Positions 1 through 43,293 of a DNA stretch of 43,293 nt are shown piece by piece. Below the pieces are notes generated by a model, which searched no databases, had not been told where the DNA came from, and was given only the letters and a program-made list of their open reading frames with translations. The stretch comes from an uncultured Candidatus Peribacteria bacterium. GTDB lineage: Bacteria > Patescibacteriota > Gracilibacteria > BD1-5 > UBA6164. How positions within the stretch are numbered: the stretch's first letter is position 1; each line of letters begins with the position of its first letter. The stretch lies in the NCBI GenBank assembly GCA_964522625.1, contig CAZFWS010000001.1, positions 1 through 43,293 on the forward strand, read 5' to 3'. A program made the position numbers and the translations under genes.

Positions 1-141
1 AAAAATATCATCACAGATAAAACCAATTTTTTGATCCCCAATAGCCATTGCTACTCATCAAAAAAGTCTACTTTTCCTGGGGTTTGGAAACACAGATAAT
101 ACATCGGTAATGTAATTGATAAAACCTTTTGAAGAAGACAT
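1..141 (-). CDS. TfoX/Sxy N-terminal domain protein (first 47 codons; gene continues off the left edge)
   Basis: ATG at 141. Translation MSSSKGFINYITDVLSVFPNPRKSRLFGGVAMAIGDQKIGFICDDIF fits the TfoX_N pattern (R.MFGG...g..fa.i.dd). The conserved GG is encoded by TGA-TGA (55-60). Confidence 0.7.
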
Positions 142-161
142 AATGTTGTAATTAAAATTTT

Positions 162-497
162 CTATATCTGCATATCAACGATTTCCATCAACTCTATATA
201 CGCTCCTACTGTTTTAGTATGAGGATTAGACCCAAGGATTTCAAGTGCTGCATCCTTGTCGGGTGCTGACAATATAGAGTACCCAGCAATCTCGTTAGAA
301 CACTCCTCGATAGTATTATCACTACTCACTCGAGTATTTTTTCATACAGGATTCCCTGGATCAACAAAACTATCACTGTGTTCTGTCATCCATTCCACCC
401 ATTCCTGCATATCTTGATCCTATTGTTCCTGAGTAACATTTGACCATTTTTTAAATGCCTCAGCATTTGCCCCATAAATAAGAAGAAATTTTTTCAT
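162..497 (-). pseudogene. YCII/DGPF-family small protein with an in-frame TAG (420-422)
   Basis: The 112-codon frame runs from ATG 497 to TAG 162-164. It reads MKKFLLIYGANAEAFKKWSNVTQEQ[TAG]DQDMQEWVEWMTEHSDSFVDPGNPVGKNTRV...GAYIELMEIVDMQI. Both halves look like one YCII-type protein, and there is also one TGA=Gly. Confidence 0.5.
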
Positions 498-547
498 AAT
501 TCGTGTGATGAGAAAATATACTGAACTATTATATATAATTACTTAAA

Positions 548-586
548 AACACCAACTACTAAATAATAGTAATTGGTGTTTTTTTG
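548..586. terminator. bidirectional stem-loop downstream of the tRNA
   Basis: aacaccaaCtact / agtaAttggtgtt forms a 13-bp stem with one mismatch and a 7-nt loop. It is flanked by an A-run on the left and a T-run on the right. Confidence 0.6.
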
Positions 587-595
587 AAAATTTTA

Positions 596-674
596 TGGAG
601 CGGGGGACGAGGTTTGAACTCGCACACCCGAGGGTTGAAGCCTCAGTACACTCACTCTTTTATGTTACCCCCGC
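596..674 (-). tRNA. tRNA-Gly(UCA), the UGA-decoding tRNA, with encoded CCA
   Basis: The reverse complement GCGGGGG-TA-ACAT..GTGT-A-(C)TGAGG-CTTCAAC-CCTCG(G)-GTGT-GCGAG-TTCAAAC-CTCGT-CCCCCGC-T-CCA folds as a cloverleaf. It has a 7-bp acceptor stem, a TTCAAAC T-loop, a short variable loop and an anticodon loop C-T-[TCA]-A-C. G1:C72, C2:G71, G3:C70 and U73 are bacterial tRNA-Gly identity elements. Confidence 0.85.
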
Positions 675-808
675 AAAAATGTATGGTAGCACAGATATGA
701 ATGCGTGAGATAGTATATAAAAATAAGTCGTGATTGCAAGATGATTATTGCATTTTTTCTATAAAAGAGGTATACTATATCTATACTACTTATCATTACT
801 ATTATATC

Positions 809-1531
809 ATGTTTGAATATCTGAAAGCACGTATTATCGAAAATATCTATTCTGGATTTTTATCTGGTCTAGAAGTCTATATTCCAAAGATTCTCTCTGC
901 TATTGCTATACTGGGTATCGGTTTATTGGTTGCTATAGGAACCTATAGAATGGTCCTCTATATTTTTTGAAAACTCAACCTCAACTCGCTCTTAAAAAAA
1001 TTTGAGATAGATATCATTGATGATGATAACAAAAAAGAGAAAAAAAATACTGAAAAAAAGATACATTTTTGAGCTAAAATAAGTAAAAAAATTAAAATAG
1101 AAGAAATTATTGCCAAGGCAATGTCCTACTATATCTTCCTGGTATTTTTTCGTTTTTCTATTGTTGCTATTGGAATCACTGAAGTAGAAAATTTTCTCCA
1201 AGACCTAATAGCCTATATTCCAAGCCTATTTATCGCGATTGTAATAGGATTCTTTGGTCTCAGATTTGCAAACTTTATCTATGATATTACCTACCATACA
1301 CTCAAAATTACCAAACAAAAAACCAGCAAAATCATAGCCAGTGGTGCAAAAATAATTATATTATTTTTCACTCTTATGATTGTACTGGATTATACAAAAA
1401 TTGTGGATGATTTTATTATCAATACTATATTTGTTGGGTTTATCACTACCCTCACTATTGCTGGATGACTCGCATTTGGACTGGGTTGACGAGAAGTTGC
1501 CAAAGAAATACTCGAAAGTTTTCGAAAATAA
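809..1531 (+). CDS. conserved-TM-helix repeat membrane protein (MscS-related family)
   Basis: Track ORFs 734-970 and 1121-1468 are in the same frame and are joined by TGAs. The C-terminus TIAGGLAFGLGGREVAKEILESFRK matches the ..LGLGGRD.A..iL motif of the family. There are several hydrophobic helices. The start is taken at ATG 809 (MFEYLK), since the upstream MQDDYC.. extension looks non-coding. Confidence 0.75.
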
Positions 1532-1556
1532 TCCTGATATCAGGATTATTTTTTTA
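1530..1556. terminator. bidirectional terminator between convergent genes
   Basis: Perfect palindrome aatcctgat/atcaggatt (1530-1547) followed by a T-run. It sits exactly between the stop at 1531 (+) and the stop at 1554 (-). Confidence 0.7.
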
Positions 1557-4079
1557 TTGTGGAATTTGAAACACGGATCACCTACTATATATCTCTGAAC
1601 CATCGGGTGAGGTAATAGCTGGAAAGATAATATCACATGGTCTCAGGGATGAAATAAAATCAATCGATTGATCACAGGGACAGCTCGTACATGAAGTATT
1701 TCATACAAAGGCACTTCCTCCATCATAGAGACAACTCTGATGTAAGTGTGTTTTGCTCGGGGATAATTGACAAATACGCTGTCAGGACTGGTTAGAGTCG
1801 CATATATATCCATCACTACAATCACTATTCTGAGTACATATTTGTTCAAAAAGTGGACACCCAGCGTTGGCACTATCTCAGGCAATTCCTGGACATACAT
1901 CATCACAATCATTCACCCCATCTCCATCACGATCTCAACCACAACTGATTCATACCACACTCACGAGTAAAGTAGCAGAAAGTGTATTATCGTCAGTATC
2001 ACTCACTACTAGTTCTATTTCATAGGTTCATATTTGAGTAAAAATATGATCGATAGTACTTCCTATACCACTATTTCCATCTCCAAAATCCCATACATAC
2101 GAATATTTACCACTTCCTCATGATACGAGAGCATTCAATCCTACTTGAAGTGGACCCGCTCCATAAATAGGATCAGCCTCTATCGAAACACTGAGATCAT
2201 CTTGTTGACTCTCAATAATAGGACTCGTTCATATAAAAGAGAGGGTATTATAGGTACTCCCTGTATTTCAACACTGATCGGTCACATCCAATCTCACGAC
2301 CCAGTCTCAGCCAGTAGCAAAATCATAGTTATCGATATATTTTCCATATCTCTGTACTTCTTGACCCGTAGATTGGTTTAAAAATCTCCATATATATCCG
2401 TCTGGATCTAATACTCATGATGCACAGACTCCATTTACTTCTGAGCCAAAATCAAATACTGTATCATCTGTGTTTCATAAATCGACATCTGCTTCAGAAC
2501 AATTCAATCACTGCGAACAGGACTCATCATATACATTAATATCTATCATGAGATTAATATTCTCTCATGAAGTATCTGTACTTCCGTCTGGAAATACAAT
2601 ATGGTTATGCACTTCCCCCGTGTTTCAACACTGATCTGTTACTTCTAGGATTACGACCCAGTCTCATCATGTCGCAAAATCATAGTTATCGATATATTTT
2701 CCATACCTCTGTACTTCTTGACCCGTAGATTCATTTAAAAATCTCCATACGTATCCATTGGGATCTGATACTCATGACTCGCAGACTCCGTATACTTCTG
2801 AGTCAAAATCAAATACCGTATCATCGGTACTTCATAGGTCAGTATCAGTTTCGGAACAATTCGATCACGGTGAACATGCTGCATCGTATATGTTAATATC
2901 TAACAGTAAATTTACATCGCCTCATAAAACATCACCACTTCCTCCTGGAAATGAAAGACTATTATATACTTCTCCGGTATTTCAACACCGATCCACAACC
3001 CGAAAAATAACTCTCCAGTCTCATCATGTCGCAAAATCATAATTATCTACATACCGTCCATAGCGAAATACTTCTTGCCCAGTTGATTGATTTAAAAACC
3101 TCCATATATATCCATCTGGATCTGACACTCATGATTCACAAACTCCTTGAATCTCGGATCAAAAATCAAACGTAGTCACATCTGTGTTTCATATATTTCT
3201 GATATCCCCTTCCACACAATTCGATCACTCTGAACATGTTTCATCGTATATATTAATATCTATCGCTAGATTATTTTCCTGAATATCGCGACAATTATTT
3301 GCTCTGAGAATAACATATGCTATCTGTAGAAAATCCTCCCGTGTTACCAAAGAATCCGGATAGAGTTTATTATTCTGTTTTTCAATCAATCGATATATCT
3401 GTTCATTTCAATTCGGATCAACATCTAACAGTTCATACTCGAGGGCTCGTTGAAAATCTGGATAAAATGAATATACGCTCCCATCTTCATTCCGTACTGA
3501 TACATCATCCGATAAATCAGCTGTGATTTGATTATTTTCGATCTGACTCCGAATCAGATCTGCCTGTTGATTGGTTAAAATTCCTGATGCTCTCAGTACA
3601 ACGGCCAGTGCTTCTTCGAGTAAAATCGTATTGTTTGGACAAAATGGTACTCATCATGATTGACTCGTTCCATCGTCACATACAGATCCTGGTTGATATC
3701 CACTCACATATCACCGATCACTCGCTCATGCAATACAATAAAAATATTGATTATTTGAATATACATCAAAAAATGGTTGAGTATTTGCATATGTCTGTAT
3801 GAGATCCAAACTGACATCAGGTTGAATACATTCTTCACAACTAATCTCTGTCAAGATTCATACAAATTCCTCTCGTGTCAAAAGTGCTGTTGGATTAAAA
3901 GCACCATGTTCATCTGGGACGATCGTTCCTCCATCATATAAGAGTTGTAATTGATCCAAATATGGGTAATTTCGATCGATATCTGAAAAAATATTTTCTA
4001 CCTCTAGCTGAGCAGAAAATACTTGTGTTCATAGGAACAAAAAGCTGATAACACAGAATAATAATCTTATGAACATCAT
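1554..4079 (-). CDS. secreted cell-surface protein: signal peptide, SLH-like repeats, 3 tandem PKD-like repeats, PKD domain, TSP3-type Ca-binding repeat, Cys-rich C-terminal domain
   Basis: 841 codons from ATG 4079 to TAA 1554-1556, with many TGA=Gly. N-terminus MMFIRLLFCVISFLFLGTQVFSAQ. SLH-like FSDIDRNYPYLDQLQLLYDGG..FNPTALLTREEFVGIL. PKD signature GSGKYSYVWDFGDGNSG..GTYEIELVVSDTDDN. TSP3-like DRDGDGVNDCDDVCP. Confidence 0.85.
2220..3290 (-). repeat. three tandem in-frame 357-bp (119-codon) coding repeats inside the surface-protein gene
   Basis: The landmark atcgatatat / atcgatatat / atctacatac recurs at 2331, 2688 and 3045, a period of 357 bp. At protein level the unit is ..IDINIYD..CS.G.NC.E.D...GNTD.T.FDF.SE..GVC.SGV.DP.GY.WRFLN.STGQEV.RYG.Y.DNYDFATGGDW.V...V.D.CGNTG. 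Outer boundaries are approximate. Confidence 0.8.
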
Positions 4080-4089
4080 GAATAAATAA

Positions 4090-4536
4090 TTATAGAGCAT
4101 ACATAACAATTCCAGCAGCCACCGATACATTCAGGCTCTCTTTTTTTCATCTCATAGGTATGATAATATTTTTATCCGAGATGTCTAATAAATCTGGATG
4201 AACTCCAGTGATTTCGTTTCACATAATGAGACATATTTTTGTATCATTATGATTAAATAGTTCTCTATAATCTACGGCATCATCAGTGAGTTCCACACAA
4301 TATATTTGGTATCACTGTTGTTGTATTTGTGCTACTGCTTCATTCACATCACTATAGTATTCCCATTCTATCCAGTCTTGTGCTCCCAGGGCTGTTTTTG
4401 ATATATCATTTCGGGGTGGTGTCGGAGTATGTCAGGTGAGAATCATTTTTTCAAATCCTGCCCCATCACAATTACGAAAAATCGCTCCAACATTTTGCAT
4501 AGAGCGGATAGAATCAAGCAATATAATTTTTGACAT
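4090..4536 (-). CDS. SpoU/TrmH-family RNA 2'-O-methyltransferase
   Basis: MSKIILLDSIRSMQNVGAIFRNCDGAGFEKMILTGHTP...LIMGNEITGVHPDLL..IIIPMRGKKESLNVSVAAGIVMYAL carries the three SPOUT motifs. 148 aa, 4 TGA=Gly. The stop lies 10 nt upstream of the surface-protein start. Confidence 0.85.
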
Positions 4537-4646
4537 AAAAATAGCTACAAAAGATAATTCAATCTAATAGTAGCTATTTTATGGTCTAATGCAATGGATT
4601 ATTAAGAGAAGTATTTTTTTCTTATCGTTGAATAAGGAGGATTTTT

Positions 4647-5105
4647 TTATGGAGAGAGTGTTGGTTTTCTTTTTTTAGGATATTTTTTCACTTTATATCA
4701 AGATTTTTTTATATTCAACAAAATTTTGTTAGCATATTCCCTAATAGCTCACACTATAGGAGGATATGTTGTTTTCGTTAAACCTGTAAGTCAAGCGCTT
4801 ATAGGTGAAGAGTAGGAGATCCTATATGTATTTTGAAAAAAATATAAAAACTCTATTACTGTTTGTTTCTCTTCATCACTTAAATCTCTAAATTGATTAT
4901 AATACATACCCTGTAATAAAGCAATATCCATTTTCAGTCATGTCGCTGTATTAAAACCTGTAAATACTTCTTCTAATTGATATTGAATATCTCTATCTTC
5001 TAATGCATCATAAATCTCCTGACCTGTACTGCACATGTATTTCACATCATCATAACCAATACGTATAATATATTCATCATATAATTCACATGATACGTGT
5101 TTCAT
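4647..5105 (-). CDS. hypothetical protein
   Basis: ATG 5105 (MKHVSCELYDEYIIRIGYDD...DLSDEEKQTVIEFLYFFQ..). Under table 25 the frame stays open through 4 TGAs to TAA 4647-4649, ending in a basic tail. No domain recognised. Confidence 0.5.
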
Positions 5106-5255
5106 AATTTGCTTCAAAATATATAATTAAATATCATAATAAATGTTATATAATTATTGTCAATACTTTCTCTCTGAAAAAATATTACTCTCTCTACCAC
5201 TTTTACATTATTTTGCTATACTCTATATAATTTCTAAATACTAATCCGTACGTAT

Positions 5256-7691
5256 ATGTCAGAAGCTCTTGTTATAGCAATAATCATTTCCATTGGGATT
5301 ATCTGTGGTATCGGTTTTGTATTTTTACGGATAAAAGAAAATTATAAACGTACTTTGAGTCTAACATTTTTACAGGTCACACTTCCAAAAAAAGAATCAG
5401 ATAGCGATGAGCGAAAAGAAACACAAAAAGATTTTAAAGAGATGATCTCTATTATGGAGCAATTATATTCATCCCTTAAAAGTCTCTATTCAAAAAAAAT
5501 ACTCAAAAAAATACTCTGACAGGATACGATTAGTTTTGAATATGTTGCTCACGAATGAGAAATTCGGTTTTTTATTGTGGTGCCAAAACACTATAAACAC
5601 TTGATAGAAAAACAAGTAAACGGATTTTATGCAGATGCGATTATAGAAGAAACCACTGAAATAAATATATTTAAAGGCAGATCAAAATATGCAGCGACAT
5701 ATATCAATACAGCCAAAGAATATTTTTTCCCGATTAAAACATACCAAAAACTCGAATCGGATCCTATTAATAATATCACCAATGCATTTTCTAAACTCGA
5801 AGAGGATGAATCAGCGGTAATACAAGTACTCCTACAGCCTATCGATGATGATTGGCAATCAAAATGTATCAAGGCATCACGTCAAATCATGCAATGAAAA
5901 AAAACCTATTTTAGTTTGAATCCTTTTAAAATTCTTCTGGGTATTTTTGAACTTTTTACCAGCTCATCAGATGACAATAATCAAAATCCACAAGATGATC
6001 ACTCATCAGCCCTCACCCAAGAAAGAGCAAAAACAGTAGATGAAAAATGAGACAAAAGTGGTTTTACAGCCATTGTAAGAATCATTGCTACCGGAAATTC
6101 TCAGCATATGGTAGATACCGAACTGGTAAATATTACGTCTGCTTTTTCACAGTTTTCCTATCCTGAGTTCAATAAATTTACCACCACTCTCCGACATTCA
6201 GAAAAAAAATTGATACATAACTATATATATCGGTATTTTAAAAAGCCCATGTATCTCAAAAAAATGATTCTCAATACAGAGGAGTTGGCCTCTATATTTC
6301 ACTTTCCTCATATCAGATATAATCAGACTCCTGAAATCAAGTGGCAAAATTTTAAAATCACCAAAGCTCCGAACAATATCCCAAAAGAGTGAATGCTGCT
6401 CGGGCATAATGTTCACCGATGAGTCAAAAAAGAAATCCGTATAAAAAATGAAGATCGATTCCGACACTTTTATGTTATCGGACAGACTGGTACTGGTAAA
6501 TCGAGTATCATGCAGGTGATGGCCAGACAGGATTTAGCAAATGGAAATGGTCTCTGTATTATGGATCCTCATGGTGATCTGGCAAAAGATCTCCTCCCCT
6601 TTATTCCCCGAGAGCGAGCAGATGATGTGATCATATTTGATCCCTCTGATACCGATCGACCACTTGGGCTTAATCTGCTCGAAGCCAAAAATCCAGAGGA
6701 TCATGATATGGTCGCACTCAATGCTATGAATATCATGATTAAACTCTTTTGAAGTGAGATCTTTGGTCCGCGAATTCAGGACTATTTTCGAAATGGGGTG
6801 ATGACATTGATGGCACATCCAGAATGATGAGCTTTGACTGATATTGTCCGCTTATTCACCAACGATGATTTTAGACGAGAACGAGTCAATAAACTCAAAA
6901 ATCCTATCGTAAAAGGATGGTGGGATAGTACCTATGCCAAGATGTGAGAACGAGAAAAATGAGAGATTATTCCCTACTTTGCTGCAAAATTTGGTGGCTT
7001 TATTACCAATGAAATGATGCGAAATATCATCGGGCAACTTGATTCTAGTTTTGATATTCTCGATATCATGCAGAATAAAAAAATACTCATGGTAAACCTG
7101 AGTAAATGAAGTATCGGTGATCTGAATTCAGAGCTCCTGGGTATGATTCTCGTCAGTAAAATACAAATGGCTGCCATGGGTCGAGACAAGATTCCAAAAG
7201 AGGATCGAACTGATTTTTTTCTCTATATTGATGAGTTCCAAAACTATGTTACTGACTCTATTGAATCTATTCTATCAGAAGCACGAAAATACCGATTAGG
7301 ACTTACCATTGCCCATCAATACCTCGGTCAATTAGAAAAATCTGACGCACTTACTAAATCAAACACCAACCTCAAAGATGCCATTTTTGGTAATGTTTGA
7401 TCTATTATGAGTTACAAGATCTGACCACAGGATGGAGAATTTATGGAAAAATACTATGCCCCAGTATTTTGAAACCAGGATTTAGTGAATATGGATAAAT
7501 TCAAAGCCGTTATGAAACTATCTGTTGATAACCAACCAACGGTTCCTTTTTCAGTGATTCCTCAAAATCCATATCTCGAAACCGGTGATCCAAAATTAGC
7601 CGATGCATTTAAAGAGCTCTCACGTCTCAAACATGGTCGAGATAAAGCATTTATTGGGAAAGAGATTGAGTATCGGATTGGGAGTATGTAG
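5256..7691 (+). CDS. VirD4/TraD-like (T4SS coupling-protein type) P-loop ATPase with N-terminal TM helix
   Basis: Six track ORFs (5256, 5577, 6108, 6510, 7143, 7485) share one frame and are joined only by TGA. The result is 811 aa ending at TAG 7689-7691. Walker A is YVIGQTGTGKSS, Walker B is DFFLYIDEFQNY, and there is RKYRLGLTIAHQYLGQL. The N-terminal helix is MSEALVIAIIISIGIICGIGFVFL. Confidence 0.8.
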
Positions 7692-7701
7692 AGAGGTATT
7701 G

Positions 7702-8778
7702 TTATGTAGGTATATATTCTTGAATATCATCAAAAACATATACACTCGATTTTCATATTTGTTCTTTTCAGATTCAACATATTTTATCTGCTCCATGAAC
7801 TAAAAAATTTACAAAATCATTTTTTGCTTCAAAAGATATCTCTCTTTTTTCACTTACATCGTCATCATCATTATTTACATTTTCTATATGAGTATCAACA
7901 GAATCAGCATATAATCACTCAGCAATATCTAAATCAGAATCCCTCATATCTATAATTCCTGAAGTAAAAGTCACTGGATATTGGCTTATATTTTTTGTAG
8001 ACACATTGAGTAACTCTTGTGCCTGTTTTAAAAAGATACGTTGTTCTGAAATAGAAAGTGTTGAAATAATAATAAATTCATCTCATCATAATCGACAGAT
8101 AGCTGATTTTTGCTTGTATTTTTTACCAATCAACTTATTAATTGTAGTGGTAAAAACCTTGAGAACCTTGTCTCATAATTTATGATCTCAATTATTATTA
8201 TACCGTGAAAAATCATCCAAATCAATATATGTAATAGTAGTATTTACAGCACTATCATCTAGGGATAGTAAAAGTCTTTTTTCTAATATATTATAAGCTC
8301 ATATTTTATTTCTCACTCATGTTCATACATCAATTCCAAAATCAATATCATTCTCATTTTGTAATTTAAATAGCTCTACTTCTGCTTTTTTAAAATCATT
8401 CCCGACATCGTAACGAGTTTTTTGCTCATCTTCTTTAATTTTTAAGAGTCTATCTATATGCATACGACTTTGTGCAATAATACTACTACATGGTCCATCA
8501 TTACACTGCTGTGATCAGAGAGAAGCGATAGTTTGATCTAATGATTTTATAATACGATTTGATCTATCTAGCATAGATTGTAATTTATGCACTTCTCTGC
8601 ATTGATCTTGAACAATAGCATAAACTTCCTGAATAGATGTTTTTGTTTCATGTGGAGCACGATGCGTACAACGTTGTTCGATATTTGGGTCTATTTTAGC
8701 GGTCATTCCTCACATTTTTGTATCTTCAAAATTACTACCAGGAACAACGTGTGATGCTTTGGGTCATTTTTTTATCAT
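7702..8778 (-). CDS. GGDEF-domain diguanylate cyclase with coiled-coil N-terminal region
   Basis: 358 codons from ATG 8778 to TAA 7702-7704 (alternative start at 8706). The motifs are YIDLDDFSRYNNNGDHKLGDKVLKVF and AICRLGGDEFIIIS (canonical GGDEF). Several TGA=Gly codons include the first two G of GGDEF. Confidence 0.8.
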
Positions 8779-9080
8779 AATATCTTCTTTTATTATAATG
8801 CCTCTTTTTTATTACAATATGTAATTATAATGGATATTATATAAAGTCAATATCTAATCTTTTTTCTTCTTTCCTTTTTTAATCACTCCTCTCCCGCAAT
8901 ATATCACCCCAACCATCGCCAGGATATGAAACAGAGTAATATAGCCAATAGCATGCAGAGCTGAGATATAGCCCAGACCAGTTCATACTATGAGGATCGT
9001 AGCCGGAATAGACCACATGATACATGAAATTGTTTTGAAAACAGGTGATGTGCTCCGTTTCCACTTAATGTGAAGTTTTT

Positions 9081-9094
9081 TTCAACATGTTGAA
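9081..9094. promoter_or_regulatory. perfect 14-bp palindrome TTCAACATGTTGAA in the divergent intergenic region
   Basis: Read directly from the sequence. It lies between the GGDEF gene (-) and dnaJ (+) and is a candidate operator. No known consensus was matched. Confidence 0.3.
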
Positions 9095-9312
9095 CAAGTA
9101 AAGTTGCTTCCTCTATGAAAATTAATAGCCTTATATATATCAAAAAAACTTTGAACATGACATCCAGATTGTTTCATAAGAGTGTATATAAAAAAATAGT
9201 ACTGTAATAGTACCCAGCCCCGAATGAGTTTCAAGTTTTTCCATCTTTACAAACGAGGGGTTTTGTATACAATGCGTCGGTATTTAATATATAAAAAATC
9301 ATAGAAAATATC

Positions 9313-10404
9313 ATGGATTTATACAGTGTTTTAGAAGTAGAAAAATGAGCCTCAAAAGATGAAGTTAAAAAAGCGTACCGAAAACTCGCTATGAAATATC
9401 ATCCAGATAGGAATGCTGGTGATAACGAAGCAGAAGAAAAATTTAAACAGATCAACGAAGCCTACCAAGTCCTCTCAGATGAGAGTAAGCGACAACAGTA
9501 TGACACCTATTGAAGTACTGGAGGAGGAGCTCAATGATTTGGATGAGGGGTCGATGTTGATATATCAGATATATTTGAGTCATTTTTTGGTGGATGAGGA
9601 TCGCGAACAGGAAGAACTGCCAGGCCACAAGAAATGAGATGAGAAGATCTCGAATATAGAATGTCTATTGATCTCAAAACGAGTATCTATGGTGGGAAAC
9701 AAACGATCTCTTTTGAAAAAGAAGCATTTTGTAAGAGCTGTGATGGAGTAGGATGAAGTGGAAAAAAGACCTGTCAAACCTGTTCTGGAACAGGACAAGT
9801 TACACATACACAACAAAGTGTATTTGGAACCATTCAACAACGGACCGTATGTCATGATTGTCAGTGAACCGGTGAAATATTTGAAACCGTCTGTGATGCT
9901 TGTCACGGGACCAAAAGAACCCAAATAAAACATGAAATAGAAGTCGATGTTCCTGCAGGAATTGATGATGGAATGGTGATTAAATTAACAGGAGAATGAA
10001 ATGATGGGATAGGAACAAAAGCCAGTGGAGATCTGTATATCAAATGTGCTGTTTCTCTCGAAGAAAAATGACTCGCCCGAGATGGAGATCAGCTCTATTA
10101 TAGCCTAGAAATAGATATCGTAGAAGCAGTTCTATGAACCAATAAAGACATCAATATTCCAATTATAGGGAAGCGAAATATCAACATCCCGGCTGGAAGT
10201 AATCATGGAGATGTGATCTCGTTTTATGGAGATGGAGTGAAAGACGTACAAAGAGATCATAAATGAGATCTCCTGATTACACTCACCATTAAAGTTCCAA
10301 AAAAACTCTCCTCAAAAGAAAGAGAGTTCTATGAGAATATCGCAAAAGAGCGAAAAATTAACGTCAACAATAAAAAATGAGTACTCGAAAAAATATTTGG
10401 TTAA
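9313..10404 (+). CDS. dnaJ: molecular chaperone DnaJ
   Basis: J-domain [34 protein letters not shown], a G/F region, and four CxxCxGxG zinc-finger repeats. 363 aa. TGA sits at conserved Gly positions (e.g. 9754-9756 and 9865-9867). Confidence 0.97.
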
Positions 10405-11468
10405 AAATATTTCATGGAATAATAGGAGGAGCAATATTTGTATTACTCTCCTATTTTTTCGGGGAAGAATATATTGAGCACCAGCAACAAGAAATACAAA
10501 AACAAGCATCTCAAGAACAACTCCAACAATCACTCGATAACTTTTCTCTCTCACAGATAGAAAGTATTTCAGATATTTCTCTGATCACGACCCCAAATCT
10601 CACCTGGTTAGATGATATAGTATGATTGATAGATACAGCAGAACAAGAAATTTTTATAGAAGTCTATCTACTCACCGAAAAACGTATTCCACAAGCACTG
10701 ATACGTGCACAAAAAAGATGAATCGATATAAAAATTCTTCTCGAAAAAAATCCATACAAGGCCTATAATATCAATAACAAAAATTATAATCTCCTCAAAG
10801 AGGCTGGTATAGATGTCTTATGGTCAAATCCAGAAAACTATAGTCTCAATCATACTAAATTACTCCTGATTGATGGTATAGGTATTGTATCTACTGGGAA
10901 TTTATCCTACTCTACATTTTCAAAAAATAGAGATCTGTTTTTAATGTTCGATGACCCTGACCTCTATCACCTCATCCGAGAGATCTTTTTAGCAGATTTT
11001 GCATGAAATACCAGTATCCCCTATCATCCGAATATTTTGGTATCTCCGGATTCTTCACGTCATAAAATACAGACTCTTATACACCATGCCAGCGACTCTA
11101 TCGATATATATATGCAATATTTACAGGATGATCAAATCGAAAATCTGTTGATACAGCGAGCATCAGAATGAATACAAATATCAGCAGTTCTCCCAAAAAG
11201 TTATTTCGATAATAAAAAAAATACTTCTCAGATCACTCGACTCTCCCAAGCATGAATACAGCTCTCCCAACTCAGTGATGCATCCATGCATGCAAAAGCT
11301 ATTTTAGTCGATCAAACATATCTCTACATTTGAAGTATAAATATGTCACATTATTCGTTTGATCATAACAGAGAAATCTGAATTTTATTAGGTGATTCTC
11401 ACATTATACAATCATTTTTACAGCAGTATAGCCAGGACCTAAAAAGAGGTTTACAAAAACAAAAATAA
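10377..11468 (+). CDS. phospholipase D / cardiolipin synthase-like protein (two HKD motifs), N-terminal TM
   Basis: HKD 1 is NHTKLLLIDGIGIVSTGN and HKD 2 is MHAKAILVDQTYLYIGSINMS. Track ORF 10377-10625 extends through TGAs to TAA 11466-11468. It overlaps the dnaJ 3' end by 28 nt, so the start is uncertain. Confidence 0.8.
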
Positions 11469-11515
11469 GGATAATATGGCTCTATATTAATAGATACTCT
11501 CGTTAGAAAAACACT

Positions 11516-14296
11516 ATGAAAAATCTGCCTCTAAAAATATTTTTTTGAATGCTTGCAGCATTTATATGAGTCTTTTTAATATTGCTGAGTTTTTTTTCAT
11601 CAAATCCAGATCAACATGAGAGCATGAGCTATACCCTGGAACATAATGATAGCCCGCTGAAATATATTTTTCAATGAGAAAAAAAACATATTACTCAAAC
11701 TTCTTTTGCCCGGTTGAATACTATTTATTCTACACAAACAGATATTCAGATACAACCAGATAATAATCATACTCAAATACATATATGACATGGAACCCAT
11801 GTGTTTGAAATTCACGAAATCAATACCAACTATAGTATTCATACACCGTATATATCTTTTATAGCTCATACTCCGGGTATTTTTGTCATTCATGCCCCAC
11901 ATGATGAATTCATATCTGTTGGATCACTTTCATCTGTACTCGATATTGAGCTCACTGATACAGAAAAAAATGTTCTGAATCAAATCACTCTTTATCCCCA
12001 TATGTACTTTCGATGAAACCCGAAAAGAGGAGCATTAGTAAGAGATGGTGATATTACACGAGTACAACAGGTCTTTCAGTTGTGATATACAGGATATAAT
12101 AGTCTGGATCCTGAGTCGATATTATCATCCCTCCTATGAGAAGACAATGAGGGATTAGCCATGATATCTATTGTCATGAAGCGTATTCAAAATACATACC
12201 AAGAAGCCGCTAAAAAAATGAGACTTCAGACAGATACTTTTTCATTTCCATGAGAAGATAGGTTAAAAAAATATATGAGTTTATTTATCAATGAAGAAAA
12301 AAAACTTATATATTATCAACATAGTATACGGTCGGATATTCTCAACCTATTTACGCAACCAGAGAAAAAAAACGTGCTCATATGATCTATCATTGATACG
12401 CTTGATAAAATTGGGAAAATACATCATTCTCATGCAGATGAAATAAAAGACATGGTTGCATACTATTATTACTATGCCCTCGTTATTAATAATGATGTTG
12501 ATATCAAAATATCATTCTCAGAGCTTATGCATCGGCTCACCTCGAATGGAAAAGCATTTATTATACCATATAGCTCTTCTTTATTTGTAGAAAATATATT
12601 TTTTAATCAATATTTTGGGAACGGTGCTCATATATTTACAAAAATTCCAAATTTTACTCAAAAATATATTCATGATACATCAAAGAGTGCCTCTTATGAT
12701 AGTCGACTCCCCTATACTCTATATTTTTTAGAGCAAGTCATCACAGACAAATCTTCTTATAAAGATATTCCTCTTCCTCTTTTTATTGAGCTCCTTGAAA
12801 ATTATCAATCTATCGCTGCAAAATGGTATCAAAATACAAATAGTAAGATTACTCTAGAAGCACTCTTTATTAACGAAACTCTTTTAGAGAAGATATCCTA
12901 CATCTTAAGAAAACACGGATTTCAGGATGAGCGAAATCAAAATGGTCTCCTCGAAAGATGAACAGAAAATATTAGCCCCTACCACATTGCAGATATTCAA
13001 CAAATTATCTGAGTATTTTTTAACTTTTTTAACGAACATAAATGACTCCTGTCTGCATCACAGAATAAAACACAGGATATAGCAGCAGCCTATCAATCAC
13101 AGCAAAGTATACTCAATGAAATGCTGCTCGCGCTCAGTGATCATGAATCATATATTACGCAATATGATATTACAAAACAACAGCTCCTCCAGGAATATAA
13201 TATCAAAAATAGTCAGGAAGAATACAATTTTTCGATCAATAATGCCCTCAGGTATTTACGACAATTTACTGGTCTTTCAGGATGAGCGCAAAACGTCAGT
13301 ATTCGTGGATATAATTTTTGCCAGGATCCCAATCAATCAAGCATAGACCAAGATCAAGACATACAAGCATATTGTTATCAAATCAATAATATAACTATGG
13401 GGAAGAAAAAAATATCTTTTTTACTCTTTCCTCATGAAAAAAATAAAATTGCATTTATTAAAATTCAAGAAAAAGAAAATACAAAAACTCTGAATGGAAC
13501 ATATAAACTCGATAATATCAAAATAGAATACGATGAAAAATATGCCTTTGCAGATGAAGAAGATAAATTCAAATTTGATTTCTATAATTTTTTTCTCACT
13601 ACTTTTTCAGACAACAATATAGTTGAAGAAGTAAAAGTTTTTATTGATAACGAACCATCCTTAGAAGAAGATAAATTTGCCCGAGCATTCAAAAATTCAA
13701 AGCTATTTGGACCAGAATGAGATTTTACACAAATTGCTGATGTGGTACATATCGCATATAATAACGTTATTCTCGAGAAAGATCTCCAAAATTCCAGTTA
13801 TAGAGCAAAAATCATAGCATCGGATATCAAACAGCTCTCTCAAAAGACAAGTACTCCTCAGATCAGATGAGAACTCATAGCGAACTACCATTTTATACCC
13901 AATAAATCTTTTCAAGATATTGTAATTCGTTTGTATACTGATGCACAAAAAGGTGCAAAAATATATTTACTTTCATGAAATAATATATATCTTGAAGGAG
14001 ATATAAATATTGATAACTTAGAAACGGTGCTGGCAGGACTATTTAATCAGCTCACTCGGCTCCGAGAAATACATACTACCATTATTGCAAAGAGTGGTGT
14101 ATCAGCAGATAATATTAGCTATACATATATAGCCTCTGATGATTCTGTGAAAATAAATTTTCCACACCAAAATATATCAGCCCAGATACTCCTGAATAAA
14201 AATGGTATCAGTCTTTGGTATAATAAGAGAAGAATGTTAGACAGTACTCAAAGTATTATCAGTCTCGGAAATATTTTACAAACTAAGCTCCCTTAA
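11516..14296 (+). CDS. large hypothetical membrane-anchored protein (926 aa)
   Basis: One frame stays open to TAA/TAG for 926 codons in AT-rich DNA. It joins track ORFs 11801, 12452, 13397 and 14027 (same frame) through TGAs. The N-terminal hydrophobic segment is MKNLPLKIFFGMLAAFIGVFLILLSFF. No domain recognised. Confidence 0.75.
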
Positions 14297-14299
14297 AAA

Positions 14300-14536
14300 A
14301 TGTATAAAAAAAGAAAAAATATAGTAGCAAAAATAGTAGCAGGACTTGCGCTACTCTGAATTATAGCTGGAATTATTGGAACCGGAATATTAGTACTTTT
14401 TAGTGGAGGAGTGGAAGAAAATACTGAAACCCTCTCCCAGGAACAAATTGACCAATTAATACAAGATTATGAAGCTACTCAGTCTGGAGAGACTCTTTCT
14501 GGAAGCAATCTTATTATTGATAGTATTAGTGAATAA
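14300..14536 (+). CDS. small single-pass membrane protein
   Basis: MYKKRKNIVAKIVAGLALLGIIAGIIGTGILVLFSGG.. is 78 aa and starts 4 nt after the preceding stop. It contains one TGA=Gly. Confidence 0.55.
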
Positions 14537-14553
14537 TTATTCTTACACAACAT

Positions 14554-16200
14554 ATGCATTTAAACATTAAAATTACTGGTCCAGCAGGTCTGGGGATGAA
14601 CTCTACAGCAGATATTATATCGCATATTTTTGCAGATATGGGATATCTCGTATCGGGTGATAACGAATATCAATCACTGATTAAATGAGGACTCAATTGG
14701 TTTGACCTTAACATCAGTGATACGGCTATGACACTTGAAAAAGCAACCGATATCATCATTGCCTTTAATGATAAAAATCTGGAAAATACGCTCCCTGTTC
14801 TCAAGGACTGAGGATATGTTATCGTCAATAAAAAATTCTCAGATAAACTCACTGGACTCGAAAAATATAATGTACTTGATCTGGAAATCCAGGATAAATA
14901 TGACAATACGTATTTACTCTGAATGTTAGCAAAATTACTCTGATTTCAAGAATCTCTGATGCTCGATAAAATCGAACATGTTTTTGCACGAAAATGAGCA
15001 GATGTTGTAAAAAAGAATCAAGATATTGTATCAAATATCTACGCAACCTATGAGCTTCCACATACTTCACCCTATAGTATCAAATCCGTTGGACCAGCTA
15101 GAAAAATAAGCTACGGAAACAAGGCTCTGGCATGGTGAGCCATCGAATCAGACCTAGAATACTACGCAGCCTACCCTATGACTCCTGCCAGCACCATTCT
15201 ATCAGAAGTCGTCAACTCTAAAAAGATCACTTATCTACAAGCAGAAGACGAGATCTCAGTCATAAACTCAGCCCTCTGAGCCAGCTATACCGGTGCCAGA
15301 AGTATGGTCGGAACCAGTGGTGGATGATTTGCCCTGATGAGCGAAGCACTCAGCTTTGCTGTACAAGCTGAAATTCCAGTCGTAGCCGTTCTGTCACAAC
15401 GAGCCGGACCAAGCACGGGTACTCCAACATTTCATGAACAAGGAGACCTGCACTATGCACTCAACCCAACCTTTGGTGATTTTGAACATATTGTACTCTA
15501 TCCTTCTACACTTGAAGAAGCCTATTATATGAGTGGTCAGGCACTGAATCTAGCAGATAAATATCAAAATCCTGTTATTTTACTTATGGATAAACAATCG
15601 AGTGAATTTCATGGAACTATTCTGGATGAAACTCCTTGTGAAGTAAATAGAGGAAAAATGATCGATACTCCTGCAGAGGATTATAAACGATACGAACTTA
15701 CCGATGATGGAATATCTCCTCGAGTGAAAGTAGGAACAAAAAATGGTGATTTTATCGCAACATCCTACGAACATGATGAGTATGGTGCTACCACTGAAGA
15801 ATCATCGATGCGCATGGCTATGACAGAGAAAAAATTCAAAAAACTTGAAAATTTCTTTGAAAAAGAATGAATTTCAGGATATGAAGTTATCAATCCAACA
15901 GCAAAGAAAATGCTTCTTACAACGAGTTTCACTTCGTACAATGCAAAAGAATTTATCAAAAACAACCCAGAATTTGGTCTGATTCTTGTTAAATTCCTCA
16001 AACCACTCGATCACAGATTAATAGATGATCTCAAATGAGTCGAAGAGCTTATTTTCCTCGAAAGCAACTACTCTGGTCAACTCGAAAACTATATGACCAA
16101 AGAGTTAGGGTTGAAACATATTTCAGGGTTAAAAATATCTCACAAGAGAAAATATGACCTCTATCCATTCTATATGGAAGACTTAGAAGAATTAAAGTAA
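14554..16200 (+). CDS. korA: 2-oxoacid:ferredoxin oxidoreductase, fused gamma-alpha subunit
   Basis: 548 aa. The gamma-like N-terminus is MHLNIKITGPAGLGMNSTADII, and the alpha core has YAAYPMTPASTI and GTSGGGFALMSEALSFA..EIPVV. The frame was verified codon by codon across about 12 TGAs. Confidence 0.9.
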
Positions 16201-16288
16201 CCCATCCCCTCTCCACTCCGTTACGAGGGACTTCCCTTAAAAAGGGAAGAATATTATTTGAAAATCAATTATTTTATAAGAAATAAAC

Positions 16289-16891
16289 ATGCGAAGCTGA
16301 TTAACAAACATACAATGGTGTCCTGGGTGTGGTGATACACTCATTATTATGGCACTCAAAAACGCGTTTAAAGAGCTCGAAATAGAGTCACATAAACGAG
16401 TGGTGGTTTCGGGTGTTGGATGTAGTGGAAAAGCCAGTCAATATGTGGATGGATATGCGGCTGAAACCCTCCATGGTCGAGCGCTTCCCTTTGCAACAGG
16501 TATCAAGCTCGCTCAACCAGATATGAAAGTAGTGATTATGTGAGGTGATGGTGATGGCTACGGAATAGGAATGGGGCACTTCATACACTCATGTCGACGA
16601 AATCTCGATATGGTCTACCTGGTATTCAACAATGAAAACTATGCCCTCACCACAGGACAAGCCAGTCCTACGACCCCTATCGGAGCCAAAACAAAAACAA
16701 CTCCCGATGGAAACACCGTAGAGCCGTTTAATCCTCTCGAGATTGCTACAAAAGCTGGATGTCATTTTGTTCGAAAAGCAGACTCTATCAAGTTCCAAGA
16801 ACTCAAAGATATTATCAAAGAAGCGATTGAATTCCCAGGGTTTGCTCTGGTTGATATCCATCAAGCGTGTCCGAGTTTTAAGAGGTGGTAG
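16289..16891 (+). CDS. korB: 2-oxoacid:ferredoxin oxidoreductase beta (TPP-binding) subunit, short form
   Basis: The motifs are WCPGCGD, GVGCSGK, the TPP motif GGDGDGYGIG..NNENYALT, and ..QACPSFKRW followed by TAG 16889-16891. It is only 200 aa. Confidence 0.9.
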
Positions 16892-16908
16892 GGGAGAAAC
16901 ATAAATAA

Positions 16909-17124
16909 TTATTTAAACTGTGCTAACCCATACATAATTAGTAGTGTTCAAGGAATACTTATAATATAGGGATAAGTAAGAACTTTAGGTGCAAATATTA
17001 ACAATCAAATACCAATAAAAATAGTACCGAAACAAAATACTATCCATGATAAAAGCACTATAATTGCTAATATCCAAATCACTACTCCTCAAATTATTGA
17101 AGATATACCTATTAATATTTTCAT
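16909..17124 (-). CDS. small hydrophobic membrane protein
   Basis: MKILIGISSIIGGVVIWILAIIVLLSWIVFCFGTIFIGIGLLIFAPK.. is 71 aa with 4 TGA=Gly. No homology recognised. Confidence 0.45.
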
Positions 17125-17154
17125 ACTTAAGTTTTTAAGGGCTAATATAAATAA

Positions 17155-17439
17155 CTACCGATACCGCAACCGAACATCCTCTAATGGTATCCCCATCCTT
17201 TCTAACTTCGTCAGAAAGGATTTTTTTATGTCTGCTTCGAGTAGCACGATCTCGGCATTTACAATTGGCTTTTCTGTTACTATGGTGATAGAGTGCATGG
17301 TATATTTGAGTGATAGAATCTGATCAGATATATCTATGTTCTTTTGCTGTTTAAAAACCTCGATAATCGTGTTTTTGAGTACCGAGGTGATAACAACACC
17401 TTGCCTATTGGTTCGTTTTAATGATGCTCAGAGATCCAT
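17155..17439 (-). CDS. DUF721/DciA-like small protein
   Basis: 94 aa: MDLGASLKRTNRQG..LSLKYTMHSITIVTEKPIVNAEIVLLEADIKKSFLTKLERMGIPLEDVRLRYR. The pattern (strand, 'all-in-one' segment ..a.El....i...l......i..i.fr) resembles DUF721. Tentative. Confidence 0.5.
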
Positions 17440-17518
17440 AAAAGATAATAAATACAACTATTATTTTTTTCCTCTTTCATAAAGGGGAAATGTCCGAAGG
17501 ACAAAGGGGATTATTTTT

Positions 17519-18181
17519 TTAAAATAATATCACAAATTCTCATTTTATTTTTCCTGGGTTTTGGTCAAAATATGCAGATACCTCGGCTATACTCCCCCGT
17601 CTAAATTCTTCAAATTTTTTGGTGAGTTCTCGTCCCACGACTATGTGATGATCTGCTCAAAAATACTTTTCTAGATCTGAGAGTGTTCTTTGAAGTCGGT
17701 GAACCGATTCATAGATAATAGCCGTTTGTTCTTTGTTTTGCAGTTTTTCAAACAGAGTCTTTCGTCATTTTTTAACCGGAAGAAATCCCAGATAGAGAAA
17801 GTGATGAGACTGCATACCAGAGGCTGAAAGTGCGGTCACAGCTGCCGTGACTCCTGGAATAGGAACAATTTCGATTTCATGACTCACTGCTTCACGAATC
17901 AGCACATAGCCTGGATCAGATATCCCTGGAGTTCCTGCATCACTAATCAGGGCAATATTTTTTCCAGACTTAAGTTCGGTAATGATTTTATCAATTTTGG
18001 TTTGACCAGAATGAGAATGAAAACTCACGAGAGGTTTATCGATATCATAATGATTCAATAACACTCGACTCGTACGAGTATCCTCACACGCTATAGCATC
18101 TACTTCATCACGCAAAATACGAACTCAGCGATAGGTCATATCTTCTAAGTTTCCAATAGGGGTCGCAACAATATAGAGCAT
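17519..18181 (-). CDS. rsmI: 16S rRNA (cytidine1402-2'-O)-methyltransferase
   Basis: The motifs are [40 protein letters not shown], and the C-terminal KGEFVILF. 220 aa. Its ATG overlaps the upstream gene's stop (TAATG at 18179-18183). Confidence 0.93.
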
Positions 18182-18642
18182 TATGAGTTTATTTTATGAA
18201 TAAAGTCTTTCATTTTTTCTTTGAGTGTTTTAATTTCTACTTCCATATTTCCCAAAATTTTATCATTTTCACGCTTTAAAGTAGTGATATTTTTTTGATG
18301 CTGCGAATCCATTTTTTCTAAAATAGTCTCGAATTTTGTTTCTATGGCTGCTATAATTTTGGGTTGTTGATCATGAAGTTCTGCTTTGAGACTATCAATC
18401 GTATGATGTTGTTTGTTACTCTGATACGCTGAAAATAACCCCGAAAAACGGAATACACTCCACAGCATTAAACAATACAGAGTAAAAAATATCACACTGA
18501 TCAATAACAATGGAGCCTCAGTCGAATATATCCAAGCAATATGAATTTGATTCGTTTGTAACAGTACATCATAATTTCATAACAAAATCATCAAATATAC
18601 TAACAATGGAAGAAGCATAAAAAACGACAAGGCCTTTCTCAT
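18181..18642 (-). CDS. hypothetical membrane / coiled-coil protein
   Basis: 153 aa from ATG 18642. It has two hydrophobic segments followed by a charged helical tail, and is translationally coupled to rsmI. Confidence 0.6.
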
Positions 18643-18674
18643 ATATAGATGTATAAAAAAATATAATACCTCTA

Positions 18675-19388
18675 TTATATTACTTCTGCTGTTTGAATCA
18701 ACTTATAAAAAATACAATTTTTATTTTCTAGGTTTCCTACAAGAAATTGTCGTGTTGTTTCTATATCTGATACAGAAATTGCCCCGGTATGACGTTTGGA
18801 TCAAAAAATTCCTGTATTCACGAGTTGTTCATAACTATCATACCATTCATCACTCAAAAGTGTTTTCTGAAGATCAGTATATGTCTCTAGATATACATCA
18901 AAATACTGTGCATATTCTCACGATAATTCGTTATTTTTAATATCTGAAAGCAGGTGATATAATCGTCCCGTAGAAAGCGTATATCATTTTTGAACCACTT
19001 GAAATAAAGATTTTTCCAATGGATGATTTTTTGGTGATATGAGAACATTCTGCTTTAAAACAAAACTACGATATCATGAAATGATATATCTCTCTATTAA
19101 AATATCCAGTGCTTTTTGATATAAAATAGCCACTGATATCCCATCAAAATGATCTAAATCTCGTAACACTTGATACACTATTTCAGCAGAAATAGTGTGC
19201 TGTATACATGATTCTGGTAAAGTATGTGTGATATCTGCTTGAAAAAAATGAGAAACTTTTTGTGCTATTTTAGTATCCGAAGCAATATTTTTTTCTGCTT
19301 CATTCACCTGTGATTGCATCCATTTCTGAGCTGTTTTGAGTTGCTTTTTGAGCTGAGTATTTTGTTGTTGTAGTGATGTTTCAGACAT
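18675..19388 (-). CDS. hypothetical protein (237 aa)
   Basis: Track ORF 19074-19388 continues through 4 TGAs to TAA 18675-18677. The N-terminus is coiled-coil (MSETSLQQQNTQLKKQLKTAQKW). No domain recognised. Confidence 0.6.
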
Positions 19389-19602
19389 AAAAAAAGAAGA
19401 GTTACTATTATATTTAGTATATCACTTCTTTGTTTGAAAGTCGAAAAATAGGCATAAAAATAAGACATACAGCAGTAGAAAGATAAAAGGAGGAAACTCT
19501 CTACCGACATATGCCTCACATATATAATACACCATAGCGAGTTAATTTGCAAATTTTTTTATTATTTTTATACTTTCTACCTATATAGTCAATGAATTAC
19601 CT

Positions 19603-20601
19603 ATGTATATAGTCAACCTCTCTCAAGATAAGAATAAAATAAATTCATATCTCTCTACTACTCTGATCTCCCATATAGATCAAACTTTATTGAGGTGAGA
19701 AAAAATCTTACTCTATATGAACAAACGTTGAGAGTATAGCTCTCTCATCTGTGAATCATGTCAGCATATACATAAGTGTCCGAGTTGCGATGTGTCTCTC
19801 AGTGTTCATAATAGACCAGATCGGCTCGTATGTCATATTTGTGACACTACCTACCCTATACCACATACCTGTGGATCATGTCATAAAACAACACTCAAAA
19901 AAGTATGAGTCGGAACACAGCAAATAGAATCAACACTCAGAAATCAGTATCCTAATGCAAACATATGTCGTTTTGATACCGATACTATCAAAAATAAATC
20001 AGAAAAAATAAAAGCATTTGAACTGCTCCAAACTGCAGATATCATTATTGGAACAAAAATGATCACCACCGGTTTTAATATACCCAAACTCGGTCTCATT
20101 TGAGTAATTTTACTCGAACAAGAGCTCCAGATTCCAGCATATAATACCCATGAACAGGTCTATTCAAATATCACTCAACTTCTTGGACGATGAGGTCGAG
20201 TCGATCAAAAAACAGAAATTATCCTGCAAACTTTTATCCCAAATAATCCGATGATCCAGGCTATTACTCAAAATAATTACAAAGACTTTTTTACCAGCAC
20301 CCTCACCGAAAGAAAGATGTTTCACTACCCTCCATTTTGTGAAATGGTCACTCTCGTATATCGTCATAGTAACCAGGAAAAATCAAAAGCATTTCTCGAA
20401 AAAATTCATACTAAAATCTCGAAAGAACAAAAAGATAACGAAAATCAGATTTCTATCAGTAACATCTGAAGCGGAATAAAAAAACAAAACCAGTATTTTT
20501 ATAGTTGTATCATCAAAGGACATAATCTCCATGACTTTCTACAAACCATTAAACCAGAGATATATAGAAACAGTGGACTGCAGGTAGTATGGAGTAGTTA
20601 G
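19603..20601 (+). CDS. priA: primosomal protein N' (PriA), C-terminal half only
   Basis: 332 aa. It has LLYMNKRGEYSSLIC, a Cys-rich Zn region (CESCQHIHKCPSCDVSLSVH..LVCHICD..CGSC), GVGTQQIES, the helicase-C motifs IGTKMITTGFNIP and GRGGR, and FHYPPF. The frame is closed by TAA 19543-19545, so no lobe-1 / Walker A part lies upstream. Confidence 0.8.
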
Positions 20602-20604
20602 TAA

Positions 20605-20639
20605 AACACCCCTATTGTAATTTTTACAATAAGGGTGTT
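20605..20639. terminator. stem-loop after priA fragment
   Basis: aacacccCtattgtaa-ttt-ttacaataAgggtgtt forms a 16-bp stem with one mismatch. It starts 4 nt after the TAG. Confidence 0.6.
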
Positions 20640-20830
20640 AGTCTGTAATATATATTTCAAAACTGAAGCAATGACTCATTAAAATAATTATAAATTATTC
20701 TATATAAGATAATCGACAGAAAGAAAAAATTCAATATTAATATAATTCGTACACTGGTGGGAAGTTCTTTTTTTCGAATAAAAAGACTTCTTGTGTGTTT
20801 TCCGAAAGGTCCTTTTATAATTTTACTCAT
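20624..20830 (-). CDS. possible small tail-anchored membrane protein (68 aa)
   Basis: MSKIIKGPFGKHTRSLFIRKKELPTSVRIILILNFFFLSIILYRIIY.. has one TGA. No homology recognised, and it overlaps the hairpin. Weak call. Confidence 0.3.
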
Positions 20831-21010
20831 TCATATTTTCCTCTAGAAGTAATGACAGAATAATTATATTTATATCAAAAATATGTCAATATCATTATCA
20901 TGCCTTCCAAAAAGTTTTTAACACAAAACACTTTCTTATCCTTGATTTTTAGCACGATATGCGTACAAATATATACAATCTATTCTTTGTACAAATATAA
21001 CCGTTCACTC

Positions 21011-22141
21011 ATGAAATTTTCTATTAAAACTTCGGTATTTAAAAAATGACTCGATATTGTAAATAACGCAACAGCACAGGTAACCACGACTCCGATTTTA
21101 GAAAACATTTTAATGAAGGTAGAAAAAAATCATATGATCCTCACGGCAAACAACCTGGAAACAGCTATTGAGTACACTATTTCTGATGAAATAGATATCA
21201 GCTCTGAAGGATCTTTTTGTGTTCCATCAAAACTCTTTAGTAGTTATATCGCACTGCTGAGCGATGATACGATTAGCGTAGAACTCATCGAAAATGATAG
21301 TGTTAAAATCAGTACTGGAAGTGGAAAGCTCAAAGTAAAATGACTCCCTGCTAGTGATTTTCCACTCATACCAAATATCAAAGAAGAAACACACTTTACA
21401 CTCGATGGATCAACACTTCGCACCTCTATTGATAAAACATTGTTCTCTGCAGCAGAAGGAAATATTCGACCAACTCTTGCTGGTATTCTCATCAATATCA
21501 ATGAGAATACCGTAACATTTGCTTCAACAGATAGCTTTCGACTCTCTGAATACCAAACCACCGTTGGAGGAAACGATATCTCTGAATTTAATCAAATTAT
21601 TCCCAGTAAAACAACAACTCAGCTCAAAAGTATTATATCAGACATAGATAGTGTTACGGTGATTACCGGTGAAAATCAGATTGCCTTTACTACAGGAAAT
21701 ACTAAAATATTCTCACGACTCCTCAATGGAAAATTCCCAGACTATTCAAACTTTTTTCCAACTACCTTTTCTACTAAAGCAGAAATCAATAAAACTGATC
21801 TCATACAAGCACTCAAAAAAATAAATTTGATCTCACGAGAAAATAATTATTCGATTAAAATGAGCCTCTCTTCTGAAAAAGGAATCCTCCTAGAAACCTC
21901 TGAAACACAAATCGGAGAATGAGACGTAACGCTCGCTGGAGTAGTAGAATGAGATGATAATGAAGTATGAATGAATTCAACATACTTTTTGCAAGTACTC
22001 GAGGTCATTGGAACAACGCATGTTGCTATACAATTTGAATCACCACTCTCTCCTATTCTCATTACACCACTTGCTGATCCAGATAAAGCATCTACTTCAT
22101 CAGAAAAATTTCAACATATTATCATGCCATTAAAAATATAA
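21011..22141 (+). CDS. dnaN: DNA polymerase III beta subunit (sliding clamp)
   Basis: 376 aa. The motifs are MKFSIKTSVFKKGLDIVNNA..TPILENILMKVE, ..RPTLAGILINI..VTFASTDSFRLSE, ..FSRLLNGKFPDYSNFFP and ..IIMPLKI. Track ORFs 21113 and 21440 share the frame and are joined by TGAs. Confidence 0.95.
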
Positions 22142-22152
22142 TACCTGCCTCT

Positions 22153-22671
22153 ATGGACCAAATAAAAGACCTCATTATCCGAGTTGAATGACTCAAAAGT
22201 GAACAAAAATTTTCACGAGCCATTGAACTGCTTGAAAAAAGTATTATTAAATATCATTCTGATTATCGTCTCTATGAAGAACTTGCAGATATATACCTCT
22301 ACAAAGGAGAGCTCGTAAAATGACTCAAATCTGCAGATTTTGCACTGGACTTAAACAAAGACTCTGCCACCGGAAACTACCTCAAGGGTTTTATTCTCCT
22401 CTCACAAGATAAAGTAGAATCTGCTATTGTCTATCTCGAGAAATCAAATGCGATGCTAGGAAATAATCCTGAAGTACTCAGAAATCTATGATGGGCATAC
22501 ACTATGGTGCATCAGTCTCAACGATGAATTACTCTGCTCAAACGAGCCTTAAATCTGGCTCCAAATGATGAACTGATTACTGAAGATCTTGCTATGGCAC
22601 TCATCGGTATTGGTCATGTTGCTGAGTGAAATACTCTGCTCCAGAGTATTGGAAAAAGTATTATATCGTAA
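22153..22671 (+). CDS. TPR-repeat protein
   Basis: 172 aa starting 12 nt after dnaN. There are repeated 34-aa helical units (..AIELLEKSI..Y..LADIYLYKGE..A..DFALDLN.., ..NLGWAY.......RGITLLKRALNLAPND). Confidence 0.7.
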
Positions 22672-22720
22672 TACTTTTTTATTTAAAATTGTCTTCTTAT
22701 CATAACTCATTTTTCTCTGT

Positions 22721-23911
22721 ATGAACTTTATTACAAAAAAAATCCCGTCTCAAAATATCGGTATTATCGATATTGGGAGTCATAAAATTCGTGCATGAAT
22801 CTGTAGTTTTGAGAACAAAGAACTCAAGCTGATCGGATATGGAGAAAAACGACAAAATATTTGAGATATGACTGGTCCCGAAATACATAACATTGAAGGA
22901 GTTTGTAAAAGTGTATCTGCTGCTATTGAAAAGGCAGAAAAAAATGGAGGCATCAAAATAGAAAATATTATTATCAACATCCCTTTTGATGAGTTGTTTG
23001 TAGGATTTAATACACTCAAATATATTAGACAAGATAATGAACATAAAATCGATAAAACAGAACTACAACAAATCGTTGATCATATAGAATTTCATGCCCT
23101 CAATAAACAGTATAAACATATTATAAAAGAATACGGATATCAGAGTGATGATGTACGACTCATTTTAAGTAGTGTTCAAGAAATTCACTTAGATAATATC
23201 AAAACAAAAAAAATTCTTGGTAAAGTCGGGTCGCAGATTCATGCATCGCTCGTCAATATTTGTATCCCTGAAGTGAAGTATAACCTCATTCATACTATTG
23301 AATCAGCCACTGCAAAAAAAATACTTCAAATCATACCATCTGAATTTGCACTGTTCAAATTATCAAATAATCAAAATAATATTGTCATCGTTGATATAGG
23401 GAGTTGTAGCACTTCGATTATCGTCAAAAAGAAAGGTCAGCTTATTGGGATAAAGAAACTCTCTGTTGGTATTGGACACCTCATATCACAAATACAACAG
23501 GGACACCCAAAAACACATGCCAATATTATAAAATCAATCGATAGTGATTTATATGCAGATGAAAAAAAAGAATTTCTCTCTATTTTAGCGGATGTGATTG
23601 GTATATCACTCAGTGAAATTCTGGGATCACAAAATTGTCCAAATAATTTTTTCATTACCGGATGATGAGCGAACCAATTTCTGAAGCGATTTATTCAATA
23701 TATGGACCTGAGTCCCTATGCTGTCAATCATACCGGAAGTAGAAAAATACTGTCTGCTTGTGATCTATCAGAACATACGGATATTCATGATGATGCTTCT
23801 CGGAGTAATCTCGGGATTTATGCTATGATGATCGCAGCTATGGAATTTGTAAAAAAAGAATACGACCCCATCGAGGATTCGTTGAAAAAAACAGTAGAAA
23901 AATTAAAATAA
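22721..23911 (+). CDS. ftsA: cell-division protein FtsA (actin-like ATPase)
   Basis: 396 aa. The phosphate-1 motif is IGIIDIGSHKIRAG, the second is IVIVDIGSCSTSI, then FFITGGGAN. The C-terminus is an amphipathic helix, DSLKKTVEKLK. Confidence 0.85.
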
Positions 23912-23915
23912 AAAA

Positions 23916-23948
23916 ATAATCCTCCCGATTTGGGAAGGATTATTTTTT
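23916..23948. terminator. bidirectional terminator between ftsA and the ABC ATPase gene
   Basis: ataatcctccc-gattt-gggaaggattat with an A-run upstream and a T-run downstream. It overlaps the stop of the minus-strand gene. Confidence 0.65.
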
Positions 23949-24656
23949 ATCATCTCGCTCTATATTCTCTATAAAAAAGTCTTCTAAGGATCCTGATATA
24001 TCACTCAGTGCAGTATCACGGACAATGATATGCCCTTTGTTAATAATACTGACCGTATCACAGATGCTCTCTACATCTGCCAGAATATGTGTGTTAAAAA
24101 AGATAGTAGTTCATTTCTTTTTGAGTGATACTAACAGGTCTTTTACCATCTTTCGCCCAATCGGATCAAGTCCGCTCATAGGTTCATCTAAAAAAACTAA
24201 ATCTGGTTTGTTGATAATCGACTGAGCCAATCATACTCTTTGCAGCATTCATTTAGAATATTCTTTCAGGTATTTATTTTGGGCTTCTTCCAGTCATACT
24301 TGTTGCAGTAATTTTTGGACACGTTTTTCAGCTTTTTCACCCGTGAGTCCAAAAAACTTAGCATTAAAATCTAAAAATTCTTTTCCAGTCAAATGTTTAT
24401 ATAAATAGGTATTTTCAGGCATAAAACCAACTTTACTTTTTGCCTCTCGTGTAAGCCCCTGATTTCAAAATACTTTAATACTTCATGATTCTGGGGTAAT
24501 AAGTCCCATAATACACTTCATTGTAGTTGTTTTACCAGCACCGTTCGGTCCTAAAAAACCATAAATTTCTCACTTTTTCACCTGAAAACTCACATCATGT
24601 AAGACCTGTTTCCCAGAAAGTGATTTTTGTATTTTTTCTACACGCAATATCGACAT
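23940..24656 (-). CDS. ABC transporter ATP-binding protein
   Basis: 238 aa. Walker A is [13 protein letters not shown], the signature is YSKGMLQRVGLA, Walker B is [12 protein letters not shown], and the H-loop is FNTHIL. No permease gene is adjacent. Confidence 0.9.
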
Positions 24657-24789
24657 AGCACAATATATAAAAAAGAGATAAAATTCTGTATTTAGAGTAT
24701 GTTTTTCTGTACTTTTGTAAAGTGAAAAAATTGATTTTTTGTATCAGAATCATATAATCCTTCTATAATTACTTGTAACTCTTATAAAT

Positions 24790-25335
24790 ATGTTAGATAA
24801 AGCAACTGATGGTATACAAAAAACTATCAAACACCTCGAATATGAATATTCAAAATTACAAATGTGACGAGCTAACCCAGCTATTGTTGAAGATATTATG
24901 GTGGATCAATATGGATCACTCCAACCACTGCAAAACATGGCTTCTGTATCAAACATGGACTCACAAACTCTTTCTATTAAACCATGGGATAAAACAACAC
25001 TCACTGCTATTGCAAAAGCTATTTCTGATTCTGGACTCGGTTTAAACCCTCAAACCATGGCTGATAGCATCATGATTAAAATACCAGCTCTCACAGAAGA
25101 AAGAAGAAAAGAAATATCAAAAGTAGCCAAAAAACTCGCAGAAGATGCAAAAGTATCTATTCGAAACGTACGAGGAGATGTACATAAAATGATCAAAAAA
25201 GCAGCGGACGATAAAGAGATCAGTGAAGATGAACAAAAAGATAAAGAAACAGAACTGCAAAAACTTATCGATGAAGCCAATAAAAGTATCGATACTCACT
25301 ATAAAAACAAAGAAGCTGATATTATGAAAGTATAA
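24790..25335 (+). CDS. frr: ribosome recycling factor
   Basis: 181 aa: MLDKATDGIQKTIKHLEYEYSKLQMGRANPAIVEDIMVDQYGS...LNPQTMADSIMIKIPALTEERRKEISK..IRNVRGD. Confidence 0.95.
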
Positions 25336-25394
25336 CAACCCCCTCCCAACCTCCCCCTTGTCAGAGGGAGGAGCAAAAAATTCAAATTAAAAAA

Positions 25395-25420
25395 GAGTAA
25401 GCTATGCTTACCCTTTTTTA
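25395..25420. terminator. bidirectional terminator between frr and rpmG
   Basis: gagtaagc-tat-gcttaccc flanked by aaaaa and tttttt. Confidence 0.55.
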
Positions 25421-25605
25421 ATTTCTTTCATTTTGAGAGTTCCATCTTTGGTACTTTCATGTGTTTTAGTAACTTTATTATACTTTCGGAGAGATGGTCA
25501 TTTTACACCAGCTTCAAAATTTTTCTTTTGAATATTGGTCATATGAACTATATTTCCAGTAGTAGTAGAATAAAAAGCTACGTAGGTTCGTTTTCCTTTA
25601 GCCAT
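25408..25605 (-). CDS. rpmG: 50S ribosomal protein L33
   Basis: 65 aa: MAKGKRTYVAFYSTTTGNIVHMTNIQKKNFEAGVKGPSLRKYNKVTKTHESTK.., which fits the L33 pattern (MAKGKR..., L.LRKY...). Confidence 0.8.
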
Positions 25606-25615
25606 TTATAATAAA

Positions 25616-25816
25616 TTAAAAATAAAATTTTGTATTGAGTGCTCTATAATGCTCTCGTACGATTGCTTTTTCACGTTGTTTTTTCTTTGACAATCATTTA
25701 ACGGCATATCGTGTTGATTTTAATCTATTCGCTGTTCTGGATTGGAAAAACATTTTTTTGTATCTGAGAATCAGTTTTTCGTTTGTTTCTCAATCATTTC
25801 TAATCGCGTATATCAT
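25616..25816 (-). CDS. rpsU: 30S ribosomal protein S21
   Basis: 66 aa: MIYAIRNDGETNEKLILRYKKMFFQSRTANRLKSTRYAVKGLSKKKQREKAIVRE... An AAGGAG Shine-Dalgarno sequence lies 8 nt upstream. Confidence 0.8.
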
Positions 25817-25936
25817 AGATACTATCTCCTTAAGGAACTAAAAAATTAAATTAACACGCAGATTCTATGAATAAAAATTCATTTGTCAAAAAGAAAATAC
25901 TGCCTATACTCTTGGTCATATATATAAAAAAAATCT

Positions 25937-26275
25937 ATGAATCAAAAACGCATTTCTCAGCTCGAAAAAACCAGTTATAAAATCATATCACAATTTATCA
26001 GTGAAGAACTCAGTGAACTACAGTCTGACTTTGGTATGATCAATCTCAGTAGTGTCACGATTAGCAGTGATATATCTTATCTCGATGCACATGTGAGTAG
26101 TCTTAAAAAGACTGATATCCTTACAAAAACACTCGCAAAACATGCCAGAGATATAGAACGAAAAATGATTCGAGCCATTGCAATACGAAAGCTCCCTCGT
26201 ATCAGATTTCGATATGATAGCAGTGGTGAAAAATCACAAGAAATATATGATATCATGAGCTCTATACAATCATAA
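25937..26275 (+). CDS. rbfA: ribosome-binding factor A
   Basis: Intact track ORF of 112 aa. It has R...L...I..ii......d.....v.it.V..s.D...a.V and KLPRIRFRYD. Confidence 0.85.
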   Translation: MNQKRISQLEKTSYKIISQFISEELSELQSDFGMINLSSVTISSDISYLDAHVSSLKKTDILTKTLAKHARDIERKMIRAIAIRKLPRIRFRYDSSGEKSQEIYDIMSSIQS

Positions 26276-26282
26276 TTATTCT

Positions 26283-27215
26283 ATGCCAATTAAATGCCCA
26301 AAAACATTTTCCAAACTCTGCACCCTTTTTACAAAAAAAAATACGCGAAAAAGATCTATTTGGCATGCCCCTAAAACAGCAGCCTATTTTAAACCAAGAA
26401 AAAAACGTATTCAAGTATCTACCAAAGGTATCTGAACATGCCTCGCATTTGTACAGTGAAAATACTTTCTACTGAGTATCGTTATATTCATACTCGTGAT
26501 GCTGGGAATAATGATTTGAGGTCCATTTTTTAAAATACAGCATATCAATATTATCAAACGTGATAATATCAGCAATATCGAAATTTCATACAGTTCCGTA
26601 CAGTCCTTGCGGGATAAAAATATTTTTTGAGTATGATTTGAAGATATCAGAAAAAAAATGCTTTCCTACCAACCAAACCTAGCATCTATTCAACCCAGTG
26701 TTTCCTTTCCTAATACCCTCAAAATCACCATCGAATCCTACCCTGGGTTATTTAATACCCTCCTATGAAACAAGAATTATATCATTACACAAAACGGTGT
26801 TTTAGTCCCTAAAAATCCTCATCCTGAACTACAAAATATATCTGTTTTTTTAGATGAATGAACTTCTTTTTTAGAATATAGGCAAATATTTCAACAAGAA
26901 TATATAGAAAAGATATATACTCTGGTAGAGTGAGTCACAGATAATATTATATGATCTCAGGTGTTTGATATGTTATATTATCAAAATGAACGAGAAGCAC
27001 ATATCATTCTAAAAAGTGGTGTTCGCCTCATATTTGATCTCAACACTGACAGTACAGAACAAATAGAAAAAATAGCTGTTTTTCATAAAGAATCTCAGAA
27101 CATTTTAAGTTGAGAGCTAACCTATATTGATTTAAGAATAAAAAACAGAATATTTTATTGCCCTACCACGGTACAATACCAGTGTCTCGAAAATCTAAAA
27201 AGTATTTACGAATAA
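26283..27215 (+). CDS. ftsQ: FtsQ/DivIB-type cell-division protein (TM + POTRA)
   Basis: 310 aa, with the frame verified codon by codon. It has a basic N-terminus, the TM segment FLLSIVIFILVMLGIMIGG, and then the POTRA-like FKIQHINIIKRDNISNIEI..SFPNTLKITIESY. Confidence 0.7.
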
Positions 27216-27225
27216 ATCCTAAAAA

Positions 27226-27765
27226 TTAACCTTTAGGAGTAATCACTCGTTCTATCCCAACAATCAATCATCCTTTTTTTGAATCTGTAAAATACAAACG
27301 ATCTACAATATTTACAATAATCATAAATAAACCACGTCATCGTATTGAACGATGCTGGCTACATTCTTCAGCGACTCGTTGGTCACGCATTTGTTCCATA
27401 TCATGAGCTGTCTTATGCGAACTTCCTTTTCAACTATCTTCTACTTCAACATGCATATGTACATCATCATCATGTTTGTTGCATACGATACGCATAATAT
27501 TAATGTCTCATGATTGAGAACCATATTCAATCGCATTATTATTCATTTCATCAATGACAAGTGTCATACGAGATATCAACATGTTATCAAATTGATATAA
27601 CTCACAAAGAGACTGAAATACATTCCTCAGTGTTTTGGTATGCTTAAAATCAGATACATAACAAAACTCTATTTCAAGCCCTTTTTCAGAGTCTATATAG
27701 TTTTGCAGCATCTGTGTGTAGTCTGTGCTATCTTTATCCAGAGTATTTATATCGATGTAATGCAT
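27226..27765 (-). CDS. HATPase_c-fold anti-sigma-factor-like Ser/Thr kinase (RsbW/SpoIIAB type)
   Basis: 179 aa. The N-box is VIDEMNNNAIEYGS, the G1-like motif is VEDSGKG, and the G2-like motif is RGRGLFMI. Track ORF 27508-27765 extends through TGAs to TAA 27226-27228. Confidence 0.7.
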
Positions 27766-27836
27766 ATATCAAAATGCTTGATTGATTAAATATCTTTATT
27801 CCTATTGTATCATAGCTCGATATAAAAATCAAAAAA

Positions 27837-27866
27837 AAGCACGCTAAATAAGTGTGCTTTTTTTTA
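27837..27866 (-). terminator. rho-independent terminator of hup
   Basis: aagcacgc-8 nt-gtgtgctt. On the minus strand it is followed by a T8 run, 16 nt after the hup stop. Confidence 0.75.
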
Positions 27867-27881
27867 GGATGGAAACAAGAA

Positions 27882-28154
27882 TTATCTTACTGCTTCTTTA
27901 AGAGTTTTCCCAGCTCGGAATACAGGAGATTTCATAGCAGGAATTTTAATAGATTCACCAGTTCGTGGATTTACACCGTTTCGTGCAGCTCTTTCTGATA
28001 CTTTAAAAGCACCAAAACCAGTAATATTTACTTCACTTCCAGATTTAAGTTCTGCAGTAGTAACTTCGATAAAAGAAGCAAGTACTTTAGATACAGCATC
28101 TTGGCTGAGTCCAGCTTGTGCAGCAATAGCTTTAATAAGATCTTGTTTTTTCAT
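27882..28154 (-). CDS. hup: DNA-binding protein HU
   Basis: MKKQDLIKAIAAQAGLSQDAVSKVLASFIEVTTAELKSGSEVNITGFGAFKVSERAARNGVNPRTGESIKIPAMKSPVFRAGKTLKEAV. The alternative start at 28163 adds MLH. There is no TGA in the gene. Confidence 0.95.
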   Translation of the reverse strand: MKKQDLIKAIAAQAGLSQDAVSKVLASFIEVTTAELKSGSEVNITGFGAFKVSERAARNGVNPRTGESIKIPAMKSPVFRAGKTLKEAVR

Positions 28155-28253
28155 ATGTAGCATATGTTAATATATAAAACTCTGGTATATTATCAGTGTT
28201 TAAAACTTTTGCAAATCTTTTTTTGTCTTTTTTCCCTCTATTAAAGGAATGTT

Positions 28254-28311
28254 ATGATTTAAAAATAAAAATATTGGCTATGTGTAGCCAATATTTTTAT
28301 TTTTAAATCAT
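28254..28311. repeat. perfect inverted repeat, 27-bp arms with a 4-nt loop
   Basis: ATGATTTAAAAATAAAAATATTGGCTA-tgtg-TAGCCAATATTTTTATTTTTAAATCAT. The right arm abuts and overlaps the yebC stop codon (28311-28313). Confidence 0.9.
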
Positions 28312-29081
28312 TATGTCCGGAATGTATTTTTTTCTATAAATTCATCTGCTTCCCCATTCAACTCTGCTGAAATAATCTCATTTGATGATACGATATTCAC
28401 ATCTTCATCTTCTTCAAATGCATAGAGCATTTTTTTAAATTTCAACACGTTATCAAAATCAGTGAGTTCAATCTCATTTTCAGGAACAAAATCCAGTTTT
28501 GACTCTAAGGTTTCGATATTTTTTTCACTCAACACCTGTTCTACTTGATGAAAATCTTCTACAGTAGTAATAATCTTAATATATTCTGGTTCTGAAACGA
28601 TATCCTCCGCAGCCGTTTCAAATATAATTTCTTCTATATCTTCATACGCATGTACCTGTGGATCAATAAATATCACTCATTTTCGATGAAACATCCATGA
28701 TACAGCACCATTTTCTCACATATTTCCTCCATATTTTGTAAAAATATGACGGATATTCCCTACGGTTCTATTTTTATTATCCGTCAAAGTAGAAACCATC
28801 ATAGCAATACCTCCAGGAGCATATCCCTCATATACAATTTCGGATATTTGAGCAGCTGATTTATCTTCTCAGGTTCATTTTTTGATGGCCCTATCGATAT
28901 TATCATTTGGTACTCCTGCTTTTTTAGCTGTGGTAATAGCAGATGCTAAAGATGGATTTTGATCCGGATCTCATCACTTCACTGCTGCAATAGCAATCAA
29001 TTTTGCATGCAGAGAAAATATTTTCCCTTTCACTGAATTAACGGCATCCTTTCGGGCTTGTATTACTGGTCCTCGTCACAT
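28311..29081 (-). CDS. yebC: YebC/PmpR-family transcriptional regulator
   Basis: 256 aa. The motifs are [52 protein letters not shown] and [37 protein letters not shown]. Multiple TGA=Gly codons include the conserved GG. Confidence 0.92.
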
Positions 29082-29104
29082 ATAAGTTGTATTAAATATA
29101 TAAA

Positions 29105-29917
29105 TTATTTTCCGTATAGCGCATATTTCAACGTATTTAAATACTGCGTATTATCGAGCGTAGTACGAATATTTTGTCTATGCGATCACACTCTTCCACG
29201 TGATATAATAGTCGCTCTAGGAGTCGAGAAAAAATCACTACTGCTCAATGTATATGTCAGTGTATCAGTATAAGAAGGATTCAAAAGAATCAAATACCCG
29301 CTCGATATATCTGATAAGAGCTCCCCAATATTTTGATCTGTATAAATAATCTTATTATCTCATCAAAGTTTCTTTATGGTAATATCTGTAGTATCATCAA
29401 ATTCCCCATTTCCAGATATTCCTCCAGTATCTCCTATAATATTCCAAGACAATTCGGATAAATCCGAATCCAAAGACGATAAGTTGATATCTCCTATTTT
29501 TTGTACTTGCACATCAGAACTCCCAGTGAGATAAAAAAGAGGAATAATATCATAGCCAAGTGGATCAAGAGTTCCCTCATAACTATCGACTCGAGTATTC
29601 ATATCATACGATATTTCTGCTTCTTTTTTGCTTGGATCTGTGGGGTCAAGAGCAAGGATATGATTGATAGAAGAATTTTCTCAAAATGCATAATTCTCAT
29701 AGTATCCATAGCCCTTTTGTTTAATACTGAGAAGCGCTAGCTCTGCTCACGCTTCAGCACCAGCAGCCGCTTGAATATAGTTCCCGAGGACTCGATTATC
29801 TTGAAGTTCACGAAGCACCAGTTGAAACACTCCTATCGTAGTCGTCAGTAAAAATCATACCATAATCAAAGCCATGACAGAGGAAAATGCCGAGTGATGT
29901 GAAGAATGATATTGCAT
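29105..29917 (-). CDS. PilX-like type IV pilus minor pilin / assembly protein
   Basis: 270 aa. The N-terminal hydrophobic helix is SAFSSVMALIMVGFLLTTTIGVF, followed by NYIQAAAGAEAGAELAL (PilX_N-type A..AEaG.e). It is the last gene of the pseudopilin run. Confidence 0.6.
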
Positions 29918-29923
29918 AAAAAA

Positions 29924-30517
29924 CTAATTATTGGGTAGGATACGTTCGGCAAAGGTAAATTGAAATGTTTCCGTATTTTTAGCGGCTATTTCCGAGCGAA
30001 TTCATTTCTGTACTGCTGGTCGAAGCCTGAGTACTCAAGTAACTTTCGGTATTGGCTCCTTCGTCATATACCATATGATCGACTCAACAGCCACACGACT
30101 ATTGGTAATAGGTCACAAATGTTGTACATATAAAATACAATTATTACTGATATCAGCACACTGAGATGAGGTGGATCGAGTCCAATCACCATGCGTATTT
30201 TGCTGTGCCAAATAATATTTATTACTTCATGTTTCTAAACCACTTCACTCTTTCCATCAATCAGTAGCAAATCCATATGGATCTGTTGTATCTTCTGATA
30301 CTCAGATTATTCATGATTCAGTAATATCTGCTGAGATGCGCTCTACAATCGACTTAACATTCTCCTGCATCGCTCGATGAATATCAGCAGATCGAGTTAC
30401 TTGTTGCACGGCCATAAAGGTCGCAATAATAGAGACCATAATAATAGAAATAATTGATATCGTCACTATTATTTCTATGAGGGTAAATCATTCGAGAGAT
30501 GTGTTATATTTTTTCAT
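29924..30517 (-). CDS. prepilin-type N-terminal cleavage/methylation domain protein (PulJ/PilW-like pseudopilin)
   Basis: MKKYNTSLE-G-FTLIEIIVTISIISIIMV. The cleavage-site Gly is TGA (30488-30490). 197 aa. Confidence 0.8.
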
Positions 30518-30526
30518 ACTATATTA

Positions 30527-31114
30527 TTAAAGTCTTCTCCAATCAGTCAGAATAGTACTGACTTCAAAACGATGTTCTCATTTACTTCTCCATTCTACTA
30601 CTGAGCGTATTTTTTTTGCCTCAGAGATACCTGGAACATCACTGATTTCTATATACCGATACAATGGAGTCAAAGTATGAGATGAATCTATGGGATCACA
30701 GTACACATACCTCCCTTTTTCATCTGAGCATATACGATATGATTCAATATCAGTGATATCATCGATATTTTCTACTCAAGTAGGAAAAGTATTATTTGAT
30801 GTCACTGTAAAATCATGATAGATTTTGTAAAATCCATTTCAAAAAAATGAATCTGGATCAGCTACACTTCAAAGAGGGTCCATCTGCATATATGGTTTCA
30901 ACTGATCATAATTACTATCACGAATATGTCGCATGAGTTCTATTTGTTCTTTTCATAGATTCGTGGCAACACTGTAGTGTCTGTTATAATCACTCATACG
31001 AATCGTCGACTGAATAACAGCATACACTGCTACTAATCATAAGGTAAATATAAAAATACCAATTAAAACTTCGATAATAGAAAATCAAGATATGGATGAT
31101 TGAGTATGCTTCAT
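30527..31114 (-). CDS. prepilin-type pseudopilin (PilV/GspI-like)
   Basis: MKHTQSSIS-G-FSIIEVLIGIFIFTLGLVAV. The cleavage-site Gly is again TGA. 195 aa. Confidence 0.8.
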
Positions 31115-31117
31115 AGA

Positions 31118-31666
31118 CTAGTAATCAACGATATTAGTTTGAGTAAAATATTTCAGAGTAGTATAGAGCGGACTCGATTCATCTGCATCTGAGAATGCAT
31201 ATGCTATAGAAAGAATATCCTCAGAGAATCTTTCAGGAGTCCCTACAGAATCCAGATAAATATAACTTCCTGATCCACTGATAGCCTCAAATAAGAAGAG
31301 TGCATTATCCTGTCATTGTATAGCACGGATTTCAACCCCTACTGGTAATGGTCTTGTTTCGAGCAATATTCATAAAGTCGGATCAATAATAATAGATTCA
31401 TATGGATATCCATAAAAAGAGAGTTGGTGTCGAGTAGATGCATCAGTATTAATATACAGTCATACCGATAAATTTGATCCTGAAGCAGTTCCTGAAACAG
31501 CGAGGTTTCGTGCTTCGTATAAACTTTGAGAAAGTTCTTTCCCCGCTTGTTTTACAGCCAATTTTTTTCATTGATAGGCATATGGTACATAGGTCAATCA
31601 AAGTATCACAAACAACAGTGTCAGGGCTACCATGAGTTCAATAAGTGTAAATGCCCGAGTATTCAT
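31118..31666 (-). CDS. prepilin-type pseudopilin (GspH/FimT-like)
   Basis: MNTR-AFTLIELMVALTLLFVILG. 182 aa. By hand count, 5 of its 13 Gly codons are TGA. Confidence 0.75.
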
Positions 31667-31726
31667 ATATATTTTATCCACTAAAAAAATAGAATTTTTC
31701 CAACAAAATTCTACTGTAAAAACAAA

Positions 31727-31756
31727 AAAACTCAAAAGAAATATTTGAGTTTTTAT
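31727..31756. terminator. bidirectional terminator downstream of pilC
   Basis: aaaactcaaa-7 nt-tttgagtttt is a perfect 10-bp stem with A/T runs on both sides. Confidence 0.7.
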
Positions 31757-31774
31757 TGTATATATCTATGAATC

Positions 31775-32881
31775 TTAACCAACTACTGCAGTAACCTTGA
31801 GAATAGCACCTAAAATAGCAAAGGCAAACCAGAGAACAAACACACCAGCAATGAGGAGAGCTATTGGTTCAATCCACTTCGTTACATTTGAGAGAGAATA
31901 ATCCACTTCTCGTTCATATTGACTGGCCATTTTTGCTCCAATTTTTTCAATAGATGCGGTTCGTTCTCATACTGAAAGCATTTGCAGGAATGAAGCGGGA
32001 AAATACTGTCCGTCAGTATTGACTTCTTCCATAGCAGCAACAACTCATTCTCACTTTGAAACGGCATCTCCGATCTCATCAAATAGATTTTCATAGAGAG
32101 GGCTTCGACTGGATCTTCCTACTAAAGAAAGTGTTTTTACAAAATTTACTCATGCTCATGTCAGACTGGAAAGCGTAGAGGAAATATTAGAGAGAATATA
32201 GTTTTTATATACCGTCCCAACAAGTGGAACAGCAAATAACATCATCTCTAATCTGGCATGTCCAGATGGTGTGTTTTTATACCCAATAAATGAAAACAAA
32301 CTGGCTGTCACTATCAAAATCAATAATAAGATATTATCCGCAACAAAATCAGATGCTCCAATCAATATTTTTGTCGCAAGTGGAAGCTCTACATCAGCTG
32401 TCGCAAAAAGTGGCTGAATAGAAGGTACTACATAAGTTAACACTACTGTAATAGCGACAATCAGCATACTAAAAATAATTATTGGATATGTCATTGCTCC
32501 ACTAATTTTTTTTCGTAGTTCTTCTCGTTGTTTCATGTCATTCGAAAGTTTTGAGAGTGATTGAATCAATCCACCTGTTTCTTCCCCTGCTTCAATAATA
32601 GATATTTCTGATAGATTAAATATTTGTGGGACTTTTTTCATGGCACGCGACAAAGAATCTCATGATTCAATATACACCATGATATCATGAATTTTTTGTT
32701 TAAAATAAACACTCTCTAGTTTTTCATGTACTGATGTCAAACTTTCTGAAAATGATACTCATCCATCGATCATCACCGCAATATATTCATAAAAATTTGC
32801 CTTATCTAAAATAGAAACCTTTTTTGAGACAAAGATATTAGAATGAAGAATCGAATCATTTTTTTGTGTATTGTTAGTCAT
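31775..32881 (-). CDS. pilC: type IV pilus assembly platform protein PilC (GspF family)
   Basis: 368 aa. There are two GspF repeats (..AVMIDGGVSFSESL.., ..IIEAGEETGGL.., ..LSVGERTASIEKI..), three TM segments, and the C-terminus ILKVTAVVG. Confidence 0.92.
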
Positions 32882-32890
32882 GAAAAAATT

Positions 32891-33430
32891 TTATTTATAA
32901 AACATTTTTACTGGTACAGTAATGCTAAATCCTCCACTTCGCCCATCTGCTGGATAGGTAAATGAATCCATAAAAAATGCATACTCAGTATTATTCACGG
33001 TAAGAAAATCGAGAAACTGTCTCATAATTCTCTCAGAAGATACTTGTGCCGCAATATTTATTTGTACTTCCCAAAATCCAATTTCATTTTTTTGTGGTGC
33101 GGAAAAATTGATATTTTTAATCAAAATGTGTGTCACATTTTGATTCATTTTCTCTGCATACCCATAGATGAAATCAATTAATTCATTTTCACTAAATCAT
33201 CTAGTATATTTTTGAACCAGTTCTTGTTGACTCAAAATATCTTTTTTATCTACTTCTAATTGAGTCAGCTCGGCACGTGCATCAACCAATTCTTGCTCAG
33301 TAGTAGTATAGATATCATTATTTTCCTGCATTTGAAAAAAGAGATCTTTGGTAAATAATACCAGAATAAATAGTGCTATAAATACGAGCGTATACGAAAT
33401 AAATGTATGTTTTTGATGTTTTTGTATCAT
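32891..33430 (-). CDS. pilO: PilO-like pilus assembly protein
   Basis: Track ORFs 32891-33148 and 33197-33430 are in frame and joined by one TGA, giving 179 aa. It has an N-terminal TM, a coiled coil (ELVDARAELTQLEVDKKD) and an alpha/beta C-domain, and lies immediately upstream of pilC. Confidence 0.6.
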
Positions 33431-33448
33431 AGGAGAGAAAGTTAAGTT

Positions 33449-33988
33449 TTATTGAATCGTAAAGTTTAGGCCAAATTTGACGCTATCATACCCGCTGAGT
33501 GACGACACTACTCACAGTTCGAATAATGCGGTGTCATCATTTCGGTAGTCTCGAATCAGAGTAGATGATTTGGCAGCAGCTGTAATACTATCATTTCATT
33601 CTGCTATCGTATCAACTCGGATTTTATCTCATGTCTGACTATATTTTCTCATATTTACACCGTATTTTCCTGCTATTTGTGAAATATGTTGAATGTATTT
33701 TGTAACATGTGAATGCTTGGTCAATGTTTCTAGGACTCACGCGTGTTGTTTAATCGCGATATATGCCTGCATATCAGGGTCACGAGTGACTTCTCTGATA
33801 CTTTGTTGCAACCCATCGAGTTGTGTTTGATTATCAGCAATCTGTTTTCCTAGATACGTATTATACCCAAATAGCCCTCATGTAACGATGACCACTACTG
33901 CAAAAAACACAATACTATTGAGGTTATTTGGTTTTTTTTTCAAGATGCTCTCTGATGTTTTTGTTTCCATTGTCTCTATTGGTTCCAT
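33449..33988 (-). CDS. pilN: PilN-like pilus assembly protein
   Basis: 179 aa. It has the TM segment NSIVFFAVVVIVTGGLFGY, then a coiled coil (QTQLDGLQQSIREV), and sits upstream of the pilO-like gene. The call rests on topology and position only. Confidence 0.55.
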
Positions 33989-34055
33989 ACAAAAAGTTTA
34001 TGTAAAAAATTAAACTAATTCTATGATACCATATCTATGGTACAAAATGCAAAAA

Positions 34056-34081
34056 AAACTCCCTTGAATGGGAGTTTTTTA
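34056..34081. terminator. bidirectional terminator
   Basis: aaactccc-ttgaat-gggagttt is flanked by an A8 run and a T6 run, 10 nt after the stop at 34091-34093. Confidence 0.7.
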
Positions 34082-34090
34082 TCAAAAACA

Positions 34091-34528
34091 TTATGCGTCC
34101 GGTGTACCCGTCAAAATATCAATCATAAATTCTGCAATTGGAAATGCTAGGAATATCAGTACTAAACCAGCAAATGCATAAATAATAGTCTTTTTTGCAC
34201 CCGAAACTTTATCATCATCCCCGACTGATGTGAGGATAATAAATCAGGCATAAATAATAATCAAAACAGTTATAATAGCGAGAAAGCTGAGAACATATGC
34301 AACAACATCTTGAATATATTCCGAAGCACTTCTGTCATTCTCTAAGTCATCTACCTGTTTAATATGTTCAAAACCATTTTCTAAACCACATTTATCCGCA
34401 TCATCACCATGACAGTATGGTATATCTGTCCCTTGATTAATCAGATCACTCAGTCCTGCATCCATTGGAATAGCAAAAATACTCAAACATATTGAGAGAC
34501 CAATGAATAACTGAATCAATAACTTCAT
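34091..34528 (-). CDS. T4SS-pilin-like (VirB2/TrbC-type, CPR 'T4SS_pilin' family) secreted membrane protein
   Basis: 145 aa. The signal peptide is MKLLIQLFIGLSICLSIFAIPMDAG. The C-terminal two-helix module is YIQDVVAYVLSFLAIITVLIIIYAGFIILTSVGDDDKVSGAKKTIIYAFAGLVLIFLAFPIAEFM, the typical ..G.....kv..Ak..i..ai.Gl.i.. pattern. Confidence 0.65.
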
Positions 34529-34560
34529 AATAACAATGAGTAAAAAAATAGAGAGAGCAT

Positions 34561-35637
34561 ATGCTCTGCATAGATATACGAAGTATAAAAATAATTTCTG
34601 TTTTTACAAAAAAAAATTACTATGTGCTCATGTATACACAAAAAGACATTTTCTTAATTTGACTTCTCTGGACTCCTCTTGTTGCCCTGAGCTACTTTTT
34701 AAACAGTAGTATCGGAGTATTTGAAATGATTCTGAGTATGATTCTCTACTTTATGATTTGGTATATCATAAAGATTATTTGGTATAAAATAAGAAAAAAA
34801 GATACTCCAGACGTGATAACAACATGAATAGCATTTCTCAAATCTATTGGGTGTATCAGTATCATTACCGTTTGAATAATCGGAAGTTTTGCCTATTATC
34901 AAAATGAAGTCTCTCCAGCCAGCATGCCAGAATACACTCTCAGCAACGGAGAAAAAACGATCATTTTTCAGACTATGAGTCATATCGGAAGTGTATGATT
35001 TTACGAGACAGTATGAAATAATCTGACTCTTGCAAAACAAAAGGGCTTTGTATATTTTTACGAATGAGTCCGTCCTGGAACCGTAGAAAATACGCAATGA
35101 TTTAACGATGCTATTGGCATACAGTTTGATGCAGAACTCTATAAAAATTTTTCAAAACTGTATGGAGTGGTCGCACAAGATAATAGCAAATATTTTGGCC
35201 TTATTAATAATCAGGACTACAATATAGATCTCTCCATAGATGATATCATGAAAGAGTATAACAAAACAGCTGCTCCTATAACAGAATCTACTGCTCCTCC
35301 GATCGATATCAATACTGAAATCATCTCTATACTCTCAGAACTCCGAGAAAACGAACTCAAAATACTTCGATATATCAACCGTTCCATACTCAATTTTATG
35401 ATCAAAAATGATCGTATACAAGAACTGATCACCGACACATTTGCGAATCCAAAACTTTTTGCTATCATTCTTGATGACAGGAACCACGTACTCTCTCAAG
35501 CTATTGAATCAAGTGAGCATAATAAGATCTATATTACCTATGGTTTACTCCACTTCGACGGAGTACTCGAACTCCTTCAAAACAATGATCCCAACTGGAA
35601 AATTATTTCCACTCAGTACCTCTACCCGATTCAATAA
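34561..35637 (+). CDS. membrane protein, possibly TraB/GumN family
   Basis: The frame is open from 34552 and runs through TGAs into track ORF 35167-35637, giving 358 aa. There are N-terminal TM helices. IIFQTMSHIGSVGFYE and KIYITYGLLHFDGVLELLQ resemble the two GxxH motifs of TraB/GumN. The family call is tentative. Confidence 0.6.
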
Positions 35638-35660
35638 TATCTTTTAATACTCAATAAAAT

Positions 35661-35978
35661 ATGGGCATCATGAAACAAATATGAGCAATGCTCACAGGAA
35701 CTCACTCAACACAACAAAAAACTATCGATTTTTTTGAAACAGAGTTAGAAAAAATGGATAAAAAATCATCAATGAACATATCATTATTAGCCTATGATGC
35801 TTTGACTTTATGGTGACTCGATGAAACACATCAATCAGCTATTATTCAATATATAAAAGAAAAAAAACTCCTCAACCCTTGAGAAGTTAATATGTTAATG
35901 ACATCCGTTAATCAACATAAAGAACAAACAAAAGAAAACACAGCTGATACTCAAAATAAAGTTTCTAATATCCTATAA
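35661..35978 (+). CDS. hypothetical small protein (105 aa)
   Basis: MGIMKQIGAMLTGTHSTQQKTIDFFETELEKMDKK.. has 3 TGA=Gly and ends at TAA 35976-35978. Confidence 0.45.
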
Positions 35979-36968
35979 TTCAGAATCACTCACATCATCC
36001 AGGTAGAATAAACTACTCACATAGAGATATCATCCAATAAAATATATAAATAAAATCAGGCTGAACCCGAGTGTTAATGCTACGTCAAAAATCAGGTGCA
36101 GGGCAATAGAGAATATCAGTCCTGTAATAAAGACTTTTAAGTATCATATTTTTAAGTGACTCTGCCCATAGTGAATCAGTGCTCTGGAAAAGAAATAAGC
36201 CACCACGCTACTGCATAACACATGCACCATCACAGAAAATACGGAACGAAAAAAGTATATTTGTAATATCTCTCCACTCACTCCATACTGAACATAAAAA
36301 TTATAGAGATAGAGCATGTTTTCAATACAAGCAAACCCAAGCGCAATAAATATACCGTATAAAACTCACTTCTGTGGAGTATCTATTTCACGTATACTCG
36401 ACTGCAAAAAATTAAAATGCTTGCTCGATTCTTCTATAAATGCAACAATAAAATAATAGAACACGACTAATTTAAAAGATTCAAATACAATACTCTCAAA
36501 TTTAATACCTGAATCAATCAATATCTCAAATCATCATAACAGTGTATTGACAGCATATAATAAAAATGATGCTCCAAATATAAGGAGACCAAAGACTCAA
36601 ATATTTTTGATATATATTCAAAGTATGTTTTTATCTATGCGCAGTATCAGCAAGCCATATATCAGTGATATACTGACAATCAGTCATAACACCAGTATCA
36701 ATGAAAATGCTATCTCTAAACTAGAGAAAAATGTCCCAATCTCTGAGACATAATAAAACACATTTAAATATTGTATCCCTAAAAAGTCGATGATTTTTTC
36801 GATATATAGTAGTGGTAAAACAGCCAAGGCTCACCCAAACATTCACACAAAAAATCGCTTCTTATGCAGTGGGTTATCATCAACATAAGAAAAAATATAA
36901 GCCCATATTACCATCGGAAAAAATGATATCAAAGCCAAGAGTATGTAAATTCCTATCTGTGATATCAT
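35973..36968 (-). CDS. PrsW-family intramembrane metalloprotease
   Basis: 331 aa and polytopic. The motifs are AFIEESSKH (EExxK), GFACIENMLY (FxxxEN), MVHVLCS, and ALHLIFD (HxxxD). Confidence 0.8.
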
Positions 36969-36974
36969 AGTGTA

Positions 36975-37178
36975 TTATCTAAAAATTTTATATTCCCCTA
37001 CCTGAACATAGTCCTCTCATTTTTTTCATTTTTTTTGCATAAATGAAAAAATATTTCCACCCAACAATCCACCGATTCATAACATCACCAAGAATCCTCC
37101 AAGAAGATAGGCAATAATATCTGGAAATACTATTAATGTAATTCCTGCTATCAATAAAAATATTGGTCCTGTTTTCAT
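36975..37178 (-). CDS. DUF3096-like small membrane protein
   Basis: 67 aa: MKTGPIFLLIAGITLIVFPDIIAYLLGGFLVMLGIGGLLGG... Confidence 0.55.
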
Positions 37179-37211
37179 AATATAATTTTTAATAAGTATT
37201 AGTCTATTTCT
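37172..37211. repeat. 40-bp direct repeat, copy A
   Basis: ttttcataatataatttttaataagtattagtctatttct is identical to 37725-37764. On the minus strand it reads AGAAATAGACTAA, then a 20-nt spacer, then ATGAAAA. Confidence 0.95.
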
Positions 37212-37245
37212 ATAACATTAGTACAACCCTTATAATATATGTATA

Positions 37246-37731
37246 TTAGCGGTTTACTAATACAAATTCTACCAAACCATTATCAGGCATAACAACAATC
37301 TCAACATAACCATCATCATCAATTTTAAATGGTGTAACTGCCACATAACCATCATTCCCCATCACCATCACTGTATCAAAAGGTCCTGAAGGTAAAACCC
37401 TAATTGTTTGGTGATACTCACTAATTTCCGATGGAAAACGGACTCGGATAAAGTTGTTAGTAATAATGTCGAAACTAGGAGGTGTGCCATAATTCACATT
37501 TTCTTCAACAACTACATCCTCAATAAAGTCTGGAATAGCATATACTCTAATTTTATTATCACGTTGATCTATACCCTCATAAACAGAAAGTCCAAAACTT
37601 TGTGATACAATATCCTCATCGACCTTGATAGTCTTAATTTTGTTTTGATTTAAAGAATCTATCCCATCACCACAACTGATTAAAGTGATCAAGGTAGCTA
37701 GGTAAATAAATAGATGAATGAATTTTTTCAT
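37246..37731 (-). CDS. lipoprotein (hypothetical)
   Basis: Intact track ORF of 161 aa. The lipobox is LITLISC-GDG after a signal peptide. None of its 10 Gly codons is TGA. Confidence 0.75.
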   Translation of the reverse strand: MKKFIHLFIYLATLITLISCGDGIDSLNQNKIKTIKVDEDIVSQSFGLSVYEGIDQRDNKIRVYAIPDFIEDVVVEENVNYGTPPSFDIITNNFIRVRFPSEISEYHQTIRVLPSGPFDTVMVMGNDGYVAVTPFKIDDDGYVEIVVMPDNGLVEFVLVNR

Positions 37732-37764
37732 AATATAATTTTTAATAAGTATTAGTCTATTTCT
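37725..37764. repeat. 40-bp direct repeat, copy B (spans murA stop to lipoprotein start)
   Basis: Identical to 37172-37211. It contains the last 13 nt of murA (..GAAATAGAC TAA), the 20-nt intergenic spacer and ATGAAAA of the downstream gene. Confidence 0.95.
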
Positions 37765-39011
37765 TTAATATTTGCACCGAGTGAGCTCAAATTTTTCACA
37801 AGATCCTCATATCCTCTATGAATATACTCTACATTGGTGATTTTTGTTTCACCTTCAGCGATCAACCCGGCCAATACCATAGCTGCTCATGCGCGCAGAT
37901 CCCAGCTGGTCACGGTGGTACCAGAGAGTTTTGATGGCCCAAAGATGAGCGCTTGATGTGGATTCATGAGTGCGACATTGGCATGCATTTTTTCCAGTTC
38001 TACGAGAAAATTGAGTCGCTGTTCGAACAATACTTCGTGTATCTTACTCACTCCGGCTGCTTGTGTCATCAATACTGAGAATGGTGACTGGAGATCGGTT
38101 GGAAATCATGGAAATATATTGGTTTGAATAGATACCGGAGTAATTTTCTTAGCCTTATATACTCGTACACTGTCAGTTCATATTTTTTCTATTTCTACTC
38201 ATGCTTCCTGTAATTTGAGCCTAAATGAATAGAGGTCTTCATAACATGCATTATGAATATCGATATATTTTTCTGCTGAGAGTGCTCCCATAATCATATA
38301 GGTCCCTGACTGAATATAATCAGAAACAATACTAAAATCTTGTTTTTGTGGGTGGAGTTCTGTAACTCACCGAACGGTAATAGTATTATTGTATCCGAGA
38401 GTAATATCTGCTCAGAGACTATTGAGAAAATCAACTAAATTCATCACATGTGGCTCACCAGCAGTCAAAGAAATAGTTGTTGTTCATGATCGTAGTACAT
38501 TCGCAACAATCAAATTCTCGGTTGAAGTAACACCAAAACCAGCATCTATATGGAGATCTCCACCTGACAATTGACCATGTAGTTGAATAAGATCATCTGA
38601 GAGATCATATTTATACCCTATGTTTTTTAGTCCTTCTAAATGACTGTCAATCGGTCGTTTTCATAAATAACAGCCCCCTGGCATGGGAATCTGTATTTTT
38701 CACAAACGAGTTAATAATGGTGCTAACAGCAAAATAGAAACACGAATTTTCTTGATCTTATCAAAATCAAAACCAGATTCATACAATTGGCTCGCATCTA
38801 ATGTGAGACAGTTATCAACAAATGTATGCACTACCCCGATATCTGATAAAATATCTAAAAACGTAAACACATCCCCTATAGCAGGAACATTATGAAGAAT
38901 CGTTTTTCCAGGAACTAAAAGTGATGCTGCAATAATAGGCAGTGCTGCATTTTTAGATCCTCCTATATGTACCTCTCAGCAAAGAGAGGCCGGTCATTGA
39001 ATCGTAAACAA
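37752..39011 (-). CDS. murA: UDP-N-acetylglucosamine 1-carboxyvinyltransferase
   Basis: About 419 aa. The motifs are FTIQGPASLCGEVHIGGSKNAALPIIAASLL, ..KIRVSILLLAPLL.., ..GGCYLGKRPIDSHL, ..TENLIVANVL, ..FPGFPTDLQSPF and ..RGYEDLVKNL. There is no in-frame ATG near the N-terminus, so a TTG at 39011 is assumed. Confidence 0.9.
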
Positions 39012-39047
39012 GATATCAGAATATAAGGGAATAAATAACTTTAATAC

Positions 39048-39120
39048 TGTCCAAAAGTATAGTAAAAAAAAATATTTTTTCAATTTTGATTTTTGTTTTT
39101 TTTTCGTATACTTTTGGACA
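39048..39120. promoter_or_regulatory. 14-bp perfect inverted repeat pair flanking a 45-nt A/T tract in the divergent murA / 39166 intergenic region
   Basis: tgtccaaaagtata (39048-39061) and tatacttttggaca (39107-39120). Confidence 0.4.
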
Positions 39121-39165
39121 TATTTTAGACCCCAACTATTACTTTGATAAACTCATTCTACTGAT

Positions 39166-41079
39166 ATGTTTGAAATCGATTCTTTCCATACACTTACAAC
39201 CTCAGCAAATAACTGAAGTGAAAAACATATCAATCTCGATCAAGATCTTGACGCATTTATCCTCCTTCAATCTGAAGACACTATATTTGCTGAATTTATT
39301 GAAAATACTATCGTTGATACTCTCCTTGATACCGTAGGAACAGAAAAAACATACCATGATTTTTGAGTTGCATTAGAACAAGTAAATAGTCTCATCCAAA
39401 CATGGTGACAAGATCGAAGTGATGTTCCAAGGGTAGATGTTATCATCTGAATTCTCCATAAAAATACTCTTTTGCTTTCAAATATTTGAGCTGCATCAGC
39501 ATATCTCCTCAAAACAAATAAAGAGCTCATAGAAATTACAGATGAGGATGCAAATACCTGAGAACAAAAATTTGGTTTTATATCAAATGGTGAACTGAAT
39601 AATGGTGAAATGGTGTTTTTCTCTTCCAAATCACTGTTAAGTTCATTATCAGAAAGTGATATACTCGATTGTGTTGCAAATGCATCAAACGTGACGGAGT
39701 GTAATAAAAACATGCAAACTATTTTCGCATCTGAAGCATCTGAGGAACATATGTGAGTTCTCTGACTATTATTTAATGCTTACGCAGTAAAGACTCCCGA
39801 ACACATTCTCCTCACTCAAGCTAAAAAATATATTCATACTATATGAGATATGGCTGTTGTTAAAAAAGCGCTCGCCTATGTCATGACACAAAAAAATACC
39901 TATTTAAAAAACGATAAAAATATAAAAACAGGTCTCTTGATGGCTGGTATTATTGTATCACTTATATTGCTCTACTCGTTATTCTCGACTCTTATCTCAC
40001 TCGGGACCAATAGTGTAGATACCGAATGAGTAAAAGAAAATATTACTCAGGCTAAAACGCACTTGCGGCTCGCTTCAGAAAATCTATCCAACGAACAACT
40101 GTTTCATATTAATATACAGGAAGCACAAAGCATAGTGTCAAATTTAGAATCTGATGCTCTGTTTATAGATGATGTATCAAAACTAAACGATGACATTCGA
40201 ATACTACAGGGGCAATTTAATAAAGTAAATACCTTTGAAACATCCGTCGCAGATTCTCTTTATACAGGAGATATTTCTGATGCCGTTACCGTAATTCGAA
40301 ATAAACTCAAAACATATATTATTAAACCAAAAAGTATCCTCGGTCCCATCAATCTACCAGATACAAAAGTAGAAGAATACAGTTTTACCTCTCTCGAAAA
40401 AGATGAAGAATTCATCGATGTTGCCGCGATTGGAGATAATCTATATCTCCTCACTAATTTCTCAAAAATAGTGCAATTCAGTAAAAATGGTTATTTTAGT
40501 TATTCTGATGTTGCTGGACAACAAACTTGGGGAAATGCAAAAGCACTCGAATCATACGGGCAGAATCTATACTTATTAGGGAAAGAAGACAACCAAATCT
40601 ACAAACATGCTAAAAGTGGAAATCTCTTTCAATCATGAAGTCCATACCTCACCAAAGAGGATCAATCAGCCCTAGGGAATCTCGTCAGTTTTAGTATAGA
40701 TGGTGGATTCTATATTCTTAAAGAAGATCTCTCTATGGTGAAACTCTTTGCATCACCAAAATACCGACTCGAAAGCCTCTCACTCAATCAACTCCCAAAT
40801 AACTATACTTTTGATGCATCCTCTGATATACAAGTAAAAACCAGAAATGATCTGAAATATGTGTATATGTTAGGAGATAATCGAGTATGGGTATTTCAAC
40901 CGAATAGTAATGATTATAGAAACACCCAATCACTCCTCTATATCGGTCAAATTGATGGTGGAAGCGAATCAATAAAAGATTTTTACACACATCAAGATGG
41001 TGAAATTCTTATTCTCACAGAGAATGGACTCTACACTATTCACTTTGAAATCAGTGATGATCGAATCATTTTACGATAA
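39166..41079 (+). CDS. hypothetical membrane protein: degenerate PP2C-like N-domain, TM, extracytoplasmic repeat (propeller-like) domain
   Basis: 637 aa. ATG 39166 is in the same frame as track ORFs 40063 and 40735. LLLSNIGAASAYLLKTNKELIEITDED and NGEMVFFSSKSLLSSLSESDI parallel the PP2C motifs (vaNvGDSRayl..g....lT.DH and GD.lllcSDGL...l) but lack the Asp residues. The TM segment is GLLMAGIIVSLILLYSLFSTLISLG. Confidence 0.7.
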
Positions 41080-41112
41080 TTATTTAGCTTTCTCTAGCAT
41101 ATATACGCACCC

Positions 41113-41721
41113 ATGAAAATATTTGTATTTGATACCGAAACCACTGGTTTTATCAATAAAAAAAATCCCAGCCTAGATGCACAACCAAAAGTTGTTCAGT
41201 TCGCTGGAATACTTGGAAGTCTAGAAAATGGTACCTATACTGAAATTGAGCAGATTAATATGCTCTTTAATCCTGAAATACCTATTCCATTTGCAGCATC
41301 CCAAGTACATCATATTTATGATATTGATGTCAAAGATGCTCCAAAAATAAGTGAACAAATAGATGCTGTAATGAGCATGATCAATCAAGCTGATGTTATT
41401 GTGGGTCATAATATTGAATATGATGAACAAATGATCCTCTTAGAACTCAAGAGGCTCGAAAAAGAATATCTCTATCAACCTCAGCAAGTAGTTTGTACTA
41501 TGAAAACTTCCGTTGATTTCTGTGCCCTTCAATGAAATGGAGCTCGTTTCAAATACCCAAAACTGTGAGAACTCCATAAAAAACTCTTTGATGAATACTT
41601 TATCGGAGCACACGATGCCATGACTGATGTCCAGGCAACCCTTCGCTGTTTTATAGAACTGGTAGATAAAAAAGTGATTGTCCTAGAAAAAAAGAAAGAA
41701 GAAGTAATGAGTTTATTTTAA
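41113..41721 (+). CDS. DnaQ-like 3'-5' exonuclease (DEDDh family)
   Basis: 202 aa. ExoI is VFDTETTG, ExoII is VVGHNIEYDEQM, and ExoIII is GAHDAMTDVQAT. Confidence 0.85.
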
Positions 41722-41739
41722 TTCCCTTAATACCATATC

Positions 41740-41967
41740 ATGACTAATTACGGATGACTGATCAATGTAGAAGAATTCGGAGACAAACGAGATTATTTTG
41801 TACCAGATCGATGAGAAATATCATTTTATTGTAAAGATTGTAAAAAAATAGTACAAACTCAGAGACCAAAACCAAATGAGTATATATTTATATGTGAAGT
41901 TTGTGATAGTTTAAATATCGCTATATGAACAGAAGAATCCCTTAAGACGAAGTACAAAATAAAATAA
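41740..41967 (+). CDS. small zinc-ribbon protein
   Basis: 75 aa with two CxxC pairs: YCKDCKK...ICEVCDS. 4 TGA=Gly. Confidence 0.5.
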
Positions 41968-42033
41968 AGTTTTGACAAAACTATACACAATATATACACT
42001 ATTTATATACCTTATATATTTACCACACAATAC

Positions 42034-43020
42034 ATGAACAAAAATGACGCATTACAGAGTGCACTCGACCAAATCGAAAAACAATTTTGAAAAGGATCTA
42101 TTATGAAAATGGGAGACAAAGACGGAGGAATGAAGATCGAAACATCGAGTTCTGGTTCAGTCGCTCTCGATATGGCTCTCGGAGGATGATATGCTAAAGG
42201 AAGAATCGTAGAAATATATGGACCAGAATCCTCTGGTAAAACGACGCTCACTCTTCATGCTATCGCAGAAGTACAAAAAGCAGGATGAACCGCAGCATTT
42301 ATCGATGCAGAACATGCACTCGACCCAGAATATGCCAAAAAAATTGGAGTAGATACGGATAATATGCTGATCTCTCAACCAGACTATGGTGAACAAGCAC
42401 TTGAAATAGTAGATTCACTCGTGCGATCTGGTGCCGTTGATCTGATCGTTGTTGATTCAGTTGCTGCCCTCACTCCAAAAGCAGAAATCGAAGGAGATAT
42501 GGGTGATTCTCATATGGGTCTACAAGCACGACTCATGTCACAAGCGCTTCGAAAAATCACAGGTACTATTAGTAAAAGTGGAACCACTGTTATCTTTATC
42601 AATCAAATCAGAATGAAGATTGGAGTTATGTTTGGTAGTCCAGAAACCACGACTGGTGGGAACGCGCTTAAATTCTATGCTTCACAACGAATTGATGTGC
42701 GACGAAAGGCTAAAGTAGAATCAGGAACGGGAATGGAAAAAGAGATCTCAGGAAATCTCACCAAAGTAAAAGTCATTAAAAACAAAGTGGCTCCTCCATT
42801 TAAAGAGGCTGAATTTGATATCATGTATAACGAAGGAATTTCTAAAGTATGAGAACTGGTCGACATAGGGGCTGATCTCGGAGTCGTTAAAAAAGCTGGT
42901 GCATTTTACTCATATGGTGAAACAAAGCTGGGTCAAGGACGAGAAAATGCAAAGAAATTTTTAAAAGAAAATGAAAAACTAGCAAATGAGATAGAAGAAG
43001 TAATTAAAAATAGTGTATAA
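42034..43020 (+). CDS. recA: recombinase RecA
   Basis: 328 aa. The motifs are [68 protein letters not shown] and [33 protein letters not shown] is at LGG-G (42187-42189). Confidence 0.98.
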
Positions 43021-43021
43021 A

Positions 43022-43049
43022 AAAATAATGCCGAGCTCGGCATTATTTT
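43022..43049. terminator. bidirectional terminator after recA
   Basis: Perfect palindrome aaaataatgccgag/ctcggcattatttt followed by a T-run. It lies between convergent stops at 43020 and 43051. Confidence 0.8.
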
Positions 43050-43050
43050 T

Positions 43051-43293
43051 TTATTTTTTATTACTTTTTTTCTTAGGCATATTGAGAATATGTTCTTTTT
43101 TCTCTGGTATGAGATTCAAAACATCTCATACCCAAAGGTTATCTCATTTAATGCCATCTTCTGGATCAGCATCTTGTCAGAGTCGTGTTGCCATAGTACC
43201 AGGTTTTTGATAATCAACCACTGCATTTACAATACGAGCGATATCTTGATCATTATCAACATCATAGTGTTTTTTAACAATTCCCCAAAGTGT
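43051..43293 (-). CDS. hypothetical protein, C-terminal 80 codons (gene starts beyond the right edge)
   Basis: The open frame runs to TAA 43051-43053: ..TLWGIVKKHYDVDNDQDIARIVNAVVDYQKPGTMATRLGQDADPEDGIKGDNLWVGDVLNLIPEKKEHILNMPKKKSNKK. 3 TGA=Gly. Confidence 0.5.

Follow-up and report, generated by a model that had tools for sequence, protein, structure and literature searches.

Evidence that UGA encodes glycine in a 43-kb chromosomal fragment of Gracilibacteria

The question raised by the 43,293-nt stretch of DNA analysed here (the window) is whether TGA ends its genes or encodes an amino acid and, if the latter, which one. The original prediction, that TGA is a sense codon for glycine throughout, is borne out by 272 in-frame TGA codons, by glycine at the facing positions of solved homologues (42 of 59 sites) and by a tRNA with the anticodon UCA. 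It is nearly certain that the window is a chromosomal fragment of Gracilibacteria (BD1-5, GTDB class JAEDAM01) that uses NCBI table 25, in which UGA joins the four GGN codons for glycine and translation stops at UAA and UAG only. The assignment to glycine and not tryptophan is supported by three independent tests, namely alignment to solved structures, codon exchange with relatives and the tRNA. The features discussed are collected in Table 1.

As the original prediction implied, the lengths of open reading frames (ORFs) differ sharply between codes. ORFs of at least 300 aa were counted under table 11, with TGA as sense and, as controls, with TAG or TAA as sense. The window holds none under table 11 (longest, 266 aa), whereas 20 appear when TGA is sense (longest, 929 aa); the TAG-sense and TAA-sense controls yield 0 and 1, respectively. 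In-frame TGA is present in 36 of the 37 long ORFs, which table 11 splits into a mean of 8.5 fragments per gene, and accounts for 272 of their 12,108 codons and for one third of all glycine codons in the window, so that counting TGA raises the glycine content of the window genes from 4.5% to 6.8%. The density of in-frame TGA (22 per 1000 codons) equals that in arbitrary frames (about 19-30 per 1000). Single Pfam domains run at full length across several TGA codons, for example RecA (2-262/262), SpoU (3-142/142), EPSP_synthase (2-417/417) and DnaJ_C (1-152/152). The 37 long genes end in TAA (31) or TAG (6), and in conserved proteins the alignment with homologues ends 2-18 residues away from these codons, giving no sign of TGA as a stop. 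The further claim that TAA and TAG never interrupt genes stands for the large genes but not for a small conserved ORF, which is interrupted in frame by the TAG at 420-422. The window is low in GC (34%), and TGG is rare (0.40% of codons).

Table 1. Coordinates of the features described in the window and the evidence for each.
Feature	Position	Strand	Evidence
Chromosomal segment with TGA as sense (Gly), stops TAA and TAG only	1-43293	.	ORF test with controls, codon counts
Hairpin with an A run on one side and a T run on the other, immediately downstream of the tRNA	534-583	-	Sequence read, paired stretch in alignment
tRNA-Gly(UCA), predicted UGA decoder, 79 nt, encoded CCA	596-674	-	ARAGORN, RF00005, fold, conservation
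Secreted PKD-domain protein, 858 aa, 36 TGA	1554-4130	-	Pfam PKD
HerA/TrwB-like ATPase, 811 aa, 15 TGA	5256-7691	+	Pfam DUF87, TrwB_AAD_bind
GGDEF-domain gene, both motif Gly encoded by TGA at 8083-8088	7702-8778	-	Pfam GGDEF, E = 3.3e-12
dnaJ, 13 TGA; 9865-9867 encodes the first Gly in a CxxCxGxG zinc finger	9313-10404	+	Pfam DnaJ, DnaJ_CXXCXGXG, DnaJ_C
2-oxoacid:ferredoxin oxidoreductase, alpha 14554-16200 (10 TGA), beta 16289-16891 (2 TGA)	14554-16891	+	Pfam POR, POR_N, TPP_enzyme_C
dnaN (beta sliding clamp), 5 TGA	21011-22141	+	Three Pfam beta-clamp domains
frr (ribosome recycling factor), one TGA	24790-25335	+	Pfam RRF 2-164/164, E = 2.8e-55
yebC/TACO1-family gene, 7 TGA including the tandem pair 28971-28976	28311-29081	-	Pfam
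Type IV pilus / type II secretion cluster: pilC-like T2SSF 31775-32881 and three pseudopilin-like genes	29924-32881	-	Pfam T2SSF, N_methyl
murA, 11 TGA	37752-39011	-	Pfam EPSP_synthase 2-417/417
recA, 4 TGA including 42088-42090 (QF-TGA-KGS) and 42187-42189 (ALGG-TGA)	42034-43020	+	Pfam RecA 2-262/262, E = 1.9e-133

To which residue TGA corresponds can be read from homologues of known structure. The possibility, raised in the original prediction, that TGA would align with tryptophan or with random columns was examined at 59 sites in nine proteins with solved homologues from standard-code organisms: glycine faces TGA at 42 sites (P = 5.9e-33 against a glycine background of 8%), tryptophan at none and cysteine at none, and the other 17 sites face A (three), K, N, D and S (two each) and T, I, E, L, Q and V (once each). 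Among the aligned sites of individual proteins, glycine is found at 6/6 in YebC (1lfp), 8/10 in MurA (6q03), 8/12 in DnaJ (6jzb), 5/8 in the 2-oxoacid:ferredoxin oxidoreductase (5b48), 2/5 in DnaN (7evp) and 3/4 in E. coli RecA, where the fourth is lysine. Invariant glycines encoded by TGA include those of the ABC signature SGG, MurA FPGFPTD, the DnaJ zinc finger and RecA QFGKGS. The murA ORF continues upstream of 39011 into the neighbouring gene, but that extension is spurious.

The individual motifs cited in the original prediction fared well for the most part. TGA lies on the coding strand at 9865-9867, 9754-9756 and 42187-42189 (plus strand) and at 55-60 and 30488-30490 (minus strand, TCA on the plus strand). 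The glycines of DnaJ CHDCQ-TGA-TG (9865-9867) and RecA ALGG-TGA (42187-42189) are as described, the first two G of GGDEF are indeed TGA (RL-TGA-TGA-DEF), and TGA provides the prepilin cleavage -1 glycine in two of the three pseudopilin-like genes (30488-30490 and 31085-31087, minus strand); a hand count for the pseudopilin gene 31118-31666 was reproduced as 5 TGA and 8 GGN codons. The codon at 9754-9756, however, which had been taken for a motif glycine of DnaJ, sits just after the first CxxCxGxG and opposite alanine in the solved DnaJ. Similarly, the F-TGA-TGA attributed to TfoX does contain TGA at 55-60 (minus strand), but Pfam did not confirm TfoX for the 47-codon fragment at 1-141 (minus strand).

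Codon exchange with relatives, assessed over 33,369 aligned codon pairs, points to the same amino acid. TGA in the window (n = 771) faces TGA at 326 positions, GGN at 164 and TGG at 8, with cysteine opposite in 2 of the 771 comparisons, while TGA in the relatives (n = 1,389) faces GGN at 658 positions in the window, TGA at 326 and TGG at 1; the closest relative on its own gives the same exchange pattern. Window GGA is opposite TGA in 40% and glycine in 31% of comparisons, and window TGG is opposite tryptophan in 77%, its partners being Trp, Tyr or Phe. Neither TGA nor GGN is found opposite 36% of window TGA, compared with 25-29% for GGA, GGT and GGG, which suggests that TGA-coded sites are somewhat less conserved or a little noisier. 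In addition, the PKD gene contains a tandem repeat (2259-3146, period 357) that encodes three 119-aa internal repeats; TGA occurs at matching positions in all three, and one position alternates between TGA and GGN.

The original prediction had missed a UGA-decoding tRNA close to one end of the window. It folds as a cloverleaf with stems of 7/4/6/5 bp and a short variable loop of 4 nt, matches RF00005 over its full length (45 bits, E = 1.5e-8), and combines the anticodon UCA with G1:C72, C2:G71, G3:C70 and U73, thereby fitting the glycine-acceptor rule as given by Shulgina and Eddy (PMC8629427). ARAGORN labels it 'tRNA-SeC(tca)' because of the anticodon alone. The adjacent hairpin is probably a terminator, judged from its sequence. 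A pattern search of GTDB species genomes recovered 101 loci with this tRNA, at all of which ARAGORN called tRNA(tca); all listed species are Gracilibacteria-type. A TGA-sense ORF signature is present at 97 of the 101 loci, and the median share of a locus covered by ORFs of at least 200 aa is 0.00 under table 11, 0.94 with TGA as sense and 0.08 in the TAG-sense control. In the alignment of these tRNAs, pairing holds in 99.2% of cells, and compensatory changes are seen at 7 pairs, compared with 0-1 in slid controls; since loci had to match the search pattern in the acceptor stem, at U73 and in the anticodon loop, the invariance of those elements is no independent evidence. Of the 26 variants of this tRNA in GTDB species genomes, none is identical to the window tRNA; in the T stem, a compensatory G-C/C-G swap distinguishes it from the tRNA of the nearest relative. 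Orthologues of the 811-aa ATPase (66-89% identical) adjoin the same tRNA in relatives.

On RecA matches and synteny, the window is placed in Gracilibacteria/BD1-5, inside the recoded clade. RecA is 92% identical to that of GCA_022448215.1, a 'Candidatus Gracilibacteria bacterium' MAG with which the window is syntenic. The best 120 RecA matches are 79-96% identical, and the named ones among them are all 'Candidatus Gracilibacteria' or 'Altimarinota' (common taxid 363464). The Gracilibacteria/Absconditabacteria-type lineage proposed originally was thus right and is narrowed to Gracilibacteria/BD1-5.

A mechanism for this decoding can be outlined. UGA pairs with the UCA anticodon of the dedicated tRNA encoded in the window, and glycyl-tRNA synthetase should charge that tRNA with glycine, as expected because its G1:C72, C2:G71, G3:C70 and U73 make up the bacterial glycine identity set; in-vitro evidence for such charging reportedly comes from the sister lineage SR1. 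RF2, which would otherwise terminate at UGA, is presumably absent from the genome, as prfB was undetected in all BD1-5 genomes (PMC6851277). RF-family Pfam domains were found in none of the ORFs of the 43-kb window, a small part of the genome. RF1 would terminate at both UAA and UAG, consistent with the 31 TAA and 6 TAG gene ends.

If the standard code applied, in-frame TGA would represent pseudogene lesions, sequencing errors or occasional programmed read-through. The apparent nonsense codon of one small gene (TAG at 420-422) would suit this account, but it is vanishingly improbable: the in-frame stops are all TGA (272), the 37 long genes being free of in-frame TAA and TAG; TGA is placed on conserved glycines and recurs in place at 326 sites shared with relatives and across the internal repeats of the PKD gene; and a cognate tRNA is encoded in the window. 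The TAG-sense and TAA-sense controls, together with the positional conservation of TGA, refute it. That TGA might instead specify selenocysteine is suggested by the ARAGORN name, which the tRNA owes to its UCA anticodon. In tRNA-Sec the acceptor stem is longer and the variable arm is long, whereas the window tRNA, with 7 bp in the acceptor stem, 5 bp in the T stem and 4 nt in the variable loop, matches the general model RF00005 end to end. Moreover, 272 TGA codons in 36 of 37 genes is far above any selenoproteome, and cysteine is opposite TGA in only 2/771 comparisons with relatives and 0/59 with solved structures. TGA abundance, partners and tRNA geometry therefore refute selenocysteine, which we consider extremely improbable.

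The ORF-length test is blind to the difference between table 4 and table 25, and therefore does not discriminate against TGA as tryptophan (table 4, the code of Mycoplasmatales and several insect endosymbionts), with the UCA tRNA as a tRNA-Trp. The protein database likewise puts W at the TGA codons of this contig (P0001, P0121), and 8 of the 771 window TGA codons are opposite TGG in relatives. Nevertheless, tryptophan is highly unlikely and is refuted by the alignments: none of the 59 TGA sites is opposite tryptophan in solved homologues; the relatives' TGA is opposite window TGG at 1 of 1,389 positions, versus 658 for GGN; and TGG and TGA do not exchange, window TGG being opposite Trp, Tyr or Phe. 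Furthermore, the tRNA has U73 along with G1:C72, C2:G71 and G3:C70, where the tryptophan rule demands G73 (PMC8629427), and tryptophan in GGDEF, at the zinc-finger glycine or at prepilin -1 would ruin those motifs. The practical point is that the database rendering of this contig's TGA as tryptophan (table 4) is wrong, and the earlier warning about standard-code annotation is justified and reaches beyond the standard code. A subtler alternative is that TGA is mainly glycine but ambiguous, giving a mixed proteome because a near-cognate tRNA-Trp reads some UGA or because U34 of tRNA-Gly(UCA) wobbles to UGG, a potential raised by Shulgina and Eddy (PMC8629427). Proteomics of another BD1-5 bacterium found 97 peptides unique to UGA=Gly and 3 unique to UGA=Trp, and Hanke et al. 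reported rare, single peptides in which UGA was read as Trp, Ala, Asp or Lys (PMC4032931), so that low-level ambiguity is conceivable; the rarity of TGG and the slightly lower conservation of TGA-coded relative to GGN-coded sites would also fit. Many TGA codons, however, lie on invariant essential glycines, where frequent errors would carry a high cost, tryptophan is well conserved at TGG positions (77%), and sequence gives no measure of decoding fidelity; we regard appreciable ambiguity as unlikely.

Glycine decoding of UGA in the window can be set beside several known systems. Selenocysteine recoding shares the codon UGA and the anticodon UCA, but it is site-specific, SECIS-dependent and served by a distinct tRNA, whereas recoding here is genome-wide and context-free, with an ordinary elongator-type tRNA. 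Table 4 lineages (Mycoplasmatales, Hodgkinia, Zinderia, Nasuia, Stammera and others), which have lost RF2 according to the literature, resemble the window in a small AT-rich genome and in the capture of UGA by a tRNA(UCA); they differ in that UGA in the window is glycine and its tRNA carries the glycine set (U73), not the tryptophan set (G73). Absconditabacteria (SR1) share UGA=Gly and the tRNA(UCA) type, but have an extended code with CGA and CGG predicted as tryptophan (Shulgina and Eddy 2021, PMC8629427), whereas both codons stay arginine in the window. There, CGA is the commonest arginine codon (126 codons, 10.4 per 1000) and is opposite Arg or Lys in 86% of comparisons with relatives; CGG, a thin sample of only 27 codons, is opposite Arg or Lys in 67%, with tryptophan not among its six commonest partners in relatives, and aligns with a conserved arginine in RsmI and with lysine in MurA. 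This indicates that the Absconditabacteria-type Arg-to-Trp reassignment is not present. Finally, nothing essential separates the window from table 25 (SR1 and Gracilibacteria; GTDB class JAEDAM01, orders BD1-5 and Absconditabacterales), apart from a tRNA sequence outside the 26 GTDB variants: the two share UGA=Gly with UAA and UAG as sole stops, a tRNA(UCA) with G1:C72, C2:G71, G3:C70 and U73, low GC (34%), the RecA placement in Gracilibacteria, and TGA used as heavily as the commonest GGN codon. UGA=Gly is already known, as a lineage trait documented since 2013; table 25, a prediction of 2012-2013, gained proteomic confirmation in 2014 (PMC4032931).

The proposal that TGA is a glycine codon throughout the window, made in the original prediction, was borne out by the residues opposite TGA in solved structures, by the exchange of TGA with GGN codons among relatives and by the presence of a cognate tRNA, and every coordinate cited in its support holds TGA on the coding strand. 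Across the whole 43,293-bp window (34% GC), there were no ORFs of at least 300 aa under table 11, the bacterial code (longest 266 aa), versus 20 when TGA was read as sense (longest 929 aa), and control readings with TAG or TAA as sense gave 0 and 1, respectively. Codons were counted in 37 long ORFs terminated by TAA or TAG only, after trimming of three spurious N-terminal extensions. In-frame TGA is present in 36 of these ORFs, which table 11 would split into a mean of 8.5 pieces each, and it accounts for 272 of 12,108 codons, compared to 267 for GGA, 167 for GGT, 96 for GGG and 17 for GGC. Since its in-frame density (22 per 1000 codons) equals that of arbitrary frames, TGA is used without any in-frame avoidance; glycine content is 6.8% with TGA counted and an abnormally low 4.5% without it. 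Pfam domains span TGA codons from end to end, including RecA (2-262 of 262), SpoU methylase (3-142 of 142), EPSP synthase (2-417 of 417), DnaJ_C (1-152 of 152), RRF (2-164 of 164) and TP_methylase (1-211 of 212). The 37 ORFs end in TAA (31) or TAG (6), and in conserved proteins this stop lies 2-18 residues from the end of the homologue alignment, giving no hint that TGA doubles as a stop. Reading TGA as sense also produced long spurious ORFs, both antisense and as N-terminal extensions such as 234 codons before murA (see table), 139 before the ABC ATPase and 37 before dnaN, indicating that ORF length alone over-calls genes in code 25 (UGA = Gly).

Features of the window, with TGA sites facing Gly among the sites aligned to solved structures
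Feature	Positions	Strand	Remark	Gly/aligned
RecA	42034-43020		database entry P0001	3/4
DnaJ				8/12
MurA				8/10
2-oxoacid:ferredoxin oxidoreductase alpha				5/8
YebC				6/6
TrmH/SpoU				3/3
RsmI				2/4
ABC ATPase				5/7
DnaN				2/5
Ribosome recycling factor	24790-25335	+	Pfam E = 2.8e-55; in apparent intergenic gap
Ribosome-binding factor A	25937-26272	+	Pfam E = 2.5e-13; in apparent intergenic gap
HU-type DNA-binding protein	27885-28166	-	Pfam E = 1.1e-32; in apparent intergenic gap
L33-like ORF	25411-25605	-	no Pfam recognition
Small conserved ORF	162-497	-	111 codons; in-frame TAG at 420-422
tRNA-Gly(UCA)	596-674	-	79 nt, CCA encoded
Conserved tRNA neighbourhood	596-10404
PKD-domain protein	1554-4130	-	858 aa
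Tandem repeat in PKD-domain protein gene	2259-3146		357 bp, 2.5 copies
Partial ORF at window start	1-141	-	47 codons; without Pfam match
Spurious ORF upstream of murA	39012-39713	-	overlaps 39166-41079 (+)

To identify the amino acid, nine proteins with TGA translated as X were aligned to solved structures from standard-code organisms (see table); for DnaN, a search at E <= 1e-40 gave no match and the alignment used came from a search at 1e-15. Gly lies opposite TGA at 42 of 59 aligned sites (binomial P 5.9e-33 at an 8% Gly background) and Trp at none of the 59. The Gly-facing sites include the S-G-G of the ABC signature, MurA FPGFPTD, the first Gly of a DnaJ zinc finger and RecA QFGKGS. Two of the sites singled out originally were read differently here: the TGA at 9754-9756, taken to be a Gly of the DnaJ zinc-finger motif, encodes the residue just past the first CxxCxGxG and faces Ala in solved DnaJ, and in the fragment at the start of the window the tandem TGA at 55-60 (RLF-TGA-TGA-VAMAIGDQ) is real, whereas assignment to the TfoX family was not recovered. 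Deep homologue sets were left out of the tally because the top 120 RecA matches, which carry G (table 25) or W (table 4) at TGA in database translations, all belong to the same recoded lineage and would make it circular.

A DNA-level comparison, independent of any database translation, was made with 33,369 orthologous codon pairs from loci of relatives. Of 771 pairs with TGA in the window, 326 have TGA in the relative, 164 GGN and 8 TGG; conversely, of 1,389 pairs with TGA in the relative, 658 have GGN in the window, 326 TGA and 1 TGG. Window GGA is opposite TGA in 40% and opposite a Gly codon in 31% of pairs, and window TGG is opposite Trp in 77%, the rest being mostly Tyr or Phe. Exchange is also visible within the PKD-domain protein, whose repeat units keep TGA at matching positions and in which the motif FAT-TGA-TGA-DW of two internal repeats is FAT-GGN-TGA-DW in the third. 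Together, these patterns show that TGA acts as a synonym of GGN while TGG stays Trp; the in-frame TGA codons are equivalent to Gly codons. In the gene for the PKD-domain protein, TGA occurs 36 times and makes up 42% of the Gly codons.

The only tRNA that ARAGORN found in the window has the anticodon UCA, from which alone its tRNA-SeC label stems. Its fold is an ordinary cloverleaf in which the acceptor, D and T stems measure 7, 4 and 5 bp and the variable loop 4 nt, and it carries G1:C72, C2:G71, G3:C70 and U73, the Shulgina and Eddy rule for this lineage's tRNA(UCA) as Gly acceptors (PMC8629427). Rfam reported no RNA over the whole window at gathering thresholds; a short-range E-value search (401 nt) recovered the tRNA over the full length of RF00005 with 45 bits against a gathering score of 29, so speed filters had lost a real tRNA. 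When GTDB genomes, one for each species, were searched with a pattern that fixed the acceptor stem, U73 and anticodon loop, 101 loci were returned, the titles listed for which are Gracilibacteria, 'Peribacteria', Patescibacteria or an unlabelled MAG. At each of these loci ARAGORN called a tRNA(tca) of 79 nt, with 26 sequence variants overall. In an alignment of these variants with the window tRNA, 99.2% of cells are paired and compensatory changes occur in 7 base pairs versus 0-1 with partners slid, independent evidence coming from the D, anticodon and T stems only, since the pattern fixed the rest. The TGA-sense ORF signature accompanies the tRNA at 97 of 101 loci, the other four being high-GC or short, and ORFs of at least 200 aa fill a median fraction of 0.94 of a locus when TGA is sense, against 0.00 under table 11 and 0.08 when TAG is sense instead. 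Thus, a cognate tRNA with Gly identity elements co-occurs with the recoding lineage-wide. The order tRNA(UCA), MscS-like membrane protein, PKD-repeat protein, SpoU methylase and HerA/TrwB-like ATPase, seen in the window, is kept in many Gracilibacteria genomes (e.g., the GTDB species loci L005, L011, L017, L070, L086 and L096), with dnaJ next in some.

Decoding would be completed by GlyRS charging tRNA-Gly(UCA) with glycine, as the SR1 enzyme reportedly does (an observation attributed to Campbell et al. in 2013). RF1 would handle the TAA and TAG stops and RF2 is presumably absent from the genome; no release-factor domain was found in the window, which covers 43 kb of it, and prfB is missing from all BD1-5 genomes according to Sieber et al. 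(PMC6851277).

Other readings of the TGA codons fare poorly. Decoding as Trp (table 4) is ruled out by the alignments and U73, and selenocysteine by the number of codons, the alignment with Gly and the tRNA geometry, the ordinary cloverleaf and full-length RF00005 match excluding a Sec-type tRNA. Pseudogenes or sequencing errors are likewise ruled out, as TGA is the only interrupter and its positions are conserved among relatives. Low-level ambiguous decoding, in which UGA is occasionally read as something besides Gly, would draw on the single peptides in which Hanke et al. saw a residue other than Gly at UGA and on the slightly lower conservation of TGA-coded sites (64% opposite TGA or Gly versus 71-75% for GGN-coded sites), but we consider it very improbable. 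A phage or plasmid origin was rejected because the window has dnaN, recA, murA, dnaJ, frr, rbfA, rsmI and an FtsQ-type POTRA-domain gene.

The anticodon helix of tRNA-Gly(UCA) is able to form 6 bp, its outer pair being C-G in 26 variants and U-A in one, and its 10-nt D-loop (AAAAGAGUGA) is without a GG dinucleotide. Both features are kept in all 101 species loci, while the tRNA-Gly(GCC) that adjoins it in 23 loci is canonical. Since anticodon-stem length governs UGA reading by tRNA-Trp(CCA), in which a 4-bp stem reads UGA (PMC13092985), the longer stem might be a functional adaptation, which would make it part of the structural basis of code 25 and not a neutral peculiarity, an unlikely reading that we raise by analogy. 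If true, the 6-bp stem could sharpen UGA reading or restrict U34 wobble onto UGG. TGG makes up only 0.40% of codons window-wide, which would fit pressure from U34 UGA/UGG ambiguity. The possible 6-bp helix and the GG-less D-loop are the sole feature without a place in the literature considered, and a low-probability lead.

Every named one of the best 120 RecA matches (79-96% identity) is a 'Candidatus Gracilibacteria bacterium', apart from a single 'Candidatus Altimarinota', which is what NCBI now calls that same taxid (363464). The closest named genome among the matches listed, GCA_022448215.1 (isolate ALOHA_ZT_17; RecA 92% identical), shares gene order with the window from pilin through PrsW, murA, a 625-aa gene and an RNase T-like gene to recA, and also around tRNA(UCA). 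Part of the window is matched exactly by contig BBAY86_10083038 (1 kb) of JGI metagenome 3300001201. In GTDB, recoded organisms are placed in class JAEDAM01, orders BD1-5 and Absconditabacterales (gTranslate preprint).

The protein database translates this contig with table 4, placing Trp at every TGA. RecA reads 'QFWKGS' and 'ALGGWYAKG', entry P0121 (165-419) reads 'NPVWKN', and P0123, a relative's protein, has W where the window has a GGN glycine. In the 37 long genes 272 Gly are thereby wrongly converted to Trp, including catalytic and structural residues of RecA, MurA, DnaJ and ABC ATPases and prepilin cleavage sites, which impairs searches for homologues, structure prediction and any family profile that includes these sequences. 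Given the splits under table 11, the Trp of table 4, the SeC label and the Rfam miss, table 25 should be used and the tRNA relabelled tRNA-Gly(UCA). For the small conserved ORF near the window start, the database annotates only the 82-aa part downstream of TAG; two homologues of 111 aa that lack the interruption, P0122 and P0123 (68% identical), carry Gln there, so that a CAG-to-TAG nonsense change, a polymorphism or an assembly error would each fit. No Pfam family matched this ORF, and none of the 105 fetched loci has a homologue.

That UGA encodes Gly in BD1-5/Gracilibacteria and SR1 is already known: after a prediction in 2012-2013, proteomics bore it out in 2014 (PMC4032931), and it is now NCBI table 25 and routinely screened for (PMC8629427). 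Our results therefore hold no biological novelty and their value is practical. A further reassignment, of CGA/CGG to Trp, has been reported for Absconditabacteria and some Gracilibacteria (PMC8629427). In the window, CGA is the commonest Arg codon (n=126) despite 34% GC and is opposite Arg or Lys in 86% of pairs with relatives; CGG, a small sample (n=27), is opposite Arg or Lys in 67%, with Trp absent from its six commonest partners, and in solved homologues falls on a conserved Arg of RsmI and a Lys of MurA. We rejected the Trp reading from these limited data because both codons align with Arg/Lys. Thus, whereas CGA and CGG are reportedly reassigned to Trp in Absconditabacteria, both behave as Arg codons in the window.

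Follow-up and report, generated by a model that had tools for sequence, protein, structure and literature searches.

A tRNA-Gly(UCA) gene with a six-base-pair anticodon stem in a Gracilibacteria chromosome fragment that reads UGA as glycine

The stretch of DNA analysed here (43,293 bp in full, hereafter the window) carries a tRNA gene on its minus strand, at positions 596 to 674, which we identify with a probability of about 95% as the dedicated tRNA-Gly(UCA) of a Gracilibacteria bacterium that uses genetic code 25. The decoding of UGA as glycine through such a dedicated tRNA has been established since 2013, and the window is one more Gracilibacteria example of it. Campbell et al. 2013 and Rinke et al. 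2013 reportedly described the tRNA-Gly(UCA) of code 25 in Absconditabacteria/SR1 and in Gracilibacteria/BD1-5, and the first of these studies is said to have shown glycine charging biochemically for the SR1 counterpart. The tRNA described here is more than a tRNA-Gly with a minimal mutation: its body is non-canonical and invariant across the clade. Genetic code 25 itself is understood as the reassignment of UGA to glycine through the dedicated tRNA-Gly(UCA), together with the loss of RF2 (PMC8629427, PMC3812714, PMC13092985, gTranslate preprint).

Results

A single tRNA gene with a UCA anticodon

The only tRNA that ARAGORN finds in the window lies on the minus strand at 596-674, and its anticodon, at position 37, is tca. 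The gene reads GCGGGGGUAACAUAAAAGAGUGAGUGUACUGAGGCUUCAACCCUCGGGUGUGCGAGUUCAAACCUCGUCCCCCGCUCCA and is 79 nt long, including an encoded CCA. A scan of the whole window against Rfam, with default filters and at the gathering threshold, missed the tRNA at 596-674, whereas a local scan of the region with the Rfam tRNA model RF00005 gave 45.0 bits over 599-674 (E 7.3e-9) against a gathering cut-off of 29 bits; the whole-window miss therefore reflects filter loss, not absence. Within the tRNA clan, RF00005 is the top match for this tRNA. An initial annotation of the region had described a minus-strand tRNA of 79 nt, CCA included, with the anticodon loop C-U-UCA-A-C, and both descriptions hold: the UCA is centred in a 7-nt loop, and ARAGORN together with the covariance model returned a UCA anticodon and a cloverleaf scoring above the cut-off, with no rejection of the fold.

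The acceptor stem of the tRNA (GCGGGGG/CCCCCGC) has 7 bp. Its 5' strand, G1 C2 G3 G4 G5 G6 G7 (668-674), carries the GlyRS determinants G1, C2 and G3, and its 3' strand (600-606) is followed by the discriminator U73 (599) and the encoded CCA (596-598), which together close the 596-606 segment; U8 and A9 are both present. According to Infernal and the minimum free energy (MFE) fold, the D-arm (648-665) consists of the stem ACAU/GUGU (662-665 and 648-651) and a 10-nt loop, AAAAGAGUGA (652-661), that has no GG. An A26 spacer (647) leads into the anticodon arm (628-646), in which a 6-bp stem, CUGAGG/CCUCGG (641-646 and 628-633), presents the loop CUUCAAC (634-640) with UCA at 636-638. The second pair of this stem is a U-G, and six pairs are given both by the MFE fold and by the ARAGORN bracket drawing of family members; in the alternative alignment produced by Infernal, the U in the anticodon stem is a one-base insertion and not part of a sixth pair. 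The 4-nt variable loop GUGU (624-627; MFE fold and ARAGORN drawing) and the T-arm GCGAG-UUCAAAC-CUCGU with its canonical T-loop (607-623; MFE fold) complete the molecule.

Infernal aligns the D-loop AGU to the GGU of RF00005, and on our reading these positions would be A18-G19 in place of G18G19. The tertiary core is predicted to be otherwise canonical, with U8-A14, A15-U48, G46, A21, a possible G19-C56 and a standard T-loop; the departures from it would be A18 for G18, extra D-loop nucleotides, and an extra anticodon-stem pair offset by the 4-nt variable loop. The MFE z-score of the tRNA (-1.78) is unremarkable taken alone; the real support for the gene comes from comparison with other genomes.

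A family of near-identical tRNAs and its covariation

To find relatives we scanned one genome per GTDB species with an intentionally generic pattern that combines the acceptor ends GCGGG...CCCGCU, a YUUCAA anticodon loop and a GUUCRA T-loop with flexible spacing. The scan returned at least 119 loci, at least 104 of which hold a 76-nt+CCA tRNA near-identical to that of the window. Among the matches listed, all 104 family records are titled Gracilibacteria, 'Peribacteria', Patescibacteria group or unclassified bacterium; the complete genome HOT-871 (CP017714.1) is one of them and GN02-872 another. The remaining 15 of the at least 119 matches differ in length and come from other phyla. Some fall within coding sequence by chance; others are ordinary glyT-type tRNA-Gly(UCC) genes whose anticodon loop has lost or changed one base, mostly sitting in Thr-Tyr-Gly-Thr or other tRNA clusters. 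Unlike the window tRNA, these off-clade tRNA-Gly(UCC) genes turned UCA by a single base change are all of canonical shape. No SR1-titled record is found among the at least 119 matches listed, so the SR1 tRNA is probably different in sequence.

The exact window sequence does not recur among the 31 other distinct family sequences in the matches listed, the nearest of which are 1 nt apart (L090 and L101) or one base pair apart. The HOT-871 copy differs from that of the window by only one compensatory pair in the anticodon stem (A:U to G:C).

Together, the window and the 104 listed copies make 105 sequences, which reduce to 32 distinct ones with a mean column identity of 93%. Across these 32, a cloverleaf with a 6-bp anticodon stem places 99.3% of cells in standard pairs, and seven pairs are changed on both sides (47 cells), two of them in the D-stem and three in the T-stem. 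None of 500 shuffles reaches the observed pairing or covariation, and sliding the partners by one to three columns lowers pairing to 27-58%. Covariation thus supports all four helices. In the acceptor stem pairs one to six do not vary and 7:66 is either G-C or G-U, while CCA and U73 are kept in 104/104 family copies among the matches listed. In the anticodon stem, 31 of the distinct sequences have CG and one has UA at the outermost pair, 29:47; 30:46 is UG in all 32; and 31:45 is AU in 25 and GC in seven, including the window.

ARAGORN draws a 6-bp anticodon stem with a spacer and a 10-nt D-loop without GG in every one of the 104 copies among the matches listed. The D-loop contains GG in all 77 of the co-resident tRNAs of the listed loci, and the anticodon stem has 5 bp in 64 of them; ten others are drawn with six pairs and no spacer, so that in those ten position 26 pairs with 44. 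The combination of a 6-bp stem, a spacer and a GG-less D-loop is absent from 77/77 of these co-resident tRNAs. Two features that had been flagged as slightly unusual, the 10-nt D-loop without GG and a possible sixth pair in the anticodon stem, are accordingly real: the D-loop is kept throughout the 104 family copies among the matches listed, and the sixth pair is conserved, as the MFE fold, the ARAGORN drawings and the covariation agree.

UGA as a sense codon

With TGA as a stop, the longest open reading frame (ORF) in the window encodes 266 aa; with TGA read through it encodes 929 aa, and a non-overlapping ORF set then occupies 87% of the window. Across 38 ORFs (about 12,000 codons) there are 272 in-frame TGA, and these ORFs end at TAA (31) or TAG (7), with no other stop. 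Counted with the glycine codons of these ORFs, TGA (272, or 34%) stands ahead of GGA (259), GGT (160), GGG (94) and GGC (18), and it would be the most used glycine codon in the window.

Alignment to solved structures shows what stands opposite these codons. In recA (42034-43020, plus strand; PDB RecA matches with E down to 1e-133), three of the four in-frame TGA lie opposite a glycine of E. coli RecA (EKQF-G-KGS, the G-G-L turn before the P-loop, and GINFY-G-ELV). In dnaJ (9313-10404, plus strand; PDB 6jzb, E 8e-62), nine of the 13 in-frame TGA lie opposite a glycine of 6jzb, one of which is the G of the CxxCxGxG zinc-finger motif. Pooling the two proteins, the residue is glycine at 12 of 17 TGA sites and tryptophan at none.

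We also read the codon that faces each window TGA in 101 tblastn alignments of window ORFs against related loci, and because these codons are read at the DNA level the outcome is independent of any translation table. The 602 cells contain TGA 262 times, GGN 125 times, Lys 42 times, Trp six times and Cys three times, where the background frequency of glycine in the same 101 alignments is 6.9%. Reciprocally, opposite the GGA sites of the window 41% of cells are TGA and 32% GGN, and opposite its TGG sites 76% are Trp and 1% TGA. This exchange in both directions shows that TGA and GGA are interchangeable synonyms and that TGA and TGG are not. About a third of the window TGA sites stand opposite non-glycine residues in relatives, as is expected at variable positions.

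The DNA-level control matters because of what stored proteins contain. In a public protein collection the window's own 811-aa protein shows W at all 15 TGA sites, and many of its homologues also have W in those columns; this W is a product of gene calling under code 4 and is no evidence on decoding. Another reassignment, of CGA/CGG to Trp, has been reported for SR1 and some Gracilibacteria; it is rejected here, as both codons act as Arg/Lys.

The initial annotation had placed the tRNA in the same window as dozens of TGA-containing genes and had called it the molecular basis of the recoding. The first statement is borne out by the counts above and the second is supported by TGA sites that align with glycine and swap with GGN. 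Its description of the tRNA as 'suppressor-like' was too weak as a label: this is a constitutive sense-codon tRNA for the most used glycine codon in the window.

Glycine identity of the tRNA

The bacterial GlyRS determinants are U73, G1-C72, C2-G71, G3-C70, C35 and C36 (PMC9976931), and it was by the same acceptor rule that Shulgina and Eddy assigned glycine to the tRNA-UCA genes of this clade (PMC8629427). The window tRNA has U73, G1:C72, C2:G71, G3:C70 and C35; position 36 is A instead of C, because every UGA-reading tRNA needs A36, and at this position the whole code-25 family deviates from the canonical determinants. The acceptor pairs and discriminator that had been put forward as the bacterial GlyRS set are therefore confirmed by the sequence and by both of these sources.

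As a proxy for isotype models we compared the acceptor and T arms with those of co-resident tRNAs. Among the tRNAs of the related loci listed, acceptor ends GCG...CGC with U73 are common only with tRNA-Gly(GCC), which also answers the question whether other tRNA-Gly isoacceptors share this acceptor stem; co-resident tRNA-Cys has GGC...GCC and U73, and co-resident tRNA-Trp(CCA) has AGG...CCU and G73. Over the acceptor and T arms, tRNA-Gly(GCC) is the closest of the co-resident tRNAs listed (identity 0.78), with tRNA-Cys at 0.38. Over the full length, by contrast, tRNA-Gly(GCC) reaches 0.66 and a tRNA-Met 0.67. Full-length identity thus fails to set tRNA-Gly(GCC) apart from tRNA-Met, so that glycine ancestry rests on the acceptor and T arms, and it follows that the tRNA body has diverged far from standard glycine tRNAs.

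Host and flanking sequences

The ORFs of the window look like ordinary bacterial chromosomal genes. Among eight proteins scanned, Pfam identifies a SpoU-family methylase, a TP_methylase-family (RsmI-like) protein, YebC, a HerA/TrwB-like ATPase, an SLH-domain protein and an MscS-like helix protein; DnaN, MurA, FtsA, a PilC-like protein and ferredoxin-oxidoreductase subunits were recognised by eye only. No release factor was recognised by eye among the translated ORFs, an observation that speaks for the 43-kb window alone. The intervals 25.1-26.3 kb and 39.7-41.1 kb hold ordinary genes and gave no Rfam matches.

Four neighbouring genes (g1, g2, g3 and g5) recur beside the tRNA in many of the listed loci, g1 in at least 36; the recurring neighbours encode a small MscS-like protein, an SLH repeat protein, a SpoU methyltransferase and a HerA/TrwB-like ATPase. 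Among the best 120 homologues of the ATPase (at least 69% identical), every named one is from Gracilibacteria. From these recurring neighbours and Gracilibacteria homologues we conclude that the window is a Gracilibacteria chromosome fragment. Nucleotide identity to metagenome-assembled genomes (MAGs) titled Gracilibacteria is 66-81%, the closest among the matches listed being a marine MAG (L001, ALOHA_ZT_17) at about 81%. The Gracilibacteria group in question corresponds to GTDB class JAEDAM01 (PMC13092985, gTranslate preprint). Judged by the shared neighbours, the nucleotide identities and the named homologues, the host would belong to the code-25 clade, that is, to this class with its members BD1-5 and Absconditabacterales, and the literature suggests a placement in the order BD1-5.

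Upstream of the tRNA, a consensus scan finds a promoter-like site, TTGCAA-16 nt-TATACT (712-739, minus strand), whose -10 hexamer ends about 37 nt before the tRNA 5' end. A looser form, TTGNNN-16..18-TANNNT within 70 nt upstream, recurs widely: of the 104 copies with a complete 90-nt flank on that side, counting the window, 98 have it; because the DNA is AT-rich, the match is suggestive only. Downstream, a 17-bp hairpin followed by a U run (545-583, minus strand) starts about 13 nt after the CCA and folds at -21.3 kcal/mol (z -7.2), with none of 200 shuffles as stable. It is probably an intrinsic terminator; a simple terminator scan did not call the hairpin at 545-583. An analogous hairpin and U-run lies 3' of the tRNA in L001, L090, L101, L057 and HOT-871 (L020), and in other relatives the tRNA runs directly into tRNA-Gly(GCC) and tRNA-Arg(GCG). 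On the ORF map a neighbouring ORF overlaps the tRNA; homology places its true start near residue 154, at about position 1121, so the gene and the tRNA do not overlap.

Alternative readings of the tRNA

A tRNA-Trp(UCA) that reads UGA as tryptophan, as in genetic code 4 (Mycoplasmatales, some endosymbionts and some phages), would have the same UCA anticodon and would agree with the stored window protein, in which code-4 gene calling has put W at all 15 TGA sites. Such a tRNA is very unlikely here, given a discriminator U73 that differs from the G73 of the co-resident tRNA-Trp(CCA) with its AGG...CCU ends, the absence of tryptophan from all 17 RecA and DnaJ sites, the presence of TGG in six of 602 cells, and TGG sites that face TGA in 1% of cells. 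ARAGORN itself prints the label tRNA-SeC, which it assigns from the anticodon alone, and a selenocysteine tRNA would account both for UCA and for a 6-bp anticodon stem. A tRNA-Sec has, however, a 13-bp acceptor and T helix (8/5 in bacteria), a long variable arm, and a 6-bp D-stem with a 4-nt loop (PMC7609411). In the window tRNA these helices are 7/5 and not 8/5, the variable loop has 4 nt, the D-arm combines a 4-bp stem with a 10-nt loop, and no model of the tRNA clan matches better than RF00005; moreover, 272 UGA in about 12,000 codons, many of them at conserved glycines, are incompatible with SECIS-dependent insertion, which makes selenocysteine an exceedingly improbable assignment. We think it just as far-fetched that the tRNA is a decoder derived from tRNA-Cys that reads UGA as cysteine. 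The tRNA-Cys anticodon GCA differs from UCA at position 34 only, and three of the six determinants of bacterial CysRS (U73, C35 and A36) are present (PMC9976931), but Cys requires G2:C71 and C3:G70 where this tRNA has C2:G71 and G3:C70, and positions 15 and 48 are, in our numbering, A15 and U48 and not G15:G48. The co-resident tRNA-Cys, with GGC...GCC ends, is only 0.38 identical over the acceptor and T arms, and Cys codons face the window TGA in three of 602 cells.

It is also highly improbable that the gene is the suppressor tRNA of a phage or mobile element, or a decaying pseudogene. Suppressor tRNAs are common in phages that recode stops (PMC10746230), and the gene is a lone tRNA with an AT-rich spacer alongside. 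Against this stand the core chromosomal genes of the window (recA and dnaJ by structure matches; dnaN, murA and ftsA by eye) and the recurrence of the same neighbours beside the tRNA in many Gracilibacteria genomes. The pattern used above gave three matches in IMG/VR, none of them from the 76-nt family, and a mean column identity of 93% with compensatory changes is the reverse of what decay would give. The dedicated tRNA-Gly(UCA) of code 25 is the reading we retain; its assignment draws on ARAGORN, RF00005, the at least 104 near-identical orthologues and their covariation.

Discussion

In the mechanism that we propose, the gene would be transcribed from its own sigma-70-like promoter, and the transcript would end at the hairpin and U-run terminator. 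The 5' leader would then be removed, the 3' CCA being already encoded, and GlyRS is predicted to charge the tRNA with glycine by way of G1:C72, C2:G71, G3:C70, U73 and C35. The UCA anticodon would pair with UGA and thereby place glycine throughout the proteome, a decoding outcome that the alignments show, and termination would be left to UAA and UAG.

Compared with known tRNAs, the gene is closest in kind to the tRNA-Gly(UCA) of code 25, with which it has in common the UCA anticodon, G1:C72, C2:G71, G3:C70, U73, a Gracilibacteria host and dense in-frame TGA at glycine positions, and from which it shows no functional difference. The tRNA-Gly(GCC) that is adjacent to it in related loci is alike in its GCG...CGC ends, U73, encoded CCA and T-arm; it has GG in the D-loop, a 5-bp anticodon stem and a 5-nt variable loop, whereas the window tRNA has no GG, six pairs with a spacer and a 4-nt variable loop.

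A 2020 review of non-canonical tRNAs gives 6-bp anticodon stems for tRNA-Pyl, Sec-like tRNAs and mt-tRNA-Ser(UCN) only (PMC7609411). Both tRNA-Pyl and mammalian mt-tRNA-Ser(UCN) resemble the window tRNA in this stem, in a shortened variable loop and in the loss of the canonical G18G19 (PMC7609411), and tRNA-Pyl, like the window tRNA, decodes a former stop codon. There are also differences: tRNA-Pyl has a 3-nt variable loop, a single linker nucleotide between acceptor and D stems, a 4-5-nt D-loop, a CUA anticodon and G73, where the window tRNA has a 4-nt variable loop, U8 and A9, a 10-nt D-loop, UCA and U73. The likeness to tRNA-Pyl is therefore a resemblance in one feature, the 6-bp stem, and not membership.

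That a tRNA-Gly(UCA) does the recoding is already known, and the remaining point is an architecture that is undiscussed within the searchable literature. In the searchable full text we found no paper that ties a 6-bp anticodon stem to tRNA-Gly(UCA); the original descriptions of 2013, which lie outside that scope, may well draw it. How far the body of the tRNA matters for decoding bears on an acknowledged puzzle in this clade, the UGA/UGG ambiguity of a U34 tRNA (PMC8629427). An anticodon stem cut to 4 bp lets tRNA-Trp(CCA) read UGA (the Blastocrithidia type, with a bacterial survey in PMC13092985), and the code-25 class JAEDAM01 has been treated as a case where misreading must be avoided (PMC13092985). 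The 4-bp tRNA-Trp(CCA) ties anticodon-stem length to the discrimination of UGA from UGG; it differs from the window tRNA in direction (4 bp as opposed to 6), in amino acid (Trp as opposed to Gly) and in being a near-cognate and not a cognate reader.

Because a 4-bp tRNA-Trp(CCA) reads UGA (PMC13092985), and because of the UGA/UGG puzzle (PMC8629427), it is a reasonable hypothesis that the 6-bp stem could serve to read UGA only. We accordingly offer, as a speculative proposal that we consider rather unlikely to be right, that the tRNA body and not only the anticodon could be part of the recoding mechanism, letting U34 read UGA without wobbling onto UGG. The features involved may be the 6-bp stem with its A26 spacer, the invariant U-G pair, the GG-less D-loop (A18-G19), and C32, A37 and C38, a set that is invariant in 104/104 copies among the matches listed and occurs in 0/77 of the co-resident tRNAs. 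If this is true, the 6-bp stem would be the mirror image of the 4-bp tRNA-Trp that gained UGA, and would form a parallel to tRNA-Pyl.

For the annotation of these genomes, the contig needs translation table 25, and not 11 or 4. The window protein that is stored with Trp at all 15 of its UGA sites shows that proteins of this clade are systematically mistranslated. For the biology of the clade, the invariant anticodon arm and D-loop give a concrete, mutable feature with which to approach the question of how a U34 tRNA avoids UGG.

Detection of tRNA-Gly(UCA) and its relatives

When the entire window was scanned with Rfam at the gathering threshold, no match was returned for the tRNA at 596-674 on the minus strand, and a local scan of the region scored it at 45 bits against a cut-off of 29. 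The loss in whole-window mode is an effect of the speed filters, possibly one that is due to the non-canonical D-loop together with the extra nucleotide, and pipelines that use this mode might miss the key marker of genetic code 25.

Among the matches listed from the tRNA pattern scan, 11 Gracilibacteria loci (L022 and 10 others) carry, beside tRNA-Gly(UCA), a tRNA-Gly(GCC) with GCA...UGC ends, in which A3:U70 replaces the GlyRS determinant G3:C70; the tRNA-Gly(UCA) of the same 11 loci keeps G3:C70. In L022, this tRNA-Gly(GCC) is found about 15 nt downstream of tRNA-Gly(UCA) at 7422-7497 (minus strand). Drawn by ARAGORN, the tRNA-Arg (UCU) of L080 and L091 and the tRNA-Lys (UUU) of L102 have 4-bp anticodon stems with 27:43 unpaired, and belong to the tRNA class treated in the 2026 'extended superwobble' paper.

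Outside the clade, the pattern scan recovered canonical tRNA-Gly(UCC)-type genes (L002, L034, L047, L082, L039, L069, L078, L086 and L116; L082 lies at 596-666 in Streptococcus sp. LQJ-218), which either have a UCA anticodon through a single C36 to A change or have an anticodon loop shortened to 6 nt by deletion of one C. These altered genes may represent natural suppressors, of UGA or of frameshifts, or else errors of assembly; several are housed in tRNA clusters, and one comes from a MinION-only assembly.

Genes near the tRNA and use of CGA and CGG codons

The 858-aa ORF with an S-layer-homology domain (1554-4130, minus strand), which has visibly repeated modules, contains 36 in-frame TGA codons, the maximum in the window, and is found again beside tRNA-Gly(UCA) in many Gracilibacteria loci. 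About 3.4 kb from the tRNA lies the gene for a 148-aa SpoU-family RNA 2'-O-methyltransferase (4090-4536, minus strand; Pfam PF00588, E 2e-37), with a homologue in at least five related tRNA loci; any link to modification of tRNA-Gly(UCA) is pure speculation.

Reassignment of CGA and CGG to Trp has been reported for Absconditabacteria and some Gracilibacteria. Across all ORFs of the window these codons occur at 100 (CGA) and 24 (CGG) per 10,000 codons, and relatives have Arg or Lys opposite them; the window's lineage does not share this reassignment.

ORF boundaries and stored protein sequences

Since only TAA and TAG act as stops in DNA of 34% GC, naively called ORFs are over-extended at their 5' ends. 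The MscS-like ORF was called at 662-1531 (plus strand), and its true start appears to lie near position 1121 rather than 662. The 653-aa murA ORF (37752-39713, minus strand), overlapped by a 637-aa ORF on the opposite strand (39166-41079), likewise looks too long at the 5' end.

The public entry for the 811-aa HerA/TrwB-like protein P0001 (5256-7691, plus strand) has Trp at all 15 of its TGA sites, and must therefore have been translated with code 4. In same-length homologues, the residues counted at these TGA columns are 250 Trp versus 143 Gly. Database proteins of the Gracilibacteria clade appear to be systematically mistranslated from Gly to Trp, and inference of the genetic code at the protein level could be misled by such entries.
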